A stretch of 64,000 bases of DNA from the NCBI GenBank assembly GCA_963664705.1, contig OY761556.1:5504001-5568000 (forward strand), given 5' to 3'. How positions within the stretch are numbered: position 1 is the first letter of the stretch; each line of letters begins with the position of its first letter. Positions 1-64,000 of this stretch are shown here, one piece after another. This stretch comes from Acidobacteriota bacterium. Its GTDB lineage: Bacteria > Acidobacteriota > UBA6911. Under the pieces are notes generated by a model. It ran no database searches, was not told where the DNA came from, and saw only the letters and a list, made by a program, of their open reading frames with translations. The position numbers and the translations under genes were made by a program.

Positions 1-569
1 CATCTACCGGTTCAGAACTATGCAAAGAGAGCCAGCCGACAATGCCGCACATTTATTTACCTGAGAAGAAAAAGAGCACGCCCGTTGATCCCGGCATCCT
101 CACACTTTCCCGTAGCCCTCTAGATCGGGTTCTGATTGCCGGCAGGGATCAACCCGGCGAAAGACAGCCTTGACCCATAGGTCCGATTTCGTCTGAGGTG
201 TCCGCTATCGGTATATGAGAAACAGGGTATTTTACGACGGTCTCCCCGCCGCTGTGAAGCATTGCTTTATCCATGGGTTTACCGCTGGATTTGAGAGCCC
301 TTAGCTCCTGAATCGAAAACAATGCAGGATTGGTCCCATGCGATCCTGCCTGCCCGATCGATTCCCCCAATCCAAAATGCCCCCGGCACTTTTATATTGC
401 CTTTCACTGAATTAATAACTATTTTCGATATCCTGACAATGGTGTCTGATGCTGTTGGCGGGAAGAGCCGCGAACTTTAACCACCACGGACAACTCAAGT
501 TCACAACGGAGCGGCAATTGGCAGCGGGGAAAAGACCACTCCCTGGCGCGGCGCCGGCTTAGGTTTAAT

Positions 570-3500
570 ATGAATTCCAGATTGCAGGCTTTTTGTAAAA
601 CGCTCATGGAGGCCGGCTGGCTAGCGGCCGTGGCGATCATTCCGCTGTTCTTTAACGCCTCTTCCATTCAGACATTTGAGCCGGGCAAGTCATTTGTGCT
701 CAAAAGTCTGGCGCTGATTTCCGGGGCAGCCTGGCTGCTAAGGCGAATAGACGAAGGCGGCCTGCAAATCGGGCAACAATTTAAGTCTCTCATGCGGAAG
801 CCGTTGGTATTTCCTGTCTTCATTCTCGCGGGAGTTTATCTGGTGAGTTCCGCGCTTTCGGTGGCGCCTCATCTTAGCTGGTGGGGTGCGTACTATGAAG
901 CCCAGGGGACAGCGACATTCCTGTGCTATGCAGTTTTTTTCCTTATTGTCCTGACCGAATTGCGCAGCCCCGACCAGGTGAACAGATTGCAATACACCAT
1001 TGTGTTGACCAGCATTCCTGTCGCAGGCTATGCGGTGACGCAGCGTTTTGGAGGAGACCCCTTTCGGTGGGAAGATGCATTTGATGGCCGTTCCGGTGGG
1101 AGCATGGGAAATCCCATTTTTCTGGGCGGCTATCTGATTATGGTAATTCCCCTGACTTTTTGCCGGCTCATTGATGGGCTAAAAGTGTTCCGAAGTGTCT
1201 CTGACCGACGGCCTGTTTTAGTGCGCGCTTGTTTTTGCGGCCTGGCTTTGGTGCTACAGGTTCTGGCTCTTCTTTATACCGAAAGTCGCGGGCCCCTGCT
1301 GGGCTTGGCTGTCGCCGGCTATTTTTGCCTTTCGATTTATCTGATTTTGAGCAAATCGCCTCGACAATCCGGCGCCGCGATTTCTGTTACCCCTGTTTTG
1401 TTGGGAGTTTTTATTCCTGTTCTTGCGCTGGCGGCGGTCCTCCTGGCTTCACGCTTTTTCCCGGGACATGTTTTTGCATGTCTTGAGGTTGTGGTTGCCA
1501 TCATCGCGATTTTGTTTTGGAGCATCTGGAAAACCGCGTGGGGCCGGTCCTGGCTTTGGCTGACATTTCTCGTCCAACCCCTGGTTCTATCTCTTGCGGT
1601 TGCGGTTATTCCGGCGAACATTGCATTCAGAAGTCAGGGGCCGATCGCACCTTTCGGCCGCATTACGCAGCTCTCGGATCCGGGAGTTAAATACAGAGAG
1701 GGTCTTTGGGAGACCGGGGCGCGTTTTCTGAAGGATGGCCCCAAAGCAGATCTGCCGGATGGAACTCCCGATAGCTATCACGTTTTGCGTTCCGTTCTGG
1801 GCTATGGCCCGGAATGTACGTGGTTCGTTACCAATACACTCGCGACTCCTTCATTGATTCGCTACCGCTTCCAGGAATCTGAGAATCGGATGCACAATGA
1901 GATATTTGACGATCTCATCACAACCGGCTATGCCGGGACAGTGGCATATCTGATCCTTGTGGCCAGTGCTTTTTACTACTCTCTTCAGTTTGTCGGATTT
2001 TCCTTTGAGCGGCGCGCCAGGATTGGTTTCGTCGTGCTTGCCATTATCGGGGTCCTTGCCGGCTTATTGATTCCGTGGATGGCCGGCATCCCGCAGTTCA
2101 TAGGCCTTGGGATTACGGTGGGGCTGTTGGCCGGTATTTTTGCATCGATTCTCTGGAGCGGGATTCGATCGCAAGGTGGAGTGGAAATTAGCGCGCGTCA
2201 ACTGCTGGTTCTTGGAATCCTTGGCGCGCTCACCGCTCACTTTATTGAGATTTCAGTAGCGGTTTCCGTCACGTCTACCCGTGTCTATTTCTATCTGTAC
2301 CTGGCGCTGATTGCCGTCTGTTGTTCCGGAGATTGGGTCGCGCAGGAACAGCCCGCAAAGCGCGCCAAAGCCAAATCCTTGAATGCAGAAGCGAATCCAT
2401 GGGTAGCCTTTGCCGCGATCGCCTCCGTTATCGTGTTCGTGCAAACCTGGTGTTTTACCTTTAGCCCCGGAAATGAAACGAGCGCGATCGAGCTTTTCTC
2501 CAAATGCTGGTTCGGCACTTTCGATGGAGGTCAGACCCGGGTCCACACGGCAGTATTGTTGATGCTGCTGACGATTTTTGCCGGTGCGGCCCTTACGTAT
2601 GCCGAGGCTTCCAAGACATCCGCTTGGAAATCCATCATCGGCTTTTCCGCCTTGCTGGCGGGGGTGTGGCTCATTGCGGGCCTGATGTCGGCCTACTTTT
2701 GGGCAGGGTTGGATAACCCAACGCCCCTTGATTACTCCCAACATGCCGAAGCGCGGATGACCCTGTTCGTATTTGGCTGTTTGTTTCTGATCGCAGCAGT
2801 AACTCTTATTCTGCGCGCTGCCGGGCTGCCCGGATCAAAGGATAATTCCGTTCGGAGTTTCGCTGTAATCGCCGGAATTCTCCTGATCATTGGGGCCGGG
2901 ATAGGGACCTGGCGATTGACACTTCGCCCGGCATGGGCAGATATTGCGGCACGCACCGCGCGCATCTATGAATCCACTGGAGATGCTCGCTCTGCCTCCC
3001 TTTTGTACGAAAGAGCCGTAGGGCTGTCGCCCCAAGTGATCCAATACCATTTCTATCTCGGACTGGCACAGATTAAAGCTGCGGGTTTCGATCGTATACG
3101 GTTGGACCAGGCGCGGGCAACCCTGCAAGAAGCCCAAGCTCTGAATGCTTTGGATCCTGTTGTCTACCGGACTTTTGGCACATACCATCTGTATGTGGGG
3201 GAACATTCCTCTGATCCGCAGACTCGGAATACGGAAATTACCCAGGCGATAGGATATTTTGAAAAGGCGCAGAAACTGGCTCCCGGCTATCCCAATGCGT
3301 ACGATGAAAAAGGACGATGCCTTTCACTCCTGGGCAGCTATGAACAGGCGGAGAATGTTTTTCAAAGATCGATGCAGATGCATCCGGATTACTGGCTCAC
3401 TTACAAATACAGGGGTGAGATGCAGTATCGGCAAAGAAATTTTGAGGCTGCGCTTCAAAGTTTCAACAAGGCAGCGGGACTAAATCCAAATGACCTGGAC

Positions 3501-3755
3501 TGCCCGAAAAACGCCGGCGTCCTGCTCGTTCTTCTGGGCCGGCCGGGCGAGGCCATTCGCATAACTCTGGAAGCGCTAAAAAAGGCCCCCAATGATTCCA
3601 TGCTGCTGGCAAACGTCGCGTCCTGGTATTTCCTCGCAGGAGATTACAATGCAGGCACCGATTTTGCGAAGCGTGCCTATGACCTAATTCCAGGCGCATC
3701 TAAAGGTAGTTTTGCGGATTATAGGGAGAAGCTGCAGAATAAAACGTGGAACTAG
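570..3755 (+). CDS. O-antigen ligase/oligosaccharyltransferase (Wzy_C-type) polytopic membrane protein with C-terminal TPR repeats
   Basis: 1061 aa with many TM helices. Motifs GNPIFLGGYL, TESRGPLLGL, GYGPE and RMHNEIFD are typical of the WaaL/PglL-like family. The last ~270 aa are TPR-like helical repeats. Confidence 0.8.
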   Translation: MNSRLQAFCKTLMEAGWLAAVAIIPLFFNASSIQTFEPGKSFVLKSLALISGAAWLLRRIDEGGLQIGQQFKSLMRKPLVFPVFILAGVYLVSSALSVAPHLSWWGAYYEAQGTATFLCYAVFFLIVLTELRSPDQVNRLQYTIVLTSIPVAGYAVTQRFGGDPFRWEDAFDGRSGGSMGNPIFLGGYLIMVIPLTFCRLIDGLKVFRSVSDRRPVLVRACFCGLALVLQVLALLYTESRGPLLGLAVAGYFCLSIYLILSKSPRQSGAAISVTPVLLGVFIPVLALAAVLLASRFFPGHVFACLEVVVAIIAILFWSIWKTAWGRSWLWLTFLVQPLVLSLAVAVIPANIAFRSQGPIAPFGRITQLSDPGVKYREGLWETGARFLKDGPKADLPDGTPDSYHVLRSVLGYGPECTWFVTNTLATPSLIRYRFQESENRMHNEIFDDLITTGYAGTVAYLILVASAFYYSLQFVGFSFERRARIGFVVLAIIGVLAGLLIPWMAGIPQFIGLGITVGLLAGIFASILWSGIRSQGGVEISARQLLVLGILGALTAHFIEISVAVSVTSTRVYFYLYLALIAVCCSGDWVAQEQPAKRAKAKSLNAEANPWVAFAAIASVIVFVQTWCFTFSPGNETSAIELFSKCWFGTFDGGQTRVHTAVLLMLLTIFAGAALTYAEASKTSAWKSIIGFSALLAGVWLIAGLMSAYFWAGLDNPTPLDYSQHAEARMTLFVFGCLFLIAAVTLILRAAGLPGSKDNSVRSFAVIAGILLIIGAGIGTWRLTLRPAWADIAARTARIYESTGDARSASLLYERAVGLSPQVIQYHFYLGLAQIKAAGFDRIRLDQARATLQEAQALNALDPVVYRTFGTYHLYVGEHSSDPQTRNTEITQAIGYFEKAQKLAPGYPNAYDEKGRCLSLLGSYEQAENVFQRSMQMHPDYWLTYKYRGEMQYRQRNFEAALQSFNKAAGLNPNDLDCPKNAGVLLVLLGRPGEAIRITLEALKKAPNDSMLLANVASWYFLAGDYNAGTDFAKRAYDLIPGASKGSFADYREKLQNKTWN

Positions 3756-3777
3756 GCTTTACCTGCGGGTGATAAAA

Positions 3778-4048
3778 CCTGACTTGACCGAAATAGTAAC
3801 CCCATTAACCGCGAAGACCTCGAAGACCGCAAAGAAAATATTCTTGCGGTTATCGTTCTCGCCAGATCATACGCTGGATTCCATCCTTGAAGCCTCATAC
3901 ATCAGGCACCGCTGAATCGACAATAGGATGCGCAACTTCTTTCCTATCCATCACGCCATCTCATTGCCCGGCAGCAAAATGAGCCAATAGATCTTTGCGG
4001 TCTTCGAGGTCTTCGCGGTTCAAAGAAAAAACTGATAACTTAAAAAAG
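3778..4048 (-). mobile_element. Miniature inverted-repeat element, copy A (decayed GxxExxY cassette)
   Basis: Perfect 29-bp inverted repeats at 3807-3835 (aaccgcgaagacctcgaagaccgcaaaga) and 3992-4020. Block-wise homologous, in reverse orientation, to the four units at 43985-45317. Confidence 0.85.
3850..3951 (-). pseudogene. Internally deleted GxxExxY protein gene remnant
   Basis: The minus strand reads MDRKEVAHPIVDSAV from the ATG at 3951. Shifted frames then give QRCLMYE and FKDGIQRMIWRER*, resembling the N- and C-termini of GxxExxY proteins. Confidence 0.7.
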
Positions 4049-4105
4049 TTATAGAGTGAAGCTGCAGAACAAAACGTGGAACTAGGTTTTACCTGCGGGT
4101 GATAA

Positions 4106-4159
4106 AACGCCACGAATTACGCAGATGCTCTTTGCGAACTCTGCGTAACCCGTGGCGTT
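4106..4159. repeat. Palindromic hairpin (9-mer microrepeat type), probable bidirectional terminator between convergent genes
   Basis: aacgccacgaattacgcaga ... tctgcgtaacccgtggcgtt. Confidence 0.65.
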
Positions 4160-4172
4160 GTTGTTTCAGCCA

Positions 4173-6878
4173 TCAATTCGATTTTGGATCCGGCGTGGGA
4201 GTCTGCTTATTTCCCGGTGCTTCCGTCTTCGGAGTTTTTTCCTTACTGGTGTTTTTCTCCACCTTCTTTTCCTGGTTCGCTCTTTCTTTCCTGGCGTCCT
4301 GGATCTCTTCCGCCCTCTCCTTATCCTTCTCGTTCTGGAATTTGCGGACGTGCTTCAGGGAATCCTTCAACTCCTGAGACATGTCATGAAGTTTTTCCGG
4401 CGTGCGGATCACGTGCGGAGTAATCAGAATGATCAGTTCGGTTCTGGCGGCATTTCGGGTTGTTTGCCCGAATAGGGCTCCCAGGATCGGAATCTGGGAA
4501 AGGAATGGGATCCCGCTCCGCGATTCATTACTGCTGTCACGAATCAACCCCGCGATCGCGACTGTTTCGCCATCTTTTACGGATAGCGTTGTGGATACGC
4601 TTGTTTTGGAAAAACTGGGAGCACTGGTTTCTCCGATAGGAGTGCTGGCTCCCGGGGCGCTGATTTCCTGCACCAGGTCCATGGTAACGGAACCTGAAGC
4701 AGAGATGCGGGGAACCACGATCAGCGTAATCCCGGTGTCGCGGTATTCCACACTGGTCGTGCTGCCACCAACGGAAGGAGTAAAACTCGTGCCCGGATAG
4801 GGTATTTCAGAGCCGACCATGATTTGAGCCTGCTGCCCATCAAGCGCAAGAACGGAGGGCGATTCCAGCACCTTTACTTTTGTTTTCAGTCGAAGCGCTT
4901 CAATGGAGGCCATGATTTCCCGGGCGTTGCCGACAGGAACAAAAGTCTTTGCAGTCAACAAGCCATCCGAAGTGAGATCTCCGGTGGTTAATTTGGTATC
5001 TCCCTTAGCCTGGAGTGCGGCCGCCACGCCAAAATTCAGGCTGTCGGTCAAGTCCACTTCAAAAATTCGTGCATCGATCAATGCCTGCCGAGGCATGACA
5101 TCCATTTTCTTGATGGTTTCAGAGATATAGGCGTAGTCCGCCGAAGTAGCCTGGATAATGAGCGAATTGTTGATGTCATCCACCACCATGCGGACGGTAT
5201 CCTGCAATCCCGTGAGCTGGCCGCCGCGCAAAACCTGGGAGCTGATGGTCCTCTGATTATTGAGTTGAGGCCCGAGTTGCCGGCCGGCGCTGAAAGCGCC
5301 TCCGCCAAATCCTCCGTATCCTCCGCTATATCCCCCCCCATATCCGCTCGATGATCCCATGCTGGAACCGCCACCAAAAAGCCCTGATCCGGACTGGCCC
5401 GCAACCGAACCTCCGCCAGTTGCGAGACTGGTTCCGGAACCAAAGGTGCTCTGGCCGCTTCTGTTTATTCCGGCGGTTCCTGTCGGACTTGTGCTTCCCC
5501 CGCCAGATCCTCCCGCATTGCTGCCCGTGGATCCCTCGCCGCCATACAAAGCCGAAAGCATCATGGCAATATTGGAGGCTGTTGAATTTTCAACAATGTA
5601 TACGTAGGTTTGAATGTTTTTTGCGGAAGACGAGTCGAGCTCCCTAATCCAGCCCTTTACTTCCTCAAGCGCTCTCTTGGAGCTGGTCATCACGAAAATT
5701 GCATTGATGCGATCAAGGGAAACAAAAGAAACGCCAGTGGCCGAATCTTTTGATCCGGATCCATAAAGCTTTTTGAGATCATCGACCACGTCTGATGAAG
5801 AATTGTTTTGGACCTTGACCAGCTCAACCAAATCCGGGTCGAGATAGTTGTTGTCGAGCATCCGGACGATCTGAAGAATCCTGGAAATACTGTCCGTGTA
5901 ATCGGTCAGGATAAGCATATTCAGCCGCTCGAATGGCATGATGGCTCCTCCCTCGGTCATGAACAGTTTTATAGGTTCAATCAGATCCTTTACCGGCACA
6001 TATTCAACACGGATGATATTCGTGGTCAGCCGCGTCGATTTTGGGCTTTCCTCTTTGGCCGCAGGAGCAGGGGCGGTCAGTTTTTCGCCTTTTCTTGCGG
6101 CTTCCTGCTTGGCCAGAGTTTGAAACGTGGAAAGGGTGCCCGGATTTGCTCCCGCCGGTCCCATCGAAGGAGGCATGTTTGCCGGTAATTTGGCCGGTGA
6201 AGATGGCGATTCCTTAACGCCCGTTGAGCCGGGCAAGTACTCGATGATATCGACGCCTCTCTTTAAGGCCGAAGAAATCGGAATGATCTGGTAGATACCC
6301 CCCTGTCGTACCAGGGCGGCATTGTTGTTCTTGAGTATGATATTGAACAGAGGCAGGACGTCATCCTTAGAAAGGGCTTCCGAAGTGAGAAGATTCACGG
6401 TCCCCTTCACTTCCGGATCCACGATCACGGGAGTCAAACCCAGCATGCTGGTAATCTGGTTGACGAAATCATACAGATCCGCGTTCTCGAAATTCAGCTT
6501 TACTTTTCCAGCCTGTGAAGTGGAAGCCGGAACGGCAGGCGCTACCGGAGGGGCTGTGGGTTGCGGCTGCGGCGGCTGAGGCTGAGCCGATTGCGGCTGA
6601 GGCGGTGCCGGCTGTGGAGGCACCGGCTGCGAAGGCACGGGAGTTGCAACCGGGCGTGGCTGCTGGGCCGGCGGGACCTCCGGGTTCGGTTTGGCAATAG
6701 GCTGCACTTGCAGCAGTTGCTTCGAGAGGATTTCCAGTGCGCGCCGCCTGGTTTCGTCTGTACTGGGAAGACGCGCTGGATCCTGGGATGTCCATGCTAT
6801 CGAAGACAAGCCGCTTAAGAACAGCGCGGCTAGAATTACGATGATGGCTTTCCTTAAAATCTTAGTACTCATGGCCAT
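4173..6878 (-). CDS. gspD: Type II secretion secretin GspD
   Basis: Signal peptide, Pro-rich linker, N0 domain (LNFENADL), N3 domain with a Gly/Ser loop, and secretin domain (LSQIPILGALF...RTELIILITPHVI). Start set at the ATG at 6878, which follows the SD gaggagagg. Confidence 0.93.
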   Translation of the reverse strand: MAMSTKILRKAIIVILAALFLSGLSSIAWTSQDPARLPSTDETRRRALEILSKQLLQVQPIAKPNPEVPPAQQPRPVATPVPSQPVPPQPAPPQPQSAQPQPPQPQPTAPPVAPAVPASTSQAGKVKLNFENADLYDFVNQITSMLGLTPVIVDPEVKGTVNLLTSEALSKDDVLPLFNIILKNNNAALVRQGGIYQIIPISSALKRGVDIIEYLPGSTGVKESPSSPAKLPANMPPSMGPAGANPGTLSTFQTLAKQEAARKGEKLTAPAPAAKEESPKSTRLTTNIIRVEYVPVKDLIEPIKLFMTEGGAIMPFERLNMLILTDYTDSISRILQIVRMLDNNYLDPDLVELVKVQNNSSSDVVDDLKKLYGSGSKDSATGVSFVSLDRINAIFVMTSSKRALEEVKGWIRELDSSSAKNIQTYVYIVENSTASNIAMMLSALYGGEGSTGSNAGGSGGGSTSPTGTAGINRSGQSTFGSGTSLATGGGSVAGQSGSGLFGGGSSMGSSSGYGGGYSGGYGGFGGGAFSAGRQLGPQLNNQRTISSQVLRGGQLTGLQDTVRMVVDDINNSLIIQATSADYAYISETIKKMDVMPRQALIDARIFEVDLTDSLNFGVAAALQAKGDTKLTTGDLTSDGLLTAKTFVPVGNAREIMASIEALRLKTKVKVLESPSVLALDGQQAQIMVGSEIPYPGTSFTPSVGGSTTSVEYRDTGITLIVVPRISASGSVTMDLVQEISAPGASTPIGETSAPSFSKTSVSTTLSVKDGETVAIAGLIRDSSNESRSGIPFLSQIPILGALFGQTTRNAARTELIILITPHVIRTPEKLHDMSQELKDSLKHVRKFQNEKDKERAEEIQDARKERANQEKKVEKNTSKEKTPKTEAPGNKQTPTPDPKSN

Positions 6879-6948
6879 GTGGCTTCCTCTCCTCGAGAGT
6901 TTCCGCAAAACTGAATAAACACTGCGGAACCGCAACGGACGATCTGAT

Positions 6949-6974
6949 TGCGTCCAGATAAAACTTTTGTTTCC
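6949..6974 (-). promoter_or_regulatory. Candidate ECF-type promoter upstream of gspD
   Basis: Minus strand GGAAAC-N16-CGCA, resembling the AAC/CGT ECF consensus; single motif only. Confidence 0.25.
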
Positions 6975-7063
6975 ATTAGCCCAAGGTGCGATCAACAACC
7001 TTCAGGCGAGGCGGAATGGCCTCATCGGTAGTGCCGATGATCCTGTCGCTACCGTACAAACAA

Positions 7064-7894
7064 CTAACGCAAGGGACGAACGACATCGCCAAACGGCGTT
7101 CTTATCACACGCGAAGCTCCGGGTTCTGCTGCCGGTGCCGATGGGGCTGCCGCAGGCTGAGCCGCAGCGCCTCGTGAAGCTCCGGCCTGGGCGCCCGGTT
7201 GACTCGCCGATGGCTGACTTGACGATCCGACTGCTGTTACCGACGTTCTTGGAGGCGCAACCACTCCCGTGCCTCCTACGCTGATAGGCGTGCCGCCCAC
7301 GATGCTGCCCTGACCGATCGGTACTACACGAGTCGACAGAATCGGAGTTTTGCCGCCAGTCGCTTTCTTGGCACCTTCGCGCAGAGGGATGACTTCCCGA
7401 CGCGTGCCACTGGTAAGAACAATGTGATCCTGCTGGATTTCGGTAATCGTATAGCCCTGATACACATCGCCGATCTTCTTGAACTGCGCCCGGCGTCCTC
7501 CCCGGTCATTCGGTACCATCGCCGCTCCCGGCTCAATAATGGAAGCTTTCCGCTCATTATCCGCAATCGTTATGCCCACGAGTATGGGTTTGACCGTTAA
7601 CGGCGGAGGTTCCGGCGGAGCGAGATTGACCACGACCTCCTCTTTGCTTCTAATGTCGGCGAATACGTTCTTTTCCGGGATGACCGCGAACTCGGCGGCA
7701 TTGTACTTGGCGGGCGAAAAGGCTTTGGGCGCCTGCTTCTCCGGAAGCATCATCTTTTTGAGATCCGGCGCCGGCTGGATTTTTGCCACGCTGTTTTGAG
7801 CCTTGAAGTGTCGGATCGCCACGCGAAGCTGCCATCCGAGCTCAGCCGTAATCGCAAGCAGGAGTAAGTTAATTGCAATCCATTTTTTCGTCAT
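7064..7894 (-). CDS. GspC/PilP-like T2SS protein
   Basis: N-terminal TM, HR-like domain (LVGITI...KIGDVYQGYTITEI), low-complexity tail; lies between gspM and gspD. Confidence 0.7.
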   Translation of the reverse strand: MTKKWIAINLLLLAITAELGWQLRVAIRHFKAQNSVAKIQPAPDLKKMMLPEKQAPKAFSPAKYNAAEFAVIPEKNVFADIRSKEEVVVNLAPPEPPPLTVKPILVGITIADNERKASIIEPGAAMVPNDRGGRRAQFKKIGDVYQGYTITEIQQDHIVLTSGTRREVIPLREGAKKATGGKTPILSTRVVPIGQGSIVGGTPISVGGTGVVAPPRTSVTAVGSSSQPSASQPGAQAGASRGAAAQPAAAPSAPAAEPGASRVIRTPFGDVVRPLR

Positions 7895-7952
7895 CCTGAC
7901 CTTCTTCGCTCCCGCACCAATGTTTCCGCGGGCGCTGCATCAAAAAACTGAA

Positions 7953-8567
7953 TCATCCGTCAATACGAAGCGCTGCCAAACTTGCCTGGGCAGCAGGCTT
8001 CTCTTTTGGCTTTTCTTCCTGGGTGCGAATAAATCCCGATATAACCATGCTGGGCCGAATCTCGTACCGCTTCTGGATTCGGAGGCTGCTGACAACCAGT
8101 TCATCCACTTTCAGCAGCTTCTCATAGCTTTCAATGGCGGCAAGGAATTGCACCAATTGTTCAGGCGTGCAATTGGCCTCTATCCTGATCGATATTTTCG
8201 TGGCGATGTCAGGGATCTTCCTGTCGGGCTGAATATTGCGCTGAGGAATTTCGACTCCGCTCTGGTCCGCCAGTTCTTTGACCACTCGCTGCAGCTCCGC
8301 TCCGGCCATACTTGCATTCTCGCCGGGCAGGAAATAGGAGAGGTCCTTTTGCAGCTGCTTCTGATACTGATCCAGGCGGGTCTTGTAAACGTCCTCACGG
8401 CTCAACGTATCCCTCTGACTCCGCAGCATTCTCTTTTTCAGTTCCACTTCCTGGGATAGATTCTGACTGTCCGGGATCAGCTCCGTAGCTGCATAGTAGA
8501 TCCCCACCACCAGCAAAGCTCCAATGGCAATCAGAATGGACATTTTTTCTCTCGGAGTCACCTTCAC
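7953..8567 (-). CDS. gspM: Type II secretion GspM/PilO-like protein
   Basis: TPREK-TM-coiled coil-ferredoxin-like region (GAELQ...LVQFLAAIE); operon position. Confidence 0.8.
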   Translation of the reverse strand: MKVTPREKMSILIAIGALLVVGIYYAATELIPDSQNLSQEVELKKRMLRSQRDTLSREDVYKTRLDQYQKQLQKDLSYFLPGENASMAGAELQRVVKELADQSGVEIPQRNIQPDRKIPDIATKISIRIEANCTPEQLVQFLAAIESYEKLLKVDELVVSSLRIQKRYEIRPSMVISGFIRTQEEKPKEKPAAQASLAALRIDG

Positions 8568-8570
8568 GGG

Positions 8571-9971
8571 CTATTTCTCCAATCTTGCTTCAAACGTGAA
8601 ACGCTCTTTGCCTACTGAAGCATCTTTGTAAATGACGCCCTTGGCCACCACATCCTTCAATAACGGCGATTTTTCCAGCTTTGGGATCAGATCCGATGCG
8701 GAGGAACTGAAGCCGGATATCGTAAGCAGTCCGTCCACACATCTGTAGCTCTGCAGATACGTATCGTTTGGAAGGATTGTGGTTAATTCTCTCAGAATCT
8801 CCAGGTTCATATCCCGGCCGCCCAGGAGCTCTTCCATGGACTTAATCTTCTTATTGAGCACGTCCGATTGAGTCCGGTAAGCTTGAACGCGTTCCACCGG
8901 TTTTTTAAGAATTTGGATTTGCCGGTCGAGTTCACTGGCCAGCGCCCGATTCTGCACGGTTCCCCGATACGCCAATGCGCAGAGCAGCCCAATGATGACC
9001 AGGCCGAGGATGGCTGCCGGTATATACCCCCAGCGGCTTTGCTGGATCCTGCGATCCTGCGGCAGAAGATTGATCTTGATCGCGGGGCGCCGGTTCAGTC
9101 CTGTATATGCAAGCCCAAGCGCTGAAGCTGCCTCCTGCATTTTGGGCCTGTTTTCGTTCGGGACATTCAGAGCCGCGATGCAGTTTCGCATCAGGTCGCA
9201 ATCCGGGAGGACTTCCTGAATCTCCGCGCAGGCACTTTCGGAGGATTCCCCTGTGAGAACAATTTTTTCTATGGTTCCTTCCGGGCCAAGACGAATCTTC
9301 GAAGCGGCCTCATCCGTTTCACGCAGGACGATGTCTTGCCATGCCACCTGGTCTGCTCGCGGAACTTCTTTGGAGTAGACCAGCGCGCCCTGCCGCAGCG
9401 CTGCGATCTCGAGCGATGAAGTATTCAGATCGCCAAGAATAAAAGTCTTATCCAGCCGGTTTTTGTCGTTTTGCAAAAGCAGGTTCGCCAACCCCATGGA
9501 GCCACAGATGACGGTTCCCGGCCGGATCCCGACGGAAAGCAGAAAACCCAGGATTTCATCCAGCATCGTTTTGCGAACCATGGCCAGCATGACTGTCAGG
9601 CGTTTGCCGGCTCCGTTGCCGGAGATCAGCGTATAGTCGTGATAAAACTTGTCTTCATCGGTCGGCTCGAAGGATTGGACCTGGTACTGAACAACCTGCT
9701 TCAGATTATCCGCAACCTCAGCGGGTAAATCGAGATAGCGCAGCACGATGTCCTTGCGTGGAATTCCGAGAACAATATTTTCGCGGTTGAGCCCCTTCGA
9801 CTTGAAGAAGGCATGAATCTCGCGCTTGAGATCCTCAGGATTCCGTTGCCGGTAGCCAGCAAAACGCACGAAATGTGTAAACACACTATCCGAATAGTTG
9901 CTTTGCAGCGAGGCAATCAGCAAGTCTTCCCCGCGCAGTTCGACTCCGACACTGGTTTTTAAATAAATCAT
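8571..9971 (-). CDS. gspL: Type II secretion GspL (PilM-PilN-like fusion)
   Basis: Cytoplasmic actin-like domain, INLLP motif, TM, PilN-like periplasmic domain. Confidence 0.82.
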   Translation of the reverse strand: MIYLKTSVGVELRGEDLLIASLQSNYSDSVFTHFVRFAGYRQRNPEDLKREIHAFFKSKGLNRENIVLGIPRKDIVLRYLDLPAEVADNLKQVVQYQVQSFEPTDEDKFYHDYTLISGNGAGKRLTVMLAMVRKTMLDEILGFLLSVGIRPGTVICGSMGLANLLLQNDKNRLDKTFILGDLNTSSLEIAALRQGALVYSKEVPRADQVAWQDIVLRETDEAASKIRLGPEGTIEKIVLTGESSESACAEIQEVLPDCDLMRNCIAALNVPNENRPKMQEAASALGLAYTGLNRRPAIKINLLPQDRRIQQSRWGYIPAAILGLVIIGLLCALAYRGTVQNRALASELDRQIQILKKPVERVQAYRTQSDVLNKKIKSMEELLGGRDMNLEILRELTTILPNDTYLQSYRCVDGLLTISGFSSSASDLIPKLEKSPLLKDVVAKGVIYKDASVGKERFTFEARLEK

Positions 9972-11047
9972 GGCGTCATGCCTTCATAATCCGGAACGTT
10001 TTCGTTCCAGTACAGGGTTCGATACTGCCTGTTCGGAACAGGATCAATATTGATGATACATCGAATAACACGGCGCACTTTCGAATTCAGGGCGTGCGCC
10101 GAAGCCGTGAGCGTATAAAAGCCGGATTGGTTTGTGGTCAGATAGGGCTGAGTCTTGGCATCCAGACTGATCCCGAGGTCGCGGGATATGTCCAGTATCG
10201 TTTTAAAAGGTTTGACATGACGTCGGTCATAGATAGCCCTTGCCGCGTCCGCTGTCATCATCGGAACAGACTGCAATACGGCCAACGGTGCATAATTGAC
10301 GTTCACCTGAGGGTTGGTTGAATAAACCGTCAGGTATCGCGATAGCCCATAGCGATAGGTTATTGCACCGTTTAAATCCTTTTCCGGATGCCCGTAAAAG
10401 TACTCCGGCGTAATGCCGCGGATAAGCAGCAGTTCTTCAATCGTGTCAATCCGTCCATTCTTGGCTTTGTAGGGAGGGTTCAGGGACTGATAGTAATCGT
10501 TCTCAGCCCCATTGATTCGATGTGCGGAATCCGCGTCGCGCCAATCGAGAATGGAATCCGCAATGATGTCCGAATCGGGCTTTTTGATTCCGCACGCCTC
10601 GACCAGGCTTCGCAACTGTTCCTCGTTGACACTGTTTACCGGGAGTTTTCCGGATTCGTCCTGCAACTCCACCCGATATTCCCCACCGCCCAATGTGCCT
10701 GTAATCACCCCCTGATCCAAAGGATCGGGCGTATCCTGCAATTCCACCTGCCGCAAACCGGCGGTGCTCTTTCGCACCATCAGCTGATATACGGTGGCGG
10801 CGATTCCAGCCCTTGCCACAAAATAAGAGTCCTCCAGGGACTGAGCATTCCGGGCCGCTGCCACTTCCACAAAAGTCTCTCTCGAAAAACTAAAGGCAAT
10901 AACGGTTAGCGCCGTCAGGATCCATAGCAGAGCGATCAGGATGACTCCATGTTCAGTCTTCGGATGCCGGATAGCAGTCGCCCGCGGGATGCCACCGCCG
11001 ACCGCCTTTTCACCGACAATGAATGACTGACGCCTAACGAACTTCAT
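9968..11047 (-). CDS. gspK: Minor pseudopilin GspK
   Basis: G/VILIALLW leader, DESGKLPVN, IADSILDWRDAD, YKAKNG, VNVNYAP. Confidence 0.92.
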   Translation of the reverse strand: MKFVRRQSFIVGEKAVGGGIPRATAIRHPKTEHGVILIALLWILTALTVIAFSFSRETFVEVAAARNAQSLEDSYFVARAGIAATVYQLMVRKSTAGLRQVELQDTPDPLDQGVITGTLGGGEYRVELQDESGKLPVNSVNEEQLRSLVEACGIKKPDSDIIADSILDWRDADSAHRINGAENDYYQSLNPPYKAKNGRIDTIEELLLIRGITPEYFYGHPEKDLNGAITYRYGLSRYLTVYSTNPQVNVNYAPLAVLQSVPMMTADAARAIYDRRHVKPFKTILDISRDLGISLDAKTQPYLTTNQSGFYTLTASAHALNSKVRRVIRCIINIDPVPNRQYRTLYWNENVPDYEGMTP

Positions 11048-11831
11048 TGCCTCTTCCTCTGATCCCCAAGGGATTGTTCAACTGATTGATCCCAAACGGA
11101 TTAATAAAAGTAGTCCGCCAATCATAAGGTTCCGCTTTGAGAGGCACGACCATATGACGGTTCAAATTGTTTCCACGCGGGTCACGCGATATCATGGTAA
11201 ACGATACCGCCAGCGGCAACCGGCCGATCTTCTGGCCGTCCCATTCCTGTACCCATTGCGATCCGTTATTGTTGTCTCCCGGATCGAAATACTCCAAAAG
11301 GCAACTGGAGAGATTCTCAAAAATCGGAACAGCGCGGGAACCGGATACGGATATTCCCTCTTCAGGCGTATCTCCCAGATACCGGGCTTCCCTTTCCACC
11401 AGTGCATACTCGCCGTTGTGGTCCTGGTCGACGTCATACGACACCATCGTGAGCCCCGGGCTTACCTGGAACTGTAGGGAGTTCAAACTGATAAACTGAA
11501 CGCCGTCCTTTTTCCCGCTAAATAGCAGTGCCCCGGTTCCGCCCGGTTGCTGGGAATCCATCTCAAGCAGCGCATAGGCTGAAGCCATCTGTTTTCTGAC
11601 CAGGTTCAGAATGCTTCGGTGCCGCTGATTGGCATCCATGAATTCCGTACCTCTTGACCAGGACCGGATGCTGACTCGAAACACCGCCCACAAGGCGACC
11701 GCCATGATGGCCACAAGCGTTACCGCCACCAGCATCTCGAGCAGCGTGAATCCGGCCATTCCCCGCGAGTCGGATCTGTGGATCCGCCCGGTTCGAATGA
11801 CAGATTCCTGGGTTTTGGCTGCACTGATCAT
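11034..11831 (-). CDS. gspJ: Minor pseudopilin GspJ
   Basis: Prepilin site G/FTLLEMLVA; size and position; C-terminal W...LPLAV. Confidence 0.85.
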   Translation of the reverse strand: MISAAKTQESVIRTGRIHRSDSRGMAGFTLLEMLVAVTLVAIMAVALWAVFRVSIRSWSRGTEFMDANQRHRSILNLVRKQMASAYALLEMDSQQPGGTGALLFSGKKDGVQFISLNSLQFQVSPGLTMVSYDVDQDHNGEYALVEREARYLGDTPEEGISVSGSRAVPIFENLSSCLLEYFDPGDNNNGSQWVQEWDGQKIGRLPLAVSFTMISRDPRGNNLNRHMVVPLKAEPYDWRTTFINPFGINQLNNPLGIRGRGNEVR

Positions 11832-12328
11832 TACCGCGTCCCCATTTTCTGATCCTGAGGCGTTGTTTTTACCAGCTTCAGTGTCTGCAACCGATAATCC
11901 GATCCCCTGGAATCCGGGCTGAACATCTCCACGGTGTAGCAGAGCAGTTTCACCGGAATGTTCAGTTGAGAATTCCTGTCGGGAAGCCGTTCGGAATTCG
12001 GGAGCGAGTAGTTGTCCACGCGTACCGTCCAGCGCGTGCCATCCTCGAAATCTCCGTTAAAGCTCGTAGGCTCCAGAATGGCATCATCAAGAAGCGCCAA
12101 TTCCATCACTGCTTCCGCATGTTCTACTGTGCGTGTTCTTAACTGAACCTTTCGTATGTTGCCCAACGATCCTGAAATCAAAGACAGCGTCAATGCCGCC
12201 CCAAGGGCCAGCACCGTGAGCGCAACCAGTACTTCCAGCAAAGTGAATCCGGAATCCGCCTTCCTGCGACTGCTCACCGCAGCGGCCTTGAAAAAATGCC
12301 CCGGATGAAGTTTGCGAAGCGGATTCAC
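11831..12328 (-). CDS. gspI: Minor pseudopilin GspI
   Basis: G/FTLLEVLVAL; operon order. Confidence 0.82.
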   Translation of the reverse strand: MNPLRKLHPGHFFKAAAVSSRRKADSGFTLLEVLVALTVLALGAALTLSLISGSLGNIRKVQLRTRTVEHAEAVMELALLDDAILEPTSFNGDFEDGTRWTVRVDNYSLPNSERLPDRNSQLNIPVKLLCYTVEMFSPDSRGSDYRLQTLKLVKTTPQDQKMGTR

Positions 12329-12807
12329 TGCAAATTCTCCCCCGACCCCTGCTCGATGCGGGCGCCGCCCGTAATCGGGTCGGTAAAAACTCTGAAAAAA
12401 GATCCGGTATCGGACTTCAGCAGCACCTCCGCATCGTCCGAACTCCCGTTGGGCAGAAACCGAACCGTCATCGGGTCTTCCCTTACTTCATTTCCTGCCA
12501 GAGTCATGCGCTGGATCTTCACATCCCTGGGCAGGATGTAGCTGCGATTTCCCTCGCCGAAATTGTCCGTGAGCACAAATTGCTGTTTGTCCTTATAAAC
12601 TGCAACGCACATACCGGACTGCTCGGTGACCGCCTTTTCCCGGGCATATCGAAATGTATTCAGAACGTCCCGCGCCGAGGTTCTCAGGTGCAGGGACGAC
12701 GTCCCACGCGAAAGGGATGGATAGGCCAACCCTACCGCCAGTGAGATGACGAGCACCACCACGATCAGCTCTATGAGTGTGAACCCCTGGTCGCTATGTC
12801 GATGCAT
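12325..12807 (-). CDS. gspH: Minor pseudopilin GspH/FimT
   Basis: G/FTLIELIVV, AREKAV, FLPNGSS. Confidence 0.85.
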   Translation of the reverse strand: MHRHSDQGFTLIELIVVVLVISLAVGLAYPSLSRGTSSLHLRTSARDVLNTFRYAREKAVTEQSGMCVAVYKDKQQFVLTDNFGEGNRSYILPRDVKIQRMTLAGNEVREDPMTVRFLPNGSSDDAEVLLKSDTGSFFRVFTDPITGGARIEQGSGENLQ

Positions 12808-12813
12808 AATCCC

Positions 12814-13233
12814 CTATTTCCAGCTGCAGATGTCGTCGTCGTTGCCTTCCGTGCCATCCGCACCGGCGGAATACAGATCGAAGTCTCCATGCATTCCGGG
12901 ACACCGGTATAAAAACGGCTTCCCCCAACTATCCTTCGGAACCTCTTTGGAAAGGTAAGGGCCTTTCCAGGTATCGGCATTGGCCGGGTTCCGAACAAGC
13001 GAATCCAGGCCCTCCGCTGTCGTCGGGAATCGCCCCACATCGAAGGAATACATTTGCAGCGCACCTTCGAGTTCCTTTATCTGGATTTTTGTGATCTGGT
13101 CTTTTCCCTTGGCAAGCTTATCGTAGACCCTGGGGGCGACAACCGCTGCAAGGAGGCCCAGGATTACCAGGACAACAATGAGTTCGATCAGCGTAAATCC
13201 CTTTTCCGACCTGCGTTCGTCATTTGCGAACAT
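12814..13233 (-). CDS. gspG: Major pseudopilin GspG
   Basis: G/FTLIEL, FPTTAEGLDSL, WKGPYL, DSWGKPF, SAGADG. Start at the ATG at 13233, which follows the SD gggagg. Confidence 0.95.
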   Translation of the reverse strand: MFANDERRSEKGFTLIELIVVLVILGLLAAVVAPRVYDKLAKGKDQITKIQIKELEGALQMYSFDVGRFPTTAEGLDSLVRNPANADTWKGPYLSKEVPKDSWGKPFLYRCPGMHGDFDLYSAGADGTEGNDDDICSWK

Positions 13234-13306
13234 ATCTTTCCTCCCGGCCTCATCTTTTGCCCGGTTTTTCATTGCTCGAAAAATGTCGTCGTTCATTCGT
13301 CATTCA

Positions 13307-14527
13307 TCACAGTGGTATGTCATTGATGCTGAATATGGCCATTAACATGGACACGACAATGGTTCCAATCACGACTCCCATTACCAGGATGAGAGCCGGT
13401 TCAAAAAACGAGATCAGGTTCTTGATGCTGTTGCGCACCTCAACGTCGTACACCTCGGCAACCTGAATAAGCATGGCGTCGAGTTTTCCGGATTCCTCTC
13501 CCACTTCGATCAGGTGCATGGCCAGGGGCGGAAACACGCCGCTCTGTTTCATTGGCTGCGTTATCCCTTCCCCTTTTTTTATTCCGTTCCGTATAGGCTC
13601 GATGGTGTTCGCGATGCTCTGATTTGCGATGATCTCGCGCACGATGGTCATCGATTGAAGAAGCGGGACGCCGCCATGCAATAGTGTCCCCAGCGAACGG
13701 GAAAAGCGTGCGACCTCGACCTTTTGAAGAACAGTGCCGACGAGTGGAACGCGCAGCATCCATCGATCCCATTTCAGCCTGCCTTCGCTGCTTTCGCGGA
13801 AGCGCTTGAAATAAATGAATGCCAGGCCGATGGCCAGGATGGCGGCCCACCAATAGTAGGTAAGAAAAGTGCTGAGACCTTTGAGGAAAGCCATGGGCAG
13901 CGGGAGCGGCACTCCCATGTCCTGGAAAATCGATGTGAATTTCGGGACAACGAAAAGCGTAAGAATGATGACGCTTGCCAAGCCGACGACCGAAAGCAGG
14001 ATCGGATAAACCATGGCTCCGACGATATACGATCTCAGGTTTTCGCTGGTTTCAAGGTAAGTGGCGAGCCGGGTCAGGATTTCTTCCAGCACTCCGCCCG
14101 CTTCTCCCGCCTTGACCATGCTTATGTACACTTTGGGGAAAACCGCCGGATATTTTGCCAGAGCTTCGGAGAAGGACTTGCCCCCCTTCACTTCCTTCAG
14201 CACATCCTGGATGACTTCCGACATCGCGGGGCTTTCTGCAAGCTGCCCCAGAACTGCCAGGCTGCGATCCAGCGGGAATCCGGCACGCACAAGGGTGTGA
14301 AGCTCCTGCGTAAAGATCAAAAGATCCTTGCGGCGCACCTTTTTCCGTTTCCAGGGCCACTCGATCTCGCGCCTGAAGATCGCTTGCTTGGTTTGGGACC
14401 CGATATTGATGGGAAGCAGCCCCATTTCCTGCAGCTTTAAGGACACAGTTCCGTTATCCGAGGCTTCCATGGTCCCCTCGACGATCTTGCCTTCAAAGGT
14501 GCTTGCCTTATAGCTATAGGACGGCAT
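13307..14527 (-). CDS. gspF: T2SS inner-membrane platform protein GspF/PilC
   Basis: Two T2SSF domains (AGEAGG, VGEESGKLD, EPALIL). Confidence 0.95.
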   Translation of the reverse strand: MPSYSYKASTFEGKIVEGTMEASDNGTVSLKLQEMGLLPINIGSQTKQAIFRREIEWPWKRKKVRRKDLLIFTQELHTLVRAGFPLDRSLAVLGQLAESPAMSEVIQDVLKEVKGGKSFSEALAKYPAVFPKVYISMVKAGEAGGVLEEILTRLATYLETSENLRSYIVGAMVYPILLSVVGLASVIILTLFVVPKFTSIFQDMGVPLPLPMAFLKGLSTFLTYYWWAAILAIGLAFIYFKRFRESSEGRLKWDRWMLRVPLVGTVLQKVEVARFSRSLGTLLHGGVPLLQSMTIVREIIANQSIANTIEPIRNGIKKGEGITQPMKQSGVFPPLAMHLIEVGEESGKLDAMLIQVAEVYDVEVRNSIKNLISFFEPALILVMGVVIGTIVVSMLMAIFSINDIPL

Positions 14528-14537
14528 CGTATGGTCC

Positions 14538-14632
14538 CACAATTTCGGATTGCGGAGTACAATTTGCGGAATGGAATGCCTTTTCTTCAGTCCACAATTC
14601 GAAATTCGAAATCCGTGATTCGTAAATAGAAT
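14538..14632. repeat. Heptamer-microrepeat palindromic insert between gspE and gspF
   Basis: tttcggattgcggagtacaatttgcggaat ... ttcgaaattcgaaatccgtgattcgtaaat (opposed 7-mer tracts). Confidence 0.55.
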
Positions 14633-14638
14633 TCATAA

Positions 14639-16363
14639 CTAGGTTTCCTGCGTAACCCGGAGGACTTCCGCGATCGTCGTTATCCCCTGCCGGACCTTCA
14701 ACCACCCGTCATCCCGCAGAGAACGCATACCGTTCTCATTGGCTTTTTTCCGAATCTGGTTGGAGTCTGCTTTTCCTACCGTAAGCTTGCGAATGTCATC
14801 GTTAATCACCATCAGTTCATAGATGCCAAGCCGGCCGGTGAAACCGGTGTTGCCGCATTTTTCGCAGCCGGCTCCTTCATAAAAACGAGCCGGGCCTTCT
14901 TTGCGGTCGCCGCGCCGGAATCCGATTTCGTCCAACATTTCCGGTACAGGGAATACCTCGGTTTTGCAGGCCGGGCAAATCACCCGGACAAGGCGCTGCG
15001 CAAGAACGCCCAAAAGCGAGGATGCGATCAGATAGTCCTGGGCTCCCATATCGATCAGACGCGTGATGGCGCTCGGAGCATCGTTGGTGTGCAGCGTGGA
15101 AAAAACAAGATGTCCGGTCAAGGCTGCGCGGATGGCGATCTCCGCCGTTTCCAGGTCGCGGATTTCGCCGACCATGATCACGTCCGGATCCTGCCTGACG
15201 ATGTGTCTAAGACCGGCCGCAAAGGTCAACCCGATCTGCGGATTGACGTGGATCTGGTTGACGCCGTCGATCTGGTATTCGATCGGGTCTTCAATCGTGA
15301 TGATCTTTTTGTCCGGCAGGTTAATGGTACTCAATCCACTGTACAGCGTCGTGGTTTTGCCGCTTCCGGTGGGGCCCGTAACCATGAAAATACCGTGCGG
15401 ACGCCGTATCAGAGATTCGAATTCGCGCAGAGAATCTTCGGGGAATCCCAGGTTGCGGATGTCGTAGAGGCTCGTGTTGCTCTTGTCCAGGATACGCATG
15501 ACCACGCTTTCCCCGTATAGCGTCGGCAGCGTCGAAACACGCAAGTCGATATCTTTCCCGAGTACCTTCAACTTAATTCGTCCATCCTGCGGCAGCCGCC
15601 GCTCCGCAATGTTCAGTTTGGACATGATTTTGACGCGGCTGATCAGCGCGGCCTTCAGCTTTTTGGGCGGGGACTCGACGTCATGCAGGAGGCCGTCAAT
15701 CCGGTACCGCACCTTCAGATCCTTTTCAAAAGGCTCGATGTGAATGTCACTGGCGCGGCTTTCAATTGCTTTGGAGATGAGAAGGTTTACCAGGCGGATG
15801 ACAGGGGCTTCCGATGCAAGATCCTTGAGCTGCTCGATATCCTCGATCTCATCCAGGCTCTCGATGTTGCCATCATCGATTCCTTCAATAATCCTACCCA
15901 GCGTGCTGGCCGCTGAGCCGTAGAATTTCTCCAGCATATCCATGATTTCGCTTTCGGCCCCGAGCAGCGGCCGCAGCTGATATCCGGTCGCCTGCCGGAC
16001 CGAGTCCAGCGTGGCGCTGTCCAGCGGATCCGTCATGGCAAGCGTTAACACGCTGTTTTCAAGAGAGACGGGGATAAACTTGCACTGCTTCATAAACCTG
16101 AACGTGAGGACATTTTCAAGCACAGGGCCGGGCGGATAATCCGTAACGGATAAAGCCGGGATATTGAGATGCTCGGAGACAACCGCGAGACAATCCTTCT
16201 CGGAAACATATCCGAGATCTACCAGAAGCTTGCCCAGTTTTTCCCGCGATTCAGCCTGAAGGTTGAGCGCTGTGCGCAGTTCCTCCTCGTCGATAAGGCC
16301 GCGTTCGAGGAAGACCTGCCCGATAAGCTTTTTTGATTTGAGGTTCTCGACTTTAATACTCAA
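14639..16363 (-). CDS. gspE: T2SS ATPase GspE with N-terminal MshEN-like domain
   Basis: Walker A GPTGSGKT, TIEDPIEY, DPDVIMVGEIRD, TGHLVFSTLHTN, CxxC...CxxC. Confidence 0.96.
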   Translation of the reverse strand: MSIKVENLKSKKLIGQVFLERGLIDEEELRTALNLQAESREKLGKLLVDLGYVSEKDCLAVVSEHLNIPALSVTDYPPGPVLENVLTFRFMKQCKFIPVSLENSVLTLAMTDPLDSATLDSVRQATGYQLRPLLGAESEIMDMLEKFYGSAASTLGRIIEGIDDGNIESLDEIEDIEQLKDLASEAPVIRLVNLLISKAIESRASDIHIEPFEKDLKVRYRIDGLLHDVESPPKKLKAALISRVKIMSKLNIAERRLPQDGRIKLKVLGKDIDLRVSTLPTLYGESVVMRILDKSNTSLYDIRNLGFPEDSLREFESLIRRPHGIFMVTGPTGSGKTTTLYSGLSTINLPDKKIITIEDPIEYQIDGVNQIHVNPQIGLTFAAGLRHIVRQDPDVIMVGEIRDLETAEIAIRAALTGHLVFSTLHTNDAPSAITRLIDMGAQDYLIASSLLGVLAQRLVRVICPACKTEVFPVPEMLDEIGFRRGDRKEGPARFYEGAGCEKCGNTGFTGRLGIYELMVINDDIRKLTVGKADSNQIRKKANENGMRSLRDDGWLKVRQGITTIAEVLRVTQET

Positions 16364-16970
16364 GGATTTTCACCCTCTGTCTGAATTCTTTATACCGGTC
16401 TGTTTTGCGCCCAAACTCATCAAGGTCTTTTTTGGAGGCGGTCATCACAATTGTCTTGTTTGCATTCGGTTCATCCGGGAAAACCCGGTCCTCAAAGAAA
16501 CCGACAATGGTGATGCTGTCGCTCTTCCGAAGCTGACGGAAACTATCCCCTTTTTCCATCAGTACCCGGATCAACTTTTCTTTGAGTTCTTCAATGCGCC
16601 TTTTTTTGGCTTCCGGCCCGGCGTCCACCTTGGAACGGATCTGGCCGAACGGAGTGTTGACCACCGCTCGGTGAATATTAATCATAAAAGACACACTTAT
16701 TCCATAGTCCGGCAAATACGCACCCTTTGCCTTTTGAACCAGTGCAAACGGGCTGCTGCTGAAACTGCTGCTAATTACATCATTTACCACATCTTCGAAC
16801 TTGAGAATATCCCGTTGTGTTTGTGCATAATCGAGTCTTGTGTCGTCGGCGGATTCCTGGCCCGACCCCGCAGGCATCGCTGCCAGGGAAAACGTGAGAA
16901 TCCAGACGACAATTAGAACAACAGCATAGCCTTTAACTGCAGGCAGTTCTATGGCATTCGGGTCTTCCAT
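16353..16970 (-). CDS. Exported hypothetical protein, overlapping the gspE start
   Basis: Signal-peptide-like N-terminus; GAYLPDYGISVSF; ATG at 16970 follows the SD gagg. Confidence 0.7.
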   Translation of the reverse strand: MEDPNAIELPAVKGYAVVLIVVWILTFSLAAMPAGSGQESADDTRLDYAQTQRDILKFEDVVNDVISSSFSSSPFALVQKAKGAYLPDYGISVSFMINIHRAVVNTPFGQIRSKVDAGPEAKKRRIEELKEKLIRVLMEKGDSFRQLRKSDSITIVGFFEDRVFPDEPNANKTIVMTASKKDLDEFGRKTDRYKEFRQRVKILEY

Positions 16971-16993
16971 ATGCCTCTGTGCGCCTCTAGCGA

Positions 16994-17536
16994 TCAATTC
17001 CGGTTTCCACTGCGAGCGGCACTGACGCGTGCCGTACGCGAATACAACCAATGATTCTGCTCCACGGTATCCAGCATTTTCTGGATCATCAGATAATTTT
17101 GCTCGTTGGTACGCATTTCGCTATCGTCCAGGGCCCGCTTCACCAGGTCCCGGACTTCACTCTTGCTGTAAGAGACGTCATCCGGCGCCCGTCGGAAGAG
17201 ACTCGTACGAAACGAAAAACCATCCTTCGTCCAGGTTAGTTCGGTATTGGCGAGCGCCAGGAAACAGAGAAGAACCATGGCAGCAATCGCGCCATAACGC
17301 GCAAGCTTCCAATAGTTTATCCGCTTTTCCTTCAATTCCTGCCTCGCCATGGATACGCTTCGAAGCGGGGATTCATCCTTCCATCCCTGGAGATACTTCT
17401 GCGTTTGCTTCAAATCATCGAGTTCCTGCCGACATTCCGCACAGGTCTGGAGATGGGCTTTCACCTCGGGACTTGCCTCCGAGGGATCGTCATACAACAG
17501 ATCCGCAAAGCTCTCCCGAATCTCATCGCAATGCAT
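16994..17536 (-). CDS. Zinc-finger anti-sigma factor (zf-HC2/ZAS) with one TM
   Basis: MHCDE...HLQTCAECRQEL (HxxxCxxC) plus TM; directly downstream of an ECF sigma. Confidence 0.88.
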   Translation of the reverse strand: MHCDEIRESFADLLYDDPSEASPEVKAHLQTCAECRQELDDLKQTQKYLQGWKDESPLRSVSMARQELKEKRINYWKLARYGAIAAMVLLCFLALANTELTWTKDGFSFRTSLFRRAPDDVSYSKSEVRDLVKRALDDSEMRTNEQNYLMIQKMLDTVEQNHWLYSRTARVSAARSGNRN

Positions 17537-17558
17537 GGCTGAACTCCCGCAAAGATCC

Positions 17559-17623
17559 ATATCCCAAATTTCAGATTTCAAATGAGTTCTGAAATTTAAA
17601 ATCAAGAATTTGAAATTGGATAT
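17559..17623. repeat. Heptamer-microrepeat palindromic insert between sigma and anti-sigma
   Basis: atatcccaaatttcagatttcaaat ... tgaaatttaaaatcaagaatttgaaattggatat. Confidence 0.55.
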
Positions 17624-17633
17624 CTATTAGCAC

Positions 17634-18200
17634 TTATCGTCCTTTTATTCCTAAACGTCTCAGATTCCGCTGCACATCTTTGAGTCCGTGGTAGAGGCGG
17701 GATTTTGCGGTGGAGAGCGGGCATTCCATTACATCCGCCAGTTCTTCCAGGCTCAATCCCATGTATTCCTTCAACACAATCGCGGACCGGTGATCGTCAC
17801 TGAGTCCTGACAGCGCTTTCTGAATAATGTCAATGGTTTCCAGTCTGTCCCCGCGATCTTCGGCAGCAAGCCCGAAGACAACGGTGCTCTCGGCATCTCC
17901 TTTGTCCTGTACCGGGCTGCTCAGCGATAGATGGGACACTCTGGATCTCCTGCGTGCCCGGCAATGATTCAGCGCAATCTGGTATAGCCAGGTGGAAAAA
18001 CTGCCGGGATCCCGCAACCCCCTGAGGGACCTGAAAACCGAGAGAAACGTTTCCTGCACGATATCCTGGGCATCTTCTCGATTGCCAACCATGCGCCAGG
18101 CGAGGTTATATATCTTCCGCTCCCAGCAATGGACAATCCTGCTGAAGGCCTCTTCTTCTCCCGCGAGAAATCTTCGGACCGCCTCCTCGGTTTCTATCAT
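17634..18200 (-). CDS. ECF RNA polymerase sigma factor
   Basis: DAQDIVQETF, FSTWLYQIALN, region 4 (TAKSRLYHG). Confidence 0.93.
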   Translation of the reverse strand: MIETEEAVRRFLAGEEEAFSRIVHCWERKIYNLAWRMVGNREDAQDIVQETFLSVFRSLRGLRDPGSFSTWLYQIALNHCRARRRSRVSHLSLSSPVQDKGDAESTVVFGLAAEDRGDRLETIDIIQKALSGLSDDHRSAIVLKEYMGLSLEELADVMECPLSTAKSRLYHGLKDVQRNLRRLGIKGR

Positions 18201-18360
18201 GCATAGATCCCTTGATGAAGGCAGCCACAGCTATGGATAACGATAATGGCAGGAAAGTCTAAAGAAAATGACGAATGACGGCTAAAGAATGATGCCTTTG
18301 GATCTGAGCACTGAGCATTTTGTGGTTTTATTTGGCAAGTCGTCATTCTTGATTCAAAGC

Positions 18361-18393
18361 TACAGGTCGCAGGACTTCAACCTGCGACCTGTA
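18361..18393 (-). terminator. Hairpin downstream of guaB
   Basis: Perfect 13-bp stem: tacaggtcgcagg-acttcaa-cctgcgacctgta. Confidence 0.55.
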
Positions 18394-18421
18394 ACTTGAA
18401 ATGCGCCAATTATGAATAAGG

Positions 18422-19921
<1,500 letters not shown>

Positions 19922-19926
19922 TTAAC

Positions 19927-20031
19927 ATCGGGGACGTCCCACCCATTCGCCGGTTTTTTGAGCGGTGTATCGAATGGAGTCCCGCCTATGCACCCCGTAA
20001 AAAGCAGGTGAATGAGCGGGACGTCCCCGAT
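19927..20031. repeat. REP-like inverted repeat pair between secA and guaB
   Basis: atcggggacgtcccacccattcgcc ... ggtgaatgagcgggacgtccccgat. Confidence 0.7.
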
Positions 20032-20034
20032 TTA

Positions 20035-22707
20035 TTACGAACCGTGACACTTTTTGAATTTCTTGCCGCTGCCGCAGGGGCAGAGGTCATTTCTTCCTAC
20101 CTTTGCGACTTCGCGTTTTGACGGAGCGGGAGCTGCGCCATCACCGCCGCTGTACTGCAGATTCTGCTCTCGTGGCGCTTTCCTGCGTGCTTCTTCATGT
20201 TCCTTTTCCCGGGCATCCTGTTCATCCCTGCTGTTGATCGGTTCAAACAGGTAGAGGAACCGGATGGTTTCCTCCTCTATTCTCGATTGAAGCTCCTCAA
20301 ACATATTGAAGCTTTCTTTTTTATACTCAATCAGAGGATCTCTTTGCCCGTAGCCGCGGAGACCGATACCCTCTTTCAAATGGTCCAGGGCATAAAGATG
20401 ATCTTTCCACTGATTATCCAGGATCTGCAGCATGATCATGCGTTCCTGGAATCGTATGTATTCTGTCCCCAGGCGCTGTTCTTTTTCCTCATATAGCTTG
20501 CGGATGCTGTCGGGAATCTTGTCGGCAAGCTGCTCAAATGTAGCATTCTTGAGATCGAGCCCGAGTTGGGCGATATCCGTGCCGAACTGATTGCCGACGC
20601 TGACTCTGAGTCCTTCGATGTCCCACGTGTCCATGGGCTTTCCGCGCGGCGTATAGCGATCCATCATGTCTGTGATGATGTCGTTGGCGAGCTCCAGGAT
20701 GTACTCCCGCTGATCCGCTCCCTCGAGAAGCTCCCGCCGCAAGGAATAGATGGCTTCCCGCTGCTTATTCATGACGTCGTCATATTCGAGCAGATGCTTG
20801 CGGATTTCAAAGTTGCGGGCTTCTACCTGTCTCTGCGCGCGCTCGATCTGCCGCGTTATGAGCTTGCTCTCAATCGGCACTCCTTCTTCCATGCCCAGCG
20901 ACTGCATGATTCCGGAGATACGGTCACTCGCAAAAATGCGCATCAAGTCATCTTCAAGGGACAGATAGAATCTGGAAGATCCCGGGTCGCCCTGGCGTCC
21001 CGCGCGTCCGCGCAGCTGATTGTCGATGCGCCGCGCTTCGTGCCGTTCGGTTCCAAGGATATGCAGCCCGCCCATATTTACAACGTCGTCGTGATCTTTG
21101 GGACAAACTTCCATCCAGTGGGTCCGGATCTTCTCGTAATCCTCCTTCGGCATGGTCTGCGGGTCGAGCCCCTTTTCCCGCAGGGTCTGCATGGTCAGGA
21201 ATTCGGGGTTGCCGCCAAGCAGAATATCGGTTCCGCGTCCGGCCATGTTGGTCGCGATGGTTACGGCTTTTTTTCGGCCGGCCTGTGCGACGATCTCCGC
21301 TTCCTTCGCATGGTATTTGGCGTTCAGGACAACGTGTGGAATACCCTGTCTCTTGAGAAGCGTGCTCAGCTTTTCCGATTTCTCAATCGAGATGGTACCG
21401 ACGAGAACCGGCCGGCCTTTTTCATACAGGTCTTTGATTTCGTCCACAACGGCGGTGTACTTTTCGCGCTCCGTCCGGTAGATGATGTCGGCGTGCTCCG
21501 TGCGGATCAGCGACCGGTTGGTCGGGATGACGTTCACTTCGAGCTTGTAGATCTTGTAGAACTCTTCCGCTTCCGTCTCGGCCGTACCGGTCATGCCGCC
21601 CAGCTTTTTATACATGCGGAAGTAGTTTTGGAAGGTGATGGTGGCCAGCGTCTGGTTTTCTCTTTCGATTTTGACGTTCTCTTTGGCTTCCAGGGCCTGG
21701 TGGAGACCGTCGCTATAGCGGCGTCCCGGCATGAGCCGGCCGGTGAATTCATCGACGATGACAACCTCGCCTTCCTTCACCATGTAATCGACATCTCTCT
21801 TAAAGAGAAGGTGCGCCTTCAAAGCCTGGTAGGTGTGATGCACCCAGTCCATGTTTTGCGGCTCAAAGAGATTGCCGACGCCGAGCAGTTTTTCAGCCTT
21901 CTCCACGCCTTCTTCTGTGAGATTTACCGTCCGGGCCTTTTCATCGATCTGGAAATCAATATCGCGCCGCAGTTTTGGCACGATTCGGTCTACGCGATAG
22001 TATTTGTCGGTGGATTCTTCTGCGGGTCCCGAAATGATCAGCGGCGTTCGCGCTTCATCGATCAGGATGGAGTCGACTTCATCGACAATGGCGAAATGGA
22101 ATCCGCGCTGTACGCAGTCGCGGATATCATATTTCATGTTGTCGCGCAGATAATCAAATCCCAGTTCGTTATTCGTGCCGTAGGTGATGTCGCAGCCGTA
22201 GGCGGCCTGTCTTTCCTCATCCGTCAGAGGGTGTTGAATGCAATCCACCGAGAGGCCCAGCCCCTTGTAGATCTTACCCATCCATTCAGAATCGCGGCCA
22301 GCCAGGTAGTCGTTCACAGTCACGATATGAACGCCCTTTCCTTCCAGCGCGTTCAAGTAGGCCGGGAGCGTGGCGACGAGCGTTTTTCCTTCACCGGTCT
22401 TCATTTCGGCGATGCGCCCTTTGTGCAGAAAAATTCCGCCAATGAGCTGCACATCGAAATGGCGCATGTTCAGGATCCGTTTCCCGGCTTCGCGCACTGC
22501 CGCAAAAGCTTCGGGCAAGATATCGTCTATGGGTTCGCCATTGGCTAGTCTCTCCTTGAACTTCGGAGTCAGGTCTGCCAACTGCTGATCAGAACGACGA
22601 GCCATTTCCGATTCGAGCTCATTAATGCGCCGAACGATAGGGGCAATCTGCTTCAAATCTCTATCGTTTTTGCTGCCTACTATTTTGGTGAGAATCGTGC
22701 TGAACAT
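20035..22707 (-). CDS. secA: Preprotein translocase ATPase SecA
   Basis: [29 protein letters not shown]-terminal SEC-C ([13 protein letters not shown]). Confidence 0.99.
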
Positions 22708-22885
22708 TGGAGAATATCTCCGGATGGGTATAAATGCGGTAATCTAACAGATAGAAGAGCCTGAGTCAATCCACGCTAAAGCTTTGAGATTCTTTGAGTC
22801 CTGGAATCTTTCCGGCTTATCTTCTGCCCATGGTGATGCGAAATCAGGACTTGACTTACTCTAGGGGCTGGCAGATCTTTGAGCA

Positions 22886-23458
22886 ATGATCGACGCCATC
22901 CGAAAAGCTATAGCCGAAAGCCTCGAACTCAAAAAGACCTTTTTCCAAAAAAATGAGCAGCTCATCGCTAACGTCGCTCGCGAAATCTGTTCCGCTCTCG
23001 AGCAGGGGCGCAAGGTGCTGATCTTCGGTAATGGCGGAAGTGCGGCTGACGCTCAACATATTGCAGCAGAATGGGTTGGAAGATTTCAGCGTGAGCGGAG
23101 GCCGCTCCCGGCCGTTGCTTTGACCACCGACACTTCCATCCTGACTGCGATCGGGAATGATTACGGCTATGATCAGGTGTTTGTACGACAGCTGCAAGCA
23201 TTGGGCCGGGAAGGAGATATCGCCATTGCCATCTCCACGAGCGGCAATTCCCCGAACGTCCTCCTTGCGGCGGAGGCTGCGAGCGAACTGGGGATGGTTA
23301 CCATCGGTCTGACCGGCAGGGACGGCGGGAGATTGGGGCCGAAAGTTCAATACCATCTCAATGTTCCGCACAGCCTTTCGGCAAGAATCCAGGAAGTCCA
23401 TATCATGGTGGGGCATATCCTGTGCGAACTCGCCGACGACAACATGAAAGGGCTATGA
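22886..23458 (+). CDS. gmhA: D-sedoheptulose-7-phosphate isomerase
   Basis: GNGGSAADAQH, NDYGYDQVF, STSGNSPN, ARIQEVH. Confidence 0.96.
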   Translation: MIDAIRKAIAESLELKKTFFQKNEQLIANVAREICSALEQGRKVLIFGNGGSAADAQHIAAEWVGRFQRERRPLPAVALTTDTSILTAIGNDYGYDQVFVRQLQALGREGDIAIAISTSGNSPNVLLAAEAASELGMVTIGLTGRDGGRLGPKVQYHLNVPHSLSARIQEVHIMVGHILCELADDNMKGL

Positions 23459-23462
23459 TTCC

Positions 23463-24434
23463 ATGTCCAAGTACCGGGTTCGGCCTTTCGGCCTGGGCGG
23501 TATCCAAACCTATCCGTTGAAAAGTCGAACAAGCAAAGTGGCCGTCGACCTATTTGCCCAGGCTCACGAGAAAGGCGGGACTGTTTCTGAGTTTCTGCAA
23601 GGGCTTCCATCCATTCTGGCGGCAAAGAACCTCAAAGATCTGGCGTGCGCGATTGTCAATGCTCGAGGCAACGGAAAACCGACGATCTGGGGTATGGGCG
23701 GGCATGTCATCAAAACGGGATTATCCCCTGTTCTGATTGATCTTATGGACAGAGGGCTTGTGACGTCCCTGGCATTCAACGGCTCCTGCCTGGTTCATGA
23801 TTATGAAATCGCTTTAATTGGTTCCACGAGTGAGGATGTGGATGAGCAGCTTCAGACCGGAGCTTTTGGGATGGCTGAGGAAACCGGAAAAGGCATCAAC
23901 CAGGCAATCCGGGAGGGCGTGGAAGAAGGACTTGGGATTGGTGAGTCCCTCGGGCGGCATCTGGCAAAGCTGAATCCGCCCTTCGGACGGTACAGCCTCC
24001 TGCTGCAGGCATACCTGAGAAATATTCCGGTCACGGTTCATGTAACGGTCGGCGCGGATATCATTCACAATCATCCGGATGTTTCCCCGGCCGCGATCGG
24101 AACCGGAAGCCACCGGGATTTTCTGCTTCTGGCCGGCCTTATCGCGGATATGAATGGGGGAGGTGTTTATCTCAACTGCGGATCAGCGGTGACGTTGCCC
24201 GAGGTCTTTCTCAAGTGCGTTACGCTCATTAGAAACAGCGGGCAGCCGTTAAAGGATTTCACCACAGCCAACCTTGACTTTATCCAGCACTACCGACCGA
24301 CCGAGAACGTCATCCGGAGGCCGGTCAAAAATGGTGGAAGAGGCATTGCTATCACCGGCCACCATGAGATCACCATTCCGCTGCTGGCGGCCTGGCTTGT
24401 CGAGCTTTCCCCAGATACAAGGAATGATGAGTAG
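23463..24434 (+). CDS. Deoxyhypusine-synthase-like conserved protein of unknown function
   Basis: MGGHVIKTGL, HDYEIAL...TSEDV, GSAVTLPEVFLK, GHHEITIPLL. Confidence 0.7.
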   Translation: MSKYRVRPFGLGGIQTYPLKSRTSKVAVDLFAQAHEKGGTVSEFLQGLPSILAAKNLKDLACAIVNARGNGKPTIWGMGGHVIKTGLSPVLIDLMDRGLVTSLAFNGSCLVHDYEIALIGSTSEDVDEQLQTGAFGMAEETGKGINQAIREGVEEGLGIGESLGRHLAKLNPPFGRYSLLLQAYLRNIPVTVHVTVGADIIHNHPDVSPAAIGTGSHRDFLLLAGLIADMNGGGVYLNCGSAVTLPEVFLKCVTLIRNSGQPLKDFTTANLDFIQHYRPTENVIRRPVKNGGRGIAITGHHEITIPLLAAWLVELSPDTRNDE

Positions 24435-24472
24435 CGATTGATTTTGGATTGAACGGCGGAAACGGATGAAGG

Positions 24473-25279
24473 TTACCGCTCCGGCAGGCCGACCTTTTCC
24501 CGGAGCTTGATAAGAACTTCAGCATTTTCCATAAAATCGATAAAGCGCTTGTCCTGCCGGACATGATCAAAATCCGGTTGCTTCCGGATCGCATCGATAT
24601 CGGTAAATCCATCCGTGATTGCCTGTTTAAGATACTCGATGGTCAGATCCACCTCTCCCGAAGTCGCCATCAGACGCGCCATGAAGTAGCGGCGTTCTGC
24701 GGAAGATGCGCTGTTGCCAACAAGGCTCACCGCGCTGTTTCGCAACACATTTCGATCGAGCGCCAGCCCTTTGCGCCACTCTTCCATTCCCTTTTCGTAT
24801 TTTTTCCGCTCGAAATAAAGAGAGCCCATATTCATATGAAAGGAGGCTTCGTCATTCTTCATGTTGAGGGCTTTTTTATAATACTTTTCAGCCTTTTTGA
24901 GATCCTTCTGGGCGAAGTAAGCGGATCCGAGATTATTGTAGGCAGAAGGATATTTCGGATTCAGATTGATGGAGCGCGTGAAGGACGTGACCGCCTCCTG
25001 GTAGTACTTCAATTGCAGATAGGCGATTCCGAGTTTGTTAAAAACAAAAGCGTTGTTGGGGTTGTAGCGCGACGATTCAAGATATTTGATCAGCGCGGAG
25101 TAGAAATCCTTCCGGTTGAAGGCCAGATCTCCCTCCTGTGCCGCGGAGTTTGCCTTCAGAATATCTTCATCCGTTACGCGAACCTGCACCACCTTGTGGC
25201 AGCCGGCCAACAAACCGCAGGCAAACACAAATACAACTATCGGGAACTTCAGGCGCGAGTACCAGTTCTTTTTCCGCAC
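24473..25279 (-). CDS. TPR-repeat lipoprotein
   Basis: Lipobox LAGC; several TPRs (AYNNLGSAYF). Confidence 0.85.
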   Translation of the reverse strand: MRKKNWYSRLKFPIVVFVFACGLLAGCHKVVQVRVTDEDILKANSAAQEGDLAFNRKDFYSALIKYLESSRYNPNNAFVFNKLGIAYLQLKYYQEAVTSFTRSINLNPKYPSAYNNLGSAYFAQKDLKKAEKYYKKALNMKNDEASFHMNMGSLYFERKKYEKGMEEWRKGLALDRNVLRNSAVSLVGNSASSAERRYFMARLMATSGEVDLTIEYLKQAITDGFTDIDAIRKQPDFDHVRQDKRFIDFMENAEVLIKLREKVGLPER

Positions 25280-25359
25280 ATCAGACTCCCATCCTGTGCG
25301 CGATCATCCTGGCTATATTTTAGACTTGAGGTGCTTGCTATGCAAGTGAGGACACGCTC

Positions 25360-25749
25360 CTAGAGCGTTCCTACGAAAGTGGATCCCTCGGTTTTGAAAG
25401 TGAGATCCCGCTCAAAGAGTATAAAGTCGACCCGTACGCTGTACTGGACCCGGATGTGCACCTGGCCTGCGAATCGTTCTACCGAAATATTCTGGCGCGT
25501 AAGGCGAATTTCGTTTCGCCTGCCGATGTCTATGATGTCTTTGGCGATGGTCTCGTCGTCAAGGAAGTGAGCACCGGCCCGGCTGACCTCTGTCTTTACA
25601 CCCGATTCCAGATTGAAATCGGCATAAAGAATCGGAGCAAGGACTATGCCCAGATAGATGGCTACTCCGACAATGACGATCAGGAGCATGCATCCAACTA
25701 TTCCTTTCCCTTCTGTTTCATTCAGACGTCGGAAGTAATCGGATCTCAT
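25360..25749 (-). CDS. Small single-TM protein, DUF4845/pilin-like
   Basis: Charged leader ending EG, then a hydrophobic helix; short soluble domain. Confidence 0.55.
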   Translation of the reverse strand: MRSDYFRRLNETEGKGIVGCMLLIVIVGVAIYLGIVLAPILYADFNLESGVKTEVSRAGAHFLDDETIAKDIIDIGRRNEIRLTRQNISVERFAGQVHIRVQYSVRVDFILFERDLTFKTEGSTFVGTL

Positions 25750-25885
25750 TTTCTACACTTCTCCTGGGGGATGTTCAATTCATCGGCAGTATTGGAAAAC
25801 TCATTAAATCTGTGTCGAAAGAAATGCTGAACGGCCATCCAACCTACTATAAAAATCGAGGTTTTAGAAGTCGGATTCCAGCCTT

Positions 25886-27688
25886 TTACTGTTCGACTTT
25901 CAGAATGGCGAGGAAAGCGTCCTGTGGGATCTCGACTTTCCCCAATTTTTTCATCCGCTTCTTCCCTTCTTTCTGTTTTTCCAGGAGCTTTCTTTTCCGC
26001 GTGATATCGCCGCCGTAGCATTTTGCCAGAACGTTTTTCCGCATGGCGCGAACGACTTCCCTTGCGATGATCTTGCTTCCGATGGCAGCCTGAATAGGCA
26101 CTTCGAACATCTGCCGTGGGATAAGTTCCTTCATTTTTACTGCCAGCGCCCGGCCGCGCGTTATTGCGAAATCCTGATGAACGATAAGCGAAAGCGCATC
26201 CACCGGTTCCCCGGCCACCATGATGTCCAACCGGACCAGCTTCGATTCCTGGTATCCACTGAAGTGATAATCCAGCGAGGCGTACCCGCGGGAAGCAGAC
26301 TTCATCCGATCATAAAAATCGAGCACAATCTCATTCAGAGGAAGCTCATAGGTGATGAGTACACGGTTTTGAGTGATGTATTCAAAGCCCTTCTGCACTC
26401 CCCGCTTCTCTTCCGCGAGTTTCAGGATGGGGCCGACAAACTCATCATTGGTGAGAATCATGGCTTTGATCAGCGGCTCTTCGAATTTGGCGATTTCCTG
26501 CACATCGGGAAGCTTGGAAGGGTTGTGGATTTCCAGGACTTCCCCTTTGGTTGTCGTGATGCGATAGCGCACGCCGGGGGCTGTTGTGATCAAATCCAGA
26601 TTGAACTCGCGCTCAAGCCGTTCCTGAACGATTTCCATGTGGAGCAGACCGAGGAATCCGCATCGGAACCCGAATCCGAGGGCTCCGGAAGTATCCGGTT
26701 CGTAAAAGAAAGCGGAATCGTTAAGCTGCAATTTACCGAGCGCATCCCGGAGATCCTCGTAGGCCTCACTATTTGTAGGGTAGAGCCCCGCAAACACCAT
26801 CGGCTTGACTTCCTGAAATCCAGGGAATGGTTCCGGCGTCTGGCGTGCATCTTCGGTAATGGTGTCGCCAATCTTGGTATCGGCTACCCGTTTGATATTG
26901 GCAATGACAAAGCCTACCTCTCCGACCGAAAGCTCCTCGACTTCCACCAGTTTTGGAGTGAGGACACCCACCTGCTCCACGTTGAAGCTCTGCTGGGTTG
27001 CCACCATCCGGATTTTCTGCCCTTTTCTAAGCGTCCCATCGATCACTCGTACGAGGACAATGACACCTCTGTAGGCGTCAAACCAGGAGTCGAAAATCAA
27101 AGCTTTGAGCGGAGCTTCATAGTCTCCTTTGGGCGGAGGCAGCCGATGGACAATGGCTTCGAGAATTTCCTCCGTTCCGATTCCCTGCTTGGCGCTGGCC
27201 AGGATTGCATCTTTGGGATCCAGGCCGATGATGTTCTCCAACTGATCCTGGATGCGCGGGATTTCCGCACTGGGCAGATCGATCTTATTGATGACAGGAA
27301 CTATTTCCAGATGATGATCCAAGGCAAGGTATGTATTGGCGAGCGTTTGTGCCTCCACACCCTGCGCGGCATCGACAATCAGAAGGGCGCCTTCGCACGC
27401 GGAAAGACTTCTGGAAACCTCGTAAGAGAAGTCGACATGACCCGGTGTGTCGATCAGATTGAGAACATAGTCCTCTCCATTTTGAGCCCGGTAGTTGAGG
27501 CGGACCGAATGCGCTTTGATCGTGATGCCCCGTTCCCGCTCCAGGTCCATGGCATCCAGGACCTGGTCAGACATTTCCCGCTTGGTCAGAGCGCCGGTGC
27601 GCTCGAGAAGCCTGTCGGCCAGCGTAGATTTGCCGTGATCGATATGGGCAATAATCGAAAAATTACGGATATGGCTCTTATCACTCAA
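25886..27688 (-). CDS. lepA: Elongation factor 4
   Basis: [42 protein letters not shown]. Confidence 0.99.
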
Positions 27689-27733
27689 AATTTATGTTCC
27701 TCAATTCCCTTAGATTCGCACTTGCGAGCTATT

Positions 27734-27808
27734 AACTATACCTCGAAGACCCGAAGGCTCGAAGAATTCCTTTGAGTCTTCGAGTCTGCGAGGTTCAGGG
27801 GGTATAAT
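27734..27808. promoter_or_regulatory. Divergent lepA/uvrB -10 boxes separated by a 53-bp palindrome
   Basis: TATAGT on the minus strand at 27734-27739 and TATAAT on the plus strand at 27803-27808. Hairpin cctcgaagacccgaaggctcgaag...ctttgagtcttcgagtctgcgagg at 27741-27793. Confidence 0.55.
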
Positions 27809-27824
27809 ATTCATTTTTGGATAC

Positions 27825-29909
27825 ATGGCCAGAAAACCTGCAACCGACACAGATCTGACGTATTCCGATATTTCTTATGGGAAGGCGCTTATCCACTCTT
27901 CCCGATTTGAAATCAGCACTCCGTTCCAGCCTTGCGGCAACCAGGCCGAAGCTATTGCTCAGCTTGTGAACGGTGTATCCAATGGCGAAAAGCACCAGGT
28001 ACTTCTCGGCGTCACCGGCTCGGGGAAGACGTTTACCATGGCCAAAACGATCGAAGCGCTGCAGCGACCGGCCGTTGTTCTGGCGCACAACAAAACGCTG
28101 GCCGCTCAGTTATACCGCGAATTCAAAAACTTTTTCCCCAATAATGCCGTCGAATATTTTGTTTCCTACTACGACTACTACCAACCGGAAGCATATATCG
28201 CATCCACCGATACCTACATTGAAAAGGATGCCTTGATCAACGATGAGATTGACCGGTTGCGTCACTCGGCAACGCGTTCGCTCTTCGAGCGGAGAGATTG
28301 CATCGTCGTTGCCAGCGTTTCCTGCATCTATGGACTCGGTTCTCCGGAAGCCTATTATGGGATGCTCCTGTTTCTGGAAAAGGGGCAACAGATCAAACGG
28401 GATGAAATACTGCGGCGCCTCGTCGAGATGCAGTATTCGCGGCAGGACTATGGCCTGGAGCGCGGATGTTTCCGCGCGCGCGGCGACATTGTGGAGGTCT
28501 TTCCAACCTACGAGGATTATGCCGTCCGCATCGATCTGTTCGGGGATGAAATCGAATCCATTGCCCAGATTGATCCGATAACCGGGCGCGTGCTGAAAAA
28601 GCACGAACGGATGCCCGTCTATCCGAAGTCGCATTATGTGCAGCCGCGGGATCAATTGCTGAGGGCGATGGGCAGCATACGGGAGGAACTCGAAGAGTGG
28701 AGAACGAAGCTGGAGCAGGAGGACAAGCTTTTGGAGGCACGCCGCCTGCACCAGCGGACGATGTTTGATCTCGAGATGATGAAAGAACTCGGGTATTGCC
28801 GCGGGATCGAGAACTATTCCCGCCACCTGACCGGGCGAAAACCGGGGGACCCTCCGCCGACGCTGCTGGACTACCTTCCACGCGAGTGGGTTTTGTTTAT
28901 CGATGAGAGTCATGCTACGGTTCCGCAGGTCCGTGGGATGTATTTCGGGGATCGGTCCCGCAAGGAAATCCTTGTGAAATACGGATTCCGGCTGCCATCC
29001 GCCCTGGACAATCGTCCGTTGAATTTCGCTGAGTTTGAAAACCGAGTGAATCAGGTTATATATGTGTCGGCCACTCCCGGTCCCTACGAACTTACAAAAT
29101 CAGCCGGCGTCGTCGTTGAACAAGTTGTTCGGCCGACAGGGCTGACCGATCCGCAGATAGAGATCCGACCCGTGGCTGGTCAGGTCGACAATCTGATGGA
29201 AGAAATCCGGCTTCGCGCGGAATGCAATGAAAGAGTGCTGGTCACTACGCTGACAAAGCGAATGTCTGAAGATCTTGCGGAATATTATACCGAGCTCGGA
29301 TTGAGAGTCCGTTACCTCCACTCTGAAATCGAAACGCTGGACAGGATCAAAATTCTCCGTTCTTTGCGCGCCGGGGAATTTGATGCCCTGATTGGAATCA
29401 ACCTTCTGCGCGAAGGGCTGGATCTTCCCGAGGTTTCCCTGGTTGCGATACTGGATGCGGACAAGGAAGGATTTTTGCGCTCCACTACCTCTCTCGTTCA
29501 GACCATAGGACGCGCGGCAAGGCATATTAACGGCAAAGCCATCCTTTATGCGGATGTGATTACCGGCTCCATGAAGGCGGCTATGGACGAAACCAGCCGT
29601 CGGCGCGCCATTCAACAGCAATACAATGAAGAGAACGACATTACACCTCAGTCGGTCATCAAGCCGCTTGATCCGGAATTGATGCGAATTTATGAAGGCG
29701 ATTACTACGAAGTGCCTGCCGTCGCCGAAGAAGGAAAAGAATATCGCACACTCGAGGAACTGAATCTCGAAATTCAGCGCCTTGAAGAGGAGATGCGAAA
29801 AGCCGCAAAGGAATACGAATTTGAGAAGGCGGCCGCTTTGCGCGACCAGGTTAAAAAACTGAAGAAAACAGCAATGGAGTTTATTTCCCAACCAGAGTCC
29901 TCCCCATGA
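27825..29909 (+). CDS. uvrB: Excinuclease ABC subunit B
   Basis: [28 protein letters not shown]-terminal UVR domain. Confidence 0.99.
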
Positions 29910-31201
29910 TCCATTCACTGAATTCCTGTACATCACTGGCCGGTAGCGTTCTTGTACCGGGCGACAAGTCCATTTCCCATCGATACGCCATGATTGCGGC
30001 CATCGCCGAAGGCACGTCCGTAATTGAGCATTTTGCCGCCAGCCGCGATTGCCACAGCACGCTCGGCTGCCTGAGCGCATTAGGGGTCGAATTGTCCGAA
30101 TCGGGCAAGAGAGTAACAATCCGCGGAGCCGGGCTGCGCGGACTGAAAGCGCCTAGAGGTCTTCTCGACGCAGGGAATTCCGGAACCACCATTCGGCTTC
30201 TCTCCGGCATTCTGGCCGGGCATTCGTTCCAGTCCTCCATTTCGGGGGATGATTCCCTTTCGAGCCGTCCGATGGGAAGAATCATGCGGCCCCTGCGGGA
30301 AATGGGTGCGGCGATCGAGTCACGCGAAGGAGAACGTCCGCCGTTGAGCATTCGAGGCGGCAGACTCCAGGCAATCCGCTACAAGCTTCCAGTGGCAAGC
30401 GCACAGGTGAAGTCCTGCGTTCTTCTTGCCGGTTTGTATGCAGATGGGTCGACCGCAGTCGAGGAAATCGTTCCCACGCGCGATCACACGGAAGCTGCGC
30501 TTGTTGAGTTTGGAGGAACTGTACGCATTTCGGGGAATTGGATCGAGGTAGATCCTGAACCTCGACTGCAGGCGCGATGCCTGAGCGTTCCAGGAGATCT
30601 TTCCGGCGCCGCCTTTTTTCTTGTTGCGGCCGCGCTTGTCCCCGGTTCAGATCTGCGGATCCCCGCCATTGGCCTGAATAAAAGAAGACGGGAGCTTCTG
30701 AACTATCTTTTGCGAGCAGGCCTGGATATTTCCGTCGAGAATGAGACTGAAGAAGGGGGTGAGCCGCGCGGAGATTTGCGCGTGCGCTATAACGAAAAGG
30801 CTTTGAGAAAGGCGCTCCCACCAATTCAAGGCAATGAAACCGCAGCCTTGATTGACGAAATTCCCATCCTCTCCGTGCTGGGTTCCCAGGCGGATGGCGG
30901 TCTGGAAATTTCCGATGCCAAGGAACTGCGAGTGAAGGAAAGTGATCGTATCACCGCAATTGCCGAAAACCTGCGTGCGATGGATGCGCTCGTCGAGGAA
31001 AAGCCGGATGGCCTGCTGATTTCAGGTGGGCGGCGTTTGAAAGGTGCGGACATCATCACACGAAGTGATCACCGGATTGCCATGGCATTTGCCATTGCGG
31101 CGCTTGCAGCAGATGGGACTACACGCATTCACGATGCCGAGTCTGCCGACGTCAGCTTCCCCGGTTTCTGGCATGCTCTTTCCGGGGTCGGACCGAAGTA
31201 A
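29906..31201 (+). CDS. aroA: EPSP synthase
   Basis: [41 protein letters not shown]. Confidence 0.98.
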
Positions 31202-31243
31202 ATTGCTGATTCAAATAGATTCAAATATGCGGATGAATCCCGG

Positions 31244-31834
31244 TTATTTCTTCAGTGCGCGCTCAATGAGGGTTTTGAGGCGGGCGCGAGCTCTAAATAC
31301 CTTCAGTCGCGCTGCCTGCTCAGTACACTTGAGTGTTTCTGCGATCTTGGAGTAGGGAACAACCTCGAGGTCCCGGAGGACGACGGCCATGCGCTGCTGG
31401 TCGGGCAGTTGGTCCAGCATTTTCCGAAGAAGGGCCTGCAATTCCTGCCGGTCGTCTCCTGAATCGGGCGGAGTCTCGTTCTGATTGATCAGTTTTTCGA
31501 TACTGCCGGTGTCGTCCAGGCTCAGCTCGGTAAAGGTATGGGTTTTCTGGCGCCGGATGCGCCGGAGTTCGTCATAGCATTGATTGATGGCGATGCGATA
31601 CAGCCATGGAAAGAATGGGCGGCGCACATCAAATTTTGGCAATGAAAAATAGATTTTGGTAAAAATTTTCTGAGCTACATCTTCGACTTCACTTCGATAG
31701 CCGATGTAGTGGTAAGCCAGATTAAAGACGGTCTGCTGGTATTTGCGCACCAATTCTTCGAATGCAAGCGCATCCCCTTGTTGGCATTGCTCTACCAGCT
31801 TGCGATCGTCATCCGGGTATGGTTCCTGCCACAC
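31244..31834 (-). CDS. ECF sigma factor with no adjacent anti-sigma
   Basis: AFEELVRKYQ, FFPWLYRIAIN, region 4. Confidence 0.9.
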   Translation of the reverse strand: MWQEPYPDDDRKLVEQCQQGDALAFEELVRKYQQTVFNLAYHYIGYRSEVEDVAQKIFTKIYFSLPKFDVRRPFFPWLYRIAINQCYDELRRIRRQKTHTFTELSLDDTGSIEKLINQNETPPDSGDDRQELQALLRKMLDQLPDQQRMAVVLRDLEVVPYSKIAETLKCTEQAARLKVFRARARLKTLIERALKK

Positions 31835-31843
31835 AGACGGATC

Positions 31844-33025
31844 CTATGGGTTAAGGGATATCTTGTGCAATCTCTCGCTCGCGGATTTCAGAGTCGAATC
31901 CTTTTTGCAGAAGCAAAAGCGGACATACCCGGATCCGCGTTCGGGCTCATGGAAAAAGCTGCTTCCCGGGACAACAGCTACTCCGATATCTTTGACAAGA
32001 TATCGGGCAAAATCTGTGTCGCTCAACGGACTCAGCGCACTAAAATCTGCCATTATGTAATAAGCGCCATATGGAGTGGAACAGCTAAATCCCGCAGCCG
32101 TCAGTGCGCTCATCATGAGGTCTCGCTTGCTTTGATATCCTGCCGCCAATGCAGTGTAGTATTCCAGCGGTAGAGACAGCGCCTTCGCTCCCGCTTCCTG
32201 AAGTGGGGCCGGAGCGCCTACCGTTAGGAAATCGTGTACCTTGCGAATCCCCTGGGTGAGCAGCGGCGAAGCAATCACGTAACCGACTCGCCATCCGGTA
32301 ACGCTATAGGTTTTGCTCAAAGCATTGATGGTAATTGTACGGTCGCGCATTCCGTCAATGGTTACCATAGGCGTATGGATGCGGCCGTCATAAACGATAT
32401 GTTCGTAGATCTCGTCCGTTATGGCGAGGACATCCCACTTATGACAAAGGCTGGCAATGTCCTGCAACTCCTGGCGAGTGAAAACCTTTCCCGTGGGGTT
32501 GTTCGGCGTGTTGATGATGATGGCACGTGTGCGGGAATTGAAGGCGCGTTCAAGTTCTTCTAGATCAAACGTCCAGTCCGGGGGGCGCAGCGGTACAAAA
32601 CGGGGAATTGCGCCTGAAAGCGTCGTGTCCGGCCCATAGTTTTCATAAAACGGTTCAAAGATGACTACCTCATCTCCCGGGTTTACTACCGCCAGGAGAG
32701 TGGCGATCATGGCTTCTGTTGAGCCGCAGGTAACCGTAATTTCCCGCTCCGGATCTACCTCCAGTCCCATGAGATCGTGGGCTTTGGCCGCAATAGCGTT
32801 GCGGAACGATTTTGCGCCCCAGGTAATGGCGTACTGGTTGATGTCCGCCATGATTGCCTGACATGCGGCTTCTTTGATTTCTCTGGGAGCTTCAAAGTCA
32901 GGAAACCCCTGGGCCAGGTTGACCGCTCCATTGATCAGGGCAAGGCGCGTCATTTCACGGATTACAGATTCAGTAAAGCGTTCCGCTTTATGCGAAAGTG
33001 CAGGTTTCGTCATGGTGTCTCTCAA
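31844..33025 (-). CDS. Class I/II PLP aminotransferase
   Basis: NLAQGFPDF, NTPNNPTG, DEIYE, SKTYSVTGWRVG. Confidence 0.93.
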   Translation of the reverse strand: MRDTMTKPALSHKAERFTESVIREMTRLALINGAVNLAQGFPDFEAPREIKEAACQAIMADINQYAITWGAKSFRNAIAAKAHDLMGLEVDPEREITVTCGSTEAMIATLLAVVNPGDEVVIFEPFYENYGPDTTLSGAIPRFVPLRPPDWTFDLEELERAFNSRTRAIIINTPNNPTGKVFTRQELQDIASLCHKWDVLAITDEIYEHIVYDGRIHTPMVTIDGMRDRTITINALSKTYSVTGWRVGYVIASPLLTQGIRKVHDFLTVGAPAPLQEAGAKALSLPLEYYTALAAGYQSKRDLMMSALTAAGFSCSTPYGAYYIMADFSALSPLSDTDFARYLVKDIGVAVVPGSSFFHEPERGSGYVRFCFCKKDSTLKSASERLHKISLNP

Positions 33026-35250
33026 CGCGCCGCAGGTGCAGAGGACGAGGTCAGAAGATCGTAGTGAACCTTGTTGCTCAAAACCTGCTTTACATATCCT
33101 CTCGTTTCGGCAAAAGGAATTTGTTCGACGAATTCCGCCATGTCGATGTTCCCAAATTCCTGAAGCCAGCGTACCACACGAGAGTCTCCCGCATTATATG
33201 CCGCAAGTGCAAGCTCTGCTTTTCCATATTGCTGCAGGATTGAAGCAAAGAAACGAGTTCCAAGGATAATGTTTGTTTCCGCCTGGTACAACTTTTTAGC
33301 ATTATACCGAGTGATTTTCGCCTGCCTGGCTAATTTTTTGCCCGTTGAAGGGAGTACCTGCATCAGCCCGCGTGCGTTCGCTTTGGACTTGGCGTTTTCT
33401 TCGAATGCCGATTCCTGGCGAATCAGCCCCAGTACCAGGTTCGGGTCAATTTTCAGCCTGGAAGCCTGCTCCGAGATGGTCCCCCAGTGGCGCACCGGGA
33501 AGAGCACATCCCATACCTCCGAGGGGAGGGTATCGATGGGATAGTTGTTGTAATCAGGGAAAGCTCTTTTTAAAGACGCTATGGATGAATCGTAGTCGCG
33601 CTTGCTTACATAAATTCTTGCCATCGCGTAACTTAGAGCATCATCGGACCCGGGATGCTGGTTCCTTCCCCAACGCAGTTCCGCCAGAGCCAGATCCACA
33701 TAACCCGCTGATACCAGCTGGCGGGCGCGGGTAATAACGCGCAACGTTGCGGCATCCGGGTCTCCGAATCCCATGGAAGGAAGCCGAATCGCGTCACATC
33801 GGGCAGCCATCTGATTGGCATCAATGCCAGGAATGGCCATAGGTCCTTTGTCTGCAGTCTTTTCCAGCGAGATCGCTGCTTCGCGTGCGCGCTGCCCATA
33901 ATAGCCTTCATTGACTAGTGCGCGCGTCCGCTGATACAGATACTTTGCGCTCTCCACGTCTCCCATTTTCTGGTAGCAGCGTCCCAGCCAATACATAGCG
34001 GCGCCGCTCGAAGAGGGATTGGAATAAGCCAGAAGATATTTCCAGAATCCCAGCGCAGCTTCGTCGTATTTTTTCTCAAAATAGGGATATAGCGCCAGTT
34101 TCCAGAGGGCACGCTCGGCGTACTTGCCTTTTGGGAAAGAGGCATACAGAAGCGAATAAGCTTCGCGCGCGCTTGCCGGATCATAACTAACGTCATAATG
34201 GGTTGCTACGGAGTAACAAAGCTCCTCCGCCTCCGCGGATCGCGGATACAGCTTGAGGATTCTGTCTCGAAGAGCGATAAACTCCTGTTCGCGCTCCGTC
34301 TTACGCAGACAAACCCCTTCAAGATAGAGTGCCTTTGCATGCAGCGCTGAATCCGCGGGTGTCACCTTGCGAAAATAGGGCACAGCTGCGGAAGCTTTTC
34401 CCAGATGATATTCCACCTGCCCAAATAACAGGCTGCGCTTTTCGGAAAGCACCGCCGTCGGTGCGGAGATCTTGCCCAGTGCAAGAAGCACAAGGCGGGC
34501 CGTACGATAATCCGCTGTACCGATAAGACTTTCCGCCCTCTGAAGACGAGCGGCATAGTTGCGCGAGCCTTTGAGCGCGCCCGGGGATGTGGCCGCAAAA
34601 TACTGTTCGGCAAACGGAGAATATTTGGAAGTGGGGTATTTTGAATAAATCTTGAGGAAAAGATCGGCGGCCCGATCTTTTTCTCCGGCCATGTCCGAAG
34701 CCTTTGCTTCGTAATAGGTTGTTTCCGGGGTGGAACCGACCTTGGCATTTCCGAGAATTGTCAGCACCGCCTTTGGCTGATTCAAGGCCAGATGAATCTG
34801 ACACTGCGCCAGCAAGCCATCCCGAATCAGGGGTGAGTCGGGGTAACGGGTTTCGAGTCTCTGGAAGTCGGCAAGCGCCTCGCTCTTTTTATCCAGCATC
34901 AGGTTCGATTTTGCTCGATAAAAAAGCATGTAGTCGCCCAGGGCAGTTTTTGCCGCCTGGTCTTCGCTGAACAATTCCAAGGCGGCCGCATATCGCTCCG
35001 CGAAATATGCATCCAATCCCTTTTTTAGCGATTTCAGCGGCTCCGTCGGCACAAACGAATCCACCCGCTCCCATTCCTGCAGCGAGAAGGGAAGCCGTGC
35101 CTGACTTCCTCCGGAACCTCCGGCAAAGGTATCGATTGTAAGGGATGGGATGCAAACAGCAACCAGGCAAACGCAGGCTATAGCTATCCGCAACAGGACA
35201 TACAGCCTTTGAAGGCGGGGGCGTCCAGGTACTCTCAATCTATCTTGCAC
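33022..35250 (-). CDS. Soluble lytic transglycosylase (Slt70-like) with TPR N-terminus
   Basis: IRQESAF, ARGLMQV, ALAAYNAG, ETRGYV. Confidence 0.93.
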   Translation of the reverse strand: MQDRLRVPGRPRLQRLYVLLRIAIACVCLVAVCIPSLTIDTFAGGSGGSQARLPFSLQEWERVDSFVPTEPLKSLKKGLDAYFAERYAAALELFSEDQAAKTALGDYMLFYRAKSNLMLDKKSEALADFQRLETRYPDSPLIRDGLLAQCQIHLALNQPKAVLTILGNAKVGSTPETTYYEAKASDMAGEKDRAADLFLKIYSKYPTSKYSPFAEQYFAATSPGALKGSRNYAARLQRAESLIGTADYRTARLVLLALGKISAPTAVLSEKRSLLFGQVEYHLGKASAAVPYFRKVTPADSALHAKALYLEGVCLRKTEREQEFIALRDRILKLYPRSAEAEELCYSVATHYDVSYDPASAREAYSLLYASFPKGKYAERALWKLALYPYFEKKYDEAALGFWKYLLAYSNPSSSGAAMYWLGRCYQKMGDVESAKYLYQRTRALVNEGYYGQRAREAAISLEKTADKGPMAIPGIDANQMAARCDAIRLPSMGFGDPDAATLRVITRARQLVSAGYVDLALAELRWGRNQHPGSDDALSYAMARIYVSKRDYDSSIASLKRAFPDYNNYPIDTLPSEVWDVLFPVRHWGTISEQASRLKIDPNLVLGLIRQESAFEENAKSKANARGLMQVLPSTGKKLARQAKITRYNAKKLYQAETNIILGTRFFASILQQYGKAELALAAYNAGDSRVVRWLQEFGNIDMAEFVEQIPFAETRGYVKQVLSNKVHYDLLTSSSAPAAR

Positions 35251-35276
35251 TTCTATTTTCAGCTTTCGATTACTTC

Positions 35277-36584
35277 TCAGCTTTCTACCCGGGGACCCGG
35301 ATAGTCACTCCCGAGAGTGGAAGGATCATTGTCCCCCAGGATTCGGATGATCTCGTCGTGGAAATAATCGATTTTCCGAGAGACATTCGGTGAGACTCTC
35401 TTTTCGTACATTTCACGACTGCGATCGATGTCCCTCTTCAACCTGAGGTAGAGGTCCCGGTTTTCCCGGCCCTCGACAACGTGATGCTCGTTATACAGCT
35501 TGATTTCAGAGACGAGCAGCCTTGCGAAACGCTTGGCTTCGCTATGCAGCTTTTCTTCTTCAGGAAGCGGCCTGGTCTCCTGTGACGGGATTTTCGGAGG
35601 GGCCGGTTCCAGAATGGGTGGTGCGGGTTCTGCTTGATCGACCGGGGGAGCGAATGAAATGTCCTCCGGCGTCGGCATCGCGGCTTCCGCCGCGCGCGCC
35701 AACTTCTGGAATGCCTCAAGATCAAACACGGGTGGCTCCGCTTGTTCAATCGGCTCCACCGGGGCGTCCGCCGGCTGTGCTGCTGCCGACATAGCGGCTG
35801 GCGCAGAGACCTCCGCAAGCGCCGGCTCCGCATCATCAGACAGGCCGGTCTCTCTTCTTGCGGCGGTCAATTCATATAGAATTCTGAGCGAAACGTTTTC
35901 CAGGCGCAGAACCGCAAGCTCCGCTAGAACCGAGACAGCATCCGATCTATCATATCTGCCCGCAGTTTCCGCGGCTCCTCCGGCTATCAGGAGGGCAACC
36001 GGCCGGTCCAAAACCTGCAAAGGGACCAGTCTGTAATTTCCCGGCGTTCCATTCTGCATAAACTGCAGCGGGCCACAAGCCTCCGCCAAATCAGAGCAGG
36101 CAGCCGGGGTATTTCCCTCGAGTATTTCTTCAAATTTCGGGCAATCGGATCGCTGGAATTCGCATGAACTGATGGACTGGGCCAGCGACTCTGAATAACC
36201 GCGAGAAGACCAGCCGATATACCGGCTGCCTCTAACCGCGAAAAGCGCTGCGACAGGGAAAAACTGCTGCACCGAATCCAGCAGGAGTGCCAGGATTTCC
36301 TCCTGGGTTTCCTTCCGCCGTACACTTTGGGCAAACAGTGCCAGTGCGTTGGTGTTGAGATCTGTTTCCCGGGTCACATCGCCGAGAATCTCGGTTAAAA
36401 CTACCTCGGTAGTCGGCAGCTCGATATGGCTCAAAGTATCGAGCTTCTGCCCGATCTTTTGCATGCCTGTTGAAAGGGAGTTACTGACGTTCTGCAGTTC
36501 CTTTTCGAGATCCCGGATCTGCGGTAAGAGCGTCCGGTAAGCTTGTTCGCGAAGCCTTTCGGCACAATCTTGCGCGGAGGGCAT
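35277..36584 (-). CDS. Coiled-coil/GAF-like protein with Pro-rich linker and C-terminal RomX-like domain
   Basis: C-terminal AKRFARLLVSEIKLYN...DIDRSREMYEKRVS...DYFHDEIIRIL; central GAF-like region. Confidence 0.65.
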   Translation of the reverse strand: MPSAQDCAERLREQAYRTLLPQIRDLEKELQNVSNSLSTGMQKIGQKLDTLSHIELPTTEVVLTEILGDVTRETDLNTNALALFAQSVRRKETQEEILALLLDSVQQFFPVAALFAVRGSRYIGWSSRGYSESLAQSISSCEFQRSDCPKFEEILEGNTPAACSDLAEACGPLQFMQNGTPGNYRLVPLQVLDRPVALLIAGGAAETAGRYDRSDAVSVLAELAVLRLENVSLRILYELTAARRETGLSDDAEPALAEVSAPAAMSAAAQPADAPVEPIEQAEPPVFDLEAFQKLARAAEAAMPTPEDISFAPPVDQAEPAPPILEPAPPKIPSQETRPLPEEEKLHSEAKRFARLLVSEIKLYNEHHVVEGRENRDLYLRLKRDIDRSREMYEKRVSPNVSRKIDYFHDEIIRILGDNDPSTLGSDYPGPRVES

Positions 36585-36732
36585 GGATGCTCCTAATCAC
36601 CAAAAATTTGTGATTGAAGACTACCGAAAGCTCCTGGGGGTGTCAATTCCAATTTGCTTCCGGTAATGATGCGTTGCACCTGAAAAATCAATTGTTTCGT
36701 AAACGAGTCAAGGCAGGCCGGGGTCCTGTTTT

Positions 36733-36774
36733 GGACGGTTGGAAGGGTAGTGTCCGCTACCATTCCAACCGTCC
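36733..36774. repeat. Strong intergenic hairpin
   Basis: ggacggttggaagggtag-tgtccg-ctaccattccaaccgtcc. Confidence 0.65.
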
Positions 36775-37166
36775 TCGAAGGAGGTGTTGTCTGTCAGGGT
36801 AATGGCTATCTATACAGACGGAACCTGACTTGAAAAAGTTGCCTTTTTTTAAAGAACTAATTTGAGGGCACGTTTGGTGCTCCGGCGCCCAAGCGCACTG
36901 GAGCGCGACAAAACGCGACCGCATCCCAACAAACACTATCAATGCATAACTTATCTCGGCCTTTCAGGAGAATTTGATTGTGTCGGTCATCACAATGTTG
37001 CGGCAGGGCATGCCGGACTCCTGGTAACGTCTTTGGCACACTAATTTTAGCAAACGGAGTCTACTCCTGATAAAATCGATGGATGCAGGGATAGGCAGCC
37101 GGAACTTCGACCGGTTGCGATGAAGATACCTGCCTTGGCCAAGACACGATCACGAAAGAAGAACGA

Positions 37167-37796
37167 ATGTATCCAAAGTTTTCCGGCTTTGCCTGTACCG
37201 CACTCACGTTACTTCTCCTTTTCATTTCTGGGTGCTCGGAACCCCAGCCCTCCGGCCACGTCCAACCACAACCTGCGGACCCTGTTGTTCAGGAACGCGT
37301 GCAAAAGGACGCTCAGTTCCGGGCGGAAAACTCTCCGCTGGTTGAACAGGAAAGAGCGGGATTTCGTGGCCTTTCCTATTATCCGGTCGATCCGGCATTG
37401 AAGTTTTCCGTGCGGTTGAATCGCTATCCGGCACCGGCCAGTGTTCGGCTGGGGACAAATACGGGAGAAATCCGAAGCGGATTGCGATACGGGTATTTCG
37501 AATTTCAGGTCGAAGGCCGCGTCTGCCGATTGCAGGTATACAGGCTGGAAGACAATCCCGATGACGGCGGCGCACAACTGTTCATCCCATTCAGGGACGC
37601 AACATCGGGCAAAGAAACCTATGCGGCCGGACGATACATCGATTTGAAGGAAAATACCTCCGGTACATACACGCTGGATTTCAACCGGGCTTATAATCCA
37701 TTCTGTGCCTATAACACCAAGTACAGCTGCCCCGTCCCTCCTCCCGAAAATACGCTTCCGGTGCCGATCCGGGCGGGGGAAAAGAGATACCATTAG
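37167..37796 (+). CDS. DUF1684-family lipoprotein
   Basis: Lipobox ISGC; FIPFRDATSGKETYAAGRY, LDFNRAYNPFCAY...CP. Confidence 0.9.
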   Translation: MYPKFSGFACTALTLLLLFISGCSEPQPSGHVQPQPADPVVQERVQKDAQFRAENSPLVEQERAGFRGLSYYPVDPALKFSVRLNRYPAPASVRLGTNTGEIRSGLRYGYFEFQVEGRVCRLQVYRLEDNPDDGGAQLFIPFRDATSGKETYAAGRYIDLKENTSGTYTLDFNRAYNPFCAYNTKYSCPVPPPENTLPVPIRAGEKRYH

Positions 37797-37950
37797 GCAC
37801 GGAACAACTCTATGGGGAGTCCCCGGTACCACCGGTTCCTTTAAGAAAGGCAGCGATCGGCTAACTGTCTCCATAAAGGGACACTGGAGGCTGCTTTCTT
37901 TTTAGGATATTATTTTTCCTCACTTCGATGGCAAGGTAAAAAGAGGAAAT

Positions 37951-38421
37951 ATGGCGACGATTTCTGCAGAACTGAAGCAATTGCTGGCCCGCACGAACAT
38001 GACTGTTCTTCCCGAAGATTACGTAATTGTTTATTTGCCCATTGGAGTTAAGGCAATTCCAGGAGAATGGTTTCGTCCCTCGACGACACGCTTCGCTGCG
38101 GTTATTCAAGAACCCAAACTGATCACCATGGTGGTTCCCAGGCAGAAGTGGATGAGAATGCAGAACATGTTTGAAAAGTTCGATCTGAACGGCCCCTATA
38201 AGGTCATCAGCTTCGACGTGAAGCTCTCGCTTGTGGCCAGCGGCTACATGGCCGCCATCGGATCCGTTCTCAGAGAGTCGAAGATCAGCGCCTTGCCGAT
38301 CTCTTCCTTCAAACATGATCACATCATCGTTCCGAAGGCCGAGCTGCCGCGCGCCGTCAAGGTCCTGAGAAGTTTCCTGGACAGCTGCAAGGTCAAAAAT
38401 GCTTCACGCGCGAAGAAATAA
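37951..38421 (+). CDS. ACT-domain protein (ACT_7/CASTOR-like)
   Basis: GYMAAIGSVLRESKISALPISSFKHDHIIVP. Confidence 0.75.
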   Translation: MATISAELKQLLARTNMTVLPEDYVIVYLPIGVKAIPGEWFRPSTTRFAAVIQEPKLITMVVPRQKWMRMQNMFEKFDLNGPYKVISFDVKLSLVASGYMAAIGSVLRESKISALPISSFKHDHIIVPKAELPRAVKVLRSFLDSCKVKNASRAKK

Positions 38422-38462
38422 TGCAGCCGTGTTTGAGAAACACACGGGGTTGATCGCTCGTG

Positions 38463-39266
38463 TCATTTTGCGGATGATTTGTCCCATCGCTGAATGAAGT
38501 CCAGGAGGAAGTTCTCCGAGCCCGCCCCGGAAGCCCGCTGCCCCAGATCCTCCCTTGTTGCGGCAACAGCCGCTTCATAGGCGGTTTTGTCCATCTTGCC
38601 ACGCAACAGTTCAACCCGCAGGAACAGCAGAAATGTCTGCAGCACATCCGTCATGCAGTATTGATTGACTTCTTTCTGGCGTCCCTGGCGGAAAAGATAT
38701 TCTACATCGTCTCCGGCGATGGAATATTTGCCCGGCAGGCCGGTCAGCTTTGCCCAGAGATTCAGGGAATTTCTGGCGTACGCTCCGAAATTTGACAGGT
38801 AATCGCACAGGTCAATGTGAAAGGTATCATTGTACCGGTTGCCACGATACGTGCTCCGGCTTTCGCCGGCAGCAAAGTAGTGCGGCAGGGACATGCCATG
38901 CTTCAAAGCCCGGCTTTCGAGAACCGGCAAATCAAATGTGCGTCCGTTAAAAGTCACCAGCGTGCGGCAGTGCTCGAATGTTTCCCAGAATTTCGAAACC
39001 ATCTCCGCTTCGGAAAACCGGTCAGCCCCGAAACATCCCAGCGACTTGATCCGGTATTTGTCGTCGGCATGCAGTGTGGAAATCGCAATTGGAATATGGA
39101 ACGGGATCGGGAAGAAGTCACTCTGCTGCCCGCTTCGCTCCAAGATCTGGTCCCGGGCTGCGTCGTAAGCCTGATCCAGCGTCTGATTGTCTTCAGGATC
39201 GTAAACTTGCTTTACCAATTCCTTGTCGACGATGGTTTCGATGTCAAACACCAGGTAGTTGGTCAT
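38463..39266 (-). CDS. Predicted 3'-5' exonuclease, PolB-exonuclease-like (DEDDy)
   Basis: VFDIET, TFNGRTFDLPVL, HIDL, YCMTDV. Confidence 0.88.
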   Translation of the reverse strand: MTNYLVFDIETIVDKELVKQVYDPEDNQTLDQAYDAARDQILERSGQQSDFFPIPFHIPIAISTLHADDKYRIKSLGCFGADRFSEAEMVSKFWETFEHCRTLVTFNGRTFDLPVLESRALKHGMSLPHYFAAGESRSTYRGNRYNDTFHIDLCDYLSNFGAYARNSLNLWAKLTGLPGKYSIAGDDVEYLFRQGRQKEVNQYCMTDVLQTFLLFLRVELLRGKMDKTAYEAAVAATREDLGQRASGAGSENFLLDFIQRWDKSSAK

Positions 39267-39401
39267 CAGTTCTTCCCGCTGCGCGCGCTTTTTGGAAATC
39301 CATTTTGACCGAGGTTTCCCGCCAATGTCAAACAGCGCTTTTCTTTCCTATTATTCTATATTCCCCTAAACCCCTAAGACCCTAATATTTATGGGGTTTT
39401 T

Positions 39402-39449
39402 GCGCTAGATATTGTGGTAATGGGCATTCGGGACTACAATATGTAGTTA
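39402..39449 (+). promoter_or_regulatory. Tandem NrdR boxes
   Basis: gcgCTAgATaTtGtgg (39402-39417) and ctaCaAtATgTaGtta (39434-39449) fit acaCwAtATaTwGtgt with 32-bp spacing, upstream of nrdJ. Confidence 0.8.
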
Positions 39450-39456
39450 TATTTAC

Positions 39457-39485
39457 TTGACAGTCCTGCGCGGTTCGTGTAAAAA
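39457..39485 (+). promoter_or_regulatory. Candidate sigma70 promoter for nrdJ
   Basis: TTGACA-N17-TAAAAA. Confidence 0.5.
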
Positions 39486-39572
39486 CCCGACATCCGCATT
39501 TTAGGACAACTTAGCCCTATTGAGATCTTTTATCACAATAGTTTCTCGGTTAGCAGTAGGAGGCATTCTCTC

Positions 39573-42311
39573 ATGAGCAGTAATAAATCGTTGCCAATGG
39601 AAAGTGTTGCTTCGGTGGCTTTAGCAGCAGAACGGCCCAATGGCGGTGGCGGGTTGGAATTTGCACGCCAGTTTACGAGGGAAGGTTGCAGTCCCTACGA
39701 AGAGATTGAGTGGGAAATCCGTTCGGCTTCCATCACCAATGAAAAAGGGGAATCTATCTTTCGGCAGGATGGGGTAGAGATTCCCAAGGCCTGGTCGCAG
39801 ACCGCGGCGAACATCGTGGTTTCAAAATACTTTCATGGGCAGGTTGGCACTCCGCAGAGAGAACGGAGTGTACGGCAGCTGGTGGAACGCGTGGTTCGTA
39901 CCATGACGGAGTGGGGCCTTCGAGGCGGCTATTTCGCCACGGCTGCGGATGCCGCAACGTTTCATGACGAGCTGGCATTTCTGCTGCTGAATCAATATGC
40001 CTCGTTTAACTCGCCGGTATGGTTCAACTGCGGAATTGAGGCGAATCCGCAGTGCTCTGCGTGCTTCATCAACTCCGTTGAAGATACGATGGATTCCATT
40101 CTGAGCCTTGCGGCCACCGAGGGGCGGCTATTCAAGTACGGCTCGGGCACCGGCACCAATTTTTCCTCTCTTCGATCTTCCCGTGCGAAGCTCTCCGGTG
40201 GGGGCATTGCTTCCGGTCCGGTCAGCTTTATGAAGGGCTTTGATGCCTTTGCCGGAGTGATCAAGAGTGGTGGCAAGACGCGGCGCGCGGCCAAGATGGT
40301 GATTCTGAATATCGACCACCCGGATATTGTTGAGTTTATCGAATGCAAGGCCAAAGAAGAGAAAAAGGCCTGGACGCTGATGGAGGCGGGCTACGATGGC
40401 TCCGTTGATGGCGAAGCTTATGGGAGCATCTTCTTCCAGAATGCAAACAACAGCGTACGCGTTAACGATGAATTCATGAAGGCGGTCGAGCAGGATGGAA
40501 TCTGGGCCATCAAGGAACGGCCGAACTATGAAATCACTGGGACTTATCAAGCCAAAGAGCTGATGCGGAAGATCGCCGAATCGTGCCATACGTGCGGCGA
40601 CCCCGGGATGCAGTATGATTCGACGATCAACCGCTGGCATACATGCAAGAACACGGCGCGGATCAATGCGTCGAATCCCTGCTCCGAATACATGTTCCTT
40701 GATGATTCGGCCTGCAACCTGGCTTCCTTCAACCTCCTGAAATTTGCGGATGTCCAGGGGAATTTTGATGTTGCTGCTTTCCGGAAGGCCGTGGACATCA
40801 TGATTACCGCCCAGGAAATCATCATCGACAATGCGAGCTATCCGACCGAAAAGATCGGGCAGAACAGCCGCGATTACCGCACGCTGGGCCTTGGATACGC
40901 CAACCTGGGTGCCTTGTTGATGTACAACGGATTGCCCTACGACAGTGATCCGGGCAGGGATTTCGCCGCCGCGATTACCGCCGTCATGACTGGTGAAGCG
41001 TATCTGCAGTCGGCGCGCATTGCGGCCAAGCAGGGCGCCTTCGTGGGATATGCCTCGAACCGCGAGCCGTTCCTGGAAGTCATGCGGATGCACCGGTCGG
41101 CGCTGCAGAACATCAACGGAAACAACGTCCCGTCGGATCTGATGCGGGCCGCCCAGGAATGCTGGGACCTCGTTGTGCTTGAAGGGACCGTCCATGGTTT
41201 CCGCAACGCGCAGACCACGGTGCTTGCGCCCACTGGCACGATCGGGTTCATGATGGATTGCGACACTACAGGGGTTGAGCCGGATCTTGCGCTCGTGAAG
41301 TTCAAGAAGCTGGTCGGCGGCGGCATGATGAAAATCGTCAATAACACCGTTCCGTCAGCCCTCGCAAAGCTGGGATACAACGACCAGGAAGTTCCTGCGA
41401 TCATGAAGTTCATCGATGAAAACGGCACCATTGAAGGAGCGCCCTGGGTAAAGGCCGAGCATCTGCCCGCGTTTGACTGTGCTTTCAAACCGCAGCGTGG
41501 GACACGGTCCATCCACTACATGGGCCATATCAAGATGATGAGCGCCGTGCAACCGTTCATTTCCGGCGCCATATCCAAAACTGTAAACGTACCCGAAAAC
41601 ATCTCGGTTGAAGAGATTACCGACCTGTACATGCAGGCCTGGAGAATGGGCGTCAAAGCAATTGCCATTTATCGCGACAATTCGAAAAAGACGCAGCCTT
41701 TAAACCTGGTGCAGGATACAAAAGCCAAAGACGCCAAAAAACAGGAGAAGACTCCGGGCTTCAAACCCGTACGTCGAAAACTCCCGGCCGAACGAAGGGC
41801 TATGACGCACAAGTTCAGCATTGCGGGGCATGAAGGTTACATCACCGTGGGTATGTACGATGATGGTCAGCCCGGCGAAATTTTCCTGGTCATGGCTAAA
41901 GAGGGAAGTGCGATTTCGGGATTGATGGATTCGTTTGCCACCGCCATTTCACTGGCGTTGCAGTACGGCGTGCCTTTGCGCGTGCTGATCGATAAGTTCT
42001 CGCATGTCCGATTTGAGCCTTCCGGACATACCGGCAACGCAGCGGTGCCTTTTGCAAAATCGATCGTCGACTATATATTCCGGTGGCTGGCCTCCAAGTT
42101 CCTCCCGATCGATGAACAGTTCCAGGCCGGTGTCCATGTTGAAAATGTGGAGGCGAAGGAGCCCGATGCAAGCCCGGCTCCCTTAAATGATTTCAAATCG
42201 ATGTATGCTTTAGATGATGCTCCGACTTGTGCCGGATGCGGGAGCATCATGGTTCGTAATGGTTCCTGCTATAAGTGCATGAACTGCGGCGAAACCAGCG
42301 GTTGCTCATAA
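39573..42311 (+). CDS. nrdJ: Class II (adenosylcobalamin) ribonucleotide reductase
   Basis: FNSPVWFN, CSACFINSV, NASNPCSEY, LAPTGTIG, TSCPD-like domain and C-terminal CxxC-CxxC. Confidence 0.96.
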   Translation: MSSNKSLPMESVASVALAAERPNGGGGLEFARQFTREGCSPYEEIEWEIRSASITNEKGESIFRQDGVEIPKAWSQTAANIVVSKYFHGQVGTPQRERSVRQLVERVVRTMTEWGLRGGYFATAADAATFHDELAFLLLNQYASFNSPVWFNCGIEANPQCSACFINSVEDTMDSILSLAATEGRLFKYGSGTGTNFSSLRSSRAKLSGGGIASGPVSFMKGFDAFAGVIKSGGKTRRAAKMVILNIDHPDIVEFIECKAKEEKKAWTLMEAGYDGSVDGEAYGSIFFQNANNSVRVNDEFMKAVEQDGIWAIKERPNYEITGTYQAKELMRKIAESCHTCGDPGMQYDSTINRWHTCKNTARINASNPCSEYMFLDDSACNLASFNLLKFADVQGNFDVAAFRKAVDIMITAQEIIIDNASYPTEKIGQNSRDYRTLGLGYANLGALLMYNGLPYDSDPGRDFAAAITAVMTGEAYLQSARIAAKQGAFVGYASNREPFLEVMRMHRSALQNINGNNVPSDLMRAAQECWDLVVLEGTVHGFRNAQTTVLAPTGTIGFMMDCDTTGVEPDLALVKFKKLVGGGMMKIVNNTVPSALAKLGYNDQEVPAIMKFIDENGTIEGAPWVKAEHLPAFDCAFKPQRGTRSIHYMGHIKMMSAVQPFISGAISKTVNVPENISVEEITDLYMQAWRMGVKAIAIYRDNSKKTQPLNLVQDTKAKDAKKQEKTPGFKPVRRKLPAERRAMTHKFSIAGHEGYITVGMYDDGQPGEIFLVMAKEGSAISGLMDSFATAISLALQYGVPLRVLIDKFSHVRFEPSGHTGNAAVPFAKSIVDYIFRWLASKFLPIDEQFQAGVHVENVEAKEPDASPAPLNDFKSMYALDDAPTCAGCGSIMVRNGSCYKCMNCGETSGCS

Positions 42312-42317
42312 AGGTGG

Positions 42318-42467
42318 GAGCCAGAAGTCAGGAGTCGGGAAAAGTTGAGCCTAACCTTTTTACTCAGTGTTCCCGATTATCTGTATTGGTATTATGAATG
42401 TAGTCTGAATGCTGGAGGCGGCGTTGATCGGTTGCTTCTGACTCTGACTCCTGATTTCTGACTTCTG
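42318..42467. repeat. Heptamer-microrepeat inverted pair between nrdJ and malQ
   Basis: gagccagaagtcaggagtcggg ... ttctgactctgactcctgatttctgacttctg. Confidence 0.65.
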
Positions 42468-42472
42468 CCTTT

Positions 42473-43930
42473 ATGAGAAAAAGCGGAATTTTGCTGCACC
42501 CCACTTCGCTGCCCGGCGAATTGGGTGTCGGTGATCTGGGGAAATGGGCTTACCGTTTTGTCGACTTCCTGGCGGACAGTGGACAGAAACTCTGGCAGAT
42601 TCTGCCGCTTGGCCCGCCGGGCATGGGATACTCCCCTTACCAGGCCTATTCCAGCCATGCCGGTAACCCGTTGTTGATCAGTATTCCGCCCCTGATAGAG
42701 CAGGATCTGCTGCCACCGGAAGTGTTACAGAACCTTCCGCCGCGACCCGACTCCAAAGTCGATTTTGATGCCGTTATTCCCTTCAAAGAGAAGATTCTAA
42801 AGCAGGCTGCCCGCAATTTTTTCTCAGGGAAAGGCATTGCCTGGCAACGCGAGTTTGCCGAATTCTGCGCGCAAGCCTGTTCATGGTTGGATCCCTATGC
42901 GGAATTTTCCGCTTTGAAGCGGGCCAATTTCGGAGTTGCCTGGACACAATGGGATTCCGCAATAAAATCCGATCCTCAGGACGAACTGGATGAGAAGTTT
43001 ATCCAGTTCCTGTTTTTCCGGCAGTGGACTTCGCTGAAGAGGTACTGCAACGATCGGGGCATTGCCATAATCGGAGACATTCCCATCTTCATTGCGCATG
43101 ACAGTTCCGATGTGCGAGCCAACCCTGGATTGTTCGATCTGGATGAAGAGTACAATCCGAGAAATGTCGCCGGTGTTCCCCCGGACTATTTTAGTAAAAC
43201 CGGTCAGCGTTGGGGCAATCCTCTATACCGCTGGGAAGCGATGGAAAAAACCGGCTTCCGCTGGTGGATCGGCCGTATCGAATCCATGCTGAATATGGTG
43301 GATGTAATTCGCCTGGATCACTTCCGCGGATTTGAAAAATTCTGGGAAATTCCGGCTGAATCAGAAACGGCCGTGGGCGGCCACTGGGTGGAGGGTCCCG
43401 GCGATCGCCTGTTCAAGGCCCTCTCCGAAGCGCTGGGAACGCTGCCCTTCATTGCGGAGGATCTGGGGTATATCACTCCGGAGGTGCATCAATTGCGGGA
43501 TCGCTGGGGCTTTCCCGGTATGCGGGTCCTGCAGTTCGCGTTCGGTGACGAATCGCGGGATAATCCGCACAAGCCCTATAATTATGTTCAGAATTGTGTC
43601 GCCTATACCGGCACGCATGATAACGATACCACCGGCGGATGGTTTGCCTCCCAAAGCAGCCAGTTGCGCTACGAACAGGAAAACGCGTTGAGATACATGG
43701 GAAGCGACGGCAGAGACCCGGTGTCGGATTTGATCCGGCTACTCATGGCGTCGGTTGCCGATACCGTGATTGTCCCGATGCAGGATTACCTGGGGCTGGG
43801 TACGGAAGCGCGCATGAATGTGCCGGCGACAACAGGAAACAACTGGAATTGGCGCATGCGCGAAGATCAACTGCGTCCCGATCTCGCAGCCAGACTGCGA
43901 GAGCTAAACCGCACCTACGGCCGCTCCTGA
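42473..43930 (+). CDS. malQ: 4-alpha-glucanotransferase (GH77)
   Basis: GILLHPTSLP, AGVPPDYFS, RLDHFRGF, AEDLG, YTGTHDNDT. Confidence 0.97.
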   Translation: MRKSGILLHPTSLPGELGVGDLGKWAYRFVDFLADSGQKLWQILPLGPPGMGYSPYQAYSSHAGNPLLISIPPLIEQDLLPPEVLQNLPPRPDSKVDFDAVIPFKEKILKQAARNFFSGKGIAWQREFAEFCAQACSWLDPYAEFSALKRANFGVAWTQWDSAIKSDPQDELDEKFIQFLFFRQWTSLKRYCNDRGIAIIGDIPIFIAHDSSDVRANPGLFDLDEEYNPRNVAGVPPDYFSKTGQRWGNPLYRWEAMEKTGFRWWIGRIESMLNMVDVIRLDHFRGFEKFWEIPAESETAVGGHWVEGPGDRLFKALSEALGTLPFIAEDLGYITPEVHQLRDRWGFPGMRVLQFAFGDESRDNPHKPYNYVQNCVAYTGTHDNDTTGGWFASQSSQLRYEQENALRYMGSDGRDPVSDLIRLLMASVADTVIVPMQDYLGLGTEARMNVPATTGNNWNWRMREDQLRPDLAARLRELNRTYGRS

Positions 43931-43984
43931 CTTCTGTCTCCTGCTACTAATACACCGGGAAACACAACTCTCGATATTTCGGGA

Positions 43985-45317
43985 TCAAATCAGGTCCCAT
44001 AAATAAATGGTGTTGATTAGTTTTTATGTTTGAACCGCGAAGACCTCGAAGACCGCAAAGATTTATTGGCTCATTTTGCGGTGGGAAAGAAGTTGCGCAT
44101 CATATTGTCGATTCAGCGGTGGCAATCCATACAGCGCCAGATTGCTGGAGGCCGTTTCTCGGCGGTGCCTGATCTGGCGAGAACGATAACCGTAAAACCT
44201 GAAAAAATATTTTCCTTCGCGGTCTTCGAGGTCTTGGCGGTTAATGGGATTACTAATTCGGTCAAGTCAGAAAAAATATTTTCCTTCGTGCCTTGCGCTG
44301 CTAATACACCGGGAAACACAACTCTCGATATTTCGGGATCAAATCAGGTCCCATAAATAAATGGTGTTGATTAGTTTTTATGTTTGAACCGCGAAGACCT
44401 CGAAGACCGCAAAGATCTTTTGGCTCATTTTGCGGTGGGAAAGAAGTTGCGCATCATATTGTCGATTCAGCGGTGGCAATCCATACAGCGCCAGATTGCT
44501 GGAGGCCGTTTCTCGGCGGTGCCTGATCTGGCGAGAACGATAACCGTAAAACCTGAAAAAATATTTTCCTTCGCGGTCTTCGAGGTCTTGGCGGTTAATG
44601 GGATTACTAATTCGGTCAAGTCAGGTGCCTTGCGCTGCTAATACACCGGGAAACACAACTCTCGATATTTCGGGATCAAATCAGGTCCCATAAATAAATG
44701 GTGTTGATTAGTTTTTATGTTTGAACCGCGAAGACCTCGAAGACCTCGAAGACCGCAAAGATCTTTTGGCTCATTTTGCGGTGGGAAAGAAGTTGCGCAT
44801 CATATTGTCGATTCAGCGGTGGCAATCCATACAGCGCCAGATTGCTGGAGGCCGTTTCTCAGCGGTGCCTGATCTGGCGAGAACGATAACCGTAAAACCT
44901 GAAAAAATATTTTCCTTCGCGGTCTTCGAGGTCTTGGCGGTTAATGGGATTACTAATTCGGTCAAGTCAGGTGCCTTGCGCTGCTAATACACCGGGAAAC
45001 ACAACTCTCGATATTTCGGGATCAAATCAGGTCCCATAAATAAATGGTGTTGATTAGTTTTTATGTTTGAACCGCGAAGACCTCGAAGACCTCGAAGACC
45101 GCAAAGATCTTTTGGCTCATTTTGCGGTGGGAAAGAAGTTGCGCATCATATTGTCGATTCAGCGGTGGCAATCCATACAGCGCCAGATTGCTGGAGGCCG
45201 TTTCTCAGCGGTGCCTGATCTGGCGAGAACGATAACCGTAAAACCTGAAAAAATATTTTCCTTCGCGGTCTTCGAGGTCTTGGCGGTTAATGGGATTACT
45301 AATTCGGTCAAGTCAGG
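43985..45317 (+). mobile_element. Miniature inverted-repeat element copies B1-B4 (43985-44288, 44339-44625, 44676-44971, 45022-45317)
   Basis: Each copy has aaccgcgaagacctcgaagaccgcaaag ... cttcgcggtcttcgaggtcttggcggtt and ends tcggtcaagtcag(g); homologous to copy A. Confidence 0.85.
44086..44189 (+). pseudogene. GxxExxY gene remnant (repeated at 44440-44543, 44786-44889 and 45132-45235)
   Basis: KEVAHHIVDSAVAIHTAP, then a frameshift to (G)LLEAVS(R/Q)RCL, fused to IWRER*; resembles the recalled pattern IVD-A--IH--LGPGLLESVY--CL. Confidence 0.75.
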
Positions 45318-45329
45318 TGCCTCGCGCTG

Positions 45330-46250
45330 CTAATACACCGGGAAACACAACTCTCGATATTTCGGGACACGACCCTTGACTACATCGAAGTATAGAGTGC
45401 GCAGCTTGCCTGTGATCGGCCCCATCTGTCCGGATCCGATCGGTCGATGATCGACCTTCGTAATCGCCGCTATCTGGACGCCGGTTCCACAGAAGAAGAT
45501 CTCATCCGCCAGGTAGATTTCGGTTCGATCGATAGGCCGCTCCACCACCTCAACACCCAGTTCATCGCGAAGGAGCATCATAACCGTTCGTCGGGTGATC
45601 CCTTCAAGAATGTTGTCTGTAACGGGTGGTGTGCACACAACTCCCTTGCGGACCATGAAGAAATTCTCCGCGGACCCCTCGGCTACATGCCCGTCCTGAT
45701 TCAAAACGATGGCTTCGTCATACCCTGATCGCTGCGCATCGGTTTTGACAAAGGCCGAGTTTACATAGGATCCGGCGATCTTGCCGCGTGCGGGGATCAT
45801 ATTGTCATCGATGCGCCTCCAGGAGGATATCGTGACGTGGCTCCCTTCTTCATTTTCCACGTAGGATCCAAAGGGGATCGCTATCATCGATATTTCCGGA
45901 TGGAGATCGTGGAGACGGACTCCAATGATTTCATCCGAGAAGTAAGCGATTGGCCGGATGTAGCAGTCGGTGCGGTAGTTTTCTGCCTTGATCAGATCCG
46001 CGAGATAACCCGTGAGCTGAGCTTCCGAATAGGGGAACTGCATTAACAACAGCTTTGCAGATTCCAGGAAACGACGGAAATGGTCCTGCGGCCTGAAAAG
46101 GAATAGCTGGTTTTCCGCTTCATTCCAGTATCCACGCAAACCGCCGAATACACCCGTTCCATAGTTAAGAGTATGGGTCAGAACACCAATTTTAGCTTCG
46201 CTATATGGAACAATCCGCCCTTTGAAAAATGCAAAATGAGGCAGAGTCAT
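45330..46250 (-). CDS. ilvE: Branched-chain amino acid aminotransferase
   Basis: LNYGTGVFGGLR, KIAGSYVNS, EGSAENFF, ILEGITR; ATG at 46250 follows the SD aaggagg. Confidence 0.95.
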   Translation of the reverse strand: MTLPHFAFFKGRIVPYSEAKIGVLTHTLNYGTGVFGGLRGYWNEAENQLFLFRPQDHFRRFLESAKLLLMQFPYSEAQLTGYLADLIKAENYRTDCYIRPIAYFSDEIIGVRLHDLHPEISMIAIPFGSYVENEEGSHVTISSWRRIDDNMIPARGKIAGSYVNSAFVKTDAQRSGYDEAIVLNQDGHVAEGSAENFFMVRKGVVCTPPVTDNILEGITRRTVMMLLRDELGVEVVERPIDRTEIYLADEIFFCGTGVQIAAITKVDHRPIGSGQMGPITGKLRTLYFDVVKGRVPKYRELCFPVY

Positions 46251-46375
46251 TGAACATCCTCCTTCGTCCACACCGGCTAATGCACAGGGGTGTAACGGCT
46301 ATCATACCACGTATCGTCGAAACGCTGTTATTGGTTAACTTGGAGTGACGTGTTTGCCGGTCCCGCTTTGGATCC

Positions 46376-46390
46376 TATAATGCATATATG
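46376..46390 (+). promoter_or_regulatory. -10 box directly before the ATG (leaderless msrB)
   Basis: TATAAT-gcatat-ATG, no SD. Confidence 0.65.
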
Positions 46391-46789
46391 ACAGAGAAAA
46401 AAATCAAAACAAACGAAGAATGGAAGAATGAACTGAATCCGGAACAGTACCGGATTACCCGCGAGAAGGGAACGGAGCGGGCCTTCACCGGCGAATACTG
46501 GGACAACCATGAACAGGGCCTCTATCGCTGCGCCTGTTGTGGCACTGAACTGTTTGATTCGAACAGCAAGTATGACTCAGGTTCAGGTTGGCCGAGCTTT
46601 TTTGCGCCGGTATCCGAAGCGGCGATTCGTCAGGAAGAGGATCACAGCCACGGGATGGAGAGAATAGAGGCGCTTTGCTCTCATTGTGATGCACACCTTG
46701 GGCATGTGTTTCCGGACGGACCCAAGCCGACGGGCCTGCGCTATTGTGTCAACTCCGCTTCACTCAAATTTACGAAGAAGGCTATCTAG
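46388..46789 (+). CDS. msrB: Peptide methionine-R-sulfoxide reductase
   Basis: [29 protein letters not shown]. Confidence 0.98.
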
Positions 46790-46800
46790 AGGATTCCCGG

Positions 46801-47580
46801 CTACTGTGGAAGCGGCTCAAACTGAATGCTTGTTTTTGCGGCAAACCGCTTGTACTCGGAATATGTGATGGTTTCTTCAATATGAACGGTATCTGAATCA
46901 AAGTGCAGTCTGCTTTCCGCGTGCGTCCAGACAGGAAACCAGAATTGCTTGTCCACCATCTGGCGGATGGTTTCAAACTCGGGGAACTGCTCGCCCCCCT
47001 TTTTCTGGGGTACCGGCTTTCCCAGGGTACGCACAATCTGCAGGTCTCGATCGTCCACGTATATCCGTCCCTGGAAATACAATCGCTTGCCCTTGATACT
47101 CTTGGGTTTTACGGAAAAGACATAGCAGTTCAATTCATCCACTTTCTCCCTGCCTTCATACTGCAAATCGTACAAAGGCAACTCCTTTTCCGTCAGCGCG
47201 AATGGCTGCAGGTCATTGATGACCTCTTCGTCGTTCATTGTGTAGACAACGCTGTGCAGGTTTCCCGCCCGGCGCTTGACCTGCACCTCGCGCGAGCCAT
47301 CATCCTTAAAGACAATATCGGAAATCGTCGTCATGCTTTCGCGCTTGGGTACGCCGTTCACGTCATTGATTTTAACCTCGGCCACCTGGTGATAGGTGTA
47401 CTGCATCCAGGCCTCGTAGGCCTCGGTTTCCTTGGCCGAGAATTTCTTGATGATTTCCTCCTGGGGCAGATCCTTGGACGGGACATTCGTCGCGGTCTGC
47501 GTTTGGCCGGGGGGCTGCGTCTGAGCCCACGCAATTCCTGCAAATAGCAACAGCGTTATAAAAAGCTTCCAATGCATCAT
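46801..47580 (-). CDS. Exported beta-rich protein (LolA/lipoprotein-sorting-like fold, tentative)
   Basis: Signal peptide ending AWA; CYVFSVKP...YFQGRIYVDDRDLQIV, WFPV. Confidence 0.6.
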   Translation of the reverse strand: MMHWKLFITLLLFAGIAWAQTQPPGQTQTATNVPSKDLPQEEIIKKFSAKETEAYEAWMQYTYHQVAEVKINDVNGVPKRESMTTISDIVFKDDGSREVQVKRRAGNLHSVVYTMNDEEVINDLQPFALTEKELPLYDLQYEGREKVDELNCYVFSVKPKSIKGKRLYFQGRIYVDDRDLQIVRTLGKPVPQKKGGEQFPEFETIRQMVDKQFWFPVWTHAESRLHFDSDTVHIEETITYSEYKRFAAKTSIQFEPLPQ

Positions 47581-47748
47581 TTTCACCACACAGCTCCATA
47601 TGCAAAGACACAAACCATCCGTGAATGTTTCAATAAATTACCACCCTGACCGGGTAATCGTCCCTCACGCATTCCCGAAATCGGCGGCGGATCCGCAGAC
47701 CGCTCTTCGCCGCGTATTTCATTAATTTATCATGATACAATCTTAGCG

Positions 47749-48747
47749 ATGTGGCGCAAATGGCTTGCCTTCACAGCGTTAACCCTCTTGATAACCGCCT
47801 CCGGCCGGTCTGGGGGCCAGGGAAGCTCCGATTTTTCCGTCTCAGTCAACCTGATCAAGGTCCCCATCAGCGTATTTGATAGTGCGGGAAATATCATCTC
47901 GCCTCTTCAGCGGGAGAATTTTCGCATATGGGAAGATCGGGCGCCTCAGGAAATACGCAGCTTTGGCATGGATACCAATCCGGTTTCGGTTGTTCTGCTC
48001 CTGGATACCTCGGAGAGCGAAAAGTCGGAGCTCAAGAAGATCCGCGAGGCGGCGGAAGACTTCATCAAGGCGCTCTCGCGTGGGGATCGCGTTTCCTTGA
48101 TAACTTTTGACGATGAAATCAAGCTGCTGCAGGATTGGACAGACGACCTGAAGAAAGCACGGAGAGCATTGGGCCGGATGAAACCTGGACTCCGGACTGC
48201 GCTTTACGATGCGATGTATGTTGCCGCAAAAGAACAGCTTGCGGGAGTGGACGGAAGGAAAGCCATCATTCTTCTGACCGACTGCCTCAACAACCAAAGC
48301 AGCATTGATTTCGATGACGCGGCGCTGACCGTCATGCAATCCCAGGCTTCTCTTTACGTGGTTTCAAAAACAATTATGGTACGGGAGCAGGCCAGGCATG
48401 ATCGACGGGTGGTGATGCTCACCGACATATACAAGCGCCTGTTTGGATCCGACGGCGACTATATCGAGGAGTTTTTCCAAAAAAGAGAATCCGAGATGAC
48501 CAGTCTGGCCGAGCGGACCGGAGGCAGATGCTTTTTCCCTGTGGACTACGACCAGATCAAGGGAGTGTATTCGGAAGTAGCCCGTGAATTGAAGAGCCAG
48601 CACTTTATTACCTATGTCTCCAACCAGAAAATGCTTCCCAATTCCTACCACCACATCACCGTCGAGTACCTCGAGCCCTTAAGCAAAGTCATCTATCGCC
48701 AGGGGTACTATTATCTGCCACGGCCGGTTCGCAAACCGCTGCCGTGA
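47749..48747 (+). CDS. Exported VWA-domain protein (acidobacterial type)
   Basis: VNLIKVPISV, LLLDTSES, TALYDA, RKAIILLTD, AERTGG; preceded by TGnTACAAT-N7-ATG. Confidence 0.88.
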   Translation: MWRKWLAFTALTLLITASGRSGGQGSSDFSVSVNLIKVPISVFDSAGNIISPLQRENFRIWEDRAPQEIRSFGMDTNPVSVVLLLDTSESEKSELKKIREAAEDFIKALSRGDRVSLITFDDEIKLLQDWTDDLKKARRALGRMKPGLRTALYDAMYVAAKEQLAGVDGRKAIILLTDCLNNQSSIDFDDAALTVMQSQASLYVVSKTIMVREQARHDRRVVMLTDIYKRLFGSDGDYIEEFFQKRESEMTSLAERTGGRCFFPVDYDQIKGVYSEVARELKSQHFITYVSNQKMLPNSYHHITVEYLEPLSKVIYRQGYYYLPRPVRKPLP

Positions 48748-48749
48748 TA

Positions 48750-48783
48750 AGAGAATTCCAGATTCCAGATTTCGGATTCCAGG
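48750..48783. repeat. Heptamer microrepeat tract
   Basis: gagaattccagattccagatttcggattccagga. Confidence 0.5.
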
Positions 48784-48833
48784 AACGCCGGCGATCCCAG
48801 TGAATCGGATATCCCCAGTCTTGCGCTCAGTTT

Positions 48834-49898
48834 TTGTTTTTCGTGCGGCTGTTTGCTACAGTATCCCTTTTTCAAAGGGGGATCGTCGTGCTGTCCCGGC
48901 TCTTTTATCAGTGGGAGTTGCGCCTGTCCAGGCGGGATACCAATCGAATAGTGCGTCCTTTTGAGTGGGGACTGGAATTTCTGCAGCAAAACGGACTGTC
49001 CGGGACTGATCCGAAAACCTTTCTTAAAAACTATGCAAAGAAGGCCGTCGAGGAGTGCTATTCGTATCATGCCTACGACCGCGTAGAGGACTATTCGCTG
49101 GAAGGGAACCATCTGACCTTCTCCACTCCCGTGCCTTCTGTTTATCCCAGGAACAATACGGTTCACGCCCATTTTTTTCCGGTGGATTCAGATAGGCGCG
49201 CGGTTCTGGTTTTGCCCCAGTGGAACGCCGACGCGCAAGGGCACATGTCGCTATGCCGCCTGCTGAATCATTTTGGTCTCTCTGCCTTGCGGCTCAGCTT
49301 GCCATACCATGATTTAAGAATGCCGGAAGAGCTGGTTCGGGCAGATTATATGCTGTCCGCAAATATTGGACGGACGCTGCAGGCCGTGCGGCAGGCGGTC
49401 ATTGATGCAAGGGCCGCGCTCGATTGGCTTGAATCACAGGGATATACCAGGCTGGCGATTCTCGGAACCAGCATCGGTTCCTGTGTGGCGCTGATTGCCA
49501 ACGCCGTGGATCCGAGGCTCAAGTTGAGCGTGCAGAACCATATTTCTCCCTACTTTGCGGATGTTGTGTGGAGAGGGATATCCACCCGGCATGTTCGCCA
49601 AGGCCTGGAGGGCAGCATTCCACTGGAGGATCTTCGCGAAATCTTTATGCCGATCAGCCCGAAGGCGTACTTCAAAAAACTAGCGGGGACCGGCAAAAAG
49701 ACCATGCTGGTCCACGCCCTGTACGACTACACATTTCCCGCGGACCTCTCGCAGGAGGTGCTGCAGGAGTTCAGGGACCTCCGTCTGCCGCACGCAACTT
49801 TTGCATTGCGCTGCGGACACTATACTTCCGGAGTTTTCCCTTTCAGCATAGTCCTCGGCTATGCCATGTGCAGATACATCCGCCAGGAGCTTCAATAA
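48834..49898 (+). CDS. Alpha/beta hydrolase (ABHD18-like)
   Basis: GTSIG nucleophile elbow, Asp (YDYTF), His (CGHY); true start may be the GTG near 48888. Confidence 0.8.
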   Translation: MFFVRLFATVSLFQRGIVVLSRLFYQWELRLSRRDTNRIVRPFEWGLEFLQQNGLSGTDPKTFLKNYAKKAVEECYSYHAYDRVEDYSLEGNHLTFSTPVPSVYPRNNTVHAHFFPVDSDRRAVLVLPQWNADAQGHMSLCRLLNHFGLSALRLSLPYHDLRMPEELVRADYMLSANIGRTLQAVRQAVIDARAALDWLESQGYTRLAILGTSIGSCVALIANAVDPRLKLSVQNHISPYFADVVWRGISTRHVRQGLEGSIPLEDLREIFMPISPKAYFKKLAGTGKKTMLVHALYDYTFPADLSQEVLQEFRDLRLPHATFALRCGHYTSGVFPFSIVLGYAMCRYIRQELQ

Positions 49899-49973
49899 AA
49901 ATCCCGCGAGATTTTTAGGGAGATCTCAGGATATTCAGTTGTTCGGCAATCAGGCGCGCGAGAACGACGAAGA

Positions 49974-49998
49974 CCTTCCAGGCTCAAAGCCTGGAAGG
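49974..49998 (-). terminator. Hairpin after the csp gene
   Basis: ccttccaggc-tcaaa-gcctggaagg. Confidence 0.55.
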
Positions 49999-50007
49999 GT
50001 AGAGGCC

Positions 50008-50223
50008 TTATTCGTTTTCTGCTTTGGTAACGTTTTCTGCCTGCAATCCTTTTGGACCTCTGGTTACCGAAAACGATACGGTTTCGCCTTCAGCCAAAGT
50101 CCTGAAACCGTTCATCTGAATTGCCGTGTGATGAACGAAAACGTCTCCACCGCTTCCTCTTTCGATGAAGCCATAGCCTTTGGCATTATTAAACCACTTT
50201 ACTTTCCCAGTCTCTTTTTCCAT
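50008..50223 (-). CDS. csp: Cold-shock protein
   Basis: [30 protein letters not shown]. Confidence 0.97.
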
Positions 50224-50414
50224 GTGAATTCTTCCTCTTTTGCCTCGAATCGAACGTTCCGGTCGAGTTGCGGGCGAGCAGGAAATGAAAAGGCCGCCAA
50301 GATTCTGGCGGCCTTCACCCGATCCGGACGTTTTGTATACTACTGAGTTAGAAGTTTGGATGTCAATGATAATGTTGATTATACGGAGGCCACGCAATCG
50401 ACGATATCAAACAT

Positions 50415-51143
50415 TCAATCCAAAAGATCCGTCTCCTGGGAGAGAACGGAAGGATCATTGGTCGCTGCAAGGTGGAACAGTTCCTTGTTTCCGAATTTCC
50501 GCAGCGTTTTGGCAAACAGCTCCATCAGCGGTTTCTGGGTCACATGCTCCCTGGACGCCGCTATCTTCTGCTCAATATAGGGTGAGACATCAATTGTTGC
50601 CGTGCACGGCGGAGGCGATACCGGGGGACGATTCGGGAGTACAAAGGATGCTGTGCAATAGTACAGTTTACGAACACGGTGAGGCGCAAGGCCATCATTT
50701 AACTGCTCCGGAAAGCAGTTGGAGCGTGCCGACCAATGAAAGGCCATGGTCGCAAAGATGGAAGCCATGGAGTGATCCGCATGTCCCGTGATCGCGCCCT
50801 CCGGGCCCATCGTCAGGATGATGTCCGGTTTGATTTCGCGAATGCGACGCGTCAGATCTCCTGCCACCGTGTAAAAATCGGCGTGCTTGAGAGCGCCGTC
50901 AGGGTAGTTCAGTACCTGTGCCTGTGTGACCTGGAGTACTTTGCAGGATGCAAAAAATTCCGCACGGCGAAGCTCCGCCAATTCCTCGTCTGTTTGGGCC
51001 GTGCCTCTATTGGTTGCCGCTTGGCCCGGGGTCAGACAGATTACAAAAGTCTCAACACCCCGTTCGTGGTACAGGAGCAGCGTTCCGCCAAAGGCGCCTA
51101 CTTCGTCATCCGGATGAGCCGTTATACCAAGTATCTTCGTCAT
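50415..51143 (-). CDS. PIG-L/LmbE-family deacetylase
   Basis: AHPDDE, RRAE, YPDG, GHADH. Confidence 0.92.
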   Translation of the reverse strand: MTKILGITAHPDDEVGAFGGTLLLYHERGVETFVICLTPGQAATNRGTAQTDEELAELRRAEFFASCKVLQVTQAQVLNYPDGALKHADFYTVAGDLTRRIREIKPDIILTMGPEGAITGHADHSMASIFATMAFHWSARSNCFPEQLNDGLAPHRVRKLYYCTASFVLPNRPPVSPPPCTATIDVSPYIEQKIAASREHVTQKPLMELFAKTLRKFGNKELFHLAATNDPSVLSQETDLLD

Positions 51144-51392
51144 ATAGAGGAGGGTAGCGCAGGATGAGGGCGGGATACAAGCAGGTTGGGGTTTGGCAGC
51201 GGCAGTTTCATTATTCCAGCAGGAAACCGGAAACGTACGGCATTCCTGTTCGTAAAGGGCTATGAAGATTTTGCGGGCAAGCGGGAAACCGGTCATTGGT
51301 GGTGCGCCTTTTTTCTACCATCGCTTCCGATTTGCAGGTACCCTGTGTACGTTGTCTTCTCCCGATGCGGAAATTCTGATTGAAAGGTTCGG

Positions 51393-52736
51393 ATGATGAA
51401 AGATCATCGACTGGGATTGTTTTCAGGAATGGGCATGGTCATTGCCAACATGATTGGCGCAGGGGTGTTTCTGAGCACAGGCTTTATGGCCCAGGATCTT
51501 ACCCCAAAGCTGATCCTACTGGCATGGGCTATTGGAGCATTCCTCGCCCTTGCAGGAGCAAGAGCGTATGCCGAGATTGCACAAACGGTTCCGCAGTCAG
51601 GAGGAGAGTATCGCTATCTGTCCACGCTGATTCATCCCGCGCTTGGATATCTTGCGGGCTGGGCGTCGCTTTTGCTGGGCTTTTCGGCGCCAATCGCCAT
51701 CGATGCTTTTGCGGCGGGCGCGTTTGCCAACACCATCAACCATTCTCTTAATCCCAAATTTTTTGCCGCCCTCATTATTATACTGGTGACGGCGATGCAC
51801 GCCATCGGGCTGCGGTTCTCCGTTGCTGCGCAAAATCTGCTGGTTATCATCAAGATCCTTCTGGTTGTTGGGTTTGTTGGCGCCGGGATTTGGGGCGGTC
51901 ACAATGTATGGCCTGCATGGCAGCCGCCAAACCAGCCATCCGGATTTCCCTTAGGCCCATTCATGCAGAATCTCTTTTACATTGCGTTCGCATTCAGCGG
52001 ATGGAACGCCGCCGTCTATGCCGCATCCGAATTCAAGAATCCCCAACGCGATGTTCCACGGGCAATGCTCCTGGGTTGCGGACTGGTAGGAATTCTCTAC
52101 CTGTTCGTGAATTGGGTTTTCGTTGCGAACCTGACGCCGGAGCAGTGCACCGTCGTTTTTACCTATGAAACCGCCCGCGTTACCTTGGGGCATCTGATCA
52201 TGAAGACGATTGTGGGGAATGTCGGGGCCGCTTGCATGTCGATACTGGCCATCATCGCATTCATCTCCGCTGTTAGTGCCATGACATTCCTTGGCCCGCG
52301 CGTTTACTCGGCGATGGCAAGAGACGGATTTCTGCCGAAAGTTCTTCAGGGCAAGGAAGGGAAGCCTCCTATTGGCGCTGTCATCCTTCAGGGTGCTATC
52401 GCCATGTTCCTGGTCTTTGCTTACCAATTGCAGCAAATTCTCAATAATGTCGGTGCAATTCTTACACTTTTTTCCGCTTTGACGGTGTTCTCCCTTTTCT
52501 GGATTCGCTTAAAGAGAAAAGACCTTCCGCGTCCGAGAGCCGCTTCCCTGATAGCAGGACTGTTTTATCTGCTGCTTTCCGGCGTGATGCTTTATTTTGG
52601 TTTTAAGCAATCACCCGATCTGAACCTTTGGGTCGGGGCAAGCATTCTGATGGCTCTCATCGGATACTTCATCACGAAGAAACGTGTGGAGATTCGCAAT
52701 GGGCGCACTCCCGTCCAGGAGGAAGCAGCGCCGTAG
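51393..52736 (+). CDS. APC-family amino acid permease
   Basis: IGAGVF, SGGEYRYL, FAFSGWN, EFKNPQR. Confidence 0.92.
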   Translation: MMKDHRLGLFSGMGMVIANMIGAGVFLSTGFMAQDLTPKLILLAWAIGAFLALAGARAYAEIAQTVPQSGGEYRYLSTLIHPALGYLAGWASLLLGFSAPIAIDAFAAGAFANTINHSLNPKFFAALIIILVTAMHAIGLRFSVAAQNLLVIIKILLVVGFVGAGIWGGHNVWPAWQPPNQPSGFPLGPFMQNLFYIAFAFSGWNAAVYAASEFKNPQRDVPRAMLLGCGLVGILYLFVNWVFVANLTPEQCTVVFTYETARVTLGHLIMKTIVGNVGAACMSILAIIAFISAVSAMTFLGPRVYSAMARDGFLPKVLQGKEGKPPIGAVILQGAIAMFLVFAYQLQQILNNVGAILTLFSALTVFSLFWIRLKRKDLPRPRAASLIAGLFYLLLSGVMLYFGFKQSPDLNLWVGASILMALIGYFITKKRVEIRNGRTPVQEEAAP

Positions 52737-52898
52737 GATCGGAACCTTGGTGCTCTCTGTTTGACTTGGAAAGAAATCCGTGGGTGGGCGGGCGGAAGTC
52801 CTCTCGATCCATTTGTTTGAACTTTCCCCGCCCTTGGCCTATCATATAGAGCCTGAGGGACCGCCAGGAAGACGGCCCCCCAAATTTCAGGAGGTGCA

Positions 52899-53813
52899 AT
52901 GAGCACATTTAACCCAAACCAGCAAAAGCCTGCTGTTCAGGAAAAGCCCCTTATCCCTGAGGCAGTCAAGCTTGTCCTTATTGTTGTTCTGCTTCTGGCA
53001 GTTGTATACCTTTTCTATGATGCGTCCCAGCAGAAGAAAGCCACCCAGGCTCAGCTGGCGAAGATCAGTGACCAGATTCAGACTCTCGAGAGCACGCGCA
53101 AGATGGGGGAAGCGTCTCTTACAAGCCAGATTACTAATTTGAAGACAGACATTGCCGGCACGCAGGAGGCAGTGGGAACTACCAAGGCAGAAATATCGAA
53201 GACCGCTGCTCGCATCACGGCAGAGGGACAAAAGACCAAAAGCGAACTATCTCAGGCCATAGCCACCAAGGCGGATACCTCCCAGGTAGATGCCAAGGTT
53301 CAAGCCGCAAAAACTGAAGCCGAAAATAAAATCGGCCAGGTCAATACCGAGGTAGGCGGAGTTAAAACCCAGGTTACCCAGGTCAAAACAGACTTGGAAA
53401 GCACTCGTCGAGACCTGGAAGGAACACAGCGCCAGTTGGTCGACGTGCGCGACACATTGAGTGCCGCCGTTGCCAAGAATTCATCAGAGCTTTCCCAACT
53501 GCGGTTGAAGGGTGAACGTGATTATTTCGAGTTCACGCTTCCCAAAAAGAATGAGCCTACCAAGGTTGAGGATATCCGCCTGGTCCTGACGAACGCGGAT
53601 CAGAAGAAGGGAAAGGTCAGCATCAAGATTCTGGTGGATGACAGCGCTCTTGAGAAGAAAGATCGCAGCATCAACGAGCCAATCCAGTTCCTGGTGGGAC
53701 AGCATCGTATCCGATATGAAGTTGTCATTAACTGGGTCCAGAAGAATAAAGCCGGGGGATATCTCAGCATTCCTAAAGACAAAGCCCTTTCGGCCGAACG
53801 CTCGGGCAAGTAG
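52899..53813 (+). CDS. Membrane-anchored coiled-coil protein with C-terminal beta domain
   Basis: One TM, long heptad region, GERDYFEFTL...EKKDRSINEPIQF; SD aggagg. Confidence 0.75.
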   Translation: MSTFNPNQQKPAVQEKPLIPEAVKLVLIVVLLLAVVYLFYDASQQKKATQAQLAKISDQIQTLESTRKMGEASLTSQITNLKTDIAGTQEAVGTTKAEISKTAARITAEGQKTKSELSQAIATKADTSQVDAKVQAAKTEAENKIGQVNTEVGGVKTQVTQVKTDLESTRRDLEGTQRQLVDVRDTLSAAVAKNSSELSQLRLKGERDYFEFTLPKKNEPTKVEDIRLVLTNADQKKGKVSIKILVDDSALEKKDRSINEPIQFLVGQHRIRYEVVINWVQKNKAGGYLSIPKDKALSAERSGK

Positions 53814-53843
53814 GATAAAGATTTTCGCAATTTGAAATGAAAG

Positions 53844-53889
53844 CGCCACGGATTTCACTAATTTCGTGAAATTCGTGGCGTTTTTTGTT
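53844..53889 (+). terminator. Intrinsic terminator formed by a 9-mer-type palindrome
   Basis: cgccacggatttcac-taatttc-gtgaaattcgtggcg followed by ttttttgtt. Confidence 0.7.
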
Positions 53890-53913
53890 ATGCATGATGC
53901 TCCAAAAGTACAC

Positions 53914-56900
53914 ATGAGCAAAGACGCCCGATTTGTCCTGATCTGTCTGCTGATTTGTGCTGTCAGCCTTTTCATCGGAGCCTCCTGGTTTTACCGCGCC
54001 TTTCCGGAAGCTTCGATTGATTTCAAGGTCGACAGGCTTTCCTCCCAACCGCTCGCCGAGAAGTTTCTGGCTTCCCAGGGAATGGATACGGCCGGATATC
54101 TCCATGCCTCCTCGTTCCAGTATGACAATGCGTCGAAGGTTTTCCTCGAACGCGAGCTGGGGCTGAAGCAGGCCAACCTCCTGATGGGAAAGGATGTGAA
54201 ACTCTGGCGCTGGGGCCATCGCTGGTTCAAGCCGAAACAGAAGGAGGAGTTTCGTGCCGAAATCACCACCTCCGGCCAGATTGCCTCCTTTGCACATATC
54301 CTTCCTGAGGATGCTTCCGGCCTGGAGTTGACGCCCGATGCGGCCCGCTCTCTTGCCGAGTCCTTCCTGGTCCTCGAAATAGGAATTCCCGCCGACGAGC
54401 TTGAATATCTCGATGTCCATTCCGAAAAGTTGGCTCGCCGCACGGATCACATCCTTACCTGGAAGATTGCGGGCATAGCTTTGAAACAGGGAAGCTACCG
54501 CGTCAGCGTCACCGTTCAAGGAGATCAAATCGGCGCCTACCGGGAATATGTCAAAATTCCGGAGGAATGGGCTCGCAGTTATGCGCGCCTGCGATCATTG
54601 AATGAGTCTGCCAGCCAGTTCGATCTCACCTTCATGGCGCTCCTGGCCGTAGGCCTGGTCATTACTTTCGGGAAGCAGGTGCAGATCGGAAATATCCGTT
54701 GGAAGACCGCGCTCGGGTTTGGTCTCATTTGCCTGGTTCTGCAGTTCCTCTCATCATTGAATGAGTTTCCGGTTGCGCAATATGGATTCGATACGGCTTC
54801 TACCTACAGCTCCTTTGTCAGCCGACAGGTTTTGGTCGCATTCCTGAATGCTCTCGTTTACGCGGCTGCCATTTTCGGATTGACCGCCGGGGCGGAGCCG
54901 GTTTATCGCAGATTTTTTCCCGGTCAATTGTCTATCTCGAGGATGTTTTCCTGGCAGGCTATTCGCACACGAAGCTTCCTGCGCGGCTCGCTTGCCGGAA
55001 TAACTTTGACGTTTTTCTTTTTCGCCTATGAGATCGGCTTTTACCTGCTCGCCAATAGGTTCGGAGCATGGGCACCTGCGGATGTGCCGTATTCCGATCT
55101 TCTGAATACTCGGTTTCCCTGGGTTTTCGTTCTGCTCGGGGGCTTTTTCCCGGCAGTTTCCGAGGAGTGGATGTTCCGCGTATTCTCCGTTCCATTCCTG
55201 CAAAATCTGCTGCGCCGCCGCTGGCTTGCTGTGCTCCTGGCTTCATTTGTTTGGGGATTCGGTCATGCCAACTACCCGAATCAGCCTTTTTTCATCCGCG
55301 GCATCGAAGTTGGCATCGTTGGGCTGATATTGAGTTGGGCGATGTTCCGATTCGGGATACTGGCTCCCCTGATTGCCCATTACAGCATTGATGCCTTTTA
55401 TGCTGCCTTTCTGCTGCTGCGATCCGGGAATGCCTATCTGGTTACATCCGGTGCGATAACGGCCGGCATCAACCTGCTGCCCCTTCTGATTGCTGTCGGA
55501 GCCTATGCGTGGACCCGGAAATTCCGCGACGAGGCTGCCGTCTTGAATGGGTCGGATCAAGAAGCTCTCCCCATGTCCTCGGAGAAGAGGGAGGAAACGA
55601 CGCCTGTTCCGTTCTACCATCATCTGAGCCGCGCACGCATTATTCCGGCAATAGCGCTCCTGGTGGTAGGCGTAATCCTGATTGCATTCCGCGCCCCCCG
55701 TTTTGCAAACGGCGTCTGCTTCCGGATTCCCGCGTCCCAGGCCGTGCATTCAGCCAGATCCTTTCTTTCCAAAACCGGCTTCAAAATCGAGGGCTATGAG
55801 ACGGCTGCACTGCCGACAACGCGCATGGATTCCGCTCAATCCCAGTATTTGTATTCGCAGCGCGGAATCATGGGACTCAACTCCATTTACAATACACAGA
55901 TCGTGCCGATGGTGTGGCAGACGCGCTTTTATAGGCCCCTCCAGCGCGAAGAATACCGGGTCATGATTAATCCCGCGGATGGAGAGGTCGCGGCTTTTGA
56001 TCACTTTATTTCAGAGGAAGATCCGGGAGCGAATCTCCCCGTGAATAAGGCACAGCAGATTGCCGGGTCGTTCCTTTCGGCCCAGGGGTACGACCTTTCC
56101 CGCTATCGGCTGAAAGAAACGGCTTCGGACTATCACCCCCACCGAAGAGATACGGCGTTTGTCTGGGAAGCGCGCGACCAGACGTCCGGCGCGGTTGCGG
56201 ATGCAAGAGTTCGGCTCGAGGCCGCCGTCTATGGCGATAAGCCCGGTTCCTGGAATCAGTTTCTCAAAATACCCGAGGAATGGAGACGAGCGCGGCAGGG
56301 CAAGACCACACTCAGCACGGTTGTATTGGCCGTTCGTATCGTTTTTATTTTTTCCATGGTCATACTGGCGACCGGCTGCCTCGTGAAAGGGGTGCGCACC
56401 GGATGGGTGCGCTGGCGAATCGCCGGCAGAATAGCCGCTGCCGCGATGGCGCTGGAACTCCTCAATACTCTGAATGAATGGCCCGCACTCCGATTTCAAT
56501 ATGATACCCAGATGGATGCGATCGTGTATTTTGCCACCGCGCTGGCGCAGGAAGCCTTGTTGTTGATTGGCATTGGCCTGGCGGCAGCCATCGCTTCAGC
56601 GCTTGTGATGGCCTGCTATCCCGCGGCCCCAATCACATTGCAGAAGGCTGGAAGGGTTGCCTGGGGCCGGGATGTTGCCATTTGCGTTGCAGCGACTCTG
56701 GGCGGATATTTCTCTCTGCAATGGCTGGTATCCTGGATGCAGTATCACCTCTATCCCTTTATGGCTGCGCCGTCTATATCGATTCCCGCAGGATTAGGGG
56801 CCTATGTTCCTGCAATATCCGCATTGCGGACGGTTGCACTGAGCGCACTGTTTTTCAGTACGGTCGTGGCATTTGCCATCAGTGTGTGGACACGGCTCAG

Positions 56901-57237
56901 AGGACACCTGTTCTGGAGATCGATCTTGCTGGTCGCGATGATCGTTAGCCTGGTTCCGACATCCGCCCGCGGATTCCAGGAGGCGGCCGCCCAGGCAATT
57001 CCCTCACTGCTGCTTGTGACGATTACCTGTTTCATGGCCGCCGTCTTCCTCCGAGGCAATTGCCTGGCGTACCCGGCATGCGCAGCAGCTGTTTCGCTTG
57101 CGATGATTTCTCTCACGAGCCTGAACCGCGGGAACCTCCATCTGATTCTTCAAAACGGACTCTTGTGGATCCTGATGTTTGCAGGCCTGGCTCTTTTAGG
57201 GATGCACTCCGGTCAAAAAGCTCGAAAGACTCTCTGA
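53914..57237 (+). CDS. Large CPBP/Abi (CAAX-like) intramembrane protease with duplicated extracytoplasmic module
   Basis: EEWMFR, WGFGH, AHYSID; two homologous halves (...KIPEEW... occurs twice). Confidence 0.85.
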   Translation: MSKDARFVLICLLICAVSLFIGASWFYRAFPEASIDFKVDRLSSQPLAEKFLASQGMDTAGYLHASSFQYDNASKVFLERELGLKQANLLMGKDVKLWRWGHRWFKPKQKEEFRAEITTSGQIASFAHILPEDASGLELTPDAARSLAESFLVLEIGIPADELEYLDVHSEKLARRTDHILTWKIAGIALKQGSYRVSVTVQGDQIGAYREYVKIPEEWARSYARLRSLNESASQFDLTFMALLAVGLVITFGKQVQIGNIRWKTALGFGLICLVLQFLSSLNEFPVAQYGFDTASTYSSFVSRQVLVAFLNALVYAAAIFGLTAGAEPVYRRFFPGQLSISRMFSWQAIRTRSFLRGSLAGITLTFFFFAYEIGFYLLANRFGAWAPADVPYSDLLNTRFPWVFVLLGGFFPAVSEEWMFRVFSVPFLQNLLRRRWLAVLLASFVWGFGHANYPNQPFFIRGIEVGIVGLILSWAMFRFGILAPLIAHYSIDAFYAAFLLLRSGNAYLVTSGAITAGINLLPLLIAVGAYAWTRKFRDEAAVLNGSDQEALPMSSEKREETTPVPFYHHLSRARIIPAIALLVVGVILIAFRAPRFANGVCFRIPASQAVHSARSFLSKTGFKIEGYETAALPTTRMDSAQSQYLYSQRGIMGLNSIYNTQIVPMVWQTRFYRPLQREEYRVMINPADGEVAAFDHFISEEDPGANLPVNKAQQIAGSFLSAQGYDLSRYRLKETASDYHPHRRDTAFVWEARDQTSGAVADARVRLEAAVYGDKPGSWNQFLKIPEEWRRARQGKTTLSTVVLAVRIVFIFSMVILATGCLVKGVRTGWVRWRIAGRIAAAAMALELLNTLNEWPALRFQYDTQMDAIVYFATALAQEALLLIGIGLAAAIASALVMACYPAAPITLQKAGRVAWGRDVAICVAATLGGYFSLQWLVSWMQYHLYPFMAAPSISIPAGLGAYVPAISALRTVALSALFFSTVVAFAISVWTRLRGHLFWRSILLVAMIVSLVPTSARGFQEAAAQAIPSLLLVTITCFMAAVFLRGNCLAYPACAAAVSLAMISLTSLNRGNLHLILQNGLLWILMFAGLALLGMHSGQKARKTL

Positions 57238-57257
57238 GAGTCGAGGCGCGACTGAAA

Positions 57258-58970
57258 ATGATTCGAAGAAACTTCGCCGGCTTCGTCATCCTCGCCGCGT
57301 ACCTGTTGTGTATTTTTGTCGCCAACCCGTCCGGCGAATTCCCGTTAAATGATGATTGGAGTTATACGCGATCCGCATTTGCTCTCGGTGCCGGGCAGGG
57401 GCTCAAGATAGATCCATGGTCGGCTCCAAGCCTGGTGGGACAGGTTCTTTATGGGGGATTGCTCACAAAGCTCTTCTCGCAGCGCTTCCTTGTATTGCGC
57501 GCATCAACGCTCGCGCTTTCCTGCTGCACGGCTCTTCTCTTGTGGGCGATTTTCCGGAGGGCCGGATTCGGACGGAGATTCGCCTCGCTCTTTCTCCTTT
57601 GCTGGATTTTTAATCCATTCCAGTTCAGCCTGTCCTTTACCTACATGACGGAGATCCCGTTTCTATTCTTTATTGCCCTTGCGCTGTATCTGTACACGAT
57701 CCATCTGGATACCGGGAATCCCTACTGGCTTCTGCTGAGCACTGCTGCGTTGGGCTATGCGTTTCTGATCCGGCAGACCGCGCTGTTTTTTATACTGGGG
57801 CTGTTCTGCAGTCTGCTGCTGGACCGGAATAAGACGATCTGGGTCCGGGTGCGCCAGGCTGTGCCGCTTGTCCTTACCGCCGGAATATTCATCCTGGGTT
57901 ATGCCGTTGGGTCCCACTCCAGTGTCGGAGCGACCGTGGCAGTACAAAGGAAATTTGATCTTCTGGGGCATCTTCGGATCCGGCAATTTCTGGGCAACAG
58001 CTATGGCATGCTGTTTTATCTTGCCTTTATGCTGCTCCCGATCTGGATTTTACTGGTTCCGCATCTCCGACACATGATGGGTGGTCTTGCCCGCATACAA
58101 AGAATGGCAATTCCTGCCGTCAGCTGCGTGATTGTCGCCACCGGGCTCTGGTGGTTCCACGCAAGCTATAAACCGGCCGAATACATTCCGGCAACAAGCT
58201 ATCACGCAAGAATGCCATTTCTGCTGAACGTGTTGTACGACACCGGATTGGGACCACTCACCCTGGATCCTGACTATTTTGCTTCTCCGCCCATGCCCTC
58301 TTATCCCTGGTTGTGGTACGGGATCACCGGATTGGTTGCCGCAGGAGCCATCGCGTTTTTGATGTTCGCTTTTTTCGCCATTTTCAAAATGCGCGCAAGA
58401 AGATCTTCCCGGCAGGGGTGGCCGCTCTTCGTGTTTGCCGGAATATCCTTTCTTCTTCTGATGCCCTTTGAAATTGTATTCAGTCATCTCCAGGAGGGAG
58501 GACTCTTCGACCGGCACATCCTCATTGTCGCATTTCCGCTGATGCTGATCGCAGGTCTAGTCTCCGCTGCGGAGGCAACCACGGAAGACCGCAGCAGGAA
58601 GATATATGCCGGAACATGGGCCGCGATTGTATTGCTGGGTGTATTCTCTGTAGCGGCAACGCACGATTATATGCAATGGAACCGCATCCGCTGGCAGATG
58701 GGGCGGCAGCTCCTCCGCCAGGGCATTGATCCGCTTTCCATTGTAGGCGGATTCGAATTCAACGCCTGGAACAACTATGATACCTATGTGGCCAGGGGGC
58801 GCACCGCCCAGGTCAGCCACTGGTGGTATGATCGGCGGGACTACATTATTACTATGATTCCGATGGACGGGTATGAGATCCGGCAGACCCAATCCTTTTA
58901 CTCATGGGTGCATCGGCGCCCGATCGCAATTTATCTGATTGCAGATTCAAAACTCGCGACCTCGCCTTGA
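57258..58970 (+). CDS. GT-C (family 39/ArnT/PMT-like) glycosyltransferase
   Basis: PLNDDWSY in the first loop, TYMTEIPF, LIRQ; many TMs. Confidence 0.8.
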   Translation: MIRRNFAGFVILAAYLLCIFVANPSGEFPLNDDWSYTRSAFALGAGQGLKIDPWSAPSLVGQVLYGGLLTKLFSQRFLVLRASTLALSCCTALLLWAIFRRAGFGRRFASLFLLCWIFNPFQFSLSFTYMTEIPFLFFIALALYLYTIHLDTGNPYWLLLSTAALGYAFLIRQTALFFILGLFCSLLLDRNKTIWVRVRQAVPLVLTAGIFILGYAVGSHSSVGATVAVQRKFDLLGHLRIRQFLGNSYGMLFYLAFMLLPIWILLVPHLRHMMGGLARIQRMAIPAVSCVIVATGLWWFHASYKPAEYIPATSYHARMPFLLNVLYDTGLGPLTLDPDYFASPPMPSYPWLWYGITGLVAAGAIAFLMFAFFAIFKMRARRSSRQGWPLFVFAGISFLLLMPFEIVFSHLQEGGLFDRHILIVAFPLMLIAGLVSAAEATTEDRSRKIYAGTWAAIVLLGVFSVAATHDYMQWNRIRWQMGRQLLRQGIDPLSIVGGFEFNAWNNYDTYVARGRTAQVSHWWYDRRDYIITMIPMDGYEIRQTQSFYSWVHRRPIAIYLIADSKLATSP

Positions 58971-59017
58971 TCGGAGATCATGAATCCTGATCTGCAATCC
59001 GGCCTCCGAGTCTGACC

Positions 59018-60985
59018 TCAAGCTTTCGCCATATCGCGCATGAACATCAGAAACAACTGCACATCCTTGAACAAATTCAGCGCTACTTTGCCGGGCCGGA
59101 AAAGGAACGATCGCGGGCGCCGCGTCCGTCTCCAGAACACCTGCAGATCGGCGCGGGTATAGGTGAGACGCTTGGCCATTCGAAAATTGAAGTCGCTGAA
59201 CGCGAGTGAAATCTTGGAGGGGACGCGCAGTTCCGGCGAATAGATATGGGCGCGAATATGCGCCATCTGCAATTCCGCCGCATGAAGATTTCGATTCAAT
59301 TCCTTTCGCAGTCTCTTTATCTCCGCCACGAGCCTGATTTCGCCATCACTTCGTTTGCGCGTCTGCAGCCAGAGTTCTTCCATTTCCATCAGGAGCGCAA
59401 CCCAATTGCGCAGCAGGCTCCGGACTTCGCGATAACGCCGAATGGCGTGTTTCAGCCTCGATTCCGCGATGAATCCCGATCTCCTGTCCGTTCGATCCTT
59501 TAGCCGGAAGAAGCCGTGCAGCATGGGGTGTCCGTCCTCAATGAGCGCAGAGTTTTTGTACCAGATGAAGTTGAGGAAGATATTCCAGTAGTTTTCCGGA
59601 TTGGATCGCAGCAGAACATCCCTCATGTAGGCGAATGAGTAAAAATTCCGCCATGCCTCCCGGTAGGACGCGGCCAGTTCTCCGGGAGCAAAATTCGGAT
59701 GGCGGATGGTTTCATGAAAGGAATCGTAGTCATTCAGGTCCGCATGCATGGGTTTGCCGCTCTCTACCATGCGCACATGGTCGTGCGATCCCGGCAAAGG
59801 CGTCAGCATAAAGAAGGACGCCTGTTCCACGCCCAGTTCATCCTGAAGCCGCTTTACGTCCGCCCGTATCGATTCGGGCGTATCGAACGGAAAGCCGAAA
59901 ATATAGGCCACATGGGTTGCAATTTTTGCGTTGTGCCACGCGGCAACCAGATCTTTGTAATCCTGCACGTGGTTCTGCATTTTGCCGGCGGCCTTCAGGT
60001 TCTGTGGATTGATGCTTTCCATCCCGATGAATACCTGCGTACAGCCGGCGCGTGCCGCCGTGCTGATGAAGTCGGGTATCCTGTGTGATTGCGTGTCCAC
60101 CTGTATCATGAACTGAATCGGGATATGCTCTTCTTCCCGGAGCTTTACAAGCATTTCAAAAATCTCCGGCCAGCATCGGTTGCGCGCAAAATTATCATCG
60201 GTGAAGAAGTAAAAGTTGATGCGGTGAACGCGGTAATTCTCGCGGAGCGTATCCACCAGCATCTGTGGTGACCGGACGCGCATCTCCCGTCCCTGGACAT
60301 TGATGATCGTGCAGAAGCTGCAGTTGAATGGGCAGCCGCGGCTGCAGTCGATCGTGCCGAAATTCGTGGTGATGAATCGATGCAGGTATGCCTTGTCGAC
60401 AATCGGAATCGGCTTCATGTACAAATCCGGCTTGCGGTCGAGGAAGTCATAGACGGGCTGAAGGCGATCGTTGCAGGCATCGCGGAGAATCTCTCCCCAG
60501 GTTTCCTCGACCTCGCCCTTCACAACCGTTACCCCGATATCGATCAATGCCTGTATTTCCGGAGTGATCCCCTGTGCAAGCGCCAGGGTGCCGCTGACGT
60601 GAAACCCGCCGATCAGAACCTGCAATCCCCCGTCTCGAAACCGCTTTGCCAGATCAGCGGCGCGGGGAAATTGATTCGACTGCACGCCGGCCAGGGCTAT
60701 AATCGTCCGCTGCTTCGGCAACCGGTGTGATCGTATGATTTTTCTGACCGGAATTTTTTCGACCGTATCGTCGAACAGTGCCACTCGAAGCTGAATGTCC
60801 GGCCCGAGAAACTCACGTTCAGCGAGATCCCGCGTCAGGCTGGACAGGCAGGCAAGTGTGTTGCTTGGAAGCACTCCTCGAAAATGGCGCAGCACATAGC
60901 CATCGTCGTCATATTTGGAGGGTTTGATCAGAACAACCTGAACCTGCTTCCGCCTTGAAGAAGGTACTGCAGAATGTGCTCTCAC
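59018..60985 (-). CDS. Radical SAM protein with N-terminal B12-binding-like domain
   Basis: SRGCPFNCSFC, FFTDDNF, FIGMES, LIGGFHVSG. Confidence 0.88.
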   Translation of the reverse strand: MRAHSAVPSSRRKQVQVVLIKPSKYDDDGYVLRHFRGVLPSNTLACLSSLTRDLAEREFLGPDIQLRVALFDDTVEKIPVRKIIRSHRLPKQRTIIALAGVQSNQFPRAADLAKRFRDGGLQVLIGGFHVSGTLALAQGITPEIQALIDIGVTVVKGEVEETWGEILRDACNDRLQPVYDFLDRKPDLYMKPIPIVDKAYLHRFITTNFGTIDCSRGCPFNCSFCTIINVQGREMRVRSPQMLVDTLRENYRVHRINFYFFTDDNFARNRCWPEIFEMLVKLREEEHIPIQFMIQVDTQSHRIPDFISTAARAGCTQVFIGMESINPQNLKAAGKMQNHVQDYKDLVAAWHNAKIATHVAYIFGFPFDTPESIRADVKRLQDELGVEQASFFMLTPLPGSHDHVRMVESGKPMHADLNDYDSFHETIRHPNFAPGELAASYREAWRNFYSFAYMRDVLLRSNPENYWNIFLNFIWYKNSALIEDGHPMLHGFFRLKDRTDRRSGFIAESRLKHAIRRYREVRSLLRNWVALLMEMEELWLQTRKRSDGEIRLVAEIKRLRKELNRNLHAAELQMAHIRAHIYSPELRVPSKISLAFSDFNFRMAKRLTYTRADLQVFWRRTRRPRSFLFRPGKVALNLFKDVQLFLMFMRDMAKA

Positions 60986-61146
60986 GGTAGTTTACATCCT
61001 CAAACAAAAAACTAACTTGATCGTGGAGGATGTTAGAACCTGCAGAGCGCGCATTCAACCTCGCTGGGTTCCCTTTTACAGAGCTTTTACACTAAAATGT
61101 CTACCCGGGAACGCTGGCGTTCCCAGCAAATCTGTCGGGGGGCTTA

Positions 61147-63330
61147 TTGGCAAAAATGAGAATATTGATATTGCTTGCCGGGTGCGTCATTTTGTTTGGG
61201 ATTTCGGTGCGTGGGACGGAACAGCCTCGGTCTCCGCTGACTCTGGAGACAATTTTTGGCGGAGGTCTTTATGAGCCAGTTCCCGCCGAATTGCGCTGGT
61301 CTCCCGATGGATACCGGGTTGCCTATTTTCTTACCGATAGTGGTGAGGAACGATCGCTCTGGATCCTGGATGTTCGCACCGGAGAAAAATCCAGGGCGCT
61401 TTCATCCGAACAGATTCAGAAATTTCTTCCGGACGAAACCTCTCTCAGCGAGCGCGCACGCGCGGCCCGTAACCGGTATGGAACTCCCTCTTATTCCTGG
61501 GCTCCGGATGGGGCAAGACTTCTTCTGGCCGGCTCCGGACGATTGTTTGTCTACAATCTCGATGCCGGTTCCGTTGTACAACTGGCCCCGTCAAAATCCG
61601 ATGCTCTCGACGCGAAGTTTTCTCCCGACGGGAAGTGGGTCTCCTTTATCTGCAATCATGACATCTGGGTGGCTCCCGGTTCCGGCGGCGAAGGGAAGCA
61701 GTTGACCTTTGGCGGCAGCGATCTTCTTTTGCACGGTGTCCCGGATTGGGTTTATGAGGAAGAGTTCGATCTCCATTCGGCTTATGAGTGGGCGCCCGAT
61801 TCCCGGCACATCGGATTCCTGGAGCTCGATGAAACTCCTGTTCCGGCATATCCGCTTGTCGAACAGCTGAGCCTGCAGGCGACAGTCGAAATGCAGCGGT
61901 ATCCCAAAGCCGGTGACCCGAGTCCGAAGGCAAGGGTAGGCATCGTGGCTGTGGATACGGCACGCACCGTCTGGAGCGAGGGCGGAGCCGAGTATATCCC
62001 GCGCCTTCGCTGGGCAGACAGCCGGGGCCTGGTCCTGCAGCTGCTGAATCGCGCACAGAACCGCCTGGAGTTGATGGAAGTCGATGCTGAAAACGGACGC
62101 GGGCAGACGATCCTGATCGAGCAGGATCCCAATTGGCTGGATATTGGAGACACTCCGAAATTTTTGGCTGGAGGAAAAAGATTCCTGTGGTTGTCCAGCC
62201 GCACCGGTTACCAGCACCTTTACCTGTATGAGAGGAATGGCACCCTCCTACGCCCGATTACCAGGGGGGATTGGGTTGCATACGAAATAGCGGAAGTGGA
62301 TGAGGCCGGCGGCTGGATCTATTATGTCTCAAATCAGGCGGAAACGATCGGGCGGGATCTCTACCGCATTCGCCTGGATGGTTCCGGCGGCGAGCGCGTG
62401 TCGAAGCTGCCCGGAACGCACCAGGTCAACATGAATCCACAGGGCACTGCCTATGTTGATTCCTTTTCCTCCCTGGTGAGAAAGCAGGAAATCCACGTAT
62501 GCGATCTGGTTGCGCATCGTGAGAAGGAACTGTTTCTTCCGAAACCGCTGGATGCATTCGATCTCGTTCCCCCGGAGATTTCCGAACGGATTACGCCGGA
62601 TGGCGCTACCGTCCGGCTGCTGCTGTATAAGCCGAAAAACATGACTGCCGGCAGGAAGTATCCCGCGCTGGTCTATGTGTATGGCATGCCGGGTACTCCG
62701 ACCATCCAGGATGCATGGCCGGGGAATCGGGGGCTTTTCCACCAGTTTCTTGTTCAGCAGGGATTTGTTGTTGCCCAGATTGATGACCGGACCTCATCGA
62801 TTCCGGGACACAAATATGCGGTTGCGGGACATCACCGCGTCGGCCCGGTGGCCGCCGCGGATCATGCTTTTGCCGTACAATATCTCAAGTCTTTGCCATA
62901 CATCGATGGATCGGCCCTTGGCATCTGGGGATGGAGCGGTGGCGGTTTTACAACCGCGTACGATATGACCCACACGGACCTTTTCAAAGCCGGCGTTGCC
63001 GGTGCTCCCGTTACCGACTGGCGTCTCTATGATTCGGTATATACCGAGCGCTACATGGGACTGCCGTCCGAAGTTCCCGATGATTACAGCCGGACGTCCA
63101 CGGTAGCGGCTGCTGCGGAATTAAGGGGAAGGCTGTTGTTGATCTATGGAACGCTGGACGACAATGTACATCCGCAGAACACCGTTCAGCTTGCCAACGC
63201 CCTCATCCGGGCCAGGAAACAGTTCGATCTGATGGAATATCCCAACAAGACACACGGGATCACCGGGACGTCCGAAAACATTCACCTCTATACGATGATT
63301 TACGAATTTCTGGAGAGACATCTGCGGTAG
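61147..63330 (+). CDS. S9B dipeptidyl peptidase IV family protein
   Basis: DWVYEEE, GWSGGG, DDNVH, terminal His; signal peptide. Confidence 0.93.
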   Translation: MAKMRILILLAGCVILFGISVRGTEQPRSPLTLETIFGGGLYEPVPAELRWSPDGYRVAYFLTDSGEERSLWILDVRTGEKSRALSSEQIQKFLPDETSLSERARAARNRYGTPSYSWAPDGARLLLAGSGRLFVYNLDAGSVVQLAPSKSDALDAKFSPDGKWVSFICNHDIWVAPGSGGEGKQLTFGGSDLLLHGVPDWVYEEEFDLHSAYEWAPDSRHIGFLELDETPVPAYPLVEQLSLQATVEMQRYPKAGDPSPKARVGIVAVDTARTVWSEGGAEYIPRLRWADSRGLVLQLLNRAQNRLELMEVDAENGRGQTILIEQDPNWLDIGDTPKFLAGGKRFLWLSSRTGYQHLYLYERNGTLLRPITRGDWVAYEIAEVDEAGGWIYYVSNQAETIGRDLYRIRLDGSGGERVSKLPGTHQVNMNPQGTAYVDSFSSLVRKQEIHVCDLVAHREKELFLPKPLDAFDLVPPEISERITPDGATVRLLLYKPKNMTAGRKYPALVYVYGMPGTPTIQDAWPGNRGLFHQFLVQQGFVVAQIDDRTSSIPGHKYAVAGHHRVGPVAAADHAFAVQYLKSLPYIDGSALGIWGWSGGGFTTAYDMTHTDLFKAGVAGAPVTDWRLYDSVYTERYMGLPSEVPDDYSRTSTVAAAAELRGRLLLIYGTLDDNVHPQNTVQLANALIRARKQFDLMEYPNKTHGITGTSENIHLYTMIYEFLERHLR

Positions 63331-63388
63331 CCCGCAGAGGCGCATTTTAGTTGCCCGGTTTGCGTCAATGCGCGGTTCCCGATCTGTA

Positions 63389-63484
63389 AGGGCCGGAGGC
63401 CCGATAGCAAATAGCCAGGGATGAGCGCAACGAACCCCTGGAACTCGATTGCAGATTGAACGAGCCCCAGCGGGGCGAAAGAAA
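63389..63484. repeat. REP-like multi-hairpin element
   Basis: gggccggaggccc, ccagggatgagcgcaacgaacccctgg, gccccagcggggc. Confidence 0.6.
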
Positions 63485-63506
63485 GCACTTACGACCCTCC
63501 CGGTGA

Positions 63507-63872
63507 TTATTCTTCCGCGATGTAGGAAACGCTGTCTTTCCGGAGAAAGAGGCGTGGGCCGTGGGCGGAAAGCCCAAGGCTGAAGCAATGCCGATCGTAG
63601 TAGCGAACGCGCCCTTCCAATCGCTCGCCGGTTTTCAATACAACCGTTACCTTGGCTCGCGAGTCTACCAGGGATTTCAGATATTCCGATTCGGAACCGG
63701 TGTTTTCGAGATCGATCTGATTATGCATCCCCGGCTCGCGGTCTTCCTCTTCAAAGTAACTCTCTTGATGCCGGTTTCGATTGTGGTGAGGACTGAAATG
63801 GGGCGCCCTGTTACCGTCGTGGTCCCGGTTTCTGTCTCTGTTTTTGAATGGTTGTCGTCTGGAAAAATCCAT
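63507..63872 (-). CDS. Hfq/Sm-like RNA-binding protein with charged N-terminal extension
   Basis: YLKSLVDSRAKVTVVLKTGERLEGRVRYYDRHCFSL...LFLRKDSVSYI aligns with the Sm1/Sm2 pattern of Hfq. Confidence 0.7.
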   Translation of the reverse strand: MDFSRRQPFKNRDRNRDHDGNRAPHFSPHHNRNRHQESYFEEEDREPGMHNQIDLENTGSESEYLKSLVDSRAKVTVVLKTGERLEGRVRYYDRHCFSLGLSAHGPRLFLRKDSVSYIAEE

Positions 63873-64000
63873 ACTTGATTACCGTGCCTGGCTGTCTCCC
63901 GAAGCGATCGGTCTCGAAGGATTCGTGATCCACTCACTCCACGAGCCCGCATATAATCGGCCCAATCCCAATCCCGCATAGGCTATAGAAAATAGATTGT

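Follow-up and report, generated by a model that had tools for sequence, protein, structure and literature searches.

Repeats at two gene junctions of an Acidobacteriota genome: probable deleted copies of a composite with IS1634-family ends and a GxxExxY cassette

Introduction

In the genome of an Acidobacteriota bacterium (assembly GCA_963664705.1, here G000), a short repeated element follows the ends of two genes, and the question is what this element is and which enzyme moved it. The window that we analysed is a stretch of 64,000 nucleotides, positions 5,504,001 to 5,568,000 of contig OY761556.1. A sequence-only reading of the window had proposed that inverted repeats (arms) around a GxxExxY gene form an autonomous selfish element, with five miniature derivatives here mobilised in trans. 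A passage of PMC3424549 describes PDDEXK_3/GxxExxY (PF13366, TIGR04256) as a family of unknown function with multiple transfers, and its entry for the family gives no arms, miniatures or association with insertion sequences (IS).

Results

The element was found at 3778-4048 and in four units of an array between malQ and ilvE (Table 1), and its length of ~270-300 bp, its arms built of 9-mers and its shared end were all as the sequence-only reading had described them. The five repeats are real, but they represent only two insertion sites, not five; the four malQ-ilvE units are probably a single insertion amplified in tandem. The 29-bp arms of the first copy form a perfect inversion, and those of the other four units agree at 93% over 28 bp. 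The first copy folds with z = -7.25, and none of 200 shuffles folds as well. At both loci the junction is convergent, and the shared end lies 22 bp past the stop of gene 570-3755 and 12 bp past that of ilvE, as had been noted. The duplications described earlier are also present, and each includes the 3′ end of the gene faced by the shared end. The duplication is 59-60 bp with 93% identity at the first locus and 50 bp at the array, with a 37-bp core found five times; only 1 of 300 random flank pairs reached a duplication score of 40. There is also a 17-nt local duplication directly after array unit 1. The interiors were correctly recognised as decayed GxxExxY sequence: they align to residues ~1-35 and ~112-126 of an intact gene, and the catalytic middle is missing. 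Judged from their sequence, the window copies are internally deleted, left-truncated derivatives of a larger element.

Table 1. Coordinates of the repeats and neighbouring genes in the window
Positions	Strand	Feature
570..3755	+	Neighbour: large protein with TPR; its IctB-like match is weak (below cut-off)
3719..3777		Flanking duplication copy, flush with IS right end; carries last 37 nt and stop of gene 570-3755
3778..3803	-	IS1634-family right end; 26/28 terminal bases as in autonomous IS at C1:6057793-6059434
3807..3835	+	Inverted arm of 9-mers, downstream of GxxExxY remnant
3853..3951	-	GxxExxY remnant without its catalytic middle (~20 codons kept at start, ~13 at end)
3992..4020	-	Inverted arm, upstream of GxxExxY remnant
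4021..4048	-	Truncated 28-nt leader, without IS left end
4049..4108		Second duplication copy of first locus, 93%
4173..6998	-	Neighbour: gspD secretin
42473..43930	+	Neighbour: malQ
43935..43984		First copy of 50-bp ilvE 3′-end duplication
43985..44271	+	Unit 1: 48-nt leader (degenerate inner IS right end), arm, GxxExxY remnant, arm, IS right end
44339..44625	+	Unit 2; preceded by duplication copy 44289-44338
44676..44971	+	Unit 3; one extra 9-mer in left arm; preceded by duplication copy 44626-44675
45022..45317	+	Unit 4; one extra 9-mer; preceded by duplication copy 44972-45021
45318..45367		Last copy of ilvE duplication, flush with IS right end; carries ilvE stop
45330..46271	-	Neighbour: ilvE

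An assembly artefact was considered and rejected. Contigs of public runs, which may come from the source sample, span both flanks of the first locus with no differences, and at the array the depth of the repeat unit is 3-4 times that of the unique flanks. Thus, the array is unlikely to be an artefact. Among the assembled contigs of these runs, no joint skipping the element was found.

The malQ-ilvE junction was compared in 19 loci of relatives, six of which had only one of the two genes. The expected empty allele was recovered, and the element was absent from 13/13 same-genus genomes with both genes adjacent in the locus. The proposed comparison was also made at the gspD junction. A homologue of gene 570-3755 adjoined gspD in none of 15 relatives' loci, so this junction is not orthologous. 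Downstream of gspD, 14 of the 15 relatives have no element, and in G005 a separate composite occupies this place.

The right end of the repeats has 26/28 terminal bases identical to an autonomous IS1634-family element at C1:6057793-6059434, and the left module of full-length copies aligns with the left end of the same IS. This autonomous IS is present in G000 as a single intact copy outside the window, and its stop-free 490-aa transposase matches NF033559 with 326 bits (cut-off 100). In related genomes we found composites of ~700 bp that include an IS left module, arm-GxxExxY-arm and an IS right end. Composites with both ends and duplications occur at L138 (52 bp), L154 (51 bp), L156 (36 bp), L137 (60 bp) and L135 (74 bp), and three further cases in G005 are cross-contig pairs. 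Thus, matching ends, a cognate transposase and flush duplications of the family type were all found, as for a non-autonomous element of the IS1634 family. Two terminal inverted repeats are present in the full-length composites and in two duplication-flanked loci of G000, whereas the five window units have no left end.

Long duplications are also made without a GxxExxY gene. Fourteen copies of autonomous relatives had both ends; two were dropped for short flanks, and 6 of the remaining 12 are flanked by flush duplications (36, 81, 91, 177, 222 and 294 bp). The autonomous copy in G000 has no flanking duplication. At the right end of a bare miniature (C1:2537516-2537631; 116 bp, no GxxExxY) begins a duplication of at least 48 bp. 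In addition, two miniatures enclose another hairpin cargo at C1:6304351-6304832, and a crude ORF check found no tyrosine transposase gene between its hairpin repeats.

The element family occupies 28 loci in G000, and 16 of them lie between convergent genes by crude ORF calls; this placement is a tendency and no rule. Flanking duplications are not confined to the window. Among the 18 loci with a right end, 9 are flanked by an outer duplication (50-121 bp) whose start is 0-1 nt away from this end, 3 have a duplication only between tandem copies, and 6 have none. Only 2 of the 9 retain a flush left end. About 10 loci have no clear right end; most of them keep remnants of the left or inner end, and three are still duplicated (24, 42 and ~65 bp). 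Just outside the right end, 13/18 loci have an A (p = 1.6e-5 against genome composition). At C1:270880 there are 62 additional bases with no second copy in the genome, and therefore no sign of a carried-along flank. A scan of the full composite for promoters and terminators gave nothing above shuffles.

The left junctions are ragged, even at loci whose duplications are 97-98% identical, and some have short overlaps (12 nt at the C1:1525931 locus and 1-2 nt at three others). Such overlaps, together with the frequent tandem arrays and internal deletions, would fit host repair alone, in which template switching at short homologies, with no dedicated enzyme, would carry copies of hairpin DNA to new sites. 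However, in many loci and genomes the right junction coincides to the base with the IS terminus, with the A bias, and we regard this explanation as highly improbable.

We also found an intact GxxExxY gene between arms of the window type (C1:2163575-2163925), as the sequence-only reading had anticipated. G000 has three intact genes, all between arms of their own, and two deleted copies lie in tandem behind one of them. The cargo protein is a PDDEXK_3/GxxExxY member (TIGR04256; 134 bits, cut-off 35). In 24 aligned proteins the catalytic residues E27, E77, K79 and Q91 are invariant and D67 and Y95 nearly so, which gives the pattern E-D-ExK-QxxxY. The single-sequence fold had a pLDDT of 41.7, and an alignment-based model (pLDDT 95.8), which shows a bare PD-(D/E)XK domain, was used instead. 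The best structural matches have Z values of 7-8, such as BpuSI (8.1; rmsd 2.9, 95 aligned) and Cas4 SSO0001 (7.4). Singly these values are middling, and most of the top rows share the PD-(D/E)XK fold. No transposase or integrase was among the top 50 matches of the model, and a sequence search against solved structures gave no match. The protein is thus predicted to be a PD-(D/E)XK nuclease.

Of 151 genomes sampled from this phylum, 54 encode GxxExxY proteins. In the tree of 59 proteins, five composite genes form a single clade (100/99). The arm motifs, labelled by eye, cluster only loosely on this tree. For six intact genes of the composite clade, dN/dS was 0.09-0.23 at dS of 0.21-0.60 in 14 between-genome pairs, and the single within-genome pair gave 0.80 on 7 changes. 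These ratios show that purifying selection acts on the nuclease gene within the composite clade.

According to the earlier model, arm-GxxExxY-arm is autonomous and its nuclease both mobilises the miniatures in trans and produces the duplications; the IS end would then be incidental. The arms of all three intact G000 genes, and the deleted tandem copies beside one of them, agree with this; so do the arms that flank 42 of 59 GxxExxY loci but none of 300 random spans. In addition, G000, G014 and G002 share a cassette that has no IS ends at the same orthologous junction, with both of its arms changed together, and G018 lacks the cassette there. However, the same junction in three species points to inheritance, not movement. 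Moreover, the precise junction is always the IS end, never an arm, and the protein as modelled would have no strand-transfer domain. A further test came from the control set (59 of 60 GxxExxY loci analysed), in which two loci carry an IS end. Among the 57 others, seven had a repeat score of at least 36, and six of these were read as internal, arm-related or coding repeats. A flush long duplication without IS ends, which the model needs, was therefore present at no more than one of the 57 loci (candidate L256). The shared end and the long duplication, once read as the footprint of GxxExxY, belong instead to the IS1634-family element outside the window. The earlier interpretation is partly supported; no result here shows any mobilisation by the nuclease, and we consider such an autonomous nuclease element improbable.

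Discussion

The repeats share their ends with the autonomous IS, and full-length composites occur in relatives. Thus, they are probably deleted copies of the ~700-bp composite, and it was likely the IS1634-family transposase encoded outside the window, and not the nuclease, that moved them in trans. This transposase is also the probable source of the long variable duplications, because flush long ones are found at the autonomous IS, the bare miniature and the composites, and are nearly absent at other GxxExxY loci.

Such a composite could have arisen in several steps. First, the left and right IS ends would be joined at a motif common to both, which would give an IS miniature of ~115 bp. Second, a single nuclease cassette would become enclosed by two miniatures, perhaps because it had itself been the long target sequence that was duplicated; decay of the inner ends would then let the unit move whole, with the nuclease as a conserved passenger. 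Third, the interior between the hairpin arms would be deleted repeatedly. Fourth, the transposase would join the right end precisely, mostly beside A, and the often ragged left junction would be made separately or eroded later. Finally, slippage or unequal recombination between duplications would give tandem arrays, such as the four malQ-ilvE units. At gene 3′ ends, insertions are likely to survive for two reasons: the gene stays complete thanks to the duplication, and transcription may be terminated by the hairpin.

Several observations stand against the composite explanation. A full left end remains in just 2 of the 9 duplication-flanked G000 loci, which strict two-ended transposition does not predict. 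In addition, there are right-end loci without duplication (6/18), duplicated loci without a clear right end, and an unduplicated autonomous IS in G000. Furthermore, the query used found no close transposase in the draft genomes G005 and G021, despite their composites. A purely neutral passenger also fails to explain the purifying selection and the excess of arm-bearing copies (28 loci, against ~7 arm-less IS miniatures in G000); the arm-GxxExxY-arm cassette may itself be selfish or have a helper role of its own.

One alternative is a cooperative system, in which the right-end junction would be the work of the IS1634 transposase, and the GxxExxY nuclease would aid copying or retention by acting on the arms, the donor site or the target site, so that arm-bearing miniatures are favoured. 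The low between-genome dN/dS, the conserved catalytic residues, the retention of both arms in nearly all miniatures and the ragged left junctions beside nearly identical duplications would agree with it. However, the autonomous IS and the bare miniature make the same duplications without an adjacent GxxExxY gene, the unrelated hairpin cargo suggests that hairpins in general may be favoured, and either the host or a cycle of the cassette itself could be the source of the selection. We consider this cooperation unlikely. A bolder proposal, also unlikely, is that arm-GxxExxY-arm units are undescribed selfish nuclease elements, one lineage of which fused with IS1634 ends. In such a two-enzyme system the transposase would fix one end, the nuclease would work on the arms or target, and the other junction would be finished separately.

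IS605-type elements carry TnpB, an RNA-guided passenger nuclease paired with a transposase in cis. Like them, the probable composite has a conserved nuclease, here predicted, riding an element moved by another enzyme; unlike them, it has no Rfam match (0 matches in three loci searched), and its transposase would act in trans. With IS1549 and IS1634, for which a passage of PMC2266710 gives variable direct repeats of 8-514 bp and, as of 2008, no proposed mechanism for the long variable duplications, our elements share the transposase family, short ends starting with C, YT at positions 7-8, and flush long variable duplications. They differ in having no transposase, a nuclease cassette and often no left end, yet are duplicated. 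Like TIMEs and mosaic non-autonomous transposons in the account of PMC4133298, they are miniatures that carry a captured segment as a composite, with a transposase in trans; TIMEs, however, have Tn3-derived 38-bp ends and fixed duplications of 5-6 bp, whereas ours have IS1634 ends, duplications of 29-121 bp and one specific conserved cargo. REPtrons, TIRtrons and REP/REPIN, as a passage of PMC3733652 describes them, likewise place a small DNA-cutting gene (here predicted) between inverted repeats, with gene-less derivatives near gene ends. Gene-flanking inverted repeats and dispersed gene-less derivatives are found here as well, but RAYT and TIRYT are HUH tyrosine (Y1) transposases, whereas GxxExxY is a TIGR04256 protein with a PD-(D/E)XK fold. 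Our literature search, with most subscription papers outside its scope, found no description of this composite, the consulted part of PMC3053259 included, and the GxxExxY passage of 10.1101/2021.01.26.428298 has nothing on arms.

The family ties two unexplained things, the long IS1634-type duplications and the GxxExxY proteins, to one testable object. It offers dozens of natural junctions, precise on the right and ragged on the left, with a matching intact transposase, and it points to a way in which elements with long duplications can capture the DNA beside them. The arms that flank GxxExxY genes, and the fact that these proteins stay conserved within a mobile composite, provide a concrete candidate substrate. 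If the two-enzyme reading were true, it would give GxxExxY a function and a reason why IS1634-type duplications are long and variable.

The IS1634-family element and its ends

We found that the shared end of the window elements also occurs in the source genome (G000) apart from the arms, the 29-bp inverted repeats that flank the GxxExxY gene or its remnant. For instance, it bounds an autonomous IS whose transposase is the sole match to that protein in G000 (see table). On sequence grounds, the shared end is the end of this IS. In addition, of 30 genomes from the genus, 9 carry the IS right-end pattern and none carries the reversed control pattern.

Related IS loci (22) were fetched; 13 with both ends located and one additional copy were measured, and two were dropped for short flanks. 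Flush duplications of 36-294 bp were present at 6 of 12 autonomous IS copies and absent from the other 6. According to a previous study, IS1634-family duplications are typically 5-6 bp, those of IS1549 and IS1634 are 8-514 bp, and no mechanism had been proposed for the long ones by its date (PMC2266710). The composite, in which IS1634-family ends surround an arm-GxxExxY-arm cassette, shows IS1549-type duplications. Furthermore, three of the six duplication-less copies (L081, which is the IS in the table, L116 and L121) have imperfect, mutually inverted flanks (scores 17-23 vs a null 95th percentile of 12), as if the IS had entered a hairpin loop.

Features in the window and on contig C1 of G000, and the composite of G021
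Feature	Location	Description
Element near gspD	window 3778-4048	One copy
Distinct hairpin	window 4109-4160	Between duplication and gspD stop; arms resemble another GxxExxY clade's
Inverted-repeat pair	window 19927-20031	44-bp repeats between two genes; similar repeat at malQ-ilvE junction of relative G002
malQ-ilvE array	window 43985-45317	Four units
Hairpin repeat	window 63411-63444	Single copy of abundant repeat known elsewhere in G000 as IS cargo
IS1634-ended miniature	C1:1230860-1231101	Other, very abundant hairpin cargo (>100 matches in G000)
IS1634-ended miniatures	C1:6304351-6304832	Same kind of cargo, a miniature on either side
Intact GxxExxY gene	C1:2163575-2163925	Between window-type arms
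Intact GxxExxY gene, own arms	C1:4472240-4473170	Followed by two deleted tandem copies; no IS ends
Autonomous IS	C1:6057793-6059434	1642 bp; shared end both sides; intact IS1634-family transposase inside
Full composite (L138)	G021	699 bp; duplication, 116-bp IS miniature with degenerate own right end, 40-bp spacer, arm, intact GxxExxY, arm, IS right end, duplication

Window copies and the family in the genome

Repeat and fold checks confirmed the repeated elements as the sequence-only reading had described them. The four malQ-ilvE units are best read as a single insertion, tandemly amplified, because copies of a single 50-bp duplication lie between them and an additional 9-mer is common to units 3 and 4. 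Empty sites, which that reading proposed to look for, do exist: of the 13 informative genomes from the genus, all of different species, none has the element at this junction, and several of them carry other hairpin repeats there instead. Downstream of gspD, relatives have differing hairpins. Meanwhile, genome G005 has an independent full composite (L198) directly after gspD with a duplication that differs from the window's, which suggests that the gspD 3' side is a favoured insertion site.

Arm searches placed the family at 28 loci in G000, several of them tandem arrays; 17 are located beyond 4.6 Mb, within the final third of the contig. Convergent junctions hold 16 of the 28, vs 19% of large gaps (p = 7e-6, with crude ORF calls and a few neighbours probably miscalled). 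A TIGR04256 profile search found three intact GxxExxY genes, one of them between window-type arms as had been anticipated, and the remaining two with arms made of other short repeats.

Duplications and insertion junctions

Among 18 right-end loci of G000, an outer duplication is present at nine (50-121 bp, starting 0-1 nt from the end), three have a repeat between tandem copies only, and six have no duplication. In a survey of GxxExxY loci across genus, class and phylum (60 given, 59 analysed, one left out for a short flank), arms were found at 42 of 59 and the composite's IS end at 2 of 59. The duplication goes with the IS ends, not with the GxxExxY cassette. The cassette was thus not borne out as the source of the duplications: at most 1 of the 57 loci lacking the IS end has a plausible target duplication (six further repeats were judged otherwise by reading), yet a bare IS miniature without any GxxExxY sequence has one. 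It is improbable that autonomous GxxExxY units mobilise the copies, as first proposed, and copying by host repair alone is more improbable still.

The full left end is kept at only 2 of the 9 outer-duplication loci. The leaders (upstream of the first arm) at other loci measure 28-91 nt, and some overlap the target by short stretches; those in the window are truncated versions of the full composite's left part. The ragged left junction was either made separately at insertion or deleted soon afterwards. Later deletion does occur, since the first duplication at C1:4792236 is reduced to 12 nt. In addition, about ten G000 loci have a different 3' tail and no clear right end; at most of these, remnants of the left or inner end persist, and duplications are present at three.

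The composite and its nuclease

The plan of the G021 composite is also present in G005 and one metagenome contig. Three left flanks in G005 match right flanks on different contigs, which we read as mis-joined repeat copies. The five composite-clade GxxExxY proteins group as one clade in the protein tree, which would be consistent with one capture event. Two IS miniatures may have come to flank one cassette, with the sandwich around the hairpin cargo as precedent; capture as a target duplication would need ~560 bp, and the longest measured here is 294 bp.

The predicted nuclease probably has a function, whether for the host, its own cassette or the composite, because the gene is conserved within the composite clade (between-genome dN/dS 0.09-0.23; Nei-Gojobori, own script) and the predicted structure consists of little more than a PD-(D/E)XK domain, whose motifs are intact. 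Joint action of the IS1634 transposase and the nuclease is unlikely, and we consider it fairly probable that IS1634 machinery moves the composite with GxxExxY as a conserved passenger. At one junction (L208, L209, L210, L219), a GxxExxY cassette is present in three species and the site is empty in a fourth; the arms on both sides changed sequence together, and the gene at L210 carries a stop codon close to its end.

The composite works in like manner to the TIME-type mosaic transposon (PMC4133298). Its cargo is similar in layout to the REPtron/TIRtron (PMC3733652), but encodes a PD-(D/E)XK protein and not the tyrosine transposase that defines those elements. The literature searched contained no description of arms at GxxExxY genes or of an IS1634-GxxExxY composite. 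The composite is real, and the role of its nuclease is a testable question.

Follow-up and report, generated by a model that had tools for sequence, protein, structure and literature searches.

The window, the whole 64,000-nucleotide stretch that was analyzed, corresponds to positions 5504001 to 5568000 of contig C1, the single 6.89-Mb contig of an Acidobacteriota genome (G000) whose assembly has 6% contamination. Two loci within it hold short elements flanked by long direct repeats that include the end of a gene (Table 1). At locus A (3719 to 4107), the duplication takes in the last 12 codons of the host gene, with the TAG stop codon at 3753 to 3755. The two target copies are 93% identical (55 of 59 positions), with mismatches at 3725, 3727, 3740, and 3757. 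Of the three differences that fall in codons, two are synonymous, a pattern that simple aging of the copies would produce. The first-pass annotation described a 60-bp duplication with four mismatches that included the TAG. The duplication, its mismatches, and the enclosed stop codon are real, and the element already starts at C3778, which leaves a duplication of 59 bp. The repeats of loci A and B scored 98 and 95, respectively, compared with a best score of 42 among 300 random genome positions that served as the chance control, none of which reached the threshold of 50. Both locus A junctions were crossed by short-read contigs with zero differences. Further short palindromic or heptamer-type repeats are present in intergenic DNA of the window at 4110 to 4150, 19927 to 20031, and 27740 to 27760.

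Table 1. Features of the two loci, in window positions
Locus	Feature	Position	Strand	Remarks
A	Host gene, large protein with C-terminal TPRs	570..3755	+	ORF, Pfam TPR matches
A	Target copy 1, 59 bp	3719..3777	+	Holds gene end
A	MITE, 271 bp	3778..4048	+	Longest ATG ORF 40 aa; IRR intact, IRL absent
A	IRR with 13-bp terminal repeat CCTGACTTGACCG	3778..3803	+	24/26 nt identical to autonomous IS at G000:C1:6057793-6059434
A	GxxExxY cassette remnant, internally deleted	3801..4005	-	DNA match to both full-cassette ends
A	Left arm of internal 29-bp inverted repeat of GxxExxY cassette	3807..3835	+	Arms also flank full gene
A	Right arm of 29-bp inverted repeat	3992..4020	-	
A	Filler, about 12 nt, between truncated element and target copy 2	4037..4048		No other match in genome
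A	Target copy 2	4049..4107	+	Non-coding; 55/59 vs copy 1
A	GspD-type secretin gene	4173..6878	-	Convergent neighbor
B	malQ-type 4-alpha-glucanotransferase gene	42473..43930	+	Convergent neighbor
B	Outer target copy	43935..43984	-	46/50
B	Array of four MITE copies	43985..45317	-	IRR tips 44271, 44625, 44971, 45317
B	Insert of 17-18 nt at one IRR tip	44271..44288		Copy of element-internal sequence near 44203-44220
B	Inner target copies	44289-44338, 44626-44675, 44972-45021		Within array; 49/50 each
B	Target copy holding ilvE end	45318..45367	-	Stop 45330-45332, 12 nt from IRR tip
B	ilvE-type class IV aminotransferase gene	45330..46271	-	

Locus B (43935 to 45367) is a tandem array in which the four elements alternate with five target copies of 50 bp. 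All five agree at every one of the 38 ilvE coding bases, and 4 of the 12 bases past the stop differ in the outer copies. The initial description of a 38-bp exact duplication extending to about 50 bp with mismatches was confirmed, although it had overlooked that there are four tandem elements and five target copies. The resemblance that it reported between a locus B junction and the other end of the element is also real. Its source is an internal second copy of the right end of the insertion sequence (IRR), present in other copies too. All four units share one truncated left junction within this internal IRR copy and lack the left end (IRL), so it is more likely that the units were amplified after insertion than that four insertions took place. 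The templated insert at one IRR tip suggests template switching during amplification. The inner junction was covered at approximately three to five times the depth of the flanks in three short-read runs of one sample (X1, 3.1 to 3.4; X3, 4.6 to 5.0; X4, 3.6), and the differences between runs are a weak hint of variation in the copy number of the array. Runs X1 and X2 are both from this sample, and X1 to X4 may come from the source sample of the genome. A contig from a second study bridges the inner junction, reaching back 346 bp.

The short-read contigs contained no empty allele from the same species at either locus. A search of five congeners for an orthologous empty locus A site recovered the end of gspD in all five and the TPR gene beside it in none, which leaves no orthologous site for comparison. 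In one congener, G005, a separate insertion of this element lies immediately beyond the stop codon of gspD (L167/L179, C5:1-700); the gene end is the same as at locus A and the other neighbor differs. The first-pass annotation had proposed looking for both repeat copies in relatives without the element. For the ilvE end, no such pair was found: the final 36 nt of the gene are single in each of the 19 congeners that gave an ilvE match, one of which has a weak match to a terminal inverted repeat (TIR) downstream.

The right end of the window elements is identical at 24 of 26 nt to that of an intact insertion sequence elsewhere in the genome (C1:6057793-6059434). This parent IS is 1,642 bp long, with perfect 13-bp terminal repeats (CCTGACTT) and one 490-aa ORF, the only copy of the transposase in G000 according to tblastn. 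The transposase matched the model for IS1634 family transposases (NF033559) with 325.8 bits, relative to a cutoff of 100, and was far below the cutoff for the IS4 and IS5 models. Copies on actinobacterial plasmids, annotated as IS1634 family, are 37 to 45% identical. A 2008 paper gives the IS1634 family a length of 1,500 to 2,000 bp, ends of the form C-----YT, and 5- to 6-bp repeats (PMC2266710). The parent IS fits this size range, has the single ORF, and has the C-----YT form at both termini. Residues D170, D248, Y394, L397, E401, and K408 are invariant in 11 transposase sequences and fit the DDE triad of the family together with a YREK motif that usually lacks the R. This pattern suggests that D170, D248, and E401 form the catalytic triad. 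At position 188, the parent transposase has an R in a column in which all 10 relatives have a G. The parent transposase was found in none of 24 congeners and in one of 16 genomes of the same class (26% identity), most of these genomes being fragmented. No sequence in the PDB matched the transposase profile.

The flanks of the parent IS share just a 22-bp repeat, and 2.1 kb, including another IS, separates its left copy from IRL. That intervening element (G000:C1:6055689-6057779), an approximately 2-kb IS-like sequence that abuts the parent IRL and has four copies at 99% identity, is embedded in a family of palindromic repeats that has dozens of partial copies. Sixteen of the 25 IRR loci described below fall in the stretch from 5.0 Mb to 0.3 Mb, which is close both to the minimum of the GC skew at 5.29 Mb and to the parent IS at 6.06 Mb.

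Prokaryotic MITEs are short, non-coding, multicopy, intergenic elements that share their ends with a resident IS and usually have repeats of 2 to 12 bp. The window elements (271 to 296 bp; longest ATG ORFs of 40 and 51 aa) are non-autonomous, and on sequence grounds, they are MITE derivatives of the resident IS1634-family IS and thus a known case rather than a parallel one. Inside, they match the two ends of a full GxxExxY cassette at G000:C1:2163575-2163940 with 83 to 86% DNA identity (83 to 84% for the locus A remnant). The full gene encodes a 122-aa protein that scored above the cutoff for both TIGR04256 (135 bits) and PF13366 (125 bits). The internal deletion of the cassette differs at most loci, and in the window the gene ends alone remain. 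An internal 28-nt motif marks 28 cassette loci in G000, 18 of which have IRR; IRR is also present at seven loci without the motif, including the parent IS. In the 18 cassette copies with IRR, this end is always intact and IRL is found in two. The position of the left truncation is variable, with a cluster in the internal IRR copy. The window copies, which lack IRL, are therefore truncated relics. The order of a complete copy is right end, cassette, internal second right end, short spacer, and left end (C1:5237764; G005 L163 and L167), and the G000 MITEs with both ends are at C1:5237764 and C1:6229768. The congener G005 has a cassette-bearing element with both TIRs, in which IRL is kept at six loci and a complete GxxExxY gene is found at two (L161 and L165; 91 to 92% identity). 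Of the five congeners searched, G002 had arm-like matches only and three had none. No title retrieved in a literature search on GxxExxY concerned its flanking repeats or its capture by an IS.

Other arrangements of the cassette or its arms were also observed. At G000:C1:4472220-4473160 (L001), a second GxxExxY gene has two tandem copies of itself behind it, both with internal deletions and with short heptamer-like repeats at their bounds, and no IS1634 end was found near them; such cassettes may have a separate route of amplification and deletion. A seven-unit tandem array with a 250-bp period (G000:C1:5193415-5195097) consists of a cassette variant that keeps the left IS end and has a different sequence on the other side. 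In G002 (C358; L160), a longer direct repeat encloses arm-like repeats with two small ORFs between them, which suggests cargo other than GxxExxY for the arm repeats.

A 26-nt scan for IRR defined 25 loci in G000, with the inner ends of tandem arrays counted once per locus. This set includes C1:5237764, which was added by hand because its end carries a 1-nt deletion, and excludes an IRR-like match at C1:6077521 that the scan missed. A repeat of 48 to 158 bp begins 0 to 1 nt from the IRR tip at 13 of the 25 loci, relative to none of the 300 random positions; it is on the outer flanks at 10 of these and is found in full only between tandem units at the other three. A long repeat is absent from the remaining 12. 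The first-pass annotation had named a lack of flanking duplications at most other copies as evidence against its reading, and the near-even split comes close to that outcome. In the G000 copies with both ends, the repeats are 82 and 105 bp and begin exactly at IRL. Nine of the 13 repeat loci, both window loci included, have no IRL. The 13 repeats are unlike in sequence and length and have no common core, which upholds the initial view that the duplications are not carried attP sites; site-specific attP/attB integration was rejected for the same reason. LINE-like retrotransposition, prompted by the combination of one precise and one ragged end, was rejected because the precise end is that of a DDE IS. 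The insertions showed no orientation bias relative to the replication strand (12 of 25).

Autonomous relatives have similar repeats. Among relatives from genome collections with both TIRs and more than 100 bp of both flanks, 7 of 12 have repeats of 81 to 294 bp abutting both ends. In one genome (G092), seven of nine identical copies have perfect repeats of 40, 86, 99, 104, 169, 243, and 318 bp, and the others have a 5-bp repeat in a repeated region and no repeat, respectively. Overall, the repeats measured among autonomous relatives range from 20 to 318 bp, are perfect, and abut both ends. Repeats of 5 bp were found at three distinct loci among relatives. In G005, the repeats are 44 and 36 bp in place and approximately 29, 54, and 75 bp when flanks are paired across contigs. 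In metagenomes, 7 of 67 copies have a repeat (2 of 18 among those with 300 bp on each side), a low rate that may be due to flank swapping in short-read assemblies, as is visible in G005; these contigs were not taken as informative about how frequent the repeats are. Repeat length showed no helical periodicity at 10, 10.5, or 11 bp and none at 3 bp (Rayleigh p = 0.19 to 0.42; n = 24). From these other copies, we infer that the window copies were also born with two ends.

The sequences directly outside the ends revealed a weak preference. Among 106 elements with paired ends, after removal of duplicate flanks, TAnnA was directly outside 32 of 88 left ends and 27 of 91 right ends, compared with a background of 1.4%; because the elements are related, p-values for these counts are overstated, the insertion sites being separate events. 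In the 24 copies of relatives with long repeats, five of which are weaker calls (L058, L063, L069, L085, and L128), TAnnA was found at 7 left and 7 right ends, and in the G000 MITEs, it was found outside 3 of 25 right ends (background 0.7%). At least two of the three TAnnA bases were present at 14 left and 12 right ends of the 24 long-repeat copies. Seven copies had such a site at both ends, the number expected if the ends choose their sites independently, and five had it at neither, which illustrates the weakness of the half-site. The base after the cut was a pyrimidine in 31 of 40 cases (20 of the 24 long-repeat copies). The 5-bp repeat of one relative (L104) fits the motif on both strands. 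The full motif is present at both ends of the 59-bp repeat of locus A, as TAnnA at the element-tip end of target copy 1 and as its reverse complement at the start, and at neither end of the locus B repeat.

We consider it probable (roughly 0.8) that the repeats are target duplications of the MITE, formed when its ends were joined to the target at two separate half-sites, leaving an interval of tens to hundreds of bases that host synthesis copied. In DDE chemistry, each 3' end joins one strand of the target. The transposase of the IS would have acted in trans on a MITE that had both ends and a captured GxxExxY cassette. With somewhat less confidence, we propose that the two 3' ends attack one strand apiece, each at a separate TAnnA|Y half-site, and that strand-displacement or fork synthesis then duplicates the intervening 20 to 320 bp. 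If both ends joined at one site, a 5-bp repeat would result, and two sites on a looped or slid target would give a long, variable one. Displacement synthesis across the interval would produce repeats that are long and variable, perfect at birth, and abutting both tips, as was observed. A gene end caught in the interval would survive because the whole interval is copied, and insertions would then persist near the 3' ends of genes with no need for stop codon recognition. Most G000 copies would later have lost the left end and part of the cassette by deletion. The loss of IRL at 9 of 13 loci is read in this way because the G005 and autonomous copies keep IRL. Slippage or unequal recombination at the repeat could have amplified element-plus-target units into arrays such as that of locus B. 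The initial suggestion of either widely staggered nicks or primed copy-in is thereby narrowed: staggered nicks are favored, because both ends of autonomous elements abut the repeat and each has its own half-site, and copy-in is disfavored. Another study reports that an IS1634 transposase binds the beta clamp (PMC4549789), which would make fork-coupled fill-in plausible.

The apparent association with stop codons was evaluated with gene positions from our own hexamer model (5,360 genes). Centering on stop codons, as proposed in the first-pass annotation, applies to both window loci and does not extend to the genome, in which the stop codon of the adjacent gene lies inside 3 of 13 repeats (p = 0.29; 14% expected for random intergenic points). 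The gene on the IRR side points to the element at 18 of 25 loci (null, 42%), and 13 of the loci are in convergent gaps (null, 14%), or 14 under a simpler rule. Two other repeat families in G000 are more weakly enriched in convergent gaps (10 of 34 [29%] and 13 of 34 [38%] intergenic loci); two further families have just four loci each. The simplest reading of the bias toward gene 3' ends is survival bias, with the long duplication rebuilding any gene end that is caught. The centering on stop codons is coincidence plus survival.

One alternative is that insertion was one-ended, with the transposase joining only IRR to the target, at TAnnA, and the freed 3' end of the target copying the element before switching back at a microhomology. 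Such an event would yield the long repeat at the same time as the truncated left end and the deletions inside the element, and it would account for the constant retention of IRR, the rarity of IRL, and the clustering of truncations in the internal IRR copy. A junction overlap of approximately 8 nt at C1:1526182 (0 to 4 nt elsewhere, judged by eye), the unmatched filler at locus A, and the templated insert at locus B can be read in the same way. However, microhomology is also a usual mark of later spontaneous deletion, which counts against this reading. Both TIRs of the autonomous relatives abut the repeat with a half-site at each, G005 keeps IRL at six loci, and locus A itself has the full half-site at both repeat ends. 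Furthermore, IRR is approximately 30 nt from the nearest cassette arm and IRL is more than 80 nt from the other, distances at which decay alone favors the loss of IRL. We therefore regard one-ended birth as unlikely. If it did occur, it would represent a replicative copy-in route for a DDE element, in which a hairpin-bearing cassette was copied and tandem arrays were bred.

The remaining alternatives fare less well. The GxxExxY cassette, a PD-(D/E)xK-type sequence with its own inverted repeats, might be the mobile unit that makes the repeats, with the IS end as a passenger. Three of the 10 cassette copies without a recognizable IRR do have flanking repeats (42, approximately 46 to 66, and 24 bp), and the tandem, internally deleted copies beside the second GxxExxY gene (C1:4472310) have no IS end near them. 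This is nevertheless quite improbable, because the repeats stop at the IS tip rather than at the cassette arms, cassette-free ISs and IS-ended elements have the same repeats, and the window copies encode no intact nuclease. Slightly more doubtful still is recognition of stop codons or terminators by a machinery that would place its insertions where the ORF is spared. Such recognition could explain the stop codons within the repeats at A, B, and C1:6229768 and the excess of gene ends and convergent gaps, and the half-site starts with TA, as TAA and TAG do. However, stop codons within the repeats are no more frequent than the null allows, the distance from stop to tip varies from 12 to more than 200 nt, and the enrichment of the two other repeat families in convergent gaps is what selection against promoter disruption predicts. 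Least credible is an origin of the repeats or the array in faulty assembly. The genome is a single-contig assembly with contamination, its reads may be those of X1 to X4, and no contig spans a whole locus, but several positions distinguish the copies, both locus A junctions are crossed by contigs, and the elevated depth of the locus B inner junction is accompanied by a bridging contig from a second study.

The independent half-site at each end offers a concrete, testable model for the long repeats. G000 supplies one transposase together with natural substrates of 300 to 400 bp. Long repeats would make insertions at gene ends harmless and would render them excisable or amplifiable by recombination. 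A literature search found no later mechanism for the long repeats, most subscription journals being outside its coverage, and the accessible portions of PMC3053259 and PMC12274833 contained nothing on repeat formation.

The phenomenon itself is known as the habit of IS1549 and IS1634, here found in a MITE, and the half-site analysis is a useful addition. In the 2008 paper, these two elements are reported to have variable repeats of 8 to 514 bp, with no mechanistic model proposed (PMC2266710). Their mention in the first-pass annotation proved apt, as the transposase of the resident IS is of the IS1634 family by HMM and the repeats are long and variable. The elements described here have in common with IS1549 of Mycobacterium smegmatis and IS1634 of Mycoplasma mycoides, the long-repeat members of the family, a transposase family assigned by HMM, a length of 1.6 kb, C-----YT ends, and long variable repeats (20 to 318 bp as measured here). 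The long-repeat trait of this subgroup is displayed by the complete MITEs (82 and 105 bp) and the G092 copies, the parent IS having only its displaced 22-bp repeat. In contrast to IS1549 and IS1634, the window copies are non-autonomous, contain a GxxExxY remnant, lack the left end, and can form tandem arrays. Ordinary IS1634 elements are exemplified by ISPfe2 of Paracoccus, for which the accessible text gives 13-bp inverted repeats and a 6-bp direct repeat (PMC3281130). The elements described here have the single DDE ORF and 13-bp terminal repeats in common with them, and some relatives have 5-bp repeats, but most of the repeats are 10 to 60 times longer than those of ordinary members and vary between copies. 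The window element resembles other prokaryotic MITEs and IS derivatives with passengers, apart from its long repeats and its GxxExxY passenger.

Follow-up and report, generated by a model that had tools for sequence, protein, structure and literature searches.

The two GxxExxY-related repeats (copies A and B) in the 64,000-nucleotide stretch of an Acidobacteriota genome that we analysed (the window) are most likely decayed, non-autonomous composites, in which a GxxExxY gene sits between palindromic arms inside IS1634-family ends, and which were probably moved in trans by a DDE transposase (Table 1). Both copies descend from a gene that is still intact elsewhere in the genome, one core deletion is shared across many copies of the family, long direct repeats abut the IS ends, and related genomes hold the complete form. 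From these sequence comparisons we infer movement in trans by an IS1634-family transposase, which would also be the source of the long direct repeats.

Two remnants of a gene that survives intact

Copy A (3778-4048, minus strand of the window) lies between the 3′ ends of a gene for a TPR-repeat membrane protein (570-3755) and gspD (4173-6998). Copy B consists of four tandem units (43985-45317), identical to one another at 283-296 of 287-296 positions, flanked by malQ and a gene for a branched-chain aminotransferase (45330-46271, minus strand). In both cases a neighbouring gene ends inside a direct repeat: 3719-3777 contains the stop (3753-3755) and final codons of the upstream membrane protein gene, and 45318-45367 those of the aminotransferase gene. 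The palindromic arms of copy A pair with each other in the predicted fold (z -7.2). Short-read contigs from runs that may represent the source sample match copy A and both flanks with 0 differences, in three overlapping or nearly overlapping pieces, none of which crosses the whole.

Table 1 Parts of copies A and B, with positions in the window
Feature	Position	Strand	Evidence or content
Long direct repeat of A, copy adjoining the IS right end	3719-3777		55/59 identical to 4049-4107
IS1634-type right end (IRR) of A; 13-bp terminal repeat at 3778-3790	3778-3805	-	26/28 matches to the final 28 bp of the IS (G000:C1:6057793-6059434)
Right palindromic arm of GxxExxY cassette, 29 bp, 9-nt period	3807-3835	-	100% complementary to 3992-4020
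GxxExxY remnant of A, keeping parent nt 1-39, 93-110 and ~338-381 but neither nt 40-92 nor the nuclease core	3850-3951	-	Comparison with parent and alignment of loci
Fused 9-bp repeat left by secondary deletion of A; common to 5/28 loci	3907-3915	-	Alignment of loci
Left palindromic arm of cassette, A	3992-4020	-	Complementarity with 3807-3835
Truncated left flank of A; IS left end gone	4021-4048	-	Comparison with IS ends
Second copy of long direct repeat of A, orphan 3′ end of upstream gene	4049-4107		Comparison with 3719-3777
First copy of 50-bp direct repeat of B	43935-43984		46/50 identical to 45318-45367
B unit 1	43985-44271	+	10-bp remnant of inner IS end, left arm (44033), GxxExxY remnant (44083-44189), right arm, IRR (44244-44271)
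17-bp copy of element-internal sequence, then 50-bp direct repeat	44272-44338		Sequence comparison
B unit 2	44339-44625	+	284/287 identical to unit 1
50-bp direct repeat between units 2 and 3	44626-44675		Sequence comparison
B unit 3; left arm with one extra 9-nt period	44676-44971	+	Sequence comparison
50-bp direct repeat between units 3 and 4	44972-45021		Sequence comparison
B unit 4	45022-45317	+	296/296 identical to unit 3
Last copy of direct repeat of B, directly after IRR	45318-45367		Sequence comparison

In the gene remnant of copy A, MDRKEVAHPIVDSAV and FKDGIQRMIWRER* share a reading frame and QRCLMYE lies in a different one; copy B reads KEVAHHIVDSAVAIHTA and LLEAVS(R/Q)RCL. A first-pass annotation of the window had picked out these peptides and proposed that complementary deletions in the two copies could be merged to rebuild a GxxExxY gene. 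All of the features it described are present. Relative to B, copy A lacks 46 nt lying between paired 9-bp repeats that agree perfectly in B units 3 and 4 and at 8 of 9 positions in units 1 and 2; B lacks the start-codon region and 35 nt between ATCA sites that lie at 3866 and 3901 in A.

A PF13366 search of this genome returned three whole genes and one fragment. Among the whole genes is an intact 126-amino-acid GxxExxY parent (G000:C1:2163563-2163940), which lies within the same palindromic arms and passes the cut-offs of both TIGR04256 (E = 1.3e-39; 135 bits against 35) and PF13366 (PDDEXK_3; E = 1.6e-36; 126 bits against 22), with GxxExxY, DxxxD, ExK and QxxxY motifs. The DNA of both copies is collinear with it: copy A matches nt 1-44 (93%, E = 3e-13) and nt 338-380 (95%, E = 2e-14), and copy B matches nt 8-104 (84-85%, E = 1e-24 to 9e-26). 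The annotation was thus correct in assigning the pieces to a GxxExxY gene (collinear matches of E = 1e-13 to 9e-26), and A and B are deletion derivatives of this intact TIGR04256/PF13366 gene, with about 60-100 of 381 coding bases left and with frameshifts. Because the intact parent exists, the homology is beyond chance and merging A with B to rebuild the gene is unnecessary. When the protein fragments of A and B were compared by themselves with a profile built from 27 distant homologs, they did not reach significance (E = 0.04-0.8), so it is DNA-level identity with the parent that carries the family call.

Nuclease activity of the GxxExxY protein is suggested by the family name, and a search of solved structures with the protein found 0 relatives at E up to 1. 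Among five intact genes with one capture point, dN/dS is 0.09-0.21 (ten non-independent pairs). The cargo gene is therefore under purifying selection and does something that was selected. Neutral cargo leaves this unexplained, which counts against the composite reading as we state it.

Two tandem copies, likewise without the core of the gene, come after a second, unrelated intact GxxExxY cassette (L001:1420-2300; G000:C1 near 4472300). A small palindrome of another repeat family with a 9-10-nt period abuts the direct repeat of copy A (window 4109-4160), and arms resembling it flank this second gene and sit beside the intact parent.

One core deletion across the family

BLAST grouped the related sequences of this genome into 30 clusters, and 28 loci were kept after two single short hits to flanking repeats had been dropped. 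Alignment of the genomic copies, which had been suggested as a way to map the deletion breakpoints, revealed one core junction (parent nt 109-111 joined to nt 336-338) at 11 of the 28 loci, including A. Core pieces are kept at six loci, all without an IRR, and the remaining loci have deletions that span the junction or too little sequence left to tell. Copy B is among the latter. The one deletion in B (nt 101-361) takes out the junction entirely, and the case for a shared deletion that was made from A and B alone is insufficient; B is placed in the shared-deletion lineage only by a small 6-bp deletion (about nt 60-67), common to B and five other loci, and by the tree.

With the whole family in view, the proposal that the core was deleted before the element spread stands. 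An IRR is present at 17 of the 28 loci; all 11 shared-junction loci are among these 17 and 0 are among the other 11 (Fisher p = 0.0009, for loci that are not independent). In a 22-row tree (each locus represented by a single unit, with copies of <95 filled columns excluded and six copies from relatives included), 13 IRR-bearing copies, A and B among them, form one clade with a UFBoot value of 94, which is moderate on an alignment of ~217 columns; support inside the clade is low. It is very improbable that the gene was still intact while the copies spread and that they then lost their cores independently, or were later homogenised by gene conversion. Core loss does recur, as relatives and other loci in this genome carry different core deletions, but independent loss would have to account for a junction with little microhomology whose position agrees to within 1-2 nt across 11 loci, for the 6-bp deletion shared by six loci, and for the supported clade.

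The secondary deletion of copy A (46-47 bp) occurs at five loci that do not group together in the tree, and may have recurred at the 9-bp repeat. Further tandem arrays of seven, three and three units lie at G000:C1:5193399-5195103, 1489225-1489818 and 5929791-5930822, the first two without an IRR. At G000:C1:270616-270880 and 1666087-1666180 the IRR sits in inverted orientation on the left, the outcome that recombination between the arms would give.

Ends of the IS1634 family and long direct repeats

A first scan found direct repeats at 12 loci, with the right copy starting just after one fixed motif. This 13-bp end motif occurs 43 times in the genome at ≤1 mismatch, against about 8 expected, and two perfect inverted copies of it bound a 1,642-bp IS (G000:C1:6057793-6059434). 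The 490-amino-acid transposase of this IS belongs to the IS1634 family (NF033559; E = 5e-97; 326 bits against a cut-off of 100) and is encoded by one intact gene in the genome. All 13 terminal bases of the right end of A are identical to those of the IS.

Long direct repeats of 39-118 bp start 0-1 nt after the IRR at 9 of the 17 IRR loci, with scores of 32-115 against a maximum of 11 among 150 random control pairs. The other eight IRR loci have no long outer repeat (12 bp at one, none at seven). Repeats also occur at three of the 11 loci without an IRR (24, 42 and 50 bp), and the mere presence of repeats of at least 39 bp (9/17 against 2/11) is not significant (p = 0.11). It is their position that carries weight: because the repeats abut the IS ends and not the GxxExxY arms, the annotation's view that the element had lost its own mobility enzyme with the nuclease core is unsupported. 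The unit that moved ends at IS1634-family terminal repeats, and, against the claim of a lost enzyme, the intact GxxExxY gene and the six loci with core pieces remain in the genome.

Both terminal repeats are present at two of the 17 IRR loci, and at two loci the long repeat is flush with both IS ends. No IS left end is found at 14 of the 17, A and B among them, so these copies are unable to move as two-ended elements now; we assume that the left ends were lost after insertion. A different course, in which the same IS1634 vehicle inserted by one end and template-switch repair produced both the ragged left end and the long duplication at once, seems to us quite improbable. It would fit the exact right ends, the truncation of those 14 left ends at varied points, and the 5-12 bases of microhomology at two of the junctions examined, others having unrelated filler. 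Both ends are flush, however, in two copies here, in most copies of two related genomes (G005 and G021) and in five autonomous homologs; the interior is eroded by the same kind of short-repeat deletions, such that later loss suffices; and a donor-flank origin of the filler DNA was unsupported on tracing.

The single resident IS has no long repeat of its own and its left part has diverged from that of the composites; it may be a relative of the true mover. One query for the transposase found no match in 29 other genomes of the genus, the holders of composites included, most of these assemblies being fragmented. Gene-less MITEs of the same IS are present in this genome and in one relative. Orthologous sites in the 29 genomes were too distant or not syntenic to serve as empty sites, and no joint that removes the element appeared in four short-read runs (with one run yielding no reads).

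At the 11 loci without an IRR, a MITE body in the right flank was not above control, and a match of 11-13 bases to the IS left end at two of nine positions is only suggestive. A fixed 6-base target stands beside the left end in 3 of 20 contexts from partly redundant loci. Insertions face the 3′ end of the neighbouring gene in 10/17 and 11/17 cases, counts that come from a crude ORF caller and are not conclusive. Between the two repeat copies of A, two of three coding differences are synonymous, and at a second locus (G000:C1 near 270600) several differences seem synonymous too; both sets are too small for a test.

Complete composites in relatives

Copy A is matched in 9 of 40 related genomes. 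The complete form occurs in G005, G021 and one metagenome contig, and reads IS left end, 103-117-bp MITE, inner right end, cassette and outer right end; two of these three holders have an intact gene. Repeats of 39-75 bp flank four of the seven complete composites. The join of MITE and cassette, read by eye, looks alike in all relatives and suggests one capture.

Among 22 transposase loci fetched from other lineages, 10 had both ends and flanks and were examined. Five of these autonomous IS homologs (~1.65 kb) have repeats of 81, 91, 143-177, 222 and 294 bp flush with both ends. The 27 more distant GxxExxY genes, of which 25 come from a draw of 251 genomes of the phylum and two from this genome, present a different picture: inverted arms exceed the control maximum in 24, and the 13-bp IS terminal repeat was found within 500 bp of none. 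Arms without IS ends at these distant genes indicate that the cassette and the IS ends are separate things that were joined in this genus.

These comparisons bear on the reading closest to that of the annotation, in which the GxxExxY nuclease moves the copies in trans through their palindromic arms, much as in REPIN/RAYT systems, and the IS ends are passengers. An intact gene under purifying selection in the same genome, well-kept arms (87 matches at ≤5 mismatches, overlapping periods counted), the 11 IRR-less loci with direct repeats at three, and the wide occurrence of gene and arms without IS ends would all suit such a mover. We nevertheless regard it as improbable. The duplications begin beyond the arms: on the right at the IS end, which lies about 28 bp further out than the arm, and on the left, in copies that retain it, at the IS left end, 60-150 bp outside the arm; long repeats accompany only 3 of the 27 IS-free cassettes, and in one of these three the repeat is simply the cassette copied in tandem; and the autonomous IS homologs show the same long repeats. 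The function of PF13366 is given as 'Unknown' in the available text of PMC3424549, and the literature searched records no function or transposase activity for the GxxExxY/PF13366 family. The IS1634-family transposase is thus better supported here as the mover, and an abundance of GxxExxY palindromes without the gene does not show that the nuclease moves them.

In G005 a composite (L051:473-720 and L063:2167-2235, split over two contigs and matched by eye) occupies, in the same orientation, the 3′ end of gspD, which is also a neighbour of copy A. Its repeat is the end of gspD itself, and it is likely an insertion independent of copy A. At L024:68-1222, an IS701-like transposase gene is directly upstream of the IS1634 element.

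A possible history and its place among known elements

We hypothesize that a gene-less IS derivative of ~115 bp came to flank a pre-existing GxxExxY cassette and that a second right end closed the unit, with the long duplications themselves possibly providing the route of capture. A single copy in this genome would then have lost parent nt ~111-337 and nt 60-65, and the gutted copy would have spread to 11-17 sites, each with its own target duplication of 39-118 bp. Pieces, including most left ends, may have been lost later, often between short repeats, and arrays such as B could have grown by unequal recombination between the long repeats. On this account the duplications would leave the ends of neighbouring genes intact and seed tandem arrays. 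We also entertain, as an unlikely extension, that the GxxExxY nuclease is a working partner, kept intact by helping the composite to persist or insert. A selfish cassette would then be riding on the ends of a transposon unrelated to it, while A, B and other gutted copies would freeload on both enzymes.

The closest precedents for the long repeats are IS1549 of Mycobacterium smegmatis and IS1634 of Mycoplasma mycoides, for which PMC2266710 gives direct repeats of variable length (8-514 bp) and states that, as of 2008, no mechanism had been put forward. Our elements resemble them in having a DDE transposase of the same family and long variable repeats (39-118 bp here and 81-294 bp in the homologs); those elements are autonomous, whereas the repeats described here flank transposase-less composites with cargo. 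Most IS1634-family members make 5-6-bp repeats, and the composites are of the atypical long type. A MITE with 8-bp repeats is the subject of PMC11448079, which in its available part adds nothing on long repeats.

Other likenesses concern the architecture. MIC231 and MITEs similarly hold a passenger gene inside IS ends, have no transposase and are moved in trans (PMC6199540, PMC9330008), but the ends of MIC231 come from IS231 (IS4 family) and those here are of the IS1634 type, with a whole MITE as the left part and a palindrome-flanked cassette as the passenger. Tn6097 (PMC3281130) demonstrates that IS1634-family ends can move intervening DNA; unlike our composites, it has two complete ISPfe2 copies, a 14-kb cargo and 6-bp repeats. 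REPIN/RAYT systems share inverted arms around a decaying spacer, dispersal between genes, many gene-less copies and one intact gene (PMC3116915, PMC3337134), although the gene here is of the PD-(D/E)XK type (PF13366) and not a tyrosine (HUH) transposase, and IS repeats beyond the arms mark the limits of the unit that moved. We found no IS1634 element with GxxExxY-type cargo in the literature searched, which left most subscription papers and the ISfinder collection out of scope. Within it, the composite appears to combine known kinds of parts in an arrangement that we did not find described.

At about 0.7 kb, with both ends known, a cognate transposase of 490 amino acids and about a dozen long duplications, the composite is a compact natural substrate. 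It could be useful for learning how elements of the IS1549/IS1634 type make long duplications of variable length, a question that PMC2266710 regarded as open in 2008. The conserved cargo gene also offers a handle on an uncharacterised protein family.

Two other repeats lie in the window. One, at 48754-48782, belongs to a different short-period family that has >200 BLAST hits in the genome, often adjoins these elements and is also found at G000:C1 near 1489100 and 6774900. The other, at 19927-20031, is a REP-like 44-bp inverted repeat that is 80% complementary.
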